Part shown: positions 1 to 64,000 of the stretch, one piece after another
How positions within the stretch are numbered: position 1 is the stretch's first letter
How the letters are laid out: the number at the start of each line of letters is the position of its first letter
Source of the DNA: Bugula neritina
Lineage: Eukaryota; Animalia; Bryozoa
Length of the DNA stretch: 64,000 nt
Direction: 5' to 3'
NCBI GenBank assembly: GCA_964035545.1
Contig: OZ037767.1
Coordinates: 15,442,998 to 15,506,997, forward strand
Notes under the pieces: model-generated
The model's input: only the letters and a program-made list of their open reading frames with translations
What the model was told of the DNA's origin: nothing
The model's database searches: none
Program-made: the position numbers and the translations under genes

Positions 1-344
1 AGAATACTCATAGAAACTATTATAATTATTGTTAGGATAACACAACTCATATTACTCAGCCTGTTGCGTTCTGTAAATAATACGGCATGCTATACAAAAT
101 TATAACATGCCTACATAAGCTGTTCATAATAATATAATATTTGGAGCAATATAAACTTTTAACTTCTTATATCTGAACTTTTGTACCATAAATGTAATTC
201 TACATAAAATTAGGCTTAAGTGTTATAAAAATCCAATTGAAGTCAGTTATTGTCTTGACGCTAAATAAAAAGCAATAATTAATGGAAGACTTAGAATGTT
301 TACAGCCTTATGTTATTTGTACTATTGTGATATTTATGTTTCCG

Positions 345-519
345 ACTATTATATAATATATGGTGCGAATGTTAATCGGTAATTTAATTTTGCAAATGCA
401 AGCAAACAAGCATGTGTAAGAGTAGTTTTCTCTCAAATCTACTCTTACACATGCTTGTTTGCTTGCATTTGCAAAATTAAATTACAGATTAACATTCGCA
501 TCATATATTATATAATAGT
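345..519. repeat. Near-perfect inverted repeat / hairpin (~80-bp arms, ~13-nt loop), MITE-like
   Basis: Left arm actattatataatatatggtgcgaatgttaatc...catgtgtaagagtag (345-425) is the reverse complement of ctactcttacacatg...attaacattcgcatcatatattatataatagt (439-519), with about 2 mismatches. Confidence 0.9.
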
Positions 520-721
520 TTTGCGGTGGCTTATAATATGTTAGCTTCATTCAAAATATCTGGCAAAAAGTTTATCATGAGCTAAATGATATGATCTCTA
601 ATGATCATCATAATTTTAACTCAATATATATTTATAAAATAATTGCTTCCAATAAAAAATGAAAACTTCCATATGCATAAAACACTTGCATGACATAAAA
701 GATGAAATGAAATACCCGGCT

Positions 722-3041
722 AAGCTAAGCACAGACACCACGATATTTGTGGGAGCTCTGCATGGTATATGCTGAACCCGGAAGGCTTAGCCTGTGTTAT
801 GGAAGAACTGTTTGGCCCAGTCATCTATGCCAGCATTGACACTGACAAACACAAATACCCAATTGGTAGGAGCTTAGTCTATGTTCTGACACAGCTATGC
901 AACTTCCTGAAACAGTTTGTGCTAATAATATATATAACGGAAAAAAGTATTTCTGTGAACTCATTTACAATTCCTCTATTTTATTATTATCACCTTTACA
1001 TAACTCTACTATAATAACACACAATTGTGTACTATATATACAATTTCGTTGTTTTTCTATAACTACATTGATATATATGCTATCTCTACTATCTATATAC
1101 TGCAGTCAACACTCTAAGGTTACATTGATATATTACATAGTGTAAATAATTTAGTAGCAGAACATGGTTGTATCTGTTGTAGGTTCTGACCGTGTGACTT
1201 TCAGCTGCCATGACAGCTACAGGAATGCACTTGACACTGCTTTTGTGGAAATAGAAATTCCAAAATTTACTAAGAATTAAAGTATTTGTGCTCTGCAACT
1301 ATTATAGTTTTTAAAATCATGTTTTTATATAAATTGACATAATATTTTTCATTACCTTTTTTGGTTTAAATTACTATATTATATTTGAATTTTTGCAAAC
1401 TTGTAGTGAAATTATGGAGCTAAACTGTGTATTTTACTTAAATAATTTGCAAGTACAACTAGACCCTTACTTGGAGGAATCTATCTGTTACGTGTGCAGG
1501 ATCAGTTTAGGGCCATAATTTTGCAGACATCCAATGTGCTCCAAGGTAACACAATTCCTTGATTATCTTGAGGAAAATTAGCTTTGCTTCTAAACCAAGA
1601 GAAAATATATTTGACAAGTATAAGTATTTAATTATTTAATTTAGGTTTTCATCTAATTTAATTATTTATTGCTATAAATTTTTATAAGACTTTTAGCAGC
1701 TCAAGATTTGCACATACAATTAATTTGATAATCTTGAAAGTGTAACTGCTACAATTGTTACCATAATTTATGTAATTATGATACATTATCTGTTGGTAAG
1801 AATAGACTTTTTCATTAAGAACACACAGGATAGTTAAGGGCAACCTTTTAGCTGCAACTGCCTTGCTGAGGTTTGCATTGTAATCATATAAGAATTCAGT
1901 ACCAGTGAAATAAAATCTCACCTAATTGTGCTAGAGTCAAAATTTAAAAACTATGTTGTAGATCTTTTTTTTCTCCAGTGTAAGTTTTTTGGAAATTTCA
2001 ATTTTCATTTTTTTTGCGAAGTTATAGACAAAAAACTGCCGAATTTTGGCCAGTTTTGCCTGAAAAGCTGACTTTTCAGTACCAGTAAAATATCTCAGCA
2101 GCAAAGCATGATATCTGAATAAAAATTGCAGTGCTGGAATCCTGAGATATTTCTCCAGTGTAAGTTTTTTTCTTTTTTCAATAACTCTGCTAGATTTCTC
2201 ATAAATTGGTGATTTATACACTGAAAATGCCATATTTTCTCATAAGAAACTAGCAGCGCGCAGCACTTCACGCTTCACTGAGCACGTAGGGGTGAGAAGA
2301 TATTGGCGCGTACATACTAATTACAGGCTAGCTAGCTGGCAGGCTATAATGAATAGCTCGCTTTGTACTTTGTTTATGTAGCACCCATAATGGAATGTTG
2401 ATAGATAACGCAGCCCTAACGAAGGTTGCTGCTTATTGGTTGTAGTTTAATCTTAGGCTAAACAATTACAAGTAGGCAACACGCATGCCACCCGCAGAGC
2501 AATATTATTCAAGAACCTGAACTACATTTTGAGAGAAATTTATGATATTCTTAGTGAGGATGCCCTTAACTATCCTGTGCATCTTTTGGCATGTCACTTT
2601 TCCAAGTTTACTGCAAACATGTCATGAAAAACGTTGCTGCATGAGAGCTATTAGAATCTCACTTAGTTTAAGTTGTTGAATATTTTAAAGAATAGTTTTT
2701 AATATACTGTAAAAACATTAGTATAAGGTACAAGATTATTAATAGTAAATTAACATATAGATGCATTATCATTATTAAAAAATCTTCAACATATCAGACT
2801 TTGAAAAAACACTACACTGCATGGCAATTATTTATTTGTCTGACTCCGCTAACTTTGCAATTCAATTTTTAATAAAATTGTTCTGGTTTTATTCTCCCAG
2901 TACTTCTGTGAACTCTGTTGGCGCTGGCAGCACGCTGACTTGGGGGAAGGAGCCCAGGCCCATCATCCTCTTACCAGAAACTCTAAAAAGTGTCGTGGTT
3001 TCTCAGAAGGAGGCTCTAGACACGCTAGAAATGGCATTTAA
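722..3041 (+). pseudogene. CPEB1: CPEB1-like 3' fragment (RRM2 + ZZ zinc finger), disabled copy; exons ~722-865, 1183-~1276, ~1453-1545, 2901-3041
   Basis: Translates to [42 protein letters not shown]|SDRVTF..AFVEIEIPKFTK|[25 protein letters not shown]|[20 protein letters not shown], matching the CPEB1/Orb RRM2-ZZ sequence. Versus copy 2 it has a +2 insertion (ggtATatg ~767), a lost exon-2 donor, an AG>AA exon-3 acceptor and an in-frame TAA. Confidence 0.9.
1824..2579. mobile_element. Non-autonomous CMC/EnSpm (CACTA-type) DNA transposon, 756 bp
   Basis: 19-bp TIRs CACAGGATAGTTAAGGGCA / TGCCCTTAACTATCCTGTG, 2-bp TSD (CA), internal direct repeats (ttctccagtgtaagtttttt x2, tcagtaccagt x2). Absent from the paralogous site in unit 2 (~25972). 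Confidence 0.85.
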
Positions 3042-3881
3042 ATACGAAACTGTTGCATATATCTTATATGGAAGTTATGTTTAGTGTCTCATTGTTGTTT
3101 ACTCTTGTTCTGTTTATTTTGCTATTTTGTTTGCTGCTATATTTTTCCAAGCTTTATTTTTTTAAGCCAGTGGTTTTAAGTAAAACTTTCTTTATTTCCT
3201 GTTTTAAATCCTTGCTTAGTAAACATCAAAAACAAACAAAAAATGATAAAAGGCTCCCTATAGTAAAGTGTGTAGATTTTAATAATTTAGTGAAGGATGT
3301 TTGAAGGTATTAGAGCTGTTTATTTGCTAGTCTTAGGGGTGTAGTTTTGTATTTTGTAGAATAATATTAGCTGTTATATTATATTAAACATAAATAAAAA
3401 ATCTCTCACATGAGTTATTGCCAGCAATTAAATTTGCACCCAATACTTGAATAAGATTATAAGGAACTATATATAGTATGATATATAGGTGCACTGTTAA
3501 ACCAAAGGTGCTTCATTGTTACTCAAACAAATTTATTTCTGTTTTTTTAAGGAAAATGATCAGTAGAAAAATTTAGATAGTTTACAAAAAGCAGCAAAGC
3601 TCAGAATTCAGAATAATATTTATATTCCATGCAAGATGCATTACATAATACTGTTTATTGAAAATGCATGTTGTATGTCGAGTGTTGATTACCAATATAA
3701 CTGAAATACAAAATCAGATTTATATATATCATATAGCTAAATATTTAGAGTTATACACAGTTAACTCAAATGTATATAAAGAGATATTACAGAAGAATAA
3801 AATGAAACTTTTGTTTAAAGAAATTAAAAAGAACATTTCAATATATTACTGTAAAAATTAGGTTAAAATCTTAGATAAATT

Positions 3882-6800
3882 CTAAACGAGCACATAGCAA
3901 GTAGAACTTGAAGAATTTTCAAACACAACTGAAACCTCATTATGAATATAACATTTAGCTGTAGAGGTTATTGAAAATGCTGCACAATTTTGATATTGCA
4001 CACTGCAAGCGTAGGCACATGATTCTATTGAGAGCTGTTTGAAAACCCCAACAGATTTACTGCTACACATGCGATCAGATAACGCTGAGAATCTTTTATG
4101 CTTTGGATGACTCAAGTAGTAAAAAGTTTGAGAAGTTTTGCTGTAGACAATGAAATTATTCTCAGTTGATGTGGCGGATATGAGGTCAAGGTCAGTGTTC
4201 AGACCAGTCACCACAACATCTACTAATCCAACATGGCCGCTACTCACTTTGAATCTCTTCAGTTTTCCTTTGTTTACAAACAGCTGCTGCCCATCCACAA
4301 CAATAGGTATGCAATTGTTGCTGCACTCAAAGCTGACAGTGTTGGTGTTTTTGTGAACAAGAGATTTAGCTTTGCAGGTTTTAATATCACTTGTAAGTGA
4401 AACAACTCCAAATGATTGAACTGTTGGATAATAAAAGTTGCTGGCAAAGCCAGTTACAAAACCAAACTGAAGACTGTAGTAGCCATGTATAATGATAAAA
4501 TATGAGGGATAGATGTTTAAAATTACAGAGTAGACATTATTGTTTTTCACACAATTTATGATTAGTCGTGTAACGTCTGCAAAGTATAAAATTGCCAGGT
4601 GAGTTGGTGAATCAAGTCTAATATCAGAGATTCGAGAGTATGTTTGATATGCAATGAGGGTACCTGCTTCACCGCAGTGACCAATCATAGCATAGTTTAC
4701 ATTTAGTAGGTCAGCAAGATTTACTGCTTTTATACAGTGCTCTGATTGGTCCGCTACAAAAATAGACTGGTTCTTGTAAGATTCTAAAAGGCTGAGTTTA
4801 GACAGGTTTGCAAAAATAATATGACTAATTGAGGTAAATGTGTAGGAATTTTGCATATATAGGCACAACCTTGTAGCTGCACACCAGCTACTACTGTACA
4901 GTCTCCATGGTGATTGATCTCTACAAGTTGTTTTGATGTAGCTGTTATTATTTTAGTAGAATCAGTTGGATGTTCAATAAAGGATATGATGTCATCAGTC
5001 ATTTTCTTGACCCCAATGTGACTAGTGGCCTGGTAAGGAGTGCTGGTTGGACCATCTGCCGAATCAGTTATTAACCTTTGACCTACAAACAGGTACACAT
5101 TGTTTAAAACTCAGGTGGGTTTTATATATCTGAAAAAACTACTGATGGAAAGGCTTTTTAAACGGACTAAAGATTTGCTTTTTATTAGGGCACAAGGGCA
5201 ATTATGACTAACATTACCAATACAGCATTTATATAACAGAAAATTGCTGTTTAACCCATATATATATAATAAAATATTCAACAATTTTAGCAATTTATGA
5301 AACTGTTCATGTAAAAACCAAATTTAAGAATCTTATCAAGTATTGCTGTAATTCTCCGCAAGTTGTGTTAGTTTGCTGAAACTTCATCTTTTCATATACC
5401 TATATAATACTTTAAACGGACATTGCATATGACTTGAATATTGATTAGCGCTACATGAATTAGCTTAGGGCTTGTTTGACAAAGATCAAAATTAATATTT
5501 AAATTATAATTATGTATTAAATATTGGACTATGGTATGTTCAAATTTGTTTTATTATTCTAAAACTTGTTTGATTTTATGCAAGTCCAACATTCTGGTCT
5601 CTAATGTAAACGAACAATTTTTATCATATCAACAAAGTGCTTAATGCAATAATTTCATTCTTAGCCAAATGGCAACTTTCTAACATGAGAACATGTGTTT
5701 ATTTAATTTTTAAAAACCATAACAATAAACATCTTTTGATAGCACTTTTGCAATATAGAATATTTAATTTAAATTGCGTTACTTTATATGGACTGCGGTA
5801 GGCATTATATGAATTAAGTTTTGTTTATATACCTTAACGATTTATAGTCAGAAATTCAATTTGGCAGAGTTGAAATTTTTCCAAGTTGCATTGCATTATG
5901 AAAGTCACTCGTAAAATTTTTTGTGCTGTGATAACTAAATCGGCCGAGTTTAAAATAACAATCAAAAGGAGTAATAACTCTTTGTAAACATCATTATTTA
6001 GTTATGACTTGAGCGACTATAAATGACAATTCAATATGTTTATAATTATATTGTCAACGCTTTCCCAATTATCGCTTTTATGCTGTCAATTTTATTAATT
6101 CAGGAAGTTTTCAAAAGTAGTCAAATAGCAACTTTCTTTCATAATATTATAGTACCATACTCTGATTACAAGTCTATGATCTAAACTGCGAAATGTTATG
6201 GTTACATAGATTGTGAATTTAAGTTGCATGGCAGAAACAAATATATTATAACTGCTTTTAGAATACATTATATATGCTTGTCCATTGATACTGGTTTTAT
6301 ATAACACCAGTCTTATATTACTGGCTTTATATAACAGCCGTCCTATATTACTGTTCTTATAAAGCCGGTCCTATTAAACCCCTCCTTTATTTCTATAGTC
6401 CTATATAATACCGGTCTTCTTAAAATAAGCTGGTCCCATAATATTGATCCTATAATATACTGATCCTATATTACCTACAATAGGCCTATAGTAAGCTGGT
6501 CCTATATAATATTACTTATAGTCCTACATTACTGGTCCTATACAATAATATAATAAGCTGGTCCTATATAATATAATAAACTGGTACTATATATAATATA
6601 ATAAACTTGGCCTATATAATATTAGTCCTGTAGTGCATGTTGGTGCTACAATACTGGTCTTATAATAAGCTGGTCCTATAGTACTGGTTCTATAATTAAA
6701 CTGGCTTCCTAACATTGTTCCTATCACTCACAATATATCTATAAAAATAATTGATTTATATATTATATATAGCTGAATAATCAGTATATCATAGTTTATT

Positions 6801-7753
6801 ATACATAGAAACAATAACAATTAATTTGAAGGACAGCTGTTTATAAACCAATCACATTACCTGGGAAAGTCTTGTAGATACTGTTTCTCCATGTTCCACC
6901 ACACATTTGACTACTGTTCCCTCTGCATGCTCTACGACACTCAGTTTCCCCTGCTTTACCATATTTGTTGTATTCAACACCACAATAACACTGGTCAGTA
7001 GATTGTACTCCTGCATATGGCTGTCCTGAAATTAGTAAATTACTAATCGATCTTTATAAATATAACAACACGATAAATCACAAAACACAATTTTTTTATA
7101 GTTCAGCTACAATTGGCAGATTCAAACTTATATATGCCTTTAAAATGGAAAAATACTGAAATCAATGAAAATTAAAAATAAACGTTTTCAAAGAATCAAA
7201 TAATTATCAGGTATAGTAGGTTCTTACAAAATATTTTTGGTATACTGCAGTTATTTTTGGAAACATTTATAAAAATATTTACCTTGTATAGTGCAGTAGC
7301 CAATACAAAGCTCCACGGTCATCAAACGAGTTGAAAATGCTATGGGTAACGCTCTGCTACTAGAGTCCTTGTAACAACCAATCAGCTGGTTGAGAGTGTT
7401 CACCAGATGCAAACACAGCCAGAGTTGCAGAAGCACTTAAATTATACAACTAAATTAGTCAATGTTTTGTAAAAAAAAGTTTGAACTAACAGACTCAAGT
7501 ATTTAAAAAAAATAAAATTTAGAATAAAAAGTTTTGAATAGATAAAATTGAAGCAAAATATAAAAGTATAAAAAATTTACATAGTAAGTTAAAACACATT
7601 TTTTTGTTTAGATATAAAAAACGGATATAATAATCTACATTGAAATTAACATTTCGAAATTTTTTAAGTTGATAAACATGTTTTTCATATTTTAGATCTT
7701 ACGAAGCTAACTGAAGCAAAGCATATCTTACCAAGCCTTAGCTGCAGCAACAT
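3882..7753 (-). pseudogene. Gene A1: secreted WSC / NHL-like / PAN-Apple protein, frameshifted; exons 7753-7732, 7435-7283, 7025-6861, 5082-3882
   Basis: GT-AG phase-1 introns join a signal-like peptide (MLLQLRLVLLQLWLCLHL), WSC (IGCYKD..RALP..MTVELCIGYC..G.PYAGVQ..QCYCG..C..C.GN..MCGG.WRNSIY) and the large last exon. A +2 TA insertion at ~4856-4861 splits that exon into ORFs 4784-5098 and 3882-4868; the A2 copy is unbroken. Confidence 0.85.
6290..6725. repeat. Degenerate ~16-20 bp tandem repeat (ctggtcctatataata-like) in intron 3 of gene A1
   Basis: More than 15 recurrences of ctggtcctata variants; a shorter version sits at ~29238-29457 in unit 2. Confidence 0.75.
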
Positions 7754-9317
7754 TTCATTATTACTATGTCTAGCCAATTCAACCTTTAATCATGCAGTAA
7801 ATTGGCTTTGAGTTTGTAATAACTTTTATTTCTAGATTAGAGATTTATTTTGGAATGCAAAATACATTAATTAGTTTGCACATATGTAAGATACACAACT
7901 TGGTTTGCCTGTGCAATTGTAACACTACTCCAACCTTATCCTAAAAGGCCTAGACTATATATTTATTTTATGAATTTATTTTCAAATATAAGGATACAAC
8001 TTGTTTGGAAAAATAGATCATGTTGTTAATGAATCGCAAAGTAAATGGGGAAATCTAATTGATTACAAATCGCAAACATCCCACATCCTATATATATACT
8101 GCACACTTTAAGCCGCACAATTATAAATTGTATAATTAGTTTTAATTTTACTTTAGGTAATATTTTAAACAATTTTTTGTAGCAAAATAATTTCTCATAG
8201 ACATTTTCTTGAATTAATTTTCGTTGACATGTGTTATAATGAATGATATATTTTGATGTTTACTTTATGTAACATTTTAACAACTCATATACTAGTATTT
8301 GTTTATTATAGATATGTCTATAATTTAGAATGAAATGAGATAAATTGTGCTACATTGTATGGGTATGCTGCTTTAAGATGGCAATTTTATATTTTTGCTA
8401 TAGGTGGTGCTTATAAGCAAAACATATTATTATGATTATCAATATAATTATTATTATAATGGTGTTATAACATTGACATATGTAAAATAATATAAATATT
8501 GATTTTTACATTATTTTAGGTTAATGTTGAAACAAAGATTACGTAGAGATATTACTTTTATAGTTGTTTTTCATTACTTGGTGTATCTATTATGACAACA
8601 TGCATTGAAATTATTCGCCCACTCTCAGTTACACAACAACTTTATTATAACATCAGGAGAATCACAATGAAACATGATACCAACATTCTATCTTCCATTA
8701 GCATGAAATATTTGACAAAGTTAAACATTATCAGACATTCAAATGTTTACTGTCACTATTAGCATGAATATAGATTTTTCATACTTTTTATGACACTAAT
8801 AGCATGAATTATCTTTGTATTCTGTTTATTTATTATAAATAATACATATACTTTACCAGTTTTCTATATCCGACGATCTTGCTGCTATAACACACTTTAC
8901 GTTACTTAATAATTGCAAAGTAAATATCATAAGTACATCTCTGAAGTTGCAGACACTTTGAACTGTAAGAACAAAGTTTTTAACAAGGGAATAATAAGGA
9001 AAAATCTATAAATGAAAGTTTTTGTTGTATGTGGGCATTGTTATAGGCTCTTTCAATAAGTTCACTTCGTAGATGCTACAACAGTAAGTTACTAACAAAC
9101 TTTATTAATTTTATAGTGAAATATCATTTTCTTAAATTACATAATTCAGCAGTTTTACTTTTTATGTGGTATATAGCTGATTAAAGCACTATATAGAGCT
9201 GAGAAGCTCTGAACTTTAGTGAAATTTCTATTTCATTATCAGAAGTGGTTGGTGCGTGTATATTAGTAAATGACTGTACTGTATTCTATGTGTGCATATA
9301 ACTCTTGAAAAGACTCT

Positions 9318-9376
<59 letters not shown>

Positions 9377-9380
<4 letters not shown>

Positions 9381-9625
9381 GTACTGATACAATTTTGGAT
9401 ATAAAAATAAACTTGGATCTTCATTTTAGCGACTACAATATTGTTTCACGCAGTGCAAGCTACGATCATCAGGTCGTTGTGTGTACGGTTGAGTGCTTTT
9501 GTTTTGAAATTACTCAAGCGTACACACAACGACCTGATGATCGTAGCTCGCACTACGTGAAACAATATTGTAGTCAATAGAATGAAGATCTAAGTTTATT
9601 TTTATATCCGAAATTGTATTAGTAC

Positions 9626-9629
<4 letters not shown>
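9377..9629. mobile_element. Palindromic (foldback) MITE embedded in a (TA)n microsatellite
   Basis: tttggtactgatacaattttggatataaaaataaac... mirrors ...gtttatttttatatccgaaattgtattagtaccaaa over ~118-bp arms. (TA)n tracts flank both sides (9324-9377, 9629-9676). Confidence 0.85.
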
Positions 9630-9688
<59 letters not shown>

Positions 9689-9833
9689 ATATATATAGAT
9701 ATATAGATATATAGATATATATGATAAAGTAAAATATGCCATCACACCACTTTCTCTAAATAGATATCAAATATATAACACTATATACAGTCACATGTTA
9801 AGTAAACAAAGAATGTGTTATATCAGAGTAGAG

Positions 9834-12410
9834 ATGAAGAATATTCTAGAAGTATACGCTCTGATTCTCCTTATACATGTGACTACTTCAGAATACATGG
9901 GGTGTTATAAAGATGAAATAGAGAGAGCAAATTGCCTTTAGTCGGGGAAATTACTAACATGGCAATATACTTTTGTATAGGCTACTGCATCTATAGAGGT
10001 AAAGATAATACGACGTAAATCTGTTTTTCTATTTAATATATTATGCCATAATTATATAAACTTTATTAGATATGTGATGTATTGAAATTGTGATTCTTTT
10101 ACATCAATTATATGACTATTATTATCTTTTTCTCAAACATAATATAAGCATATTATAATAATATTATATTATATTCTTATACAGCAATTATATTTTTATT
10201 ATGTTGTTCTCATCCAGTTATATAATACTTATGGCATCTTGATATTTAATTATTCTTGTACAGCAACTATATAAACATTATATAATTCTTGTATAGTAAT
10301 TATAAAAATGTTTCATTATTATTGTATATTAGATATATAAACATTATATCATTATTCTATTGTAATTATATAAATGTTATCTGTATATTTTAGGCCAGAT
10401 GTATGCTGGTTTGCAGGATGGCAGACAATGATTCTGTGGTACAACCTTTGACCTCTATGGAGCTCTAGACAAATCAAGTTGTAGCAGTAGATGCACGGGA
10501 AATGCGAGTCAGATATGTGGGGGAAGCTGGGCAAACAGTGTATACAGAGCACTGTCAGGTAAGATGAGACATTTTTAGATAAAATGAGAAAAGTCCTTTA
10601 GGTAATACATGAAATTGGAGTTTTTTAATCTTCACAATACTTATCAAATTTTATTTAACCAAATATTTACTTTTACAGACGATTGTTATTCTAAAAAATT
10701 GGCTGATAGCGAAATAGTTTTTAAAGGAATATTAAAATAATTAAACTCAATTAAGAAAGTTTGAATGATTTGACCTTAATACTTCTGACAAAAAGTATTA
10801 TTACCATGAATTTTTAATTATTAACAACTAATAATTTGTTTAATCTATAGCTACATTGTTTAGTTTATTTCCACACTCTTGTAAGTAACAGTATATGGTA
10901 TAGAACAGTATATAACATGTTTTTTGTTGACTCGGGTAAAATTTTTGTAACTTTATGATAAACTATAATAACTTAGCTCTTTTTGATATGCTAAATAAAT
11001 GTACATATCTTTATTATGTTAAAGCTTGCTAACCTAAATAATTATGTATATTTTAAGATATATGTAATACATATTTATTTATTTAGTAATATTTACTTCT
11101 GTGTTTTTATGAGTTTCTAGAATCATAGTTTTATTGTTACATTATTTATTATTATACCATTTTTAGAAAATGTCAAAACACGAAAAAACAAACCCGCAAA
11201 CTTAGTCCACATCAGAAATATTGAAGTTAGAGAAATAAGTGAGGAAATCATATCCTTTATCGAACATCCGGCTGATTCTACTAAAATAATAGCAGCTACA
11301 TCAAAACAACTTGTAGAGATCAATCATCATGGAGAGTGTATAGCAGTAGCGGGTGTGCAGCTACAAAGTTGTGCCTATCGATCAAATGAATTTTCTTTTT
11401 CCTCAATCGATCATTTCATTTATGCCCAGTTCACCAAACTGCAAGTATCTCACAGTCTTTTCAACAAATCAGCCATTTTGGTTGCTGATGCAGGTAATCA
11501 CTGCGTAAAGTTTCTCATTCTAAAAAATTTATCATCTTTTGAGTTTGACAATTCAATAAATGACTACCATGTTGGTAAGTGTGGATCTTTTAAAAAAGAA
11601 CTTTTGACTGAAAATATTCAAAATTTAATTGATCCTAAAGAAATGGAGCTAAATAGCCCAAAACATCTTTCTCTGTACCATGACTCTGAGACTATCAGAC
11701 TGGTTGTTAACTGTGTACTAACAGAAGTATACTCTGTTATTGTTAGTATCTATCCAACTCACACTGTGGCATATGAGTACAGTGGACACCCTGGGTATGT
11801 TACTGATGTTTCTGAAAATCTCTATTGGCCATTATTTCGATCAAAAGGATTGAAAAGTCTTTCAACTGATAACAGCACATTAATAAACCAAATCCTTGTC
11901 ATTAATGGGAGTTACTCAACTACTGCAAATTATTATTGCGATTCCAGGAACAGTTCTGCTATTCCCAGACTGTTTCAAAGTTGGCCTCTAATAATTGCAA
12001 ATGGTGAATTGAAATCCCTGGTTTATAATTTGACAAGCAGTGAAATCAAACTAACTAACATAAATATTGCTAATCTTTCTACAAAAACACCCCCTGAGTT
12101 TAACCTGTTCACTACAACAAAGGAATCCGATCACATTATTCTCTACAGTCAAAGCCTAAAGAAATTTTATTATGCAAAGGCATTTTCTCGCTATCAGAAA
12201 ATTCTGGAAAGGTTCTGTAGTAAATATGTTATAGAAAAAGCAATTGTGGGTGGACCTGAAAGTTGTGCTTACATCTGTAGTAAATATGGTAGTCAGTGTG
12301 TTGCTTTTTCTGTTAATGATTATGATAATTCTTGCTACATTCATGACCACTTTGACTTGGCCGAGGCCTACATATCTAATGACTCAGCTTGTTATTTATC
12401 TATATCATAA
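9834..12410 (+). pseudogene. Gene B1: WSC / NHL-like / PAN-Apple protein, disabled in the WSC exons; exons 9834-9998, 10394-10558, 11167-12410
   Basis: MKNILEVYALILLIHVTTSEYMGCYKDEIERA is followed by a +2 shift (gcaAAttg) giving TAG at 9939-9941. Exon 2 has TGA at a conserved WSC Cys (Q*FCG, 10429-10431). The last exon is fully open, with an ILVADAGNHCV motif and the PAN Cys pattern. Confidence 0.85.
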
Positions 12411-12571
12411 TTATAACATATAATTGCATAGTTGAACACCACTTTCTGATGACAACATTAATGATGCTTTACTCTAACTTATGTTAATTTTTAATAATCA
12501 TAATTATATTATTTTCATTCACTTAAATATTTTATGGAAATGATACACAGTGGTTTTTAAAAATTATATGT

Positions 12572-12681
<110 letters not shown>

Positions 12682-13099
12682 TACTATATATACAGAGTCT
12701 GTACTATATATTACAGACGGTAGATTGCTATATTATATTTGTGTATCAACAAATCAATAAAATAAAAATCGAAGATATTGTTTATTTGAAGCTTTTTTGG
12801 AAATTTATTATAAATATTTGTAGGTTGTGTAATTACTGATTAATAAATAATATTTATAACAGATGGTTTCATTATAATTTTTAGATGACATTGTTTTAAA
12901 GAACATAATATGTATTAATTCAATCAAATTTATTTGACCCACAAGAAAATGCAGCACAATTATTTGTGAATTAAAAACTTCTTATTAAATAAAGATTGAG
13001 TAATAACCAATTCAGTATATTTTAACTATTGATATACTTATATAAGAGAGTAAGTTAAACAGAAATGTTCATCTTTGCACAGATACTTGCAAGAATATC

Positions 13100-13478
13100 T
13101 ATAGTGTATATAGAACTTTATAGATATAGAAAAGTTATAGATATAGAATAGTTATAAGTATAGAATAGTTATAGATATAGAATAGTTATAATTATAGAAT
13201 AGTTATAGATATAGAATAAGTATAAATATTAAATAGTTATAAATATAGAATAGTTATACATTAGATATAAAATAGTTATAGATATAAAATAGTTATAGAT
13301 ATAGAATAAGTATAAATATTAAATAGTTATAAATATAGAATAGTTATAGATATAAAATAGTTATAGATATAGAATAGTTATAAATATATAGAATAGTTAT
13401 AAATATAGAATAGTTATAGATATAGAATAGTTATAATTATAGAATAGTTATAGATATAGAACAGTTATAAATATAGAA
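13100..13478. repeat. 16-bp minisatellite (tatagaatagttatag/a)
   Basis: About 20 or more tandem units; essentially identical copy at ~35985-36360. Confidence 0.9.
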
Positions 13479-15769
13479 GTGCTGCAGTCAATAATTTAAG
13501 CAACTTTACAAACACATTATTATATATATACATAAACATTCACCAGATATATTTAATAATTTATGATGCACATGGTCAAACATGCAATTAATATTACTAA
13601 TATTTGCTTATAAATACAGTCATACTAATATTGTTTACATGACTGCATTTGTTGAAAAGAATGGTAATAACAGTTTTAAAAGACAATTAAAATTTTTTAC
13701 TGGGTTATGTAATATAATTTGTTTAACTGTTTCTTTTAATTACCAAATATCTAAAATAATATTTTAATGAACACAAAGTTATTCACTGTTTTTCCACTCT
13801 TTTTAAATCTGTAAAACAAAAATTTTTAGATTTAATAACTAAATAATAAACAGTGTCTGTTTATTTTTTTAAAAATAGACAGTGTTTATTTTAATCCTTC
13901 TTAAGAAACTTAATTAGGTAAAAAGTAAATTATTAAAAATTGAAAAATAATTGCCAAATCCAAGATACATCAATTCAATATTACATTTAAATTTATAAGA
14001 CAAATGACTTTTTGTTTTTGATAATAGATTTTTGTGTTTCATTATACAAGCTCTTTTGTAAAAAATGTTCTTATAATTATTAATATATTTTAAGAAATGA
14101 TTACAGTTTCAAAAGTGGTCAAATTACTGCAGCTGTTTGGCTTCAGTGAAACGACTCTTGTTGCTTAAAGCTAATGGGCTTTGAAATTATGTTTGTTATA
14201 GAAGGATTATTAATGTAAATATCTAAAGAAGCTTATAGACTAAGACTTAGTGCCTTGTAATTAAATATTATTTTACAGATATCCTATAAACACTGACATA
14301 TAACTCACAACAAAAAAGGTATTCTTTCATGTTTGAATATTGGAACTCAAAATTATTGATTAATTTTTAATTTTTAATATATAAACAAAACATGGAAGTT
14401 TACTATATACATTTAAAAACTTTAAGCTACGAAGCAACACTAAGTACAACAATTTCAGACCAGCTATAGAGATCAAATCTTGAAGAATAAAATCCAATCT
14501 TGTCAAGATACTGAAATCAGGTATTATGAGAATTAAATATATATACCTACATTTAACTTTCTATGTTTCACCTTTTACATGCAGTTTATGCTTTATGATT
14601 TATAAATTTTACACTCTATCCTTTATATTCTGTTTTCATATTGCATATTTAATATTTTATGCTCTAAGTTTCACCTTCCAGGTGTGACATTCTACATTTT
14701 AAGTTCTACATTTTGTATTCTAAATACCGTATCATATTAGAGGTAATGTCTTATACATTTTAGTAAAATGATCATAATATCACAGCCTTGCACTTGAAGT
14801 ATAAATTTTATAAGAATATAAGATGTTATAAAATTAGTTGGTGATAAAGTTTGAAAATGCACAATAGCATGAAGTTATTAATTATTCTAGTATTGATGAG
14901 CCATGAGTTTATTTTACAAGTTGTTTTTATTATGAGCTGATACATTTTCTATAAGCTGTAAAAGTGTTAGGATTGTTAGAATAACAAAAAAATAGTTTTT
15001 TCCTCTAAATGTTAAAACGAGACCTTGAAATTATTAATTTAAAGTGTTTTAGGAGTTTATTTAAACTTAATATATAGTTTTATAAAATAGGTTTAATAGT
15101 TATTATGTTTAACTTGAAAAACAAAAAAACTCTTATTTAATAATAAATTTCAAAATGTTGAGATATTATTCTTTACTAAAATGCCTATATTGTATAAGGT
15201 AATAACATTTTGCAAATTGTTATTAGCAGATGACAAATGAAATACCAATACGTTCTTATTCACAGTATAATGGTTCCATCCCAGCTAGATAGACACTACT
15301 TTTTATTTTGGTACCATATAATTATATAGTAATATATACCTATATATATATAGCGATATAACTGTTTCATTGATTGCTAAATAGCTAAAATGCTAATAAC
15401 TTTATTAGCTAACATGAATTATTTGGAATATTATTCTAATTTTCACAAATTTGTGAGAGACAAAAGACAGTGTAATACAATAACAATAGACATTACATTT
15501 AATTATTGACTACCCATTCACAAAATATCTGTTCAAACAAGAAGCAAAATATATTCAAAATTAATGTTTATGCAAATCAAAGAAATTGTTAATGTGCTAA
15601 ATATGTGCTTTATTTAAGTATATATATATTTTTTAATAATATTAAAATAAATTGCACATAAAATATATATTGTACCAAAATAAATTAGTAGCGTCTAACT
15701 GAGAGTTGCTATATATATCTAGGATAACACCCGAACAAACTGTTTTTATTAACAGCAGCTGTCTAGAAG

Positions 15770-18746
15770 ATGCATCAATATCTGATGTGTATAGCACTGG
15801 TTCCTATAGTTTATGGTTCAGTGTACATGGGTTGTTACAAGGACACCTCAACTAGAGCTCTACCATTGAGGTATGATTCCAATGACATGACAGTCGACCT
15901 TTGTATTGGCTACTGCATTTACAGAGGTAAGTATTCCATTCACTTACTTAGTTGATTTTTTACAATACAGTGAAATTGCAACCTATAAAGCAGGGCTGAT
16001 AAATTAGCCATCATTTTAGGAGTACGTCACAATGTCATGAAACTTCAAAGGAACTGCAATTATCCTGGAATAAGATTGCTACATACTTATACTTAAAATA
16101 ATTGTGCTTGCTTTAAAGTTTAGACATTTTATCTGTGAGCTACATGCAGTTGGTATCTAGCATAGTGACCCGCAGTGGTATAGGGGTCAGAGCGTTTGCC
16201 TACAAGTAAGCACAAGGTAATGAGTTTGAGCCCCATTATAAGCCAGTAGTGATGTTAGGAAGAGCATCCAGTCATAATTGCTCCTGTGCCTCATATGAAT
16301 AAGTCTTAAGCCAGCTTTAACAAAAACCCCTTCTATCAGAGATCTTCTCATAGGTATGGTGACTATAAACTTGTGTGAGTTGGTATATATTAGCATGTGT
16401 GCACATAATAATATATCCAAAAAAACTTGCATGTCGCAATATATATTGAATATCTATATAACTTTGAAATCTATAGCTAACTAGTTGTTTGATTGGCTAT
16501 AAATATCATATTACAGTAAATTATTTAAAGTGAATTGATTATATCAAATTAATATGTTAGCAAGCATAAAGTCAACTAATATTAATAATCGCCTTAGTTG
16601 TAAACTGATTCAACAAATGTAAATAAATCAATAGAGAAAGTTTATGCATACAAGCAATTAGCTGCTTGTTATATTTGTTCAGTAAGTGTAAATATTATAC
16701 ATGTTCAGAAACTGCTTGCTTAAATTTAGCTAATTAATAGCAAGTATAAACATTTTGTTATTTATATAAATGCTATGATATTAAGTTTGTCAGAGGAAAA
16801 TTCAATTATACAATTATTATTTGACTAGTCCTAGAAAAGTTTATGAATATTAAGATTATTTGAAGGATACTCAAATGATAGTTTATTAATCAAAGTTTTA
16901 TTCACATTAACTAGAAAGCCCAGCTCTCTATCACTATATAGCCATGATATATTTGCTAAAATCTTGGGAAAAAGTAACTATGTTATAATGGCAAAATTGC
17001 TACTTATATATTTTCTAGTACATATATATGCTCATTGAACCATAATTTTTAATCAAATAAAATGTTGAAATGAATATTATTCAACCCTGCTGGTATTTCA
17101 AGGTCACCCCTACGCTGGTTTGCAGACGGATGACACTTGTTTCTGTGGAAGTGAGTACGACAAGTATGGAATCGGGGAAGAAACGAGCTGCAGAGACCCT
17201 TGTAAAGGAAATACTAGTCAGATATGTGGTGGAGGCTGGAGAAACAGTGTCTATAAAATAACTGGAAAAGGTGCGTAAAAAATGAACTCAAAATTAAAAT
17301 TGAACAATTAAATTTCAATGCAAATAAGGAAAATAAAAATATTTTTGATGCTTATTTACTATTATTTTAAAGCCTAAAAATTTGTATATTTGCACCTAAA
17401 TTTTAATAAGATTTTAATCGTAAAATATGCTTAGATTTAAAGTCACTTCAACAATGTATCAAACAGCTAAATTTTGTTCAAATTATATATACTGTATAGA
17501 AAAGAATGAATCTAGCCAAAGTGTACCAAGACCCATTCGCTATGTCGGCAAAATTGAAGTTGGAGAACTAACTGATGACATCATATCCTTTATTGAACAT
17601 CCAACTGATTCTACTAAAATAATGGCAGCTACATCAAAACAACTTGTAGAGATCAATCATCATGGAGACTGTACAGTAGTAGCTGGTGTGCAGCTGCAAG
17701 GTTGTTTGCATACGCAAAACTCACTTTCATTTGCTTCCATCAGCCATATTGTTTATGCTCACTTCACTGATCTGAATATACATCACTTCCTGTTTAACAA
17801 GTCTGTCATCTTGGTAGCTGATGAAGGTGACCATTGCATTAAATTCTTTGAATTTCAACAGAAACCTTTGTTCTCTAATTTTCAAACCTACAAAATTGGC
17901 AATTGTGGACTTCCACAAGTATCCCCTTTGTTAGCTGATAAAGTTCGACACTTTAGTGAACCTCAGGCAATCATGCTGAACACCCCAAAACATCTTTCTC
18001 TGTACCATGACTCTGAGACTATTAGACTGGTTGTTAACTGTGTACTGACTGAAGTATACTCTGTTATTGTTAGTATCTATCCAACTCACACTGTAGCATA
18101 TGAGTACAGTGGACACCCAGGGTATGTAACTGATATGTTGAATTATTTTGATTTTCCAATGATGAAATCACAAGGATTTAGCAGTGTGGAGGGCAAAAGT
18201 GATTTAGCAAAAGTAGAATTGCATATTGAGGTGAACTTTGGCACATCAATTGAGGTTTATAGTTATACTTGCGAGTCAAATATCAGTTCAGAAGTTCCCA
18301 GAGTGTTAAATGATTTACCAACAATATTAATCAATGGTAAAGTTCGGTATTTAATTTACAATCAGACTAGTCAGGAGCTGTTCATACGGAATTTACAAGT
18401 TTTAAATCTTCCCCTGGAAGCAGAGTTTAAACTGAGTCAGTATACTGTAGTACGTGATTCTCTCATACTCTACAGTCAAAGCCTGAAAACATTTTATTTC
18501 ACAAAGAAATATTCTCAATATCAGAGAGTTAGTGAGAGTCAGTGTAGTCAGTCTATTATACAAAAGTTACAGGTGAATGGAGCTGAATCTTGTGCTTATG
18601 TCTGCTTTAAATATGGCGACCTTTGTGTTTACTTTTCATTTAATAGTGTAGACAACTTCTGTTATATTCATAATGAGGTCAGCAATACTAGTATCATTAC
18701 TACTCCAGGTTTCTACTGTTACACATCTTTAAATTATATATTTTAA
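15770..18746 (+). CDS. Gene C1: secreted WSC / NHL-like / PAN-Apple protein, ~523 aa, intact; exons 15770-15926, 17103-17270, 17500-18746
   Basis: Signal-like MHQYLMCIALVPIVYG, WSC split over two exons (YMGCYKD..CIGYC|G.PYAGLQ..CFCG..C..C.GN..CGG.WRNSVY), ILVADEGDHCIKFF NHL-like motif and C-terminal C..ESCAYVC..C..FSF..C.IH..CY PAN pattern. Spliced length 1572 nt with no internal stop and no TM segment. Confidence 0.88.
16167..16370 (+). mobile_element. Putative degraded tRNA-derived SINE in intron 1 of gene C1
   Basis: A-box-like tggtatagggg (16176) and B-box-like gagtttgagccc (16222) at tRNA spacing, followed by an aggaagagcatcc core. GC-richer than the flanks. The 3' end is uncertain. Confidence 0.4.
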
Positions 18747-21700
18747 ATGTTTAAACAACTTGTTGGTTCTTTTAACATCAATATTATATCCCAATTTTAA
18801 TTTAGTAAGTTATCACACAAATAATAACTTATTGAATGAGTTTTCTGACAAAGAACGTAATTTCTTTCTGATGCTGGTAACAATTACAATTATATTTATA
18901 TGTTTACAGTCTAATATCTATGTTTCGTCCAATATTTTAGTTATGTTGACATTTATGCTTTAGCTGTTGTGAATTTCATAAACACTAATATCGATTCTAA
19001 AATGTATTTTATCTCAATATATAAGTGGATATACCATTTTAATCAAAAAGGAGAACAATAATCAATTAAGGTAATTGAAAGGGCACAACAGAAACCTATA
19101 TTATATGAAATGGTCAGAAGAGGACAACTCTAGATAATCATAATATCCCAGTGATAATTTCACTTATTGACTGCAAATGCATATTATTTGTCTGATCAAA
19201 CAATAAAAAGTCAATGACTATACGTTTTTAATATAAACAACAGCCATGTCTGTGTTTTACTAAATCAGCCAATCAAATATTTGCTAAAGTAGCATTCAAT
19301 TCTCTTAACTAACTTATTATATTATTTCATCAGTTTCAAACTCTAAAGAAGCATCCAATATTTTGAAATACTAGATAATGAGTGTTTCTAGTAACATGTG
19401 ACAGCATAAACTCTCATTGGTATCGCTGACTGTATTATTATACGGAGTGAAAAACATTGAGGCACCAAAATAGTGAATTTTTTTACACTCAACTTTATTT
19501 GATATCTGCACAGAGAGAAATATTAGTGCAGTGCTTGCACTAAAATTGTTCAAAGAGCCTTTTATTGCCAGTATAGCCTGCACCAGACCTCTAATATTTG
19601 TTAGACCTGCACTTATTTTGATGAAATTGAAAATTAATCCGATTAGTGTAAGCTGAAAAACATTTTGTAGTAGCTCTGAAACCACTTAGTTACTTTTCAC
19701 AAGTATTACGTAATTATCATCCCTAGGTTCTAATGAAGCTAAACAGTAATTGATAGGAGCAGAAAATGAGATCAATGCTACAACTACATAATGTTCAACT
19801 ACATTATGTTCAAGCAAAATTTTATTTACATAAGAATTATGGAACAATCAGCAGTTGTTCACCTAACAACATTATTTGTTCACATTTACACTGATGATGA
19901 TCACAAACCTTTATAGGAAGCTAGGATAGAGTTGAACCCTACATTTGGGTCATTTCGATTGGTGCTTCCCAGTTAGATGCTATTTATACATTTTACGTGC
20001 AGTTTATTTGAATACTATTGAAATATATGTGCATTTAAATAAATTTGAGTCAATTGCTTTTTGTAATTGGCACACAAATAAATTTCTTTGCTCTGCATAA
20101 ACCTATTAATTTTGCATTTTCTATATTTTTTGTTTTTTGAAAAAATGTTATTATTAATGCATTTAATGCTTTTTTTCAACACAAATTTGGAAAAATTTAA
20201 ATATTATTGCAAATATATCATATTAATGGTTATTTTATGTTTAGCAATGATATGAAAGTTATATAAGGGTATATAGGTATATAATACTTAGCACCAAAAC
20301 AAAAAATACAACTTAACTGGGGAGCATATAAGTGGAATGCAACTCCATCAACCTACTGTTCATGATTTTGAAATTTCTATGAACCTAAGATATTTTCAAA
20401 TAGCTTGTTACCAGACTACTATTAAACATTGCCCCATTCCGTTTATCAAAGACTAAGGCTGAAGTTGAATTTATTAACAAAAAATTTCATCTGCACATAT
20501 TATCTCTTGCATGGGTAGTTTAGGCTTCACTAGTCAATTTCATTCATGGAAAGGAAAGCCAACTAATTTAAAATGTGTGTAAAAGAGAGATCGGGGAGAT
20601 GCACCATTAAACTCCAATGTACTCAGTTATTAGCAAATGTGTTTCAAACAAGAAGCTTAAAATTAATAACAAAACAAGCTACTGAATAGTCAAGTGTAGA
20701 TCAGGTGAACCACTTCAAAAGCCTAAGTAACTTGAGTAAATTACCTGGTGAAACAAAAGAAAACGTTGCATAACAAAGCTATAGTAAGGAAATATTTAAA
20801 ATGTAATTTAAAGGCTAGAAACTGGCTTACCAAGCAGTAACAAAGCAAAGCAAAGGTTATTACATAACAGCACATAGTTTTCATTAACGGCTATTGACAG
20901 AAGAAACATTCTGCAGGCATAGTGAACACCAGAAGCTCAGACTAAGAGGTTGTGCTTTGAGATTCAGTAACTTTGTGCTTCCAAACAACCTCACAACATG
21001 GAAGACATTGAATCAGTTAATCACCAGGGTAAAGATTGCAGCTACTTCTCAGAGATAGAAGATGATCACTTTCTTTCAGAGTTAGAAACTAAAGTTGTTA
21101 TTGCAATTTGCAGCAAAGGGTAAGCTCAATCATTTGCTTAACATTGTCGTTTGCTATCACAATGACAGTATGCTTGAGTATGACTATTGCTATAGACAGA
21201 TAATTGAATTTGTGCAACTATAAATTTCCAGAGATCACATTGACTGATATTTCTCAAACTATTCTAATCCTATATCAATTTGATACGCCTGTTCCTGTAA
21301 TCATTTATTTCTAAAAAGTTTAGTGTTTTATTTCAACGTCATCTAGCAATTTGTGCCAAATAATGCAGTTTAGAAGCCTACAACAGCTGCCAAGCTAATT
21401 TCTTGTTTTATACTTTATAGCTGAGTACCAAACTGAAAATGCCAAATTTAGTGGTGAGTTGGCAAAGTTCATAAATACAAGAACATTTTATTAACTTCCG
21501 TACCACCAGTTTATATTCTTATTTATTTTTGCACAGCACAATTAAATGCTGAAATAGAAAAAAGATGTTTAAATAGCAATATTTTTCTTGGTAGTACTGT
21601 ATTTGTTTTTCAATTTATAGACATACTGAAACTTATTTCGATATAAGAGGCCCATATAAAATAATAAATAATCATCTTGAGTTTTATACGGGAACACATT

Positions 21701-23509
21701 TACTTTTTTTAGTCCCAACTGTTTCAAAATATTCATTCATCATAATGCAGTTTCCATTCAGCTAATGAGTTTTAATCTTGCCATAACTTAAATTTGTCAG
21801 ATTTAATAGCTTAGAAAAGCAATGCTTTATTTGGTTATAACAGTTAAGTGAAGCTGTTGAGTTAACTGTTACAACTGGACTGGTGAAGTAGCATTGCTAA
21901 TCAACTTCATGCTAGGGGTGTGTAAATAGTATCCACAAAATACTGTGATTGCTATTTTTTGGCATTCCTTGAACCCAATGTGCATTTGTTATGTCTGAAA
22001 AAGCTATGGGCAGAGCGCCAGACATGTAATGAAAATCAGTGATTGTGTCGTAAGTGGTGGTATTTATTAAGGGATGGTATTCACTTGTAACTTTAAGACA
22101 AGATCAAATGCTGTATTTCAGGTGACCATTACAGCTTAATTAGTCACAATGTTACTCACTTTGTAAATCCTAATAGTGACCACGTATTCATCCCCAGCCA
22201 TTGTTATATAATGCCTTAAATACTGTATCTCCGCTGTGAGGCGGTTCAAAATGACATTTCTGAGACTTGTTAGTTGCCCAATTTCATGGACCAGTCATTT
22301 GCATGGGCAAGATTTCAAGTGTGTGCCTGTTTGTATACTAGTGTTCATTTCCTCTGGCCCATAGAGAGCAATTCATGTGGGTAAAGTTCATGCTTCTAAC
22401 ATTTTTGGTTGTTGGAGTTGGGCTCGCTGAATAACTACCAGCCAATTAGGTGACTACGACAGAGACCATTCGCACTTGCGTTGAGAATGCAGAGCGACAA
22501 GTGCGAAGGTTTTCTCAACCCGCACAGTGGACACCTTTGCTACTTGTGATTTCAATTTTCACACGCGAAAATTTCCAGTTATTATAATGCAGCATAGGGC
22601 ATATAAGTCTACCTTAACTTTGATTAAAAAGTTTACAGATCATTATTAGCTAAACTGCATGATTACAAAGTTTTCAGGAGAGTTTTCATATACATGAACC
22701 AGTTTTTAAAATTTAGCAATGAAATCACACCAAAGCTAACTGCTATATAACCCATATATATCATTATAATAGGTGAATTAGTATAATATATATGAAAGTC
22801 TTTTAATTATATATATATACATTTTCTTTTAGACTGATCCTACAATAATCTTCAACTTCCTCATGTTAAGGAATCGAGAAAAAAATTGGGAAAAACTATA
22901 AAACCATACATGTACAATTAATTTCAAATTTTCCATTTCCCTCAATCTCTTCCAAAGTTGACGCTACAAAGCAAGCTGATTGAACATTGCCTAACAGTCT
23001 CGTGATTTAATACATCGATTGCCATGTGTTCTGGATGATTTATTATTATAGGAAGTTTAAGAAGCTCCTCTGCTTGATTACAAGATTATTTCTTAGTTAT
23101 AATATAACATTCACGCTGCCTATATATACTTGTTTACCAGCACTTATTAATAATTCACAGCTTAGATTCAATTTTAAATGGTGAAAGTACCAATTATGTG
23201 TATATACCATAGCTTGTCATTTTAAAGCAAAGTTTTTCTGAAAGTAATAAAAGTTGCTTTACTTGCAAGCTGGTGCAGGCAATGATGTGAGTCAGATGCC
23301 GCCAACTGTTCTGCCAACTTGTACCTAAGTAGAACAGAGATCCTGTCAATCAGACGCAGCCATTCAGTAAGTTGCTCATCTGAATATATATATAACACTT
23401 TTATTCAGGCTTTCTCTTCAAAGTTATTTATTTTTGCACTTCATGCACTTGACCATATATTCGGGCATACAAACAAATTACTGCATCCATTATGTGGGGC
23501 ATTCACTGT

Positions 23510-23555
<46 letters not shown>

Positions 23556-23603
23556 GCTGTCTCTTGAACTGTTTGTAAAATACATTTTCATGGGCTGTTT
23601 TAG

Positions 23604-24770
23604 ATTCCTTCTCAAGTTGTATAAAAAAGGGGACACCACCCGCACTCAAATACAACAGATAGTTGAGTCATCTGAAGCTTTGGTACAGATGACAACAGCC
23701 TCTATTCGTAGAGATGTAAATGATTTAGTAAGAGAAATTGGCTTGAACCATATCAAACAGGTCACTACATTGAATACGACGCTCCATAGCACTTCTATGA
23801 CATTCGAAGGTTTAGAGACGGATTTTAAAAGAATTATTGAGTTTGAAAAGCGAGGCTTGATCATGCCACAGAGGTATCTGGTAGGTAATAGAGAAGACTC
23901 TACAAAAAATGGCGCTAAAATTCAAACTCCATGCTACGCTCAGTATGTGCCCCTTATCCAAACCCTTTCAAAATTAAATGTTGCATCACCAATTCCATCA
24001 GCTAATGGTGACATAGTAGGTTTTGCTGATGGTAGTCTCTATAAAACTTCAAACTTCCTTCAGCAACATCCAGATGCCCTTCAACTAGCTTTATACAATG
24101 ATGATATAGAGCTGGCAAACCATTTAGTTTCGAAAGCTGGTATTCATAAGGTTTCCATGTTTTATGTCTCTGTCAAGGGTAGAACTCCTTTTCAGTTGAA
24201 AGACATTCATCTTGTCATAGCTGCTTACACATCTGATCTCAAAGAATTTGGTTATTCAAAAATTATGAAACCTCTCTTTACAGACTTACAGAAGCTAGAG
24301 CAAGGTGTTCAAGTAAGCTCTGGTGATTCAGGTACAAGGATTATTCAAGCGGTGCTCGTCCAGTTTATAGGTGACAATCTGGCGGCTAACCAATTACTAG
24401 GCTTTGTAGCCAGCTTTTCCGCTCAGCACTATTGCAGATTCTGCTATATGGCTCTCGATCAAGCAAAACATGCCGTGGAAAGCTCAAAAGACCTGCTGAG
24501 AAGTCAGGAACAACACCGTGCTGATGTGGCTGCAGTGGAGCAGGACATTGATAATTATAAACACACTGGAGTTAAGCAATCTCTAATCCTTGACCAGCTG
24601 CAGAATTTCTCATCAATAGAAAGTACAGTGCCTGACTGCATGCATGATTTCCTAGAAGAAGTTTGTAAAACTGAACTGTCACTTATTCTAACTGCATGCT
24701 CTGGCTAAGGAGAAGCTGCTTTCTCTTGAAATCCTAAATTCACAGATTAAATTATACAATTATAGGTGAG
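23604..24770 (+). mobile_element. Truncated CMC/EnSpm (CACTA)-like transposase
   Basis: Motifs LQLALYNDDIE..N.L, K.SMFY, PL..DL..LE.G, FIGDNLAANQLLGF..SF..HYCRFC and PDCMHDFLE are typical of animal EnSpm-like transposases. Stop/frameshift at 24708; C-terminal half missing. Confidence 0.75.
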
Positions 24771-24815
24771 ATATCTCAGGGGTATAAATAGAAGAGAGAA
24801 CATCTTTTATATAAG

Positions 24816-26435
24816 ATGAGAATGGGATATAGATCATGGGTTTCAGTGCTCAATAAGCTAAGCACAGACACCACGATATTTGTGGGAGCTCTGCATGGTA
24901 TGCTGAACTCGGAAGGACTAGCCTGTGTTATGGAAGAACTGTTTGGCCCAGTCATCTATGCCAGCATTGACACTGACAAACACAAATACCCGATTGGTAG
25001 GAGCTAAGTCTATATTCTGACACAGTTTTTAGACTCCTTTAAACATGCAGCTTGTGTTAGGATATCAAATATCATGCTTTTCTTGAACTTGTTCCCAATT
25101 TCTGCTCTATTATCATTACATTGTAAACTATCTATGCTTTATCTATTATATATCATGCTATATGCCTTGTTATTTTACTATAAATGCATTGATATTTGCA
25201 ATATCTGTAATATTGTAACTTATAAATACACTATGTGTATACTGTCAACATCCTATGATATTTCATTGATATATTACACAGTATGAATAACTTAATAGCA
25301 GAACGTGGCTGTATCTGTTGTAGGTTCTGGCCGTGTGACTTTCAGCTGCCATGACAGCTACAGAAATGCACTTGGCGCTGCTTTTGTGGAAATAAAAACC
25401 CCAAAGTTTACTAAAAAGGTATTTACCACATAAACATGCTCCATACCTGTTATAGTGTTCAAAGTTATGTTTTTATGTAAATTGATATAATATATTTCAT
25501 TGCCTTTTTTGATTTAAATTACTATATATTTGAATTTTTGCAAACTTGTAGTGCAATTACGGAGCTAAACTATGTATTTTACTTAAATAATTTGCAGGTA
25601 CAACTAGACCCTTACTTGGAGGAATCTATCTGTTATGTGTGCAGGATCAGTTTGGGGCCCTACTTTTGCAGACATCCAACGTGCTCCAAGGTAACACAAT
25701 TTCTCGATTATCTTGAGGAAAATTAGCTTTGCTTCTAAACTAAGAGAAAATATATTTGACAAGTATAAGTATTTAATTATTTAATTTAAGTTTTTATTTA
25801 ATTTAATTTAATTATTTAATGCTATAAAGTTTTATAAGACTTTTTAGCAGCTCAAGATTTGCTCATAAAATAAATTTAATAATCTTGAAAGTGCAACTGC
25901 TATAATTGTTACCATAATTTATGTAACTATGATACATTATCTGTTGATAAGAATATACTTTTTCATTAGGAAAATCTTTTAGCATGTCACTTTTCCAAAT
26001 TTACTGCAAACATGGTCATGAAAAATGTTGCTGCATGACAGCTAATAGAATCCCACTTAGTTTAAGTTGTTGAATATTTTAAAGAATAGTTTTTAATATA
26101 CTGTAAAAACATTAGTATAAAGTACAAGATTATTAATAGTAAATTAACATATAAATGCATTATTAATAATAAAAAATCTTCAACATATCAGACTTTGAAA
26201 AAACATTACACTGCATGGAAATTATTTATTTGTCTGACTCCGCTAACTTTGCAATTCAATTTTGAATACAGTTGTTCTGGTTTTATTCTCCCAGTACTTC
26301 TGTGAACTCTGTTGGCGCTGGCAGCACGCTGACTTGGGGGAAGGAGCCCAGGCCATTCATCCTCTTACCAGAAACTCTAAAAAGAGTCGTGGTTTCTCAG
26401 AAGGAGGCTCTAGACACGCTAGAAATGGCATTTAA
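24816..26435 (+). CDS. CPEB1: CPEB1-like 3' fragment with intact frame (RRM2 + ZZ, ~169 aa if the ATG at 24816 is used); exons 24816-24996, 25324-25418, 25598-25690, 26295-26435
   Basis: ...[47 protein letters not shown]|[32 protein letters not shown]|[31 protein letters not shown]|[11 protein letters not shown]... All GT/AG sites are intact (510 nt). It lacks the N-terminus and RRM1, so it may be a young pseudogene. Confidence 0.6.
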
Positions 26436-27283
26436 ATACGAAACTGTTGCATATATCTTATATGGAAGTTATGTTCAGTGTCTCATTGTTGTTTACTCTC
26501 GTTCTGTTTGTTTTGCTGTTTTGTTTGCTGCTATATTTTTCCAAGCTTTATTTTTTTAAGCCAGTGGTTTTAAGTGAAACTTCCTTTATTTCCTGTTTTA
26601 AGTCCTTGCTTAGTAAACATCAAAAACAAACAAAAAATGATTAAAGGCTCCCTATAGTAAAGTGTGTAGATTTTAATAATTTAGTGAAGGATGTTTGAAG
26701 GTATTAGAGCTGTTTATTTGCCAGTCTTAGGGGTGCATTTTTGTATTTTGTAGAATAATATTAACTGTTATATTATATTAAACATAAATAAAAAAATCTC
26801 CCACATGAGTTATTCGCCAACAATTAAATCTGCACCCAATACTTGAATAAGACCATAAGGAACTATATATTATAGTGTGATATATATATAGGTACACTGT
26901 TAAACCAAAGGTGCTTCATTGTTACTCAAACAAATTTATTTATGGTTTTTTAATGAAAATGATCAGTAGAAAATATTCAGATAGTTTACAAAAAGCAGCA
27001 AAGCTCAGAATTCAGAATAATATTTATATTCCATGCCAGATGCATTACATAATACTGTTTATTGAAAATGCATGTTGTATGTCAAGTGTTGATTACCAAA
27101 ATAAATGGAATACAAAATCAGATTTATATATCATATAGCTAAATATTTAGAGTTATACACAGTTAGCTCAAATGATTATAAAGAGATATTACAAAAGAAA
27201 AAGGTGATACTCTTGTTTAAAGAAATTAAAGAGAATATTTCAATATATTGCTGTAAAAATTAGTTTCAAATTTTAGATAAGTT

Positions 27284-30200
27284 CTAAACAAGCACATAGC
27301 AAGTAGAACTTGAAGAATGTTCAAACATAACTGAAACCTCATTGTGAATAAAACATTTAGCTGTAGAGGATATTGAAAATGCTGCACAATTTTGATATTG
27401 CACACTGCAGGCGTAGGCACATGATTCTATTGAGAGCTGTTTGAAAACCCCAACAGATTTACTGCTGCACATGCGATCAGTTAACGTTGAGAATCTTTTA
27501 TGCTTTGGATGACTCATGTAGTAAAAAGTTTGAGAAGTTTTGCTGTAGACAATGAAATTATTCTCAGATGATGTGGCGGATATGAGGTCAAGGTCAGTGT
27601 TCAGACCAGTCACCACAACATCTACTAATCCAACATGGCCGCTACTCACTTTAAATCTCTTTAGTTTTCCTTTGTTTACAAACAGCTGTTGTCCATCCAC
27701 AACAATAGGTATGCAATTGTTGCTGCACTCAAAGCTGACAGTGTTGGTGTTTTTGTGAACTAGAGATTTAGCTTCACAGGTTTTAATTTCACTTGTAAGT
27801 GAAACAACTCCAAATGATTGAACTGTTAGATAATAAAAGTTGTTGGAAAAACTAGTTACAAAACCAAACTGAAGACCGTAGTAGCCATGTATGATAAAAT
27901 ATGAGGGATAGATGCTTAAAATTACGGAGTAGACATTATTGTTTTTCACACAATTTATGATTAGCCATGTGACGTCTGCAAAGTATAAAATTGCCAGGTG
28001 AGTTGGTGAATCAAGTCTAATATCAGAGATTCGAGAGTATGTTTGATATGCAGTTAGAGTACCTGCTTCACCGCATTGACCAATCATAGCATAGTTTACA
28101 TTTAGTAGGTCATCAAAATTTACTGCTTTTATACAGTGCTCTGATTGGTCGGCTACAAAAATAAACTGTTTCTTTTGAGATTCTAAAAGGCTGAGTTTTG
28201 AGAGATTGGCAAAAATATTATGACTAATTAAGGTGAATGTGTAGGGATTTTGCAAACAAGCACAACCTTGTAGCTGCACACCAGCTATTACTGTACAGTC
28301 TCCATGATGATTGATCTCTACAAGTTGTTTTGATGTAGCTGCTATTATTTTAGAAGAATCAGTTGGATGTTCAATAAAGGATATGATGTCATCAGTCATT
28401 TTCTTGACCTCAATGTGACTAGTGGCCTGGTAAGGAGTGCTGATTGGACCATCTGCTGAATCAATTATTAACCTTTGACCTACAAATAGGTACACATTGT
28501 TTAAAACTCAGGTGGGTTTTATATATCTGAAAAAACTACTGATGGAAAGGCTTTTTAAACGGACTAAAGATTTGCTTTTTATTAGGGCACAAGGGCAATT
28601 ATGACTAACATTACCAATACGGCATTTATAACAGAAAATTGCTGTTTAACCCATATATATAGTAATATATTCAACAATTTTAGCAATTTATGAAACTGTT
28701 CATGTAAAAACCAAATTTATACATTTTATCCTGCAGTATTGCTGTAATTTTTCGTAAGTTTTGTTAGTTTGCTGAAACTTCATCTTTTTGTATATCTATA
28801 TAATACTTTAAACGAACATTACATATAACTTGAATATTGATTAGCGCTATACACGAATTAGCTTAGGACTTGTTTGACAAAGATCAAATTCAATAATTAA
28901 ATTGTAATTATGTGTTAAATATTGTACTATGATATGTTCAAATTTGTTTTATTATTTTAAAACTTGTTTGATTTCATGCAAGTCCAACATTTTGGCCTAT
29001 AATGTAAACGAACAATATTTATCATATCTACAAATCGCTTAATGCAGTAATTACATTCTTAGCAAAATTGCAACTTTCGAACATGAGAACATGTGTTTAT
29101 TTGATTTTTAAAAAACCATAACAATAAACATTTCCTCAATATCATATTTACAATATAGAATATTTTATTTAAATTGCGATACCTTATATATGGACTGCGG
29201 TAAGCATTATATGAATTAAGTTGTATTTATACCTCAACTGATCCTATATTACCTACAATAGGCCTATAGTAAGCTGGTCCTATATTACTTATAGTCCTAT
29301 ATTACTTATAGTCCTACATTACTAGTCCTATATAATATAATAAACTGGGCCTATATAATACTAGTCCTACAGTGTTGGGGCTACAATACTGGTCTTATAA
29401 TAAGCTGGTCCCATAGTATTGGTTCTATTAAACTGGCTCCCTAACATTGGTCCTATCACTCACAATATATCTATAAAAATAATTGATTTATATATATTAT
29501 ATATAGCTGAATAATCAGTATATCATAGTTTATTATACATAGAAACAATAACAATTAATTTGAAAGACAACTGTTTATAAACCAATCACATTACCTGGGA
29601 AAGTCTTGTAGACACTGTTCCTCCATGTTCCACCACACATTTGACTACTGTTCCCTCTGCATGCTCTACGACACTCAGTTTCCTCTGCTTCACCATGTTT
29701 GTTGTATGCAACACCACAGTAACACTGGTTAGTAGGTTGTACTCCTGCATATGGCTGCCCTGGAATTAGTAAATTACTGATCGATCTTTATAAATATAAC
29801 AACACGATAAATCACAAAACAAAAATTTTTTATAGTTCAGCTACAATTGGCAGATTCAAACTTATATATGCCTTTGTCGTGCTAAAATGGAAAAATACTG
29901 AAATCAATGAAAATTACAAATAAACGTTTTCAAAGAATCAAATAATTATCAGGTATAGTAGGTTCTTACACAATATTTTTGGTATACTGCAGTTATTTTT
30001 GGAAACATTTATAAAAAGATTTACCTTGTATAGTGCAGTAGCCAATACAAAGCTCTACGGTCATCAAACGAGCTGAAAATGCTATGGGTAACGCTCTGTT
30101 CCTAGAGTCCTTGTAACAACCAATCAGCTGGTTGAGAGTGTAGACCAGACGCCAACACAGCCAGAGTTGCAGCAGCACTTAAATTATACAACTAAATTAG

Positions 30201-30492
30201 TCAATATTTTATAAGAAAAGTTTGAACTAACAGATGCAAGTATTTAAAAAAAAACTTTAGAACAAAAAATTTGAATAGATAAAATTAAAGCAAAATATAA
30301 TTAAGGCATAAAAGTGCAAGTTGAAACACATTTTTTTAGTTTAGATATAAAAAAAACAGTTATAATAAACTACATTGAAATTGACTTATTGAATTTTTTT
30401 TAAGTTAATAAACATGTTTTTCATATTTTAGATCTTACGAAGCTAACTGAAGCAAAGCATATCTTACCAAGCCTTAGCTGGCAATATTTCAT
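27284..30492 (-). CDS. Gene A2: secreted WSC / NHL-like / PAN-Apple protein, ~512 aa, intact; exons 30492-30468, 30177-30025, 29759-29595, 28479-27284
   Basis: MKYCQLRL|VLLQLWLCWRLVYTLNQLIGCYKD... with phase-1 GT-AG introns. Spliced 1539 nt is open; FIFVADQSEHCI motif; PAN Cys pattern at the C-terminus. The short first exon is the least certain part. Confidence 0.85.
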
Positions 30493-32054
30493 TATTACTA
30501 TGTCTAGCCAATTCAACCTTTAACCATGCAGTAAATTGGCTTTGAGTTTGTAATAACTTTTATTTCTAGATTAGAGACTTATTTTGGAATGCAAAATACT
30601 TTAATTAGTTTGCACATATGTAAGATACACAACTTGGTTTGCCTGTGCAATTGTAACACTACTCCAACCTTATCCTAAAAGGCCTAGACTATATATTTAT
30701 TTTATGAATTTATTTTCAAATATAAGGATACAACTTGTTTGGAAAAATAGATCATGTTGTTAATGAATCGCAAAGTAAATGGGGAAATCTAATTGATTAC
30801 AAATCGCAAACATCCCACATCCTATATATATACTGCACACTTTAAGCCGCACAATTATAAATTGTATAATTAGTTTTAATTTTACTTTAGGTAATATTTT
30901 AAACAATTTTTTGTAGCAAAATAATTTCTCATAGACATTTTCTTGAATTAATTTTCGTTGACATGTGTTATAATGAATGATATATTTTGATGTTTACTTT
31001 ATGTAACATTTTAACAACTCATATACTAGTATTTGTTTATTATAGATATGTCTATAATTTAGAATGAAATGAGATAAATTGTGCTACATTGTATGGGTAT
31101 GCTGCTTTAAGATGGCAATTTTATATTTTTGCTATAGGTGGTGCTTATAAGCAAAACATATTATTATGATTATCAATATAATTATTATTATAATGGTGTT
31201 ATAACATTGACATATGTAAAATAATATAAATATTGATTTTTACATTATTTTAGGTTAATGTTGAAACAAAGATTACGTAGAGATATTACTTTTATAGTTG
31301 TTTTTCATTACTTGGTGTATCTATTATGACAACATGCATTGAAATTATTCGCCCACTCTCAGTTACACAACAACTTTATTATAACATCAGGAGAATCACA
31401 ATGAAACATGATACCAACATTCTATCTTCCATTAGCATGAAATATTTGACAAAGTTAAACATTATCAGACATTCAAATGTTTACTGTCACTATTAGCATG
31501 AATATAGATTTTTCATACTTTTTATGACACTAATAGCATGAATTATCTTTGTATTCTGTTTATTTATTATAAATAATACATATACTTTACCAGTTTTCTA
31601 TATCCGACGATCTTGCTGCTATAACACACTTTACGTTACTTAATAATTGCAAAGTAAATATCATAAGTACATCTCTGAAGTTGCAGACACTTTGAACTGT
31701 AAGAACAAAGTTTTTAACAAGGGAATAATAAGGAAAAATCTATAAATGAAAGTTTTTGTTGTATGTGGGCATTGTTATAGGCTCTTTCAATAAGTTCACT
31801 TCGTAGATGCTACAACAGTAAGTTACTAACAAACTTTATTAATTTTATAGTGAAATATCATTTTCTTAAATTACATAATTCAGCAGTTTTACTTTTTATG
31901 TGGTATATAGCTGATTAAAGCACTATATAGAGCTGAGAAGCTCTGAACTTTAGTGAAATTTCTATTTCATTATCAGAAGTGGTTGGTGCGTGTATATTAG
32001 TAAATGACTGTACTGTATTCTATGTGTGCATATAACTCTTGAAAAGACTCTAAA

Positions 32055-32138
<84 letters not shown>

Positions 32139-32142
<4 letters not shown>

Positions 32143-32387
32143 GTACTGATACAATTTTGGATATAAAAATAAACTTGGATCTTCATTTTAGCGACTACAA
32201 TATTGTTTCACGCAGTGCAAGCTACGATCATCAGGTCGTTGTGTGTACGGTTGAGTGCTTTTGTTTTGAAATTACTCAAGCGTACACACAACGACCTGAT
32301 GATCGTAGCTCGCACTACGTGAAACAATATTGTAGTCAATAGAATGAAGATCTAAGTTTATTTTTATATCCGAAATTGTATTAGTAC

Positions 32388-32391
<4 letters not shown>
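32139..32391. mobile_element. Palindromic MITE in (TA)n, duplicate of 9377-9629
   Basis: Same sequence; only the flanking TA tract lengths differ. Confidence 0.85.
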
Positions 32392-32442
<51 letters not shown>

Positions 32443-32587
32443 ATATATATAGATATATAGATATATAGATATATATGATAAAGTAAAATATGCCATCACA
32501 CCACTTTCTCTAAATAGATATCATATATATAACACTATATACAGTCACATGTTAAGTAAACAAAGAATGTGTTATATCAGAGTAGAG

Positions 32588-35284
32588 ATGAAGAATATTC
32601 TAGAAGTATACGCTCTGATTCTCCTTATACATGTGACTACTTCAGAATACATGGGGTGTTATAAAGATGAAATAGAGAGAGCAAATTGCCTTTAGTCGGG
32701 GAAATTACTAACATGGCAATATACTTTTGTATAGGCTACTGCATCTATAGAGGTAAAGATAATACGACGTAAATCTGTTTTTCTATTTAATATATTATGC
32801 CATAATTATATAAACTTTATTAGATATGTGATGTATTGAAATTGTGATTCTTTTACATCAATTATATGACTATTATTATCTTTTTCTCAAACATAATATA
32901 AGCATATTATAATAATATTATATTATATTCTTATACAGCAATTATATTTTTATTATGTTGTTCTCATCCAGTTATATAATACTTATGGCATCTTGATATT
33001 TAATTATTCTTGTACAGCAACTATATAAACATTATATAATTCTTGTATAGTAATTATAAAAATGTTTCATTATTATTGTATATTAGATATATAAACATTA
33101 TATCATTATTCTATTGTAATTATATAAATGTTATCTGTATATTTTAGGCCAGATGTATGCTGGTTTGCAGGATGGCAGACAATGATTCTGTGGTACAACC
33201 TTTGACCTCTATGGAGCTCTAGACAAATCAAGTTGTAGCAGTAGATGCACGGGAAATGCGAGTCAGATATGTGGGGGAAGCTGGGCAAACAGTGTATACA
33301 GAGCACTGTCAGGTAAGATGAGACATTTTTAGATAAAATGAGAAAAGTCCTTTAGGTAATACATGAAATTGGAGTTTTTTAATCTTCACAATACTTATCA
33401 AATTTTATTTAACCAAATATTTACTTTTACAGACGATTGTTATTCTAAAAAATTGGCTGATAGCGAAATAGTTTTTAAAGGAATATTAAAATAATTAAAC
33501 TCAATTAAGAAAGTTTGAATGATTTGACCTTAATACTTCTGACAAAAAGTATTATTACCATGAATTTTTAATTATTAACAACTAATAATTTGTTTAATCT
33601 ATAGCTACATTGTTTAGTTTATTTCCACACTCTTGTAAGTAACAGTATATGGTATAGAACAGTATATAACATGTTTTTTGTTGACTCGGGTAAAATTTTT
33701 GTAACTTTATGATAAACTATAATAACTTAGCTCTTTTTGATATGCTAAATAAATGTACATATCTTTATTATGTTAAAGCTTGCTAACCTAAATAATTATG
33801 TATATTTTAAGATATATGTAATACATATTTATTTATTTAGTAATATTTACTTCTGTGTTTTTATGAGTTTCTAGAATCATAGTTTTATTGTTACATTATT
33901 TATTATTATACCATTTTTAGAAAATGTCAAAACACGAAAAAACAAACCCGCAAACTTAGTCCACATCAGAAATATTGAAGTTAGAGAAATAAGTGAGGAA
34001 ATCATATCCTTTATCGAACATCCGGCTGATTCTACTAAAATAATAGCAGCTACATCAAAACAACTTGTAGAGATCAATCATCATGGAGAGTGTATAGCAG
34101 TAGCGGGTGTGCAGCTACAAAGTTGTGCCTATCGATCAAATGAATTTTCTTTTTCCTCAATCGATCATTTCATTTATGCCCAGTTCACCAAACTGCAAGT
34201 ATCTCACAGTCTTTTCAACAAATCAGCCATTTTGGTTGCTGATGCAGGTAATCACTGCGTAAAGTTTCTCATTCTAAAAAATTTATCATCTTTTGAGTTT
34301 GACAATTCAATAAATGACTACCATGTTGGTAAGTGTGGATCTTTTAAAAAAGAACTTTTGACTGAAAATATTCAAAATTTAATTGATCCTAAAGAAATGG
34401 AGCTAAATAGCCCAAAACATCTTTCTCTGTACCATGACTCTGAGACTATCAGACTGGTTGTTAACTGTGTACTAACAGAAGTATACTCTGTTATTGTTAG
34501 TATCTATCCAACTCACACTGTGGCATATGAGTACAGTGGACACCCTGGGTATGTTACTGATGTTTCTGAAAATCTCTATTGGCCATTATTTCGATCAAAA
34601 GGATTGAAAAGTCTTTCAACTGATAACAGCACATTAATAAACCAAATCCTTGTCATTAATGGGAGTTACTCAACTACTGCAAATTATTATTGCGATTCCA
34701 GGAACAGTTCTGCTATTCCCAGACTGTTTCAAAGTTGGCCTCTAATAATTGCAAATGGTGAATTGAAATCCCTGGTTTATAATTTGACAAGCAGTGAAAT
34801 CAAACTAACTAACATAAATATTGCTAATCTTTCTACAAAAACACCCCCTGAGTTTAACCTGTTCACTACAACAAAGGAATCCGATCACATTATTCTCTAC
34901 AGTCAAAGCCTAAAGAAATTTTATTATGCAAAGGCATTTTCTCGCTATCAGAAAATTCTGGAAAGGTTCTGTAGTAAATATGTTATAGAAAAAGCAATTG
35001 TGGGTGGACCTGAAAGTTGTGCTTACATCTGTAGTAAATATGGTTTGTTTGTTTGTTTTTTATTTTGTCATAGTCGGGAAAAAATTAATTGAGAAAAAAA
35101 TAAACAAAATGACAGGGCCTATGGCGCAATAGCACTGTAGCTAGTCGGGGCACCGAGCCATGGTAGTCAGTGTGTTGCTTTTTCTGTTAATGATTATGAT
35201 AATTCTTGCTACATTCATGACCACTTTGACTTGGCCGAGGCCTACATATCTAATGACTCAGCTTGTTATTTATCTATATCATAA
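32588..35284 (+). pseudogene. Gene B2: same lesions as B1 plus an insertion in the PAN domain; exons 32588-32752, 33148-33312, 33921-35284
   Basis: Same +2 shift and TGA as B1. A 120-bp insertion at 35045 truncates the ORF (..CSKYGLFVCFLFCHSREKIN*). Confidence 0.88.
35045..35159 (-). mobile_element. 115-bp non-LTR retroelement 3' fragment / SINE with 5-bp TSD (ATGGT)
   Basis: Absent in B1. Flanked by ATGGT at 35040-35044 and 35160-35164. The minus strand ends AATAAAAAACAAACAAACAA (simple-repeat tail). Confidence 0.8.
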
Positions 35285-35445
35285 TTATAACATATAATTG
35301 CATAGTTGAACACCACTTTCTGATGACAACATTAATGATGCTTTACTCTAACTTATGTTAATTTTTAATAATCATAATTATATTATTTTCATTCACTTAA
35401 ATATTTTATGGCAATGATACACAGTGGTTTTTAAAAATTATATGT

Positions 35446-35563
<118 letters not shown>

Positions 35564-35984
35564 TACTATATATACAGAGTCTGTACTATATATTACAGAC
35601 GGTAGATTGCTATATTATATTTGTGTATCAACAAATCAATAAAATAAAAATCGAAGATATTGTTTATTTGAAGCTTTTTTGGAAATTTATTATAAATATT
35701 TGTAGGTTGTGTAATTACTGATTAATAAATAATATTTATAACAGATGGTTTCATTATAATTTTTAGATGACATTGTTTTAAAGAACATAATATGTATTAA
35801 TTCAATCAAATTTATTTGACCCACAAGAAAATGCAGCACAATTATTTGTGAATTAAAAACTTCTTATTAAATAAAGATTGAGTAATAACCAATTCAGTAT
35901 ATTTTAACTATTGATATACTTATATAAGAGAGTAAGTTAAACAGAAATGTTCATCTTTGCACAGATACTTGCAAGAATATCTAT

Positions 35985-36360
35985 AGTGTATATAGAACTT
36001 TATAGATATAGAAAAGTTATAGATATAGAATAGTTATAAGTATAGAATAGTTATAGATATAGAATAGTTATAATTATAGAATAGTTATAGATATAGAATA
36101 AGTATAAATATTAAATAGTTATAAATATAGAATAGTTATACATTAGATATAAAATAGTTATAGATATAAAATAGTTATAGATATAGAATAAGTATAAATA
36201 TTAAATAGTTATAAATATAGAATAGTTATAGATATAAAATAGTTATAGATATAGAATAGTTATAAATATATAGAATAGTTATAAATATAGAATAGTTATA
36301 GATATAGAATAGTTATAATTATAGAATAGTTATAGATATAGAACAGTTATAAATATAGAA
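35985..36360. repeat. 16-bp minisatellite, duplicate of 13100-13478
   Basis: Directly visible tandem units. Confidence 0.9.
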
Positions 36361-38651
36361 GTGCTGCAGTCAATAATTTAAACAACTTTACAAACACATT
36401 ATTATATATATACATAAACATTCACCAGATATATTTAATAATTTATGATGCACATGGTCAAACATGCAATTAATATTACTAATATTTGCTTATAAATACA
36501 GTCATACTAATATTGTTTAAATGACTGCATTTGTTGAAAAGAATGGTAATAACAGTTTTAAAAGACAATTAAAATTTTTTACTGGGTTATGTAATATAAT
36601 TTGTTTAACTGTTTCTTTTAATTACCAAATATCTAAAATAATATTTTAATGAACACAAAGTTATTCACTGTTTTTCCACTCTTTTTAAATCTGTAAAACA
36701 AAAATTTTTAGATTTAATAACTAAATAATAAACAGTGTCTGTTTATTTTTTTAAAAATAGACAGTGTTTATTTTAATCCTTCTTAAGAAACTTAATTAGG
36801 TAAAAAGTAAATTATTAAAAATTGAAAAATAATTGCCAAATCCAAGATACATCAATTCAATATTACATTTAAATTTATAAGACAAATGACTTTTTGTTTT
36901 TGATAATAGATTTTTGTGTTTCATTATACAAGCTCTTTTGTAAAAAATGTTCTTATAATTATTAATATATTTTAAGAAATGATTACAGTTTCAAAAGTGG
37001 TCAAATTACTGCAGCTGTTTGGCTTCAGTGAAACGACTCTTGTTGCTTAAAGCTAATGGGCTTTGAAATTATGTTTGTTATAGAAGGATTATTAATGTAA
37101 ATATCTAAAGAAGCTTATAGACTAAGACTTAGTGCCTTGTAATTAAATATTATTTTACAGATATCCTATAAACACTGACATATAACTCACAACAAAAAAG
37201 GTATTCTTTCATGTTTGAATATTGGAACTCAAAATTATTGATTAATTTTTAATTTTTAATATATAAACAAAACATGGAAGTTTACTATATACATTTAAAA
37301 ACTTTAAGCTACGAAGCAACACTAAGTACAACAATTTCAGACCAGCTATAGAGATCAAATCTTGAAGAATAAAATCCAATCTTGTCAAGATACTGAAATC
37401 AGGTATTATGAGAATTAAATATATATACCTACATTTAACTTTCTATGTTTCACCTTTTACATGCAGTTTATGCTTTATGATTTATAAATTTTACACTCTA
37501 TCCTTTATATTCTGTTTTCATATTGCATATTTAATATTTTATGCTCTAAGTTTCACCTTCCAGGTGTGACATTCTACATTTTAAGTTCTACATTTTGTAT
37601 TCTAAATACCGTATCATATTAGAGGTAATGTCTTATACATTTTAGTAAAATGATCATAATATCACAGCCTTGCACTTGAAGTATAAATTTTATAAGAATA
37701 TAAGATGTTATAAAATTAGTTGGTGATAAAGTTTGAAAATGCACAATAGCATGAAGTTATTAATTATTCTAGTATTGATGAGCCATGAGTTTATTTTACA
37801 AGTTGTTTTTATTATGAGCTGATACATTTTCTATAAGCTGTAAAAGTGTTAGGATTGTTAGAATAACAAAAAAATAGTTTTTTCCTCTAAATGTTAAAAC
37901 GAGACCTTGAAATTATTAATTTAAAGTGTTTTAGGAGTTTATTTAAACTTAATATATAGTTTTATAAAATAGGTTTAATAGTTATTATGTTTAACTTGAA
38001 AAACAAAAAAACTCTTATTTAATAATAAATTTCAAAATGTTGAGATATTATTCTTTACTAAAATGCCTATATTGTATAAGGTAATAACATTTTGCAAATT
38101 GTTATTAGCAGATGACAAATGAAATACCAATACGTTCTTATTCACAGTATAATGGTTCCATCCCAGCTAGATAGACACTACTTTTTATTTTGGTACCATA
38201 TAATTATATAGTAATATATACCTATATATATATAGCGATATAACTGTTTCATTGATTGCTAAATAGCTAAAATGCTAATAACTTTATTAGCTAACATGAA
38301 TTATTTGGAATATTATTCTAATTTTCACAAATTTGTGAGAGACAAAAGACAGTGTAATACAATAACAATAGACATTACATTTAATTATTGACTACCCATT
38401 CACAAAATATCTGTTCAAACAAGAAGCAAAATATATTCAAAATTAATGTTTATGCAAATCAAAGAAATTATTAATGTGCTAAATATGTGCTTTATTTAAG
38501 TATATATATATTTTTTAATAATATTAAAATAAATTGCACATAAAATATATATTGTACCAAAATAAATTAGTAGCGTCTAACTGAGAGTTGCTATATATAT
38601 CTAGGATAACACCCGAACAAACTGTTTTTATTAACAGCAGCTGTCTAGAAG

Positions 38652-41631
38652 ATGCATCAATATCTGATGTGTATAGCACTGGTTCCTATAGTTTATGGTT
38701 CAGTGTACATGGGTTGTTACAAGGACACCTCAACTAGAGCTCTACCATTGAGGTATGATTCCAATGACATGACAGTCGACCTTTGTATTGGCTACTGCAT
38801 TTACAGAGGTAAGTATTCCATTCACTTACTTAGTTGATTTTTTACAATACAGTGAAATTGCAACCTATAAAGCAGGGCTGATAAATTAGCCATCATTTTA
38901 GGAGTACGTCACAATGTCATGAAACTTCAAAGGAACTGCAATTATCCTGGAATAAGATTGCTACATACTTATACTTAAAATAATTGTGCTTGCTTTAAAG
39001 TTTAGACATTTTATCTGTGAGCTACATGCAGTTGGTATCTAGCATAGTGACCCGCAGTGGTATAGGGGTCAGAGCGTTTGCCTACAAGTAAGCACAAGGT
39101 AATGAGTTTGAGCCCCATTATAAGCCAGTAGTGATGTTAGGAAGAGCATCCAGTCATAATTGCTCCTGTGCCTCATATGAATAAGTCTTAAGCCAGCTTT
39201 AACAAAAACCCCTTCTATCAGAGATCTTCTCATAGGTATGGTGACTATAAACTTGTGTGAGTTGGTATATATTAGCATGTGTGCACATAATAATATATCC
39301 AAAAAAACTTGCATGTCGCAATATATATTGAATATCTATATAACTTTGAAATCTATAGCTAACTAGTTGTTTGATTGGCTATAAATATCATATTACAGTA
39401 AATTATTTAAAGTGAATTGATTATATCAAATTAATATGTTAGCAAGCATAAAGTCAACTAATATTAATAATCGCCTTAGTTGTAAACTGATTCAACAAAT
39501 GTAAATAAATCAATAGAGAAAGTTTATGCATACAAGCAATTAGCTGCTTGTTATATTTGTTCAGTAAGTGTAAATATTATACATGTTCAGAAACTGCTTG
39601 CTTAAATTTAGCTAATTAATAGCAAGTATAAACATTTTGTTATTTATATAAATGCTATGATATTAAGTTTGTCAGAGGAAAATTCAATTATACAATTATT
39701 ATTTGACTAGTCCTAGAAAAGTTTATGAATATTAAGATTATTTGAAGGATACTCAAATGATAGTTTATTAATCAAAGTTTTATTCACATTAACTAGAAAG
39801 CCCAGCTCTCTATCACTATATAGCCATGATATATTTGCTAAAATCTTGGGAAAAAGTAACTATGTTATAATGGCAAAATTGCTACTTATATATTTTCTAG
39901 TACATATATATGCTCATTGAACCATAATTTTTAATCAAATAAAATGTTGAAATGAATATTATTCAACCCTGCTGGTATTTCAAGGTCACCCCTACGCTGG
40001 TTTGCAGACGGATGACACTTGTTTCTGTGGAAGTGAGTACGACAAGTATGGAATCGGGGAAGAAACGAGCTGCAGAGACCCTTGTAAAGGAAATACTAGT
40101 CAGATATGTGGTGGAGGCTGGAGAAACAGTGTCTATAAAATAACTGGAAAAGGTGCGTAAAAAATGAACTCAAAATTAAAATTGAACAATTAAATTTCAA
40201 TGCAAATAAGGAAAATAAAAATATTTTTGATGCTTATTTACTATTATTTTAAAGCCTAAAAATTTGTATATTTGCACCTAAATTTTAATAAGATTTTAAT
40301 CGTAAAATATGCTTAGATTTAAAGTCACTTCAACAATGTATCAAACAGCTAAATTTTGTTCAAATTATATATACTGTATAGAAAAGAATGAATCTAGCCA
40401 AAGTGTACCAAGACCCATTCGCTATGTCGGCAAAATTGAAGTTGGAGAACTAACTGATGACATCATATCCTTTATTGAACATCCAACTGATTCTACTAAA
40501 ATAATGGCAGCTACATCAAAACAACTTGTAGAGATCAATCATCATGGAGACTGTACAGTAGTAGCTGGTGTGCAGCTGCAAGGTTGTTTGCATACGCAAA
40601 ACTCACTTTCATTTGCTTCCATCAGCCATATTGTTTATGCTCACTTCACTGATCTGAATATACATCACTTCCTGTTTAACAAGTCTGTCATCTTGGTAGC
40701 TGATGAAGGTGACCATTGCATTAAATTCTTTGAATTTCAACAGAAACCTTTGTTCTCTAATTTTCAAACCTACACAATTGGCAATTGTGGACTTCCACAA
40801 GTATCCCCTTTGTTAGCTGATAAAGTTCGACACTTTAGTGAACCTCAGGCAATCATGCTGAACACCCCAAAACATCTTTCTCTGTACCATGACTCTGAGA
40901 CTATTAGACTGGTTGTTAACTGTGTACTGACTGAAGTATACTCTGTTATTGTTAGTATCTATCCAACTCACACTGTAGCATATGAGTACAGTGGACACCC
41001 TGGGTACGTTATTACCAACATGTTAAATCATTTTGATTTTCCAATGATGAAATCACAGGGATTTAGCAGTGTGGAAAACAAAAGTGATTTAGCAAAGGTT
41101 GATTTGCATATTGAGGATAATCTTGGCAAAATAATCGGGGTTTATTTTTATTTTTGTGAGTCAACTATTAGTTCAGAAGTTCCCAGACTGTTAGTTGATT
41201 TGCCAACAATATTAATGAGTGGTAAAATTCAGTATTTGATTTACAATCATACTAGTCAGGAGCTGTTCATACGGAATTTACAAATTTTACATCTTCCTCT
41301 GGAAGCAGAGTCTAAACTGAGTCAGTATAATGTAGTACGTGATTCTCTCATACTCTACAGTCAAAGCCTGAAAACATTTTATTTCACAAAGAAATATTCT
41401 CAATATCAGAGAGTTAGTGAGAGTCAGTGTAGTCAGTCTATTATACAAAAGTTACAGGTGAATGGAGCTGAATCTTGTGCTTATGTCTGCTTTAAATATG
41501 GCGACCTTTGTGTTTACTTTTCATTTAATAGTGTAGACAACTTCTGTTATATTCATAATGAGGTCAGCAATACTAGTATCATTACTACTCCAGGTTTCTA
41601 CTGTTACACATCTTTAAATTATATATTTTAA
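38652..41631 (+). CDS. Gene C2: secreted WSC / NHL-like / PAN-Apple protein, ~524 aa, intact; exons 38652-38808, 39985-40152, 40382-41631
   Basis: Matches C1 except one K>T change and a divergent patch at 41001-41330. Spliced 1575 nt is open. Confidence 0.88.
39049..39252 (+). mobile_element. Duplicate of the putative SINE in gene C intron 1
   Basis: Same sequence as 16167-16370. Confidence 0.4.
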
Positions 41632-43065
41632 ATGTTTAAACAATTTAATTTGATTCTTTTAACATTGATACTATAATATCCCAATTTTAATTTAGTAAGT
41701 TATCACACAAATAATAACTTATTGAATGAGTTTTCTGACAAAGAACATAATTTCTTTCTGATGCTGGTAACATTTACAATTATATTTATGTTTACAGTAT
41801 AATATCTATGTTTCGTACAATATTTTAGTTATGTTGACATTTATGCTATAGCTGTTGTGAATTTAATAAACATTAATGTCGATTCTAAAATGTATTTTAT
41901 CTCAATATATAACTAGATATACCATTTCAATCAAAAAAGGAGAACAATAATCAATTAAGGTAATTGGAAGGGCACAACAGAAACCTATATTATATGAAAT
42001 GGGCAGAAGTGGACATCTCTAGATATTCATAGTATCCCAGTGATAATTTCACTTATTGACTGCAAATGCATATTATTTGTCTGATTAGCCAATTAAAAAT
42101 CAGTGACTATGTTTTCAACAGCCATGCTTGTGTTTTACTAAATCAGCCAATCAAATAATTGCTAAGGTAGCATTCAATTCTCTTAACTAACTTATTACAT
42201 TATTTCGTCAGTTTAAAACTTCAAAGAAGCATCCAATATGTTATAAAGGATAATGAGTGCTTCTAGTAACATGTGACAGCATGAACTCTGATTGGTATCG
42301 CTGACTGCGTTATTACTAAGTGAAAAAACATTGAGGTAACAAAACAGTAAAAACTTTTTCAATCTGCTTTATTTAACATATTATATACTTATTATATATT
42401 TAGATGCTGAGTAGTGAATTTATCACTGGAACTCATGCATGCAAGATAACAGAAATATGTATGAGGCAAAATTTAAAAATATGATGAAGTAATTTAGCGA
42501 AGCAGTAACAAAATTAGTATAATATAATAATTGATATATATAGTAAGAAATATTGTTATTGTGGGCTATAATAAACTATTTTAGAATTAAACTAATGCAT
42601 GTTATATATTCATAAATCAATCAAGCTTTACATTATAACATATAACAGCCTAATTGTTACACATAATATTTCTATTCATTATATAATTCAAGGTGCTTTC
42701 TTCGGTAATTTCATGGCAAAAACGAACACTATATAATAATGCTATATGCTGTATCAACTGTTATAAAATGATAATAAAAACTGATAATATATAATATAAA
42801 GTAATATAAATGCATAATCAAACAACTCAGGTAAAAACTAAACAATAATAAAGTCTAAAAAGTTTATCAAAATACAGCACAAAGCTATTACAAAGTATAT
42901 TTCCTTGCTATATATCATGATAGTACATGGCTGCATGAATAGAATCTATTACCAGTTATATAACTTACTTGATCATAACGTCTTAAAGCTAATAGTATAT
43001 GCAGCTTATAACCAGTTAGAATGTCAACGTAAGTGAGGTAAAGACATTTACTGTTGAAGAGCTAT

Positions 43066-46000
43066 TCACTTGTTTTTCTTCATCCCAAAAATGGTAAGCT
43101 TTCCATCATTTGCTGCTTCTACCACTTTTGACCAATCAGTAGCTTCCTCACATAGTTTACCAAGTGCAGACAAGCCTCCTTTCTTTGCACTGTCCATCCA
43201 TTGTCCAATTATCTGAAATTTATATTATGAGGGAAATTTCAATGAAAATGCATTATATATAATACCAATGTTTATATATTATTATAAAACAAATATAAGA
43301 GTGTATAATACTATCCCATATTTTGAGGCTTCAATAAAACATATGATGTTTAGGCAACTGGTACTCAAAGCTTTTTATGCTACAGTCATCAAAAAATTGG
43401 CAAAATAAAAACAATTTTTTTCTGCGTTTTCCTATATTTTGTACTATACGTTATATAAACATGTAATACCTGATACACTTCAATTACAATACATAAGATG
43501 TTTATATGTAAATACAACTCCAGTTTGTCACATGACAAAAAAAGTATGAGCTCGTTTGAAATAAACAGTGTATAATTGTGCTATATATATAGCTCATGTT
43601 TGTAGTATCACAGTTTTATATCTTTCAATACACTAACTTATTTAAATACAAGATTCCTGTGTTATTATAACAGCACAGCTTTTCATGTTTTGTTTATATA
43701 CTACTTCAAAGAACTCAAAATGAAAGAGTGCTTAAAGAAAATGCTAGCAGGTGTGAATGCGCAATCAATGCTTAAACAAAAGTGTTGATTTTGCTTTTAT
43801 TATATAACTAATATATATTAGTTGAAATTCTACCTCATCTAGTTTATCTTTATCCAGTACACTCAGGTAGTAGATGTATCTGAATCTGTCAATAGTTTTA
43901 CGACATTTCCCTGTTGGTTTAAGAGCATCGTGTATATAGACTTGGCTCTTTTACTAGCCAACTGGTTATGTACATATTCCATCAACTGTATAGCCTGTTC
44001 TGGTGTTTGTACTGCAAGGAACACAGGATACAATATTTAAATATTAAGCTATGAGAAGATATGAGTATCAGTATTATATCTCTGCTATAGGAGATAGTAC
44101 TGAGTGTAATATAACAGTTAGTCATATATATCAAACTATAGAGTTGTCTTTTCATCTTATATATAGTAAGAGTTGTCTTGTCTCACTATATGAAGTAAGA
44201 GTTGTCTTATCTAATTATATATAGTAAGAGTTGACTTATCTTATTATATATAGTAAGAGTTGTCTTATCTTATTATATATAGTAAGAGTTGTCATACCAT
44301 ATTGGAAACTTGTTGCAGCATTAGGAGCTGACAAATCTTGGCCAGCCTGCTTGTCACTGACTCTTTCTACAAAATAAACAAAAGTCATGCATGCTATTGT
44401 AATGGGTAGCCTCAAGATATAGAAAAACTTTATAAACACATGTTAAATTAAAATGTAAATAGAATGTTACATTTTTATTCATGATTACTGTAATTTATTT
44501 CAACAAACCTGTAACCAGTGTTTCTTGGTTCTCAACAAATATTGAGAATGGGACATCCACTAATCCAAGTCTGAGACAGTCGGAGTACCTCGATTTATCT
44601 GAAAAAAAATACAAGTTGATCAAACAAATAAAACCTAAAATATCCAAATTATTTACTTTTACCTGCTAGGCAAATATTACAATAAAACAAGTATACATTA
44701 CCTTCATCTAGAATACGAGTCACACAGTCCTTTCCAATAGAATGTTTGAGATCTTCAATAGTCAAGTGATCTTCAAATGGATAGACTATATTCTCTCCTT
44801 GAACTTTTACGGTTACTTTACAGTTTTTCACTTTACCTGCATGAAAAACTCATCACATGATCACAAAGCCATCTTTAATCCTAGCGTAATTTCACATCAA
44901 CAATGTAACAAATATGTATGCTTAGAGGCACATTTGCAATTAATTTACTCTTGAATGGATCATCTGATCTGGTAGGAAGTGAAACTGCTTGGTGTACCGC
45001 TACAGTAACAGGTATATCTTGATGTGGTGCTGCAACCGCTGGATCTATCAGATAAGGAACTTCAGTTGACCGCGCCATGTTCTCCATCGTGTTTTCTGCT
45101 GAGACATGCTCATGTGGTGCTGTAACACTTGAGAAAGCTTGTTGTGGTGCCACAGTGTTTAACTGACTCAGTTGTGATGATCCCGTATCTGACGTTAAAT
45201 CATGTGAGAGAGTAGTCGACTGAGTTGGTACTTCAACTGTAAAGATAATACAAATAATATTCTAGCTATTATAACTGTTAAGGACATTGATTCACAAAAA
45301 TAATTTATTTAGTAAAAAACCTTAATATATGGCAGTCAATTATCATTTGTTTAACAACTCAATAATAATTTTATGATTTTTTGACATTTAGGACAAATAA
45401 ATTTTTATAGTAAACTGCAAGAATCAGCAAAGACTACCAGACTACAAACTTATATAACTTACATGCAGTCCTTCGATATTTATTTGAGGGTACAACTGTC
45501 ATAGCTGGTTCTGCAGGTCTTTTGTTGTGTGAAACTTTGTTTGTTTGCTTTTTCAAGTCAAAAAGTTGAATAAACGAATTGCTTTTTTGTGCGAAATCAA
45601 TAGCAGGAGAATTTGCACTACTTTTCAATTTTAAATCGGGTTTGTGTTTATTTTCTATTTCCCTGCTTCTAAAACTTCCTTCCTGCATTTGTACTTCTGG
45701 TGGAGCATTGTTAGAAAAGTTGGAGATTGAAGGTGGTGGCTGTTTGAACTGAGTGCCTGCTTCTCTGTGGATGTTGCTGTCACCATTTAAATGCGAAGGG
45801 TTTGTAGAAGGCATGTTGAAAGATGGAGGGTTGAAGAGAGACCAGTCCTTTGAATGGTTGAAAGATGGGGCATTCAATTGAAGAGGCTGAGATGGTAAGT
45901 TAGTTGTGAAATTCTCTGATCTAGAAAACCACTGTGGTTTTGATGGTGTGGGTAGACACGGCATAGAAAAAAAACCATCAGTATTGTTTGGTGGCTGAGC

Positions 46001-46203
46001 ATGCATGTGTTGTGAAGACAGTTGAAACCAAGCTGGCTGAAGATGGATCAACTGTGGCGCTGTTTGTAGATAAGATGGTTGTCTTAGGTGTGTTGGTTGC
46101 AGCCAGTGCTGTGTAGATGTTGGTTGATGTGGCAAGCCTGGTGATGACTGTGGAAACTCATCACTCTGCAAAGGATGGTGACGTGTCTGCTCTTTTCAGA
46201 AAT
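43066..46203 (-). pseudogene. Unknown multi-exon gene, apparently degenerate; exons ~46203-45463, 45236-44949, 44836-44702, 44598-44509, 44366-44298, 44011-~43834, 43212-43066
   Basis: Successive GT-AG bounded exons join in frame (five phase-1 introns, then phase 0). P/Q/S-rich N-terminal part, then KVKNCKVTVKVQGENIVYPFEDHLTIEDLK..., ending IIGQWMDSAKKGGL..GMKKNK*. Needs removal of a +2 TA at ~43933; TGA near the start of the 46203 exon. No family recognised. Confidence 0.6.
44141..44293. repeat. ~25-bp tandem repeat (tatatagtaagagttgtcttatctta), ~6 copies, intronic
   Basis: Directly visible. Confidence 0.85.
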
Positions 46204-49200
46204 CTGCGTTTAAAAAAATGGTAAACATGTATAATAATAAATATGTGAACGGACCATGCATATTGGGCTTTCAAATTTATAGATTATTGTTATAGGCACT
46301 TAAATAGTATGAGTACAAAAATTAATTACAGTAAAATGTTACATACGAATAATTGTTTCAGTTTGTGAGATAAATAATTGTTATATAATTTATTTTTTAA
46401 AATTTGTCAAATTAGCAGTTTCTTTGTAGTGGTGATGGGGGGGGGGGGGCACAACGGTCATAGGGTACAAAAAGCCCAGTATATATTTTCCTAGAATGTT
46501 GTTTAGAGACATAAAAAAACTGCCTATGCACAACATACTTTGCATCTGTTTAGTATCTCGTAATTAGACATAAAAAAATCAAAGCCAATTATAAAGCAAA
46601 AGACCATAATACTGTACTATCATTGGATAGTTCTTCATCAATAAACAGGTAGTCGCCAGTGGTGGATATGAACCCCTCCTAGATGTTTCTCGTACTTCTT
46701 CCTCAAAAAACATTTTCATTAAGCCAAAAAGAAATAACAATACACCTTTTTAGTTGACACTTTTTAATTTCTGACTGATATTTCACCTTATTTCCAATTA
46801 TAATTAACTTTTAACCGGCACTTTTCTTTGTAGTAATTCCTACCCTTTAGACTGTGTACTTTGAAATGAGTCTGTTTTACTCATTACATAAAGTATAGTT
46901 GCACTGGCTACAGGTTGACACAAAAGCAAGCCTATCTTGATAAAATCATGCGCAAATGTAGAAACTATCGAGGAGTTTGTTCCTCATAATTAGAAATTGA
47001 CAAATTATTTTTAATCCGTTTGAAAGCATCTGGTTAGGGAAGCATATGCCGTGTTCAATTTGTTATTCTAGCATTAAAAATAACAGAATGCAATAATTAT
47101 AAGTTTATGAAAGTAATTTGTTTTCTTTCTAATTACAAATATAATATTTTAGTATATATTGTAAATTTATAAGGCTTGCATTAGGAATAACGCAGCTAAA
47201 ACATCATTTTCCTTAAAGTCTTAAATATATATAAGTATAAAATAATACACTATGCCAATAAACTTATTAAAGTACCAAGCAAGCTTAGCTAGTTTAAGAA
47301 AAATTACACTAGGTAAATTACCATTATTTATAGAATGCTGGCTGATATTAGCTTTTGATGTAATTGAAGTAAATTATTATTTACCTTTCTAGCTAAGGAT
47401 TTCTTGCAGTAAGTTTTGCTTTTATGCAGGGAGAAATGTCGTAACAAACGAGTTAAATTTTTATAGCACATAAAAATGTAATCTATAAGTCGAAGATATT
47501 TAAACTTAGCCATTAACTCATTTTAATTATAAATGTCTTGCAATGTAGCCTAAATCTAATACAATACAAAATATATACCAGTATATATAATATATTTTTA
47601 CCATGCTGTTAATTACAGTATTTGTAAAACAAATTTTATGCTCATTAATTAAATGCAACAAATATTCATAAAATACTAATAATGTTGAATAAATAAATTC
47701 AATAATTATTTTTCTATTTGAATAGCTGCATAATTTCTTGCAAGGTTGTATAAAGGAGTTGTAGCCCACAACTTATTATGTGTTCAATTGCCACATATGT
47801 CTTAGGAAGAAGAAAACTCCACAAAAATTCTTAGTTTGAAAATTTTAGTATAATTAGAATCACTTAATATATGTCTTTGAAATGCATTTTGCCACTCTGC
47901 AAAGTTGCAGGAACAAATATTGCATGAAGTAATAAATGATTTATGAAGTAATTAACAAACCAATGTAAAAACTGTTGTTGTATATAGAACACAACATATT
48001 GATTTTCTTCAATCTCCACATCAATCTATATATTCAATTATATCTAACCAATGCTAACAAACTGCAAGTAATATTAGCTAATTAGCAACTATAGCATTTT
48101 TTTCATTATCTTTATTGCTTGCATATGTCTAAGTATTATTAAAATAAGGTTTTTATTTGCAACTTTGCACCACAAATTGCATAAAATCTAAAAACTTGAG
48201 TTGTGACATAGGGCTACCTATACACAAATAGACCTTCATAAAACTCTCAATGATTTTATTCAACTCATGTATGCAAAAGTTTTGCTTTAAAACAATTCTT
48301 TTAAATCACCCTAGAGCAGGAAATTATTACAAAAACAGCTTCTCATATATAATCTTTCGCCAGATTAATTTTTTTTCCTGTATTTAAACTAACTCAGCAA
48401 GTGGAGATTGTGATATCACTCAGGTAATCACATATATATTATTCATAGCTGTAATACTTTAGCAATGAATAGATCATGTTTAATTTCCACTCTACCTAGC
48501 AGTTTTTCAGAATTATAGAGCTATGTATATCGTGAAACTGGAATAGCCTAATAGTTTTACAATATGTGTTTATAGCTAGACAAATTAATTTAAAAAGCTT
48601 ACAATAATTAGATGATATTTGCATTCTTTTGAAGGTTATGGTGAAGCTACTGCAAAACTGGCCATTAGTTTAGCATAATATGCAATGCCACGCAAAAGCA
48701 TGCCAAAAAAGCAATGTTTATTTACCTTACCAGTGCAATTTTATCACCTTAAACACAAAAGCAAGTATAAGATACACATCCATATTAGATTAACTGTCAA
48801 GTTAAAAAAAGACAACATATATTCATGAGCTGGTTCTGTTTGCACAAGTACAATTTAGACCAGCTTATTATTTAGATTGCCACAAAAATATGACATAAAA
48901 TATGTCTTTAATCATTATTTTGATATTCACTGGTTGAAGATATTTTTTATATCCAAATATGTAAATATTGTACATAAATCTTAAAAATTAACTAGATGAA
49001 TAAGGAAAACTGCTAATTTTATGAAACTGTTATGTTAATAAAGACAATGGCTATCAACAAGTCCCACCAGACCACAAACTAATTGTAAATACTAAAGCAA
49101 TTACATAGTGCTATGTGTTGATCTAGCCTAGTCAATACACCACAAAGATGTATTATGACATACCACATTTTATGTACTGGGTTACCACTTATTCTAATGG

Positions 49201-52200
49201 GTATTTGTTTAAACTGTTATATACAGCTTTTTGCACTACCAATATACAAGCCAGTTGTTATTCTGTCACTTTTTATCTACAACTCTTTTTAATGCCAGTT
49301 ACTTGTTAGCTTTAGTACAAACAGCTAAACATTCTACTCTACAGCCAATCTTACTGTTAACTCTTGTTTAACAATATTACAAGAATCTAAAAATTTGAGT
49401 GTGTTTTAATTATAATATTCTATCATGATAACTTTTAAATGAAACAATAATATGATAAATGCATTATAACTTTCTGAAAAGTTTGTTTGCAAAGTATATG
49501 TTTTTGGAAAATAGTTTTACAACATTTGCTAGGAGCATTATATTTATTCCTATCTAAAATAATTTTGTTTGAACTGATATGTTTGTAATCATGTAATCAG
49601 AAGTAAAGCATCAGTAAAATGAGTATAAGTAGAAGCTTGACAGCTACATTAGGCATTGCTACATAGTACATAAATATATGGCCGTATTAACTACTTAGCT
49701 GCATTCACAGATAAATGCATGGCTTGCAATTACAATACCATGAATACATTATTTATTTAGCTGGGTAACTATACAATTATGCCAAAGTGAAAAGCCTTTG
49801 GTTATTAATGCCTGAAATGTCTAACAATCTACTTGGGAGACCACCTTGTTGTTACAGAATGAATGAGTTATTTGTTTGGCATTTGGATGATGGTACAAAG
49901 AAAGGCTATTTGGTTTGTTACTTGAGACTAGTAGCAAACTGCTACAGTCATAGCATCTTAGAAGATTTTGCATCACTTGCTAGAATTGTACATTATTTTA
50001 ATGTAGCTATTGAAATTAATATCGCACTGAAAACACAGTATTGCAAAATCTTAAGCTGTACATAATTATATTATGCATCAAAAAGTACTTCTGCTATTCG
50101 ACTATCCCAGGTTTATTTTAAACTAGCACTGCCAAAGTGCCTTGACTCTATTACAGTGTTTACTAGCTAATTTTGTTCTTCTCAATAGTGAAATAGATCT
50201 ATTGCAAGAAATTAATGACTAGATATAACAATAATGATTTTTAGGCAAGACTGCCTGCATTACATATGTGGCAACCCCTAAATCACTTTCGCATCTATAT
50301 TGCTTATCTGCTAGCTTGAAATACCCCTCTCCTTGGACTAATCTCAGGCTTTTCATTGTTGTTTAAACAGTTTTTAAACTCCTATTTCAATAAATCATTA
50401 CCAACACTGCCTGCATGTATTAATATTCATTAGTGCCATCAATGCACTGTGGAGACAGCACCTGATGTTCTGTATATTACATTATAGTACAGAGATATTA
50501 AATCCAAAACATCTAAAATAATTGATGCTTCTACCAGATTTTTAGCACACCTATAATATGTATTCCTGTAGTAAATATTAATAAGATGTTTTAACTGATA
50601 GTTTTTATGCCATTATAATAGTTTGATACTATAACTACAACTTGAAACTCTTTAACCAGCACATTGGTTAGTAATATTGCTTCTTGATATTTAATTGCTG
50701 GTTCATAAACTATCAATAATAGGGATGCATATCAAAACTTGACTGCATTCATAATATTATTTTAATGCTAGGTAATGACTAAGCATGTCTGGCTGATATG
50801 AGGTGACTATTTCGTACACTGTTTAACAACATCAGTTTTTTGGGTTTATTTAAAGCATCTGCAAATCTGTATTATACATAATTACTGTTAGGGCCAATTA
50901 ATTAAATTGTTAACCCTAAAATGCTTTTTACATTGTAATACTAAGTAGTAAAAGACATGTATATATATATATATAAACTGATTGTAATTTATACATAACA
51001 TTGTACATTTAAAAAAAATCACAAAATACATAACTTATTAACTAAATTTCAAGGCGTTTGTAGGTAGTGGGTTAATGTCAATAAAGTAGAATCCGGGAAG
51101 TTGAGTAGCTTTATTCAAGAGGAAGGCTCTCCAACAGTTCTACCAAAGCCTAAATGACATGTATAAAATAAAGGTTATATGTACAAATTTTTTTCCAAAA
51201 CAGCCTGCAACTGTTTTGCTATTGCATATGCCCTATGCCATTCATCAAGTGGAACAATTTTAACCAGGATATCTAGAAAAGTTGACACAAGGGCTTTATA
51301 AACTATGTAACAGTAAAACTGTGAGTAGAAATTAATTGACACTAATGAATAATGAGAATAACTTTTTTACTCACTCAGATAGAATTTAAAGGCAAAAGAT
51401 ACATGTGCAGCATATATGCAAGTCTCATAAAATGACAACATTACTAACCTAGTCTTTAGACCTGTTATGAAACTGAGTACATAGTTGATGACTCTTGACT
51501 GCTCTGCTGCCCTCTGCTAAATCTAAAAATAAAAATAATAATTTAGCAACAAAATTGCAAAGGAATGCTGGAGGATTTGGTTTTGAAGTCAGCCCAAATG
51601 ATGCCTAAATGCACATTACCTAGTACAATGCTTACCAAGAAGCAAGAATAATATATCTAAGGCTTGTGAAACAATGTTACCTAAATAACAAAATATGAAA
51701 TTCTTTGTGTTAACCATGTTTGGTGGTCAGAATAATTATTATTGTAGATTTAAAAATTTCTCCATGCAGTCGAGTACTTTACCTCAATAAAAAGATTGAT
51801 CATAAGCAAATATTTTTCATGACTTACTTAGGAATGGATATTAGATTTTTGTTATTGTGACTAACAAACCTTTCGAAACTTACTTTTGCATGTTTTAGCA
51901 ATGAAAATAACATAGTTACAATCAATATTTAGATTACCAAAATAAAACTTTACCAACATAAATAAATTTAAAGGAGCTTTCTATTATTAATCATGTGCAT
52001 TACCTGCTTGATCACCTTCAATAAAGTTCATCAGTTTCTTCTTCTAAATATTCTCTTTTAAACCAACTTCATGCTTTAGGTGCTGGCAACAACCTTAAAA
52101 GAAAAGTTATATAACAAACAAATAGAAAAAGCACAAAACAAATCAACAGCATTATATACAATTGGGGCACATACATGAAAACAGCAGCTAGTGTCATTTT

Positions 52201-52264
52201 CTTAAGACAGCACTATTTTAGGTGTAAATTTAAGAAGTATTAGAAAATGCAGAAATTTACTGCA

Positions 52265-52646
52265 ATTGGTTAATTTTACTTAAGTTATAGTACATACTGA
52301 AGATCTCAAGTTTTTGCTAATGAACATGAGTTTTGGCCCGAAACAAAAAAAATATCAATAAATACACCTAAATAATCAAGGCTCTTTTTAATTTTCTTTG
52401 ATTTCTTATGCTTTTTTCTAATTACAGCAACTTCTGACTGTGGATTGCCATGGTTAGTTTGTAACAGTAGGCAATCCAAATGAAATGAATAAATAGGAAA
52501 AAACATGAGAAATCATGCAAAATTAAGAACCTTGATTATTTAGGTGTATTTTTTGATGTCTCACTAATTTTAAGCAAAAAGCATTGTTCATTAGCAGCTA
52601 AATTGTAAAAATGGCTAAAAACTGCAGATTTCCAGTGTGTACTAAA
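52265..52646. mobile_element. Old degenerate MITE with long imperfect inverted arms
   Basis: aaatacacctaaataatcaagg (~52360) and ccttgattatttaggtgtattt (~52529) are a perfect 22-bp inversion, plus tgctaatgaaca/tgttcattagca and ttttacttaa/ttaagtaaaa pairs. Confidence 0.65.
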
Positions 52647-54729
52647 TTAAGTAAAAAGACCCAATCACCTTTGCAACATAATTCAATAATTGCATGGTCA
52701 AGCAGAATAAACTACAATTAACAGCAACAACAGTGTAATAGTTGCGTAGAAAAGTTGTACTGCAAAAAACTAAAAGAATGCAAAATCTATAAATGTGTGC
52801 TACCAAGTAAATGCTGAACAGACATCATGAAATAGTGTACGGAATACAAACTATTAAACTTACCTGTTGATCTAATGCAGCCAAAACCTTAAGCTTAGAG
52901 TAGTGGAATGGTGCTGTTCGATGTTGATATGCTACAAGTAGCTAAGATGACTCAAATTCTTGCCTTTAGGAGTAAGAGGCCTCAGCACAGTTTCAACAAT
53001 ACTTCCAATAATCTCTACGGATGCGCTCAATTAGGAGCCACAACAAAGCACACCCATGTCATTTTAGTAAACTCTAAAAAATGAACAGAAATAAAACTGT
53101 TAGAGAGTAAACAGAGAAACATATAGTGATGGGGGAAAAACCTGTCAGAAAAGGTTATATACACTCATAGTCATAACACGAAGAAAAAGATAATGAATAA
53201 CAAGCTATTCAAGATGACACAAGAAACCAAACAAATTTCTTTGACTAAAAAATATAATTAAATACTATATTACTTGTCAAAAAATATTTGTTTTGAACGT
53301 ATTATTGGGAAGAATTGCCAGTGTCTTAAATTTTGAGATTAAAGTTTCTGCCTAATAGCGGAAATAGAGAGGCAATCAATAGTGTACAAAACATGTTTTC
53401 AGTTATTGGCTGTTGACTAAATTGACAAAGTTAAAGAAAGCTTCCATATCATTATTTATTTTGTTCTCAAGTGTGTGGTTACAGTTTCATGAGTCAGAAA
53501 TATAATTATTTGAGATATGAAATCAAATGTAGTCAAAAGAGTGTCATACAATTTAAAATGTAGTAATAGAGCTTTGACAATAATTTCTTCTGCTAAGTAA
53601 AACAGGTACCATTATGTGCTACTTATCTTTTAGAGATGAACATCAAGGATGTTGAAAACAAAATAGTTGTAAATTACAGCAAATACCTTTCTACTTACCT
53701 AACCAGAGAAAATAAGTTTTCAACCTTGCATGCACTCAGCTGGTTTTCAATGTTTGGATCAGTGACATCTTTATAACTGATAGCAGCATTATGTGATAGC
53801 TTTAGGAATTGTTACCTTAAATCTAAATTATATAGAACAAGAAGTGCAAAAATATGGCATTAGTACTCATTGCACAATACACACTTGCTAGAGTAGCTAA
53901 TCTAGCATCACATTAATTTAAGAAAGACAAAATTTTATTACTGTTCACAAATGATGAATATTAAAATTTGAATAATTAGACAAATTAACAATGATATTGA
54001 TGTTAGTTCAAACATTACTAATGGTAAACACCAAAATACTAATAGGAATAGTCATGTTAACATCAATTAGAAAAGTAAAGATAATTTGAAAATGAGACAG
54101 TTTATAGGTCTAACTCTTATAGTTGACAAGCAATTACAGGGCAGTCATATTGATGTAGGCTACCCTCAAAATGTAGCACTTTAAAAATAATAAAAAGACA
54201 GCACATATAAGAACATAATTTTAAAAATAGGCATATGTTACACCTATATTTTGATTAACAAAGAAATCTTCTTTACTTTATTAATCTAGCTCATATAATG
54301 GTATTCTGTCTTAGTATGTTATTTTAATACTTGAAATCTAATCAGCTACAGAAAAGTACTTCAATTCAAAGGCCTTCATAATTATTCTTTAGTTTGCTAT
54401 TTAAATAGACAGTAAGGTTGATGAATAAAATAAAAGTTAGTAAAGTAAAAACTAAATAAATTGAGAATAATATCTCCACTCTAAGGTTATAATCCTTATA
54501 AATCAACATTTTAATACTCCTGTTATCCTTAGGTATAGTTGTTAGCAATTTAACTATGAGCTCGAAGCCAAATGTCAGTATCAGCATCCCCATTACATTG
54601 ACTAAAACTGACTTTATAACCCTCAAGCTGTGGCACTCAATTTCTATAAGTAGTAACTAACAACAAATATAAAATTATTTATTTGCTACTGATAGTGATG
54701 ATAATAATAATTAAAAATAATAATATGAT

Positions 54730-57662
54730 CCATTAAAATAGAACTAATAAAGCCAACGACGTTAATGGTATGTCTAACTAAACATAGCATGTCTCGTCTG
54801 GCAGTGGGTATGTGGAGGACCAGGCAACCTACGGCCGTCAACCCGTTACTGGCACAACTAGAAGAAGATACTCAAGAGAAGACAACAAAGTTGTCATGAA
54901 ATGCTACTTCAAAAGTACACCCAAATTAAGAGGTTATAGAAAAACAATGTATGAGCTCTGTAGACCCGGATCAAGGAATTATTTAAAAAGAATGTTTAAC
55001 ATCAGCGAATAGAGACTAGCGGATTAAGCAAGAACTATGAAGAAACACAAGCATTTTATGGAAAAAGAACTCCATAAGATTGAAGAAGGAACCTTGCAAG
55101 ACCTAAGCACATCAATTGGTGAAGAAGATAATGAAGAGCTAAATTTGCAAATAGAGGATGTTATAGTACAACATGAGATAGCATATAAATCAGCCATGAG
55201 AACTTTAAGAGTACCTAGTTCAGAGGTAGAAAAAGTGTTAGTAGAAAAAATATAAATGAGCATAGCAAACTATCTAATGATCGACCAACACTAAGAGCCC
55301 TTAGGCACATTGAGAGGGTCAAATTACTACAGGCAGCAAGACAGATCAATGAAGTATTAGACTGTGTTGAGATTATTAATACCATTGAGCTCAATAACCC
55401 CACCATGGCTTGTGCGAAAAATAGTAACAGAACAAGTGTGTAACAAAAAAGAAAAAGAAAAACGGACAATGTACAAGTATGGAAAATATGACTGCAGAAG
55501 AAATAAAAAGAAATTAGATCAGACTTGAGTAAAATAGTAGAGTGAAAAAGTAGAGCTTACAATGATTCATTGAGAAGAATGGTTGAAGGAAAATCTAGGA
55601 TAAAAAACAAAGAGTATGGTGTAGTGATTGAAGAACTGAAGCAAAACCTGAGAGCTGTAAGCTAGAAGATAAACAGATATACAGAATGAGTTGACCAATA
55701 TAACCAGAACAGGATGTTTACAATGATGAGCGCTTTTATCAAGAATTACGAGGAAATGAATGTACATCTAAAGAGGCACCCGACAAGAAAAACAAAAGCA
55801 TTCTGGTAAAATATATGGGGGTCAGGAAACTAAAAATAATACCAATGCAGAATGGCTATACATAAAGTAAGCAACAAATTGGAGCATATGTAAAGACAAG
55901 GGAATTAGATCTTAGAAACAATGCAAACAACTGGAATGGCAAATAATGTCATAAGGTTGATAAGAAAAAGCATGAAATCTGGAAAACACAACTGAAATAC
56001 CTGGAAGAAAAGATAGGAGAAATAAAGATCAAACTAAGAATTTTTCAAGGAGACTCTTTATCTCTATCCCTTTTCTCCAACTACCAATTCGCATGACAGA
56101 AGCGGCTCAATGATGCAAATTTCGACGAGGCAGAAAACAAACTATCTTCTATATGTGAATGACCTGAAGCTAAATAGGAAATCAAAGTCAGAACTGGAAG
56201 CTTTGGTAAACACTGCCAGGATCTTCACAAGGGACATAGAAATGAAATTTGGATTAAAAAATGTGCCACACCGGTTATGAGAAAGGGAAAGAAAATCAAG
56301 GACACAGGAATCAGTTTGCCTGATGAACAAGCAATCAAAGATCTGGGTAAGAAGCCGTATAAATATCTAGGATTTTTTGAGACTGATAGAATACAAATAT
56401 ATGAAATGAAAAATAAGATTAATGAGTACTATAAACAATTGAGAAAAGTTCTGGATTCAAAACTGAATGGTGAGAACACAATCAAAGCAATAAACACATG
56501 GGCAGTAACAGCAGTGCATTACACATCTAGAATACTTGACGGAACTGTTTCATGAGCTAAAGGATATGGACTGAAAGACAAGGAAGCTAATGACAACAAA
56601 CCGTGCACCCCATCCAAGAGCAGATGTAGGCAGGCTGTATGTTAGCAGAAGAGAAGGCGGTAGAAGAATGGTGTCAACTGAAAAATGCATAAATATTGAA
56701 AACTGCAGCATGTCAGACTACATAAATAGAACATGGACTGATAAAAACACCACACTGAATACCTTCTTAAAAGACAAAACAGCGGTAGAACTAAATAATG
56801 ATAAAGTGATAGAAAAAACTGATGAGTGGAAAGAAAAAGCTTTACGTGGACAATACATCAAAATGGTGGAAGACATGAAAGCATTTTCCTGGAACTGGTT
56901 GAAGTATGGTTGGCTGAAAAAGGAAACATAAAGACTGCTGACAGCTGCGCAAGATCAACTATTCACTACTAGAAATTATAAAGTGGCTATGATGAAAGAA
57001 CAGGGTAGCAAGAAGTGTGGAATGTGTAACACAAGACACAAAACTTTGATGCATATATTGAGTGAATTTGAGAAGGTAGCACAAAAATAATATAAGAAAA
57101 GACACAACCTCGTGGCATCGATAATTTTAATAGTAGTTGTGTGAACTTCGTGGGTTTCAGAGAAGTAAGAATTGGTACGAACATCAAACAAAATCAGTAC
57201 TGAAAAACGATGATGTAAAAACCTTGTAAGATTTTAACATACACACTGACATAGTCATCAAAGTTAGGAGACCCGATATATTAGTAGTTGACAAGCATAA
57301 TGCCGAAACAACGATAATTGATATCACAGTCCCTGTTGACTACAGAGTAGAAGAAAGAAAATTTGAAAAAATAGGAAAATATCAGAATTTAGCACTAGAA
57401 TAAACCCGCCTTTGGAAAACACCAAAAAAGTCATCCCGTTGTAATTGGAGCCTTTGGAGCTTCATACAAGATTGTAGACTGGCTGACACTACTTGAAGTA
57501 GCTGAAAACAAATGCTCACTAATTCAGCAGACACCCTAACTAGGATCAGCATAAGCTCACATCTTGAGGAAAGTTCTATCCATTCCAGCCTAGTGTAACT
57601 AGGCCAATGGTAAAAGGTTACACCAGCTGAAAAACTGCGGTCAATCAACAATAATAATAATA
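54730..57662 (+). mobile_element. Decayed R4/Dong-type (RLE) non-LTR retrotransposon
   Basis: Fragmented motifs in order: VMKCYF..RGYRK, IFQGDSLS, LLYVNDLKL, YKYLG, KAINTWAV, HPRADVGRLYVSRREGGR, WKEKALRGQY, LKKET..AAQDQ, CxxC..H, RRPDI..D..IIDI.VP. It ends in (AAT)n and starts beside TAA repeats. Many stops and frameshifts. Confidence 0.85.
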
Positions 57663-57706
57663 TACAACTATATTAGTGCAGTTGGTTCTATTATATTAGA
57701 TTAACA

Positions 57707-60700
57707 ACGCAACGCAACGGGTCTGTGAACACTCGTCAGGAAACTGAAAGGGCGAATGAATTCCATGAATCAACGGCCATTCACTGCAACTAGGTATGTT
57801 TTCCAGTCGTCGAGGCTCCATTGCCACTGGATCCATACATGCCTAGCCAAGCTTACAGAGTATCGTTTCGTGCGACAATGCTCTATACCACGCACAGCTT
57901 CTGCTTGCAACCCTCCTCAAGCCCTGCGGCGATTGGAGCGTAGCGACGGGAACAGGGAAGTGAAGCCTGGAGGTTTCCAGTTACAAACCAGCACGTAGGC
58001 GGTAGAGATTTATCAGTCGCTCAACTTAGGACAGGGAGCAGTATGGTTGTTCGGTAGTGATCTCTATGACTGAGCAGTCCTTTTTAGGACCCACTCTGCT
58101 CACCTCAATCAGAGGAGAGGGCTAGAAAAGGTGCCCCAAACATAGTCTGCTCCCAACTCAACCTGGCTGGATTACCGCGTCCAGCGGGTTCACCTCTTTG
58201 CGGTCAGAAAATACAAATGAACATAGCAACCTGGAATGTACGGACAATGATGGACAATGATAAATGAAACAGACCTGAGAGAAGAACGGCTTTCATAGCT
58301 CGTGAACTCAGAAGACTAAATGTAGACATAGCAGCCCTTCAGGAAACTCGCTTAGCTGATGAAGGGCAGCTCACGGAAATTGGTGGTGGGTACACTTTTT
58401 TCTGGAGAGGGAAACCAGCTGATGAACAGAGAGTTCATGGGGTTGGTTTCGCTATCAAGAATGAGGTTGTGAGGAAACTCGACCAGCTACCAGTGGGAAT
58501 CAACGACAGGATGATGACTCTCCAACTAAACCTACGCCGCAACAGGAAAGCAACATTGATTTCAGCATATGCACCGACATTGCTTGCTGATCATCAGGAA
58601 AAGGAGCAGTTCTACTCCAATCTAGATATGGTTCTATCAGGGATCCCCAAGAGTGCGAAAATCATGGTCCTTGGAGATTTTAATGCTCGGGTTGGAAAAG
58701 ATCACCATGTGTGAAAAAAGATAATTGGTAAAGATGGGACTGGGAAGCTAAATAGCAATGGGGAAATACTGCTCACCAAATGTGCTGAACACTCCTTGGT
58801 AATCACAAACACTCTTTTTAGACAGAAAGACCGACGCAAGACCTCATGGAGACATCCCAGATCTGGCCACTGGCACCTTATCGACTACATCATTGTCAAA
58901 CAACGGGATGTGCAGGATGTGTGTATAACCCGAGCTATGGACCTATCTGATGCTTGCTGGACAGACCATCGACTGATTCTGGCAAAAATGAACATATGTA
59001 TTCATCCAAAACAAATAAACAGGAAAAGAAAGCAGACAAAAATAAATCTATCGCTGCTCAACCAGCCAGAAATAAAGCAGAGCTTCCAAAGTGAGCTCAC
59101 AGAGAATATCCAAGATATTGATATAAATTCTACTCATGGCAGCTGGGAAGTTCTGAGAGATTCGATCTTGAAAACATGCCACTCAACCCTGGGTAAACCA
59201 GAACGAAAACATGAAGATTGGTTTGATGACAACGAACAAGAAATAAACGAGCTCATGAAGGAGAAACGCCATGCTTTCAGCTTATGGCACCAAGACTATA
59301 GAAATGTGGAAAAAAGGGAACATTATCATAAAATGAGAAGGAAAGTACAGGCGAGAATAAGGACAATAAAAAATGACTGGTGGATCCGAAAATCTGAGGA
59401 ACTTCAGAGACTTGCTGAGACAAACAGTAGCAAAGAGTTCTTTTCCGCTACGAAGAGATTGTATGGCCCAATTTTTGGAGGATGTGGGCCAATAGCTTCC
59501 AAAGATGGTTCCACAATACATAAGGGGAAAGATGAGATCAAGGGCAGATGGGCTGAACATTTCTCAGAGCTGCTTAACCAAGACACTATGGTAGATGAGA
59601 AGACCTTAGAATGTCTGCCACAACTGTCAATACTGACCCACCTAGCCGAACCCCCAACGATTGACGAACTTGAGAAAGCATTATCCATGACTAAGTCAGG
59701 AAAAGCTGCCGGACCGGATGGAATACCTGGAGAGATTTTTAAAGGTGGTGGGCTAGAATTGAACAGAAAATTGCTAGAGCTCTTTCAGCTGATTTGGGAA
59801 AAAGAATCACTTCATCCTGATCTGAAGGATGCTAATATTGTAACTCTTTACAAGAAGGGTAACAGAGCCGATTGTGGAAACTATAGGGGTATCTCTCTGC
59901 TATCCATTGCTGGAAAGCTTCTGGCGAGAATAGTTAGTTTTAGACTTGGCCAATTGATAGAGAGATGCCTACCAGAGAGCCAATGTGGCTTCAGACCTTA
60001 CCGAGGAACTGTGGATATGATTTTTGCTGCTCGGCAGATTCAAGAAAAATGCCTAGAGCAGCACCGTGATCTGTTTATGGCATTCATCGATCTAAAGAAA
60101 GCCTTTGACACAGTTCACAGACCAACGCTGTGGAAAGTGCTAGGCAAGATTGGATGCCCCGACAAATTAGTTACCATCATTCGCATCTTACATGATGACA
60201 TGAAGGCATCAGTATTAGTTGATGGAGACCACTCTAAGGAGTTTCCTGTGAACACAGGAGTAAAACAGGGATGTGTGATAGCACCTACTTTGTTCTCGAT
60301 TTTCCTCACTGCTGTACTTCAACTAGTGAGTGAATGTATGCCATCTGGAGTAAGAATCAGATATAGATTTAATGATATTTTCAATGTCAGACGTCTCAGA
60401 GCTAAGACGAAGACAGCTACCGAGGCTATCCATGAACTGCAGTATGCTGATGATAACATGATCATGGCTCATTCCGAGGAGGAACTTCAACTTGCTCTCA
60501 CAGCATTCAATACAGCATACACCTCTCTTGGTCTAACACTCAATGCCAAGAAGACGCAAGTAATGTACCAACCACACCCGAATACTGAAAGACATGAGGA
60601 TTTTTCCCTCAAGGTGGGAGACCAAATATTAGACCAAGTCACTACCTTCAACTATTTAGGTAGCTGCCTATCCTCTAAAGCAAACATTGATGCTGAAATA

Positions 60701-61509
60701 AACCGAAGACTCCAGGCCGCCAGCTCCGCATTTGGGAGGCTGCAAACACGCGTTTTCAACAACAAGGATATATACAGACAGACCAAACTAAAAGTATACA
60801 AAGCCATTGTTCTCCCGACACTACTTTATGCCTCTGAAACTTGGGTAACCTACAGCCACAACCTGCTGTCCCTCGAGAGATTTCACAACCGCAGTCTCAG
60901 GCGAATCCTCGGAGTCAAATGGCAAGACAGGCAGACTACTAACAGTGTTCTCGATAAAGCTCAAACTACAAGTATTACTACCATGATTGTGAAGAGACAA
61001 CTGAAGTGGTCTGGCCATGTGGTAAGAATGGATGATAACCGGCTACCAAAAAAGATCATGTACTCTGAGCTGAACACTGGAAATCGCTCACAGGGTGGTC
61101 AGAGGAAAAGGTATAAAGACACTCTACACGAGAGCCTTAAGCAGTGTTTCATTCGACCACAGACCTGGGAAGTTCAGGCCTTGGACAGAAAAAATTGGAG
61201 AACTGTTGTGCATCAAGGGACAGCGATTTTTGAACAACAACAACGCCAAAAACGAGAGCACAAACGGTTGTTAAGGAAAAGCAGGGAGTTATGCTCTGTT
61301 ACACACCCACCAGTGACTGACTCTAGTAACATTTGTCCTCACTGTGGCAAATTATGCCGATCTCGAATTGGGCTTGTGAGTCACCTCAGAACTCACAACC
61401 TCTAGTAGGATCTTACGGATTTTTGAACTGGAACGGATTACGGATCTTGGCACAGACTATGGCTTGCAAGCAGACATCATACTCGTCACACGAGGGATTG
61501 CTGACACAC
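57707..61509 (+). mobile_element. Apparently full-length RTE-clade (BovB/RTE-1-like) LINE with 12-bp TSD ATTAGATTAACA
   Basis: TSD at 57695-57706 and 61510-61521, a single APE-RT ORF, and a short 3' UTR with a ctcgt..acgag stem-loop and CA tail. Confidence 0.93.
58217..61405 (+). pseudogene. RTE ORF: AP endonuclease + reverse transcriptase + C-terminal C2H2-like motif, with two in-frame TGA stops
   Basis: MNIATWNVRTM, DIAALQETR, SAYAPT, GDFNARVG, HLIDY, TDH; YRGISLL, QCGFR, FIDLKKAFD, GVKQGC, QYADD, FNYLGS; CPHC..HLRTH. One frame throughout, with TGA at 58265-58267 and 58712-58714. Confidence 0.93.
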
Positions 61510-62899
61510 ATTAGATTAACATATCGATTATGACTTTTCGATTGCCACCCTGATACTATGAGCAAAATGTACAAGCATATGTGAAATTATAAATATGAGC
61601 ATAGGTATAAGAATAGGTATAAGTATAAATATAAATATAGGTACAAGTATAAAACGAATGATTATATTAATAATAATATTAGTCAGTGACACCTATAACC
61701 GTAATGGTTTTTAGACTTACAGTTATCATTAACATTAGCTGAGTAATATGATTAGTTAAAATAATGGTATGCATTATTATATCATAGTTATAAGTTATAA
61801 CTCTAGTCTCTAAAGAGCAACAGCAAGTGTAACTGGGATATTCATATTAAATTTCATATTCACATGGTGCAATGTTTATGTTATGAACTAATTTATTCCT
61901 TCAACAACATTTAACTATATAATTTATTAACACTAACTTTGAGCAGCAGTATTAATAAAAGAAGCGTATTACACATATAAAATAATAAAATCCTTGTAGT
62001 AGGACTAATAGTATTATTAGGTCCAGTATTATTCTTGTTACCTTATTCATCATTTATGAGTTATCAAATTTAAAATTACTACTTATTAGCATCAGCATAT
62101 GTGACCAGTCGCGACAAAACCGGGGATGTGGCGGCGTTTATAAAGTGTAGTAAATGAAGGTTTAATTTGGATATACTTAAATTTGAAATTGATTTTCAGT
62201 TTTTAGGTTTTGAACTTTTCTAATACAAAAAAATCCAAGGATTTCAAAAATCATACTTTCGCAAGCATTTGATGATTCCTTCAGCTTCAAAATTGCATTT
62301 AAAGTTGGTAACTAAGGCATTCAATTTTTTAAATGGTGAAAAATTTGCGAAGTTATCAAATAAAGAAAGAAGACAATTTTAGTCATTTTCATAGCGTGAG
62401 ATCTTGCAGATTTATTTTTTATCAAATGAATTTAGCTTACACCTCTTTCTTCGCATTGTCAGAAGCATCGTATTTAAAATCGCAGGCTAGTTTTAGTTTT
62501 TCATCGTGCTCCATCCAAAGTTAGCTTTTAAGTTACTGAGCTGTTTTGCCCTTTGGCCTTTGGTGATAAATGCTAAACTTAATTTTTATCTTTAGCGTTC
62601 AAGCTTAAAAATCACGACAATACAGGTAATTATACTTAAAACCATCCTTTACGCTATTAACTTAGAATTGTTGCCAGGATTATTTGTAGTTATCAATTTA
62701 TTTATATTCATACTATCACTAGGACTGGAGTATGTCTATTCTTATTCTATACTAGTAACTATTTAAATGACTCTCACTATGACTCACAGGTTGAGGTACG
62801 GTTACTCATAATGATAATCATAATGAATATTATTCATGATTTACTGATACAGGTATTTGGCAGTAAAACTAAATGTAGCTCATTAATATTAATACTAAT

Positions 62900-63016
62900 A
62901 CTCAGAGTCAGACTCAAATAGTGAATTTATAATTATTAATTATTACTTATACTATTAGTAATAGTATAAGTAATAATTAATAATTATAAATTCACTATTT
63001 GAGTCTGACTCTGAGT
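62900..63016. repeat. Perfect 117-bp palindrome (58-bp arms, 1-nt centre)
   Basis: actcagagtcagactcaaatagtgaattt...actatta G taatagt...aaattcactatttgagtctgactctgagt, with no mismatch found. Confidence 0.95.
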
Positions 63017-64000
63017 TTCACCTTCGGTCTTAAAACTTGATACTTATACTGATAGTATTATATTTATTAATTTATTCTATAGTTGATATTTAAATTTACT
63101 TTGGACTTATTCTTAGTAACTTTTAGCCTCTGTCTTAGATTTTGTGAATACAGTTACTGATTACTATTACTATTAGTATTACTATTAGTATTAACGTTAG
63201 GCCTACTAGTCGAGCTACCGTTTCCTTTTGTGATTTTCAAATTAGCTCAAAGTTTGATTTAAAATATAATGATAAAATCTTTATCACATTATGCAGGCTT
63301 ACAGTTACTGTCAAAACTCAATTGGTAATCCTATTTATATTGATAAAAGCATCACCTATAACCAAATTGAAATGGTAAATGTGATTAAATGTAAATGAGT
63401 ATAATGATGAAATATTAATGTGAGTTCATATTGATTCTATAGTTGACTGACTTAGTTCTTCAGTAAGTTACTTTTAGTCTTATTTAGTGAGTAGTAACAC
63501 TAACTGAATGCATAAATAGTCTAAACTTTTTAATTTTATTATAAAGGATGAGCAAAAGTTTATTCATATTTTAAAGTAATTTATTGAATTCAAATTGATT
63601 TCATAGTAAATGTCTTTAATATATTCAGTTGCATTTAGCTAGCTTTTTTACTCAATTAAATGCCTGAGTGGTTAATAGTTATCGAAAGACATTGCTTCAA
63701 AATTGCCAATTGCAGATATGCTAGATATTCAAGTGCATAATGTGTAATTTTACTGATAATACTATGTTAATATAGAATAATACGATATTCTGTACATTTT
63801 AGAAAGTGGGCTTATGAGAACATTAGAGTGAAGACTTATACCTACACAACTCTACTACCTATCAATCTAACACTCCTAATGTAGACACTCTGAATTTTGG
63901 CTTGCAAGGTTATGGCTTGTGCTTATTTCATTCATAAAAAGGTTTGCAGTCTTTTAATGATGTGCTTAAAAATGTTCAACAATTTTTTTAATTTAAATTG

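Follow-up and report, generated by a model that had tools for sequence, protein, structure and literature searches.

The window analyzed here, a 64,000-nucleotide stretch of the Bugula neritina genome (contig OZ037767.1, positions 15,442,998 to 15,506,997), contains a cluster of duplicated genes and raises the question of what their products do and whether they form a family of recognition proteins. The genes are arranged as two tandem cassettes, each with an A-type gene on the minus strand and B- and C-type genes on the plus strand. All six paralogues have two short WSC exons and a terminal exon of 1.2 kb (Table 1). As the first-pass annotation had proposed, exon phases are conserved, all introns being GT-AG and in phase 1 throughout, and three genes (A2, C1, C2) are open while the other three (A1, B1, B2) are broken. 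Both B genes carry a TGA in the second exon, and their first exon is 165 nt long versus 163 in intact B copies, a common excess of 2 nt. A second copy of the 116-bp element inserted in B2 was seen near C2:29.547 Mb.

Table 1. Coordinates of genes, domains and duplicated or converted segments in the window
Feature	Position	Strand	Details
A-B-C cassette tandem duplication	2581..42374	.	period ~23 kb; 2581-19500 vs 25974-42374
A1, disabled	3882..7753	-	predicted micro-exon 7732-7753; exons 7283-7435, 6861-7025, 3882-5082; 2-nt insertion near 4860, in last exon
B1, disabled	9834..12410	+	exons 9834-9998 (frame broken), 10394-10558 (TGA at 10429-10431), 11167-12410 (open)
C1, open, 523 aa	15770..18746	+	exons 15770-15926 (signal-like N-terminus plus N-terminal half of WSC), 17103-17270 (C-terminal half of WSC), 17500-18746 (propeller and PAN)
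A2, open, 512 aa including predicted micro-exon	27284..30492	-	micro-exon 30468-30492; exons 30025-30177, 29595-29759, 27284-28479
A2 PAN/Apple domain, six cysteines	27287..27493 (approximate)	-	Pfam, PDB sequence match, AlphaFold
A2 six-bladed NHL-type beta-propeller	27500..28432 (approximate)	-	AlphaFold model and fold search
B2, disabled	32588..35284	+	exons 32588-32752, 33148-33312, 33921-~35284; B1 lesions plus insertion
Short interspersed-type insertion of 116 bp, B2 PAN part	35045..35160	.	ATGGT target duplication
C2, open, 524 aa	38652..41631	+	exons 38652-38808, 39985-40152, 40382-41631
Conversion tract 1, blade 1	28260..28400	-	near-identical DNA across A, B and C subtypes
Tract 1 equivalents	near 4860-5000, 11230-11375, 17570-17705, 33985-34130, 40453-40587
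Conversion tract 2, blade 3	40860..41010 (approximate)	+	~98% identity, B vs C subtypes

Exon 1 of the A type has no ATG and begins at a phase-1 acceptor, so this type needs an upstream coding micro-exon, on which its signal would depend. A hydrophobic N-terminus is present in B, C and dispersed copies; judged by eye, the signal-like segment is clear in B, short in C and weak in A. The first-pass annotation saw no transmembrane helix, and none was found in a 19-residue hydropathy scan, the maximum of 1.77 falling on a propeller strand; a membrane receptor was therefore rejected.

For this genome, splicing of the WSC exons to the large exon is predicted from DNA-level models. NCBI models (P0016 and P0012) already make the same join, the Watersipora subatra RefSeq entry XP_067941510 included, and each of the four paralogues dispersed outside the array likewise has WSC exons 5' of its large exon. 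XP_067941510.1 and the B. neritina entry EB796_008473 are true family members with the same exon order, and in them, as here, the first WSC exon ends at a phase-1 donor, but both are uncharacterised database entries in which the WSC domain is truncated or missing and which carry no family description. The exon order is common to B. neritina, W. subatra and relatives at ~20% identity, and by this measure the family is old. A metagenome scan gave no match, and a profile word search yielded nothing further. The first-pass annotation recognised no named family, and our literature search on bryozoan WSC/NHL proteins and on the WSC-NHL-PAN combination likewise found no name, paper or description.

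The proposed order of WSC domain, NHL-like propeller and PAN domain was borne out when the spliced models were scored against Pfam exon by exon and folds were predicted. Exon 2 matched WSC (PF01822) at 38-39 bits (E 1e-9; cut-off 27.8) and exon 1 matched profile positions 1-35; the Watersipora protein P0016 scored 50.7 bits, and the C-type spliced model has eight cysteines in this domain. At the C-terminus, PAN/Apple (PF00024) scored 20.5 bits in the C copies, slightly below the cut-off of 21.4, and 26.6 bits in family protein P0050, with matches in 11 of 21 family members. Six cysteines are conserved in the PAN part, for which both structure models show a PAN-like strand-helix-strand order, and its best PDB sequence match was the HGF PAN domain. 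AlphaFold models of the middle region (pLDDT 73 and 78, with lower confidence in blades 4-5 of A2) have a 24-strand, six-bladed topology, and a fold search with them placed NHL/teneurin-type propellers on top (Z 18-22). Repeated NHL motifs above the Pfam cut-off were absent; because a single motif was found, at 12 bits versus a cut-off of 20, we term the region NHL-like. The full-length fold was built from P0016 and gave a poor model of the WSC part.

Teneurin-like, SOQ1, NHLRC2 and PAL propellers share the fold (Z 18-21.7, ~260 residues aligned, rmsd 3.1-4.3). However, identity to the NHL propellers of teneurins, NHLRC2/SOQ1, PAL and TRIM-NHL proteins is only 11-14%, the Pfam NHL score is far under its cut-off, and the one recognisable motif lies in blade 2. 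Unlike those proteins, the bryozoan product is a predicted stand-alone secreted protein with WSC and PAN domains and extra disulfides, and lacks their other domains. The nearest proteins by language-model features were two rotifer clusters in the ESM Atlas (464 and 542 aa), at 0.79-0.83, a score too low to be reliable. They have the same pairing of NHL propeller and PAN, but with canonical NHL repeats, no WSC listed and no full-length HMM match shown, and the likeness may be convergent.

The first-pass annotation described a six-member cluster; six is the number in the window, but the surrounding array holds ~35 copies over ~750 kb, at least 16 of them broken, upstream exons having been read for part of these copies. 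Four further paralogues are dispersed, and a conserved low-copy gene was rejected. The two cassettes of the ~23-kb duplication are 93.5-98% identical. Three deeply diverged subtypes have been retained in two Bugula lineages. The array shows tandem birth-and-death expansion with mosaicism, and one branch of the family has expanded to ~35 copies in Bugula. The mosaicism takes the form of blade-sized gene-conversion tracts, within which 0-1 subtype-diagnostic sites were found versus 83-258 outside. These tracts, new here, homogenise the subtypes rather than diversify them.

On balance, we favor by a modest degree the reading that the family consists of secreted, non-enzymatic, multivalent glycan-binding proteins kept at high copy number with turnover. 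The products would be disulfide-rich binders of ~57 kDa acting extracellularly, in mucus, on the cuticle surface or in coelomic fluid. The N-terminal WSC and C-terminal PAN domains, which have the same PAN/Apple fold, would most likely grip glycans, and the propeller would be a third binding face that spaces them apart. We propose that, because it adds a face and separates the other two, such a protein could cross-link or coat glycan-bearing surfaces of microbes, food particles or matrix. Unequal crossing-over would have amplified the cassette to its present number; copy death is frequent, and purifying selection on the survivors is relaxed. Conversion keeps blade 1 common to all subtypes and blade 3 common to B and C, while the remaining blades would hold three subtype specificities. 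WSC and PAN domains also have protein ligands, as in Kremen and HGF, and this counts against glycan binding. The WSC domain does share the PAN/Apple fold and is found in beta-glucan-binding proteins (PMC9024836, PMC9252488).

A diversified repertoire for immune, symbiont or allorecognition, driven by an arms race and with copies and subtypes that bind different foreign ligands, appears rather unlikely. The high turnover of the array and the three subtypes kept in two lineages would suit it, and B. neritina is the host of a defensive, bryostatin-producing symbiont. FREPs, C1qDC proteins, amphioxus VCBPs and sea urchin Sp185/333 are secreted binders that likewise come in tandem arrays with birth and death and conversion mosaics, although their domains are unrelated, and diversifying selection on a binding face was not found in the bryozoan family. 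Overall dN/dS was 0.42 (18 sequences, limited power, no control-gene genome baseline). Omega was 0.49 on the top face of the propeller, 0.38 on the bottom face, 0.41 in strands and 0.43 in PAN, and the partition test on these 18 sequences, of limited power, detected no top-face excess of amino-acid change (P=0.40); diversifying selection on the top face was rejected on this basis. Model M2a was preferred to M1a (LRT 12.0, P=0.0025; 1.7% of sites at omega 5.7), but this signal is weak: the few sites with omega above 1 (~2%) are scattered and mostly reflect multi-nucleotide or conversion-type changes, which inflate that test. In addition, copies of one subtype are 87-99% identical. The Alr and fester/uncle fester allorecognition receptors have a membrane anchor or cytoplasmic tail, whereas here PAN ends the protein; lacking a membrane or signalling part, it is not an allorecognition receptor. 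Of the suggested resemblance to immune or allorecognition genes, turnover and mosaicism therefore stand, but diversifying selection does not, and the mosaicism homogenises. A recognition role for the family is possible.

Two further readings are each doubtful to a similar extent. One is a lectin-like recognition repertoire in which gene conversion would swap entire propeller blades between subtypes; constant blades would form a shared effector or partner site and subtype blades would choose the ligand, so sorting microbes or the defensive symbiont. The other is a structural or adhesive matrix protein of the cuticle, calcified zooid wall, larval attachment or mucus, amplified for dosage, with turnover and conversion as by-products. 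Dosage agrees with homogenisation and relaxed purifying selection, the teneurin NHL propeller serves as an adhesion module, and the fungal extracellular polysaccharide matrix is enriched in WSC proteins (PMC9252488). However, segments of repetitive, acidic, collagen-like or DOPA type are absent from the proteins, the three diverged subtypes coexist and almost half of the copies are dead.

It is very improbable that the family encodes an enzyme that is secreted and tethered by two carbohydrate-binding modules, along the lines of the WSC-glyoxal oxidases (AA5) and WSC-sugar dehydrogenases of fungi or of six-bladed PAL/SMP30-type enzymes. The fungal WSC lectins and WSC/PAN-tethered propeller enzymes, SiWSC3 included, are secreted, and the enzymes pair WSC with a propeller; enzymes of this WSC-plus-propeller kind were among the structural matches, PAL and lactonases had fold-search Z of 17-19, and close members conserve His86 and Asp110 (numbered on the A2 last exon). 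But the fungal propellers are of a different class (seven-bladed kelch or PQQ type), and the bryozoan proteins have a single WSC, a single C-terminal PAN and no conserved catalytic set. His86 is found in fewer than half of the members (18 of 41), Asp110 corresponds to the structural Asp in the NHL motif, and the top-face positions of the PAL/SMP30/DFPase metal ligands, assigned by motif register rather than superposition, are here Ile, Ser and Thr/Lys. Only P158, C353 and C375 are invariant across the 41 members, and conserved positions are Cys, Gly, Pro and hydrophobic residues; with no invariant His/Glu/Asn/Asp set, a PAL/SMP30/DFPase-type enzyme was ranked low. Least credible is that much of the copy number reflects uncollapsed haplotypes: an array block at ~271 kb offset is 98.9-99.9% identical and B1 and B2 are 99.96% identical across 2.6 kb, but the distinct last exons (at least six C and at least four A, separated by dS 0.03-0.16) exceed what two haplotypes can supply, on which ground a pure assembly artefact was rejected, and lesions and insertions are copy-specific.

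With no diversifying selection found, we regard the family as a new architecture of known parts, not a new recognition system: an NHL-like propeller flanked by two PAN-fold modules, with no prior description in the literature searched. The array cleanly illustrates gene conversion on the scale of a single blade within a propeller. For bryozoans, whose secreted proteins of surface and defence are almost wholly uncharacterised, it supplies specific candidates that could be expressed for tests on glycan arrays and under challenge.

The AT-rich animal DNA of the window holds six paralogues (A1, B1, C1, A2, B2 and C2, of subtypes A, B and C), whose last exons are the six long open frames. Self-comparison of the window showed a three-gene cassette present twice in tandem; the period is about 23 kb and the two copies are 93.5-98% identical. 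Within each, A lies on the minus strand and head to head with B, and C comes after B. Two short exons in every gene jointly encode one WSC domain and precede a 1.2-kb last exon, and the introns of all six are GT-AG and phase 1 without exception, in agreement with the conserved phases described in the first-pass annotation. Its tally of three intact and three disabled members was also correct: C1, C2 and A2 are open, A1 carries a 2-nt insertion near 4860, and B1 and B2 share a broken exon 1 frame and a TGA in exon 2. The PAN part of B2 is further interrupted by a 116-bp insertion, which has a 5-bp target duplication. Exon 1 of the A type lacks an ATG and starts at a phase-1 acceptor; about 290 bp upstream lies a candidate micro-exon with an ATG and a GTAAG donor, which would give A1 and A2 an in-frame hydrophobic N-terminus. 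Other elements are listed in the table. The MITE-like palindrome probably sits in the shared A/B promoter region, and the Plavaka-like region between the two cassettes is probably a decayed DNA transposon.

The proposed splicing of the WSC exons to the large exon is supported by comparison. All four paralogues dispersed outside the array have WSC exons ahead of the large exon, and so do both genes of a B. neritina NCBI contig, JGI Bugula contigs, Watersipora and two relatives at ~20% identity; in Watersipora the first WSC exon is likewise followed by a phase-1 donor. The homology searches were run with single exons; the WSC domain is already joined to the propeller in NCBI models from Watersipora (P0016) and Bugula (P0012). 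Comparative support for the predicted splicing is strong. No WSC exon was found within 5 kb of a more distant tandem pair (P0050), so propeller-PAN relatives without WSC probably exist.

AlphaFold modelled the A2 last exon (pLDDT 73) and the Watersipora protein (78, and >90 in blades 1-3) alike as a six-bladed propeller with an N-terminal closing strand, and then a PAN module. The top solved-structure matches were NHL propellers (teneurin-like protein, Z 21.7; SOQ1, 19.5; NHLRC2, 19.2; PAL, 18.9) at 11-13% identity, and just one NHL motif was recognizable, under the Pfam cut-off. Pfam detected PAN in 11 of 21 members, and the PAN domain of HGF matched weakly by profile. The propeller-like middle and PAN end first read from the sequence were recovered, as was the lack of a transmembrane segment, none being found in the family proteins. 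The WSC domain of yeast Wsc1 itself has a PAN/Apple fold (PMC9024836), and the protein would therefore be a propeller between two PAN-fold modules.

By our own count of last-exon matches, the array holds about 35 copies (11 A, 10 B, 12 C and 2 of a fourth type, D) in a genome of 216 Mb, with the A-B-C order repeating along it; dispersed last exons number two on contig C1, one on C2 and one elsewhere on C3. The last exon is fully open in 21 array copies, at least two of which are broken upstream, making at least 16 of the 35 copies disabled. A block repeated at a distance of ~271 kb (98.9-99.9% identity) appears to be either a recent segmental duplication or an assembly duplicate, and the array count may include some assembly duplicates, but two haplotypes could not supply as many distinct A and C sequences as were found. 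Predicted WSC-repeat genes are much expanded in the Bugula genome, and the clusters on C2 and C7 are separate propeller families.

Locations of features in the window and elsewhere (C2-C8, contigs of the B. neritina genome; L, loci of array copies or homologues)
Feature	Location	Strand	Remarks
Six last exons	window 3882-41631		
TA-rich palindromic element, ~420 bp, MITE-like	window 9315-9725 and 32055-32479		Between divergent A and B genes
Open frame	window 23371-24705	+	Weak Plavaka transposase match (E 0.008)
Inverted stretch related to Plavaka-like frame region	window 721-1821 vs 24854-25972		
Repeated element	window 43500-46500		Accompanies array; Pro/Gln/Ser-rich frame 45434-46171; copies at L036, L045, L049; 300-675 aa frame in other copies
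LINE-type reverse transcriptase frame, C-terminal C2H2 finger	window 58715-61405	+	RVT_1 E 5e-39
Array	C3:15.14-15.90 Mb		Includes the window (C3:15442998-15506997)
Repeated block	C3:15.158-15.19 Mb vs 15.429-15.46 Mb		
C copies, identical internal deletion	L025 (C3:15.435 Mb), L026 (C3:15.164 Mb)		Only exon 1 and PAN-coding end left
Dispersed last exon	C3:11.75 Mb		
Dense further WSC exons	C4:23.06-23.12, C5:3.6-3.83, C5:0.24-0.28, C3:19.18-19.22, C8:5.81-5.89 Mb		C4 run, >20 WSC exons in 25 kb
Clusters of 300-350 aa frames	C2:24.68-24.85 Mb, C7:13.60-13.66 Mb		Weak match via NHL motif only
Distant propeller-PAN genes, tandem pair	L062:5001-8399		No nearby WSC exon; marine metagenomes, animal source

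In a quick tree each of the subtypes A, B and C forms a clade with its own JGI orthologue, which places the subtypes before the split of two Bugula lineages; copies within one subtype are younger than that split. Array genes differ from orthologues in public B. neritina data by dS ~0.2, a distance that places the genome in B. neritina sensu lato or a near relative in the genus. Protein identity between subtypes is only 35-50%. Two tracts stand out, one of ~42 codons over blade 1 with DNA 88-98% identical among A, B and C, and one of ~50 codons over blade 3, 98% identical between B and C. Subtype-diagnostic sites number 0-1 within the tracts versus 83-258 in the flanks. In the blade 3 tract, three sites join B with C inside each lineage versus one that groups by subtype; these few sites suggest that conversion there continued after the lineages split.

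Codon models of 18 open last exons gave an omega of 0.42, read without a baseline gene. With residues assigned to structural classes by aligning them to the Watersipora model at ~22% identity, omega was 0.49 for the top face, 0.38 for the bottom, 0.41 for strands and 0.43 for PAN, differences that were not significant at this modest power (P=0.40). M2a was better than M1a (LRT 12.0, P=0.0025); the sites behind this signal make up only 1.7% of the total, are scattered and mostly reflect multi-nucleotide or conversion-type changes, a kind of change by which the test is known to be misled. The regime of the array is one of turnover, conversion and relaxed purifying selection.

On balance we slightly favor a secreted, non-catalytic glycan-binding protein that coats or cross-links surfaces. 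WSC domains are present in beta-glucan lectins and enriched in fungal extracellular polysaccharide matrix (PMC9024836, PMC9252488). The WSC and PAN modules would bind glycans and the propeller would add a third, non-catalytic binding face, so that surfaces bearing glycans could be coated or cross-linked. The three subtypes would provide three specificities, and tandem amplification a higher dose. A diversified immune or symbiont-recognition repertoire is an unlikely alternative. The array resembles expanded invertebrate secreted binding families in genomic behaviour, but it fails the diversifying-selection test, and the comparison of the top face with the other structural classes was negative. 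A matrix or adhesive role seems somewhat less likely again. An enzyme is highly improbable, since Cys, Gly, Pro and core hydrophobics make up the residues conserved in 41 members, with no invariant metal-binding set among them, a pattern that speaks against a PAL- or SMP30-type activity.

No paper on the combination of WSC, NHL-like propeller and PAN, and no family name for it, turned up in a literature search. The closest look-alikes by features, rotifer NHL+PAN clusters, score under the reliable range, and named homologues were found only in the cheilostome bryozoans Bugula neritina and Watersipora subatra (XP_067941510.1). The Bugula array proteins have no membrane anchor. The parts are known and the combination appears to be new: a real, undescribed and apparently bryozoan architecture, carried in a large and fast-turning array.

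Follow-up and report, generated by a model that had tools for sequence, protein, structure and literature searches.

We analysed a window of 64,000 nucleotides from the genome of the bryozoan Bugula neritina. The window contains genes of three related types, A, B and C, and each of them carries a segment of 135 nt that we call block 1. A ~23-kb unit of three genes, with A on the minus strand and B and C on the plus strand, is tandemly duplicated, so that the window has six copies of block 1 (Table 1). The block is thus common to genes on opposite strands. The genome holds 30 copies, ten for each type. All of them lie in one array of ~730 kb on the chromosome-scale contig C3 (15.149-15.878 Mb, assembly tzBugNeri2.1), in which the three types are interleaved.

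The block was first noticed in an inspection of the window (below, the original prediction). This gave the correct coordinates for the A and C blocks, but placed the B block at 11247-11378, a few bases off its position in register with the other two. It overlooked the second set of three copies in the window, and the 30 genomic copies.

Table 1. Genes, exons and constant blocks in the window. Positions are counted from the first nucleotide of the window.
Feature	Position	Strand	Remarks
Two tandem copies of the ~23-kb A(-) B(+) C(+) unit	721-19500 and 24854-42374 (span 721..42374)		mutual identity 89-98%
A1 exon 3	3882..5082	-	frameshifted
A1 WSC exons	~6858-7025 and ~7290-7385	-	
B1 upstream exons	~9834-9998; ~10394-10558		first frameshifted; second with TGA at 10429-10431 replacing a conserved Cys
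B1 exon 3	11167..12410	+	
C1 exon 1	15770..15926	+	ATG, hydrophobic leader, N-terminal half of WSC domain; GTAAGT donor, phase 1
C1 exon 2	17103..17270	+	C-terminal half of WSC domain
C1 exon 3	17500..18746	+	predicted six-bladed NHL-like beta-propeller, then PAN/apple domain
Block 1, copy A1 (type A)	4865..4999	-	2-bp TA insertion immediately 3' at ~4855-4861
Block 1, copy B1 (type B)	11238..11372	+	in register with A1 and C1 blocks
Block 1, copy C1 (type C)	17571..17705	+	gene intact
Block 1, copy A2 (tandem unit 2)	28262..28396	-	exon 3 open
Block 1, copy B2 (tandem unit 2)	33992..34126	+	coordinates good to ~1 base
Block 1, copy C2 (tandem unit 2)	40453..40587	+	
Constant block 2 in C1	18021..18170 (approximate)	+	types B and C only, 0.92-0.99 identity

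Gene structure and predicted proteins

We located the upstream exons by their conservation between the B. neritina genome and the orthologous contig from JGI metagenomes. In a tblastx comparison of upstream sequence among A, B and C, low-complexity matches swamped the output and no exons were picked out. Exons 1 and 2 were searched singly and exon 3 was folded alone. Exon 2 of C1 matches the WSC domain (Pfam PF01822) with 38.8 bits (cut-off 27.8) at profile positions 40-82 of 82, and exon 1 matches it with 23.2 bits at positions 1-35 of 82. The C-terminal 101 residues of the exon-3 product match the PAN/apple domain (Pfam PF00024) with 23.4 bits (cut-off 21.4); the score using the whole exon-3 product is 20.5 bits, slightly under this cut-off. 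The signal peptide was judged by eye from the hydrophobic leader.

The AF2 model of exon 3 (pLDDT 72, pTM 0.70) has ~24 strands. Its top Foldseek match is the NHL domain of Brat (E = 2e-6; TM 0.38 by query, 0.52 by target), with WD40 and other propellers scoring nearly equally. The family combines WSC and PAN/apple modules, both of the carbohydrate-binding kind and recognized by Pfam, with a predicted fold whose best structural match is an NHL-repeat propeller of the Brat/TRIM-NHL kind. Unlike those propellers, the exon-3 product has no Pfam match to the NHL family profile at E <= 0.1. The three-exon gene probably encodes a secreted protein, in which a signal peptide and a WSC domain are combined with a six-bladed NHL-like propeller and a PAN/apple domain. 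Block 1 occupies codons 25-69 of C1 exon 3, which correspond to predicted blade 1, and in the model it appears to encode exactly one of the six blades. Constant block 2 spans four predicted strands, or about one blade. No other protein segment of the family is as well conserved as blade 1. Amino-acid identity between types is 36-51%.

To our knowledge, no WSC-propeller-PAN architecture has been described, and the only sequence relatives that we found are in Bugula. This family of ~30 genes in 730 kb is apparently Bugula-specific and undescribed.

Some of the genes are damaged. A1 is probably a pseudogene, because of the 2-bp insertion just 3' of block 1. B1 is probably also a pseudogene, because it has a frameshifted exon and a stop codon in place of a conserved Cys, and both of these lesions are present in B2 too. 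The putative pseudogenes A1, B1 and B2 retain block 1.

We rejected an “RNA” run (X1) as evidence of expression. It covers exon 3 and repeats only, and its contigs are ~93% identical to the window, as is the sister lineage described below. DNA of a sister lineage, mapping only at conserved coding sequence, explains this pattern.

A near-identical block in divergent genes

In the window, block 1 is 90-97% identical between types. The original prediction put the difference between A1 and C1 at about four positions, and we count exactly 4 in 135 nt (97.0% identity). B1 is 90% identical to A1 over 150 nt, and only 78% identical to C1 over a 600-nt match containing block 1. Identity to the C1 block is 87-100% over all 30 genomic copies, and at least 91% in 29 of them. 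Outside the block, nucleotide identity between types in exon 3 is 25-78% and synonymous sites are saturated; for A and C, it is 0.22-0.72 in windows of 8 codons. In a fine profile, identity climbs and drops within ~6 codons at either edge of the block. Even assuming that the flanks differ at only 30% of sites, a stretch of 135 nt with at most four differences has a probability of 6e-16.

The similarity extends to synonymous sites. By Nei-Gojobori counts, pS between types is 0.08-0.13 in block 1 versus 0.39-0.96 in the flanks. Within types, pS in the block is 0.01-0.07, a similar scale to that between types. The claim that the segment is nearly identical in otherwise very divergent paralogues is therefore correct, and the sliding comparison of synonymous divergence, with its low values in the block and sharp edges, supports gene conversion.

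Selection on the protein does not suffice to explain this identity, as the original prediction had argued. Synonymous sites in the block do change: paralogues that are unlinked to the array keep the peptide, yet their pS in the block is 0.53-0.82. Among these, the E-type paralogues on contig C1 have a pS of 0.53-0.60, although their amino-acid identity in the block is 62-70%.

Conflicting genealogies

The tree of the flanks has one clade for each of the three types (SH-aLRT 99-100), and these lie 0.27-1.04 substitutions per site apart. By contrast, the 22 sequences in the block 1 tree form a star with a depth of at most 0.04, and none of 200 bootstrap trees has a monophyletic type. The AU test in the block rejects a clade of A (p = 0.024), but leaves B (p = 0.31) and C (p = 0.25) as possible clades. 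The genealogy of block 1 differs from that of its flanks.

We also applied a runs test of the Sawyer/GENECONV type, using the E-type paralogues as outgroups. Outgroups are needed here, as a site at which A, B and C agree would otherwise not count as polymorphic. For A-C (17 sites) and for A-B (22 sites), the longest concordant run is inside block 1, and none of 10,000 permutations attained it. Trees of the separate blocks and a test of this type had been suggested as checks on gene conversion, and both bear it out.

Block 1 is not invariant. In this genome, 49 of its 138 alignment columns are variable, with many of these at third codon positions, and all four gametes occur in 37 of 276 pairs of informative sites. 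A CAT/CAC polymorphism in a His codon segregates in all three types, and in copy A_L023 three linked sites form a B-type patch. A Leu codon near the 3' edge is CTA, CTG or CTT, and one fixed difference near this edge (CTA/CTG) sets C apart from A+B in this genome. The synonymous sites of the block are clearly not frozen and seem nearly free to vary, and variants are exchanged between types.

The between-type distances in the block do not depend on proximity, with 7.2 differences for neighbours and 7.1 for distant copies (permutation p = 0.58). Therefore, recent local exchange is not visible. The copies could have been homogenised in large part at about the time when the two lineages that are compared below separated. 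There is no signature of GC-biased conversion, in that GC3 is 0.18-0.23 in block 1 versus 0.29-0.33 in the flanks.

Comparison with a sister lineage

Independently assembled JGI metagenome contigs (L051-L054) represent a sister lineage, with one sequence per type only. Its A, B and C orthologues carry block 1 with identical edges. Between orthologues of the two lineages, pS is 0.12-0.14 in block 1 and 0.19-0.24 in the flanks. In pooled counts, synonymous differences amount to 11/89 in the block versus 140/652 in the flanks, i.e., they are ~2-fold fewer in the block (Fisher p = 0.049). A two-fold slowdown of block 1, through slightly stronger constraint or less frequent mutation, is possible.

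Block 1 has no site at which the types differ consistently in both lineages (0/126). Such type-diagnostic sites number 61/288 between blocks 1 and 2 (B versus C) and 329/1068 downstream of block 1 (A versus C). In block 1, the A and B sequences of the sister lineage have two changes in common that are absent in every A and B copy here. Similarly, in block 2, its B and C sequences have three common changes that are absent in every B and C copy here. A pattern scan of the metagenome contigs, from which records close to this genome may be missing, found no further copies from the sister lineage.

Probable interlocus gene conversion and its alternatives

Block 1 is very probably an island of concerted evolution, made by ectopic (interlocus) gene conversion among the old types A, B and C. 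The sliding comparison of synonymous divergence, the runs test, the conflict between block and flank trees and the comparison with the sister lineage all back conversion between paralogues, as the original prediction had proposed. We infer this from sequence comparison. The claim that conversion is recurrent has moderate support. It takes several separate exchanges to account for the data, but there is no sign of very recent ones between neighbours.

Conversion would have repeatedly copied the 135 bases of blade 1 from copy to copy, across types and strands. The block would thereby have acquired one shared recent history, while the flanks retained their old, type-specific histories. As the slowest-evolving segment of the family, blade 1 may have remained similar enough in its DNA to serve as a repair template. 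After homogenisation, the ~135-nt stretch of identity would be the sole usable homology. Heteroduplex would be stopped by flanks of ~50% identity, and selection on the type-specific blades may remove longer tracts. The same process could explain block 2, another predicted blade that is constant in B and C only.

A single old conversion or chimeric replacement might instead have put blade 1 into all types shortly before the lineages split, with slow evolution and no exchange since. The star-shaped tree and the missing proximity effect are compatible with such an event, as are the non-rejected monophyly of B and C and a between-type pS in the block (0.08-0.13) that is about that of orthologues (0.12-0.14). 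We nonetheless consider it unlikely. No type-diagnostic site in the block persists in both lineages, and the A clade is rejected. Variants such as CAT/CAC in all types, the three-site patch in A_L023 and the 37 four-gamete pairs speak against it. So do the changes that are common to different types of the sister lineage and found in no corresponding copy here, namely the two in block 1 (A and B) and the three in block 2 (B and C). Purifying selection on a function of the DNA or RNA, such as a structured RNA, a shared small-RNA target or an exonic regulatory element, is very unlikely. This idea, which the original prediction had offered beside conversion, draws on the identical block edges in both lineages, on the lowish pS within types and on the halved orthologue divergence at synonymous sites. 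However, the two-fold drop in rate is too small for the eight- to ten-fold deficit between paralogues. More than a third of the columns vary, often at third codon positions, and so does the Leu codon near the 3' edge. The unlinked paralogues hold the peptide and lose the synonymous sites. In addition, the RNA of the block is not predicted to fold more stably than shuffled sequences (MFE -26.2 kcal/mol; mean of the shuffles -28.6, with z = +0.60).

The original prediction also mentioned a recombination anchor. Under this explanation, the constant blades provide homology at which crossovers or programmed recombination shuffle variable blades between genes, giving receptor diversity. Variable segments are indeed framed by constant blocks 1 and 2, and the array is large and codes for putative recognition proteins. 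Nevertheless, shuffling is extremely unlikely, since the type is concordant on both sides of block 1 in 29 of 30 copies in the germline assembly, the exception being a 5'-truncated fragment, and the 288 nt between the blocks hold 61 sites that are diagnostic of type in both lineages. Therefore, this segment was not swapped between B and C. That an assembly or polishing artefact homogenised a short repeat is effectively refuted, and we found no evidence supporting it. The assembly was made by hifiasm from 132x HiFi reads and has a QV of 53.7, and the word “polish” is absent from the text of the assembly paper. Moreover, the 30 copies carry many distinct variants of the block. For each of the three types, Illumina-based JGI contigs from other samples span the block together with the flanks on either side, and a contig from another public run (X2) spans the 3' edge at 17705.

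Relation to known systems

Diversity-generating systems include pseudogene conversion in chicken immunoglobulins, the assembly of lamprey VLRs, and var and VSG antigenic variation. Like these, the Bugula array has related cassettes in which conserved stretches stand beside variable ones, and it encodes putative recognition proteins. However, those systems copy variable parts by means of constant homology, whereas in Bugula exchange is confined to the constant part, with variable parts that stay specific to their type. The WSC-propeller-PAN proteins could act in recognition or adhesion, in an animal that is colonial and bears symbionts. It is very improbable that the constant blades, i.e., that of block 1 in every type and that of block 2 in B and C, serve as anchors for somatic or germline exchange that recombines variable blades of this putative secreted family, i.e., as an invertebrate diversity-generating system for, e.g., allorecognition or symbiont recognition. 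The germline assembly contains no chimeric copies of the kind that anchor-mediated exchange would give.

The process in block 1 is a known one, textbook gene conversion, and the block is a clean example of it rather than a new mechanism. Concerted evolution of part of a gene occurs in tandem families such as human RHD/RHCE, the gamma-globins, the red/green opsins and MHC genes. As in these cases, a short tract is far less diverged than its flanks, synonymous sites included, and the genealogies of tract and flanks disagree, with variants common to paralogues within a lineage. The tract is also the most constrained part of the protein. Unlike in these cases, the block lacks a GC-biased signature. 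The Bugula partners are also very old, with saturated dS in the flanks and the low amino-acid identity given above, and the island of only ~135 nt is shared three ways, between opposite strands included, among ~30 copies. These genes are a very clean natural case in which conversion keeps a single propeller blade identical among otherwise saturated paralogues, and the control outside the lineage distinguishes conversion from constraint on the nucleotides.

Block 1 in an array of three paralogue types

Block 1 is a 135-nt segment of exon 3 that is nearly identical in genes of three old paralogue types, A, B and C. The window holds two trios of these genes (A1, B1, C1 and A2, B2, C2). The original prediction placed the block correctly in A and C, and was off by a few bases in B. 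Its count of about four differences between A1 and C also stands (97.0% identity over the block). B1 matches A1 at 90% over 150 nt, and matches C1 at 78% over 600 nt enclosing block 1. The second trio of blocks is present because a unit of about 23 kb, with A on the minus strand and B and C on the plus strand, is tandemly duplicated (721-19500 vs 24854-42374, 89-98% identical).

We found 30 copies of block 1 genome-wide, 10 per type, all inside C3:15.149-15.878 Mb, where roughly ten A-B-C units, not all alike, are spread over 730 kb. Identity to the C1 block is 87-100% across these copies, and at least 91% in 29 of them. One unit is inverted: its C gene (C3:15726631) is on the minus strand and its A gene (C3:15735594) on the plus strand. 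One C-type copy, L018 (G000:C3:15399050-15402172), is cut off at about position 12 of block 1. The 1.5 kb upstream of it has no similarity to the window, which indicates a rearrangement breakpoint at the 5′ edge of the block.

Positions of the C1 exons and of the homogenised blocks. Positions are those of the window, except for L033, which lies on contig C1 (another chromosome, not gene copy C1) of assembly tzBugNeri2.1 (G000).
Feature	Position	Strand	Remark
C1 exon 1	15770-15926	+	ATG and hydrophobic leader
C1 exon 2	17103-17270	+	conserved with JGI orthologue
C1 exon 3	17500-18746	+	predicted propeller and PAN
Block 1, A1	4865-4999	-	sequence match
Block 1, B1	11238-11372	+	sequence match
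Block 1, C1	17571-17705	+	sequence match
Block 1, A2	28262-28396	-	second trio
Block 1, B2	about 33992-34126	+	second trio
Block 1, C2	40453-40587	+	second trio
Block 2	about 18021-18170 (C1); about 11690-11840 (B1)		B and C island, predicted to span about one propeller blade
E-type pair L033	G000:C1:3832838-3840107		head-to-head

Divergence along exon 3

In a codon alignment of the 19 copies with an open exon 3, synonymous differences between types (pS) amount to 0.08 (A-C), 0.13 (B-C) and 0.10 (A-B) in block 1, against 0.39-0.96 in the remaining segments of the exon. Synonymous divergence in the block and in its flanks is therefore not alike, as the original prediction had anticipated. Nucleotide identity between types is 0.92-0.96 in block 1 and 0.32-0.66 elsewhere, except for an island shared by B and C (0.94). 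In 8-codon windows, A-C identity rises from 0.25 to 1.00 on entering block 1 and falls from 0.98 to 0.47 on leaving it, each edge taking about 6 codons. Even at a true difference rate of only 30%, four or fewer differences in 135 nt have a probability of 6e-16. Since pS within types (0.05, 0.07 and 0.01) is on the same scale as pS between them, the three types act as one family in block 1. The second island, block 2, is common to B and C only, with identities of 0.92-0.99.

We found no footprint of GC-biased conversion in block 1: its GC3 (0.18-0.23 over all copies) is below that of the rest of exon 3 (0.29-0.33), the opposite of what such conversion would be expected to leave. In the D-type paralogues, which do not take part in conversion, the corresponding region has a much higher third-position GC of 0.58.

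The more distant paralogues, types D to G, retain the residues of this region and not its codons. Type D genes are located within the array or next to it, type E is the pair on contig C1, and further distant members occur on C2 and elsewhere on C3; the nucleotide block is absent from these distant members. Across types D to G, no other protein segment is conserved as well as the block region (amino acid identity 46-70% vs 23-40% downstream), where pS nevertheless amounts to 0.53-0.82. For the E pair, the region has 62-70% amino acid identity and a pS of 0.53-0.60. These alignments argue that strong protein constraint in the distant paralogues does not preserve codons, in line with the original argument that protein-level selection cannot hold synonymous sites. 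The E pair is nearest to type A outside the block, and for the pair itself pS is 0.07 in the block region vs 0.14 in the flanks.

Metagenome contigs from JGI (L051-L054, two samples) carry one A-type, one B-type and one C-type gene (JGI-A, JGI-B and JGI-C). Relative to tzBugNeri2.1, these orthologues have a flank pS of 0.19-0.24 and a non-coding identity of 70-82%, and they thus represent a distinct, sister lineage. They carry block 1 with identical edges, and pS between paralogues inside this lineage is 0.10-0.14 in the block vs 0.60-0.84 in the flanks. Between orthologues, block 1 has a pS of 0.12-0.14, and the pooled synonymous differences in the block (11/89) are about half those in the flanks (140/652; Fisher p = 0.049). 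A mild slowdown of block 1 is therefore possible, but by these counts it would be far too small for the eight- to ten-fold deficit between paralogues.

Genealogy of block 1

Trees were built separately for block and flanks; per-block trees had been suggested in the original prediction. In the flank tree, A, B and C form distinct groups (support 99-100) on branches of 0.27-1.04 substitutions per site, and every JGI orthologue groups with its own type. By contrast, the tree of block 1 is star-shaped and no deeper than 0.04 for all A, B, C and JGI sequences together, and the E outgroup lies at a distance of 0.64. Of 200 bootstrap trees of the block, not one recovers any single type as monophyletic; an AU test rejected an A clade (p = 0.024) and did not reject B (0.31) or C (0.25) clades. 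JGI-A and JGI-B pair in the block tree (support 82/88), and they have two changes in common that are absent from all A and B copies of tzBugNeri2.1. Similarly, three replacements in block 2 are common to JGI-B and JGI-C and occur in no B or C copy of tzBugNeri2.1.

None of 126 sites in block 1 splits any two types consistently in both lineages, compared to 61 of 288 between blocks 1 and 2 (B vs C) and 329 of 1068 downstream of block 1 (A vs C). Near the 3′ edge, one Leu codon differs consistently between C and both A and B in tzBugNeri2.1; the JGI lineage has other states there. Within tzBugNeri2.1, 49 of 138 block 1 columns are variable, and of 276 informative site pairs, 37 have all four gametes. 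At a His codon, every type is polymorphic, with CAT/CAC counts of 7/3 in A, 4/6 in B and 1/8 in C, and one A copy, A_L023, is alone among A copies in having three linked B-type states. In a Sawyer-type runs test with E outgroups, comparable to the GENECONV analysis originally proposed, the longest concordant runs of both A-C and A-B fell within block 1, and no permutation out of 10,000 equalled them. Genes of different types are no more alike in block 1 when they are neighbours. The sister lineage is represented by one sequence per type. These patterns need several exchange events, some after the lineage split, without pointing to frequent exchange at present.

Alternative explanations

The original prediction offered two options, of which conversion between paralogues is supported by the trees, the site patterns and the runs test. 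The other, a function of the DNA or RNA itself, is not supported. If RNA structure held the copies alike, it is not reflected in folding, as block 1 RNA folds no better than shuffles (z = +0.60). A role as an anchor for crossover or cassette exchange is at odds with the flanks, whose type is identical on both sides of block 1 in 29 of 30 copies. The sole exception is the fragment L018, which is truncated at its 5′ end and has no counterpart in the window for the DNA upstream of it. Moreover, the segment between blocks 1 and 2 is still type-specific in both lineages.

Nor is an assembly or polishing artefact supported. The assembly (216.00 Mb, 320 scaffolds, longest 35.64 Mb) was made with hifiasm from 132x PacBio HiFi reads at QV 53.7 (PMC11480708), and the word "polish" is absent from the text of that paper (PMC11480708). 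Block 1 exists in many distinct variants among the copies, independent Illumina (JGI) contigs span the block and its flanks, and a contig from a separate public run (X2) bridges its 3′ edge.

Predicted protein and possible mechanism

Upstream exons were located by conservation between C1 and the orthologous JGI contig. The resulting C1 model has three exons, phase 1 introns with GT-AG ends and a coding length of 1572 nt; types A and B have the same layout. Judged by eye, the leader in exon 1 is a putative signal peptide. In separate Pfam searches, the WSC profile (82 positions) is matched over positions 1-35 by exon 1 (23.2 bits) and over positions 40-82 by exon 2 (38.8 bits; cut-off 27.8), and the C-terminal 101 residues hit PAN_1 at 23.4 bits, above its cut-off of 21.4. 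Pfam found no NHL repeat in the exon-3 product. A fold computed from an alignment of 16 family sequences models this product as an all-beta propeller followed by a PAN module (pLDDT 72, pTM 0.70). Foldseek ranks the Brat NHL propeller first (E = 2e-6), with other propellers scoring close. Block 1 encodes residues 25-69, the best-modelled region (pLDDT 84-92). Its four consecutive DSSP strands (30-33, 41-44, 48-52, 58-63) suggest one blade, and those of block 2 (163-170, 175-182, 186-193, 198-204) suggest roughly another whole blade. A word search of 5.8 billion proteins recovered only three JGI proteins as relatives, all Bugula-like. An apparent RNA run was rejected as a sign of expression, because sister-lineage DNA explains it better.

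Some copies are probably pseudogenised and nevertheless retain block 1. A1 has a 2-bp TA insertion directly after the block (4855-4861, minus strand). In B1 and B2, exon 1 is frameshifted (B1: 9834-9998, plus strand) and exon 2 has a TGA (B1: 10429-10431, plus strand) in place of a conserved WSC cysteine. This TGA is limited to a B subclade (L027-L029), with Cys in the other B copies examined.

Block 1 has a separate, shared and recent genealogy, its synonymous sites evolve near-freely, and its variants have been exchanged among types on both strands. We infer that the slowest-evolving blade kept enough identity to template homologous repair. After homogenisation, the roughly 135 nt of identity would be the sole homology available, so that tracts would stop where the flanks fall to about 50% identity. 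Longer tracts would be removed by selection on type-specific blades, and pseudogenised copies with block 1 may act as donors. The finding is real and well characterised, and the process is of a known kind. Its interest is moderate and lies mainly in its being a clean, blade-sized example and in drawing attention to an apparently undescribed WSC-propeller-PAN family.

Other features in the window

A 424-aa ORF at the junction of the two units (23434-24708, plus strand) has a weak match to Plavaka transposases, below the cut-off (E = 0.0068, 16.1 bits), and may be what is left of a transposon at the boundary of the duplication. Intron 1 of C1 contains a very high-copy short repeat (16249-16445) with many loose ends and a summed contig depth of 3e5-5.6e5 in two runs, and this repeat resembles a SINE-type element. 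Another stretch, 15264-15854, is moderately repeated. Finally, an 869-aa ORF (58796-61405, plus strand) coincides with an A-skewed segment of high GC content (up to 0.44) at about 54-62 kb. Motifs resembling those of reverse transcriptases, recognised by eye, suggest that this ORF is probably a non-LTR retrotransposon.

Follow-up and report, generated by a model that had tools for sequence, protein, structure and literature searches.

Programmed cassette systems, such as the chicken Ig pseudo-V genes, Borrelia vlsE, Neisseria pilE/pilS and the trypanosome VSG genes, are characterised by silent donors, a single site of expression and a large number of young variants. A divergence peak under gene conversion has been described for human red/green opsin exon 5 and modelled for RHD/RHCE (Fawcett and Innan, 2011, PMC3924837), and the GOT1p1/GOT1p2 genes of Tigriopus californicus carry divergence islands amid conversion, with rare transfers of segments giving rise to new mosaic proteins (Willett, 2013, PMC3728101).

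The window (the whole 64-kb stretch of Bugula neritina DNA analysed here) contains two tandem units lying 22.9 kb apart, each with a gene of type C (C1 and C2). An earlier note, made from the sequence alone, had described about 23 residue changes and one insertion confined to a single 330-bp patch of these genes, with near-identical flanks, an intact frame and one other residue change, and all of this was borne out. By global alignment 46 substitutions separate the two patches, together with a 3-nt indel that preserves the frame (24 residues changed plus one insertion), and the outermost differences, at 18119/41001 and 18445/41330, coincide with the limits first proposed (Table 1). The upstream tracts differ by only seven substitutions in 10.25 kb, besides microsatellite lengths and a 120-bp insertion in B2, and the 313 bp downstream match exactly; the single residue change outside the patch is K130T (at 17893). 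Past these tracts the units diverge by at least 5%. When the 47 substitutions of the exon were scattered at random 20 000 times, the maximum per 327-bp window was 27 (mean 18) against the 46 observed, and the clustering is not due to chance. A third copy of at least the B-to-C part of the unit 1 tract lies at contig C3:15.179–15.188 Mb.

Table 1. Positions in the window of the C genes, their patches and the surrounding tracts.
Feature	Position	Strand	Evidence or remark
Near-identical tract, unit 1	7867..18118	+	twin 30601–41000
C1 coding exon 1	15770..15926	+	ATG, hydrophobic stretch, GT donor; PF01822 E 8e-5 (inferred splicing)
C1 coding exon 2, second WSC half	17103..17270	+	AG/GT, phase 1; PF01822 E 1e-9 (inferred splicing)
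C1 last exon, NHL-like β-propeller and C-terminal PAN, stop codon	17500..18746	+	profiles and predicted fold
Block 1, nearly the same in all three paralogue types (A, B, C)	17571..17705	+	alignment
Block 2, homogenised across paralogue types B and C	17984..18134	+	its end forms the patch's 5′ boundary; twin in B1 11657–11807
C1 patch, type I haplotype	18119..18445	+	residues 206–314 of last-exon product (structure-model numbering)
Short type II-like tract in the type I patch of C1	18366..18398	+	ten consecutive informative sites, 18375–18393, join C1 with type II
313-bp tract with no differences between C1 and C2	18446..18758	+	twin 41331–41643
Near-identical tract, unit 2	30601..41000	+	alignment to unit 1
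C2 coding exon 1	38652..38808	+	twin of C1 exon 1, offset 22882; zero differences
C2 coding exon 2, second WSC half	39985..40152	+	alignment to C1
C2 last exon, carrying the type II patch	40382..41631	+	alignment to C1
Inverted repeat, left arm	40972..40986	+	13/15 match, right arm 41347–41361
C2 patch, type II haplotype	41001..41330	+	predicted later blades of β-propeller

Under the inferred splice model the C gene has three coding exons, the first of which, in C1, encodes a signal-peptide-like start and the first half of a WSC domain. Domain searches, run one exon at a time, gave 38.8 bits for the second WSC half (Pfam cut-off 27.8) and 20.5 bits for PAN_1, slightly below its cut-off of 21.4; the NHL signal has two bases, a profile match to Brat (E 5e-4) and the predicted fold. 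In that fold the last exon forms a β-propeller at residues ~10–338 followed by PAN (mean pLDDT 80, pTM 0.79), and its best structural matches are the NHL propellers of a teneurin-like protein, SOQ1, NHLRC2 and PAL (Z 16–18; propeller rmsd ~4 Å over ~260 residues), which have the same fold at only 8–12% identity; this match carries no information on the function of C. Rotifer NHL-repeat and PAN clusters in the ESM Atlas likewise join a β-propeller to a PAN domain (Atlas score 0.85, a lead only). The C protein ends in PAN and a stop codon with no membrane anchor seen, and the product, with its signal peptide, WSC domain, NHL-like β-propeller and PAN domain, is therefore probably secreted. Where records carry names, the WSC–propeller–PAN family comprises bryozoan proteins only (B. 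neritina and Watersipora subatra, the Watersipora member retaining the WSC domain), and our literature search found no paper joining a WSC domain, an NHL repeat and a PAN domain; as far as sequence records indicate, the A/B/C gene family is undescribed and apparently restricted to bryozoans.

In the predicted structure the patch covers a low-confidence loop (212–232), a hairpin and the subsequent blades, and among distant homologues it is the least conserved part of the protein (16% identity vs 24–41% elsewhere). Two of the changes, S253F and T255F, lie two residues apart on one predicted strand (pLDDT ~60) and would point to the same side. Besides this pair, the fixed differences between the types include E250G and G230N.

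Three paralogue types (A, B and C) make up a tandem array at contig C3:15.15–15.90 Mb, with ten patch-bearing C copies, ten B copies and about eight A copies or fragments, and remoter family members (30–33% identity) lie at contig C1:3.834–3.839 Mb, contig C2:29.55 Mb and contig C3:11.75, 15.42 and 15.90 Mb, beyond the array or at its margin. Copies beyond the window were compared as 4-kb loci (given L numbers below) and match tables. The patch had first been called hypervariable; the ten C copies instead show two haplotype classes and recombinants between them, i.e. the segment is dimorphic, as described from one haploid assembly and one outgroup. Type I comprises C1, L002, L007 and L010, type II comprises C2, L004, L005, L006 and L009, and L008 is a hybrid; copies of the two types interleave along the chromosome. 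Patches differ at 42–59 sites between classes and at 0–30 within a class, while the parts of the exon outside the patch show 0–15 differences among most copies on the 5′ side and 0–8 on the 3′ side. The C2 patch has 8–11 differences to L004, L005 and L006 and 46–55 to type I copies, and that of C1 just six differences to L002 over 18119–18368. Localised hypermutation was considered and rejected, as the same alleles recur in other copies. No matching island was found in A or B, where diversity in the corresponding region is 0.03–0.08 and 0.03–0.06 respectively, and metagenome scans yielded no further C alleles.

Both patch types are old. The type I–II distance in the patch equals the distance to the C gene of the JGI colony (0.158 in each case, ratio 1.00), an outgroup taken from a short contig of a short-read metagenome that may be a collapsed consensus. 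The exon flanks, by contrast, are at 0.028 and 0.018 between types vs 0.081 and 0.082 to the JGI colony (ratios 0.34 and 0.21), and are thus 3–5 times more alike between types than to the other colony's orthologue; this contrast between patch and flanks is significant (Fisher p 7e-6). Since the synonymous sites are equally divergent (dS 0.28–0.29 between types I and II in the patch), the two versions reflect age and not a burst of amino-acid change, and these distances suggest that the two C lineages split at about the time when this genome and the JGI colony lineage did. An equal distance to the other colony might also be left by introgression of one patch type from another, sibling lineage within the B. 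neritina complex, with the flanks homogenised afterwards, and in 18231–18368 the outgroup does join type I (FastTree support 0.99). Type I is, however, at dS 0.28 from the JGI gene, so that the JGI colony was not the donor, and in the 5′ part of the patch (18119–18230) the outgroup joins type II, weakly; we regard introgression as improbable.

The check by dN/dS that the earlier note had proposed gave no signal of positive selection. Between the C1 and C2 patches dN/dS is 0.41 (95% bootstrap 0.19–0.87), equal to the value that the exon's 5′ part gives when set against the outgroup; values for the patch range from 0.41 to 0.52 and are not higher than in that 5′ part, and the ratio does not differ between fixed and polymorphic changes (MK-type table, p = 1). 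Positive selection over the whole patch was rejected on this basis (dN/dS < 1). Selection against conversion can act without dN/dS > 1.

Gene conversion is at work in this family, as the earlier note had supposed. A recombination test across the C copies gave p < 2e-4, and the patches of L008, L009 and C1 are mosaic, with L008 switching from type I to type II near 18232–18247. The short type II-like tract in C1 (Table 1) reads as a micro-conversion. The breakpoints within the patch are several and lie at scattered positions. Block 2 provides evidence from between paralogues: the B and C genes of the JGI colony share substitutions at 17991, 18081 and 18093 that are absent from each of the 17 B and C copies of this genome in the comparison, and this block evolves in concert between B and C, whose proteins are ~50% identical. 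Homogenisation of block 2 among ~20 B and C copies erases old differences and thereby makes the patch start sharply on its 5′ side. L007 and L008 have a further, smaller dimorphic tract in common (17928–17983), and the last exon of B has smaller dimorphic stretches at codons ~60–80 and 140–160. Patchwork variation is general in the A/B/C family.

A genome search for donors, also proposed by the earlier note, matched the patch versions (searched with the C2 patch and the L002 patch) to the ten C gene copies only, none of them exact: the nearest differ at 19/327 sites (C1) and 8/330 sites (C2), although ~0 differences should remain after a swap no older than the flanks suggest (0.07% divergence), with the proviso that an exact donor could reside on another haplotype. 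This result bears on the possibility that C2 (or C1) is a full recent duplicate that then received one 330-bp conversion from a paralogue or allele outside this haplotype (polymorphism capture). One such event would account for the identity on both sides and for the private allele 3′ of the patch (at 18451, inside the identical 313-bp tract), which is confined to C1 and C2 among the copies, and transfers of this kind are described (PMC3728101). Besides the missing donor, private changes in both patches speak against it, as do the 3′ flanks, which pair with copies of like patch type. That of C1 is 99% identical to type I L007 over 3 kb, a shared dispersed repeat included, and that of C2, from 42087, shows 0–2% differences to type II L004/L005 in most 100-bp bins (L008 is also nearly exact). 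Because of these flank affinities each gene appears to have kept its native patch, and we hold duplication followed by a swap to be rather unlikely.

The account that we favour, and consider likely, is that the patch represents an old divergence island, kept while germline interlocus conversion homogenised its flanks within a tandem family. Both the process, germline conversion, and the sequence of steps are our inference. Types I and II would have diverged at roughly the parting of this genome from the JGI colony lineage, after which germline interlocus gene conversion and unequal exchange would have homogenised the rest of the exon and the flanks, invading the 330-bp stretch only in part. 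The native patch would be of type I in C1 and of type II in C2, both sides having been equalised by a recent ~10-kb conversion and a short 313-bp one, or by a single discontinuous tract, and rarer short conversions within the patch may have made the mosaics L008, L009 and C1. A point against this reading is that it requires either two tracts or a single one that leaves out precisely the patch.

The earlier note had offered, as one option, a segment protected from homogenisation by selection; protection fits the data best, and selection as the protector is not shown by a dN/dS of 0.41. Conversion depends on homology, and a weakly constrained stretch may drift past the similarity at which conversion is efficient. 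A self-reinforcing mismatch barrier in such a region has a slightly better than even chance of being what maintains the island, and selection for two binding surfaces somewhat less than an even one; two functional surfaces under selection are plausible in view of the structure model.

The tandem arrangement of C1 and C2 is less certain than the dimorphism, which stands independently. The assembly might have set two haplotypes in tandem, as units 1 and 2 or as the look-alike block lying 270 kb off, with C1 and C2 as alleles or haplotype-specific copies: the HiFi data (27.37 Gb in 2.82 M reads, PMC11480708) have a mean read length of ~9.7 kb, near that of the 10.2-kb identical tract, and the distant block is 99–99.8% identical, a level possible for alleles. 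The outer flanks of units 1 and 2 are nevertheless 5–17% different with unlike insertions (to the left of the shared upstream core the three units differ by 6–10%), ten copies whose flanks are distinct all show the dimorphism, and HiFi reads should cross 330 bp and its flanks easily, so that the patch would be no polishing error. An assembly effect is accordingly improbable. The block itself, ~270 kb upstream (contig C3:15.157–15.221 Mb vs 15.428–15.465 Mb), repeats the order B, C 3′ fragment, B, C 3′ flank at 99–99.8%, and is either a segmental duplication of recent date or a second haplotype that was not purged.

The cassette swap between fixed arms, the other option in the earlier note, found no support: the patch occurs in the ten C genes only, no exact donor exists among them, breakpoints lie inside the patch and the 3′ flanks follow the patch type. 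A programmed or somatic cassette is unlikely in general and, as an exchange whose fixed arms are block 2 and the LYSQSLK anchor, extremely so. The 5′ edge is indeed sharp at the end of block 2, the reading frame is kept, a 13/15 inverted repeat flanks the patch and a deletion in two other copies (L028 and L029) ends 25 bp past it; on the other hand, the two classes are old (dS 0.29) where many young variants would be looked for, breakpoints are scattered, and silent truncated donor cassettes holding the variable segment alone were absent, the patches matching only the ten C genes. No recombinase gene was found among the long ORFs of the 64-kb window. Of the codon shuffles, 30% produced an inverted repeat of some kind (1% had the two arms as near to the ends of the patch, a post hoc figure), the arms are conserved coding sequence and the match is lost in B, where the right arm is altered; for these reasons the repeat is treated as probably due to chance. 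The deletion in L028 and L029 removes 2 kb (window 16480–18470), and with it the second WSC exon and the propeller, and has only 3 nt of microhomology at its junction (1500–1515 of the locus in L028).

Four copies (L009, L010, L028 and L029) are broken or deleted, which fits the usual birth-and-death picture, and a further unit at contig C3:15.335 Mb has lost ~1.8 kb covering the last exon. B1 and B2 (9834–10560 and 35045–35160) resemble pseudogenes, with a frameshift and a stop in the WSC exons, the 120-bp insertion in B2 brings a stop into the PAN region, and A1 has a frameshift near 4865. Several repeats accompany the genes: a MITE-like inverted-repeat element of 350–430 bp with AT-microsatellite ends upstream of B (9330–9676 and 32055–32479), a dispersed 2.2-kb repeat of at least 35 copies (~86% identity) inserted 3′ of C1 (19500–21660) and of L007, a Plavaka-like transposase remnant (E 0.007) at 23434–24708, and, at 58796–61405, an ORF for a LINE reverse transcriptase that ends in a C-terminal zinc finger. 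At contig C3:17.26–17.40 Mb, two short stretches of the flank downstream of C2 have at least eight tandem matches, which suggest another tandem array, 1.8 Mb off.

The divergence island points to where a secreted protein may have two functionally different versions, and the traits of the array (copy turnover, pseudogenes, mosaic alleles and carbohydrate-binding-type domains) resemble those of invertebrate recognition gene clusters. It is conceivable, though we think it unlikely, that the array serves bryozoans as a locus for recognition (of self and non-self, or in the binding of symbionts or microbes) in which two long-balanced versions of one propeller surface predate the lineage split and conversion makes hybrid specificities. 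The literature searched did not describe a recognition locus of this kind for Bryozoa, a group in which the molecular genetics of immunity and colony recognition is nearly blank, and the array is a defined candidate locus.

Like programmed cassettes, the patch is a variable segment bounded by conserved sequence and open to frame-safe exchange, but the silent donors, single expression site and many young variants of those systems were not seen in the C array. Allorecognition genes of the Hydractinia Alr and Botryllus fuhc type encode a membrane-anchored product and have very many alleles, which predict fusion; in C no anchor was seen. The SpTransformer (Sp185/333) genes of the sea urchin are likewise small and clustered, with a long last exon, mosaics and nearby short tandem repeats (PMC5491942, PMC8634487); the protein is unrelated, immune induction is known there, and internal repeat 'elements' are absent from C. 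GOT1p1/GOT1p2 shares islands and mosaics with the C genes but is a pair of housekeeping enzymes, whereas C forms a multi-copy array of secreted proteins. In opsin exon 5 and RHD/RHCE, as here, tandem duplicates are homogenised save for one short coding stretch as old as a lineage split; there the selected residues are known and two gene types are involved, whereas here ten copies carry the island within one long exon. The C genes combine flanks that are closer between paralogues than between orthologues, a peak that reaches the divergence of orthologues and independent evidence of conversion. The pattern thus matches the known divergence island and not the undescribed mechanism that the earlier note had suspected: the mechanism is known, and the patch is a clean new example of conversion and divergence rather than a new system.
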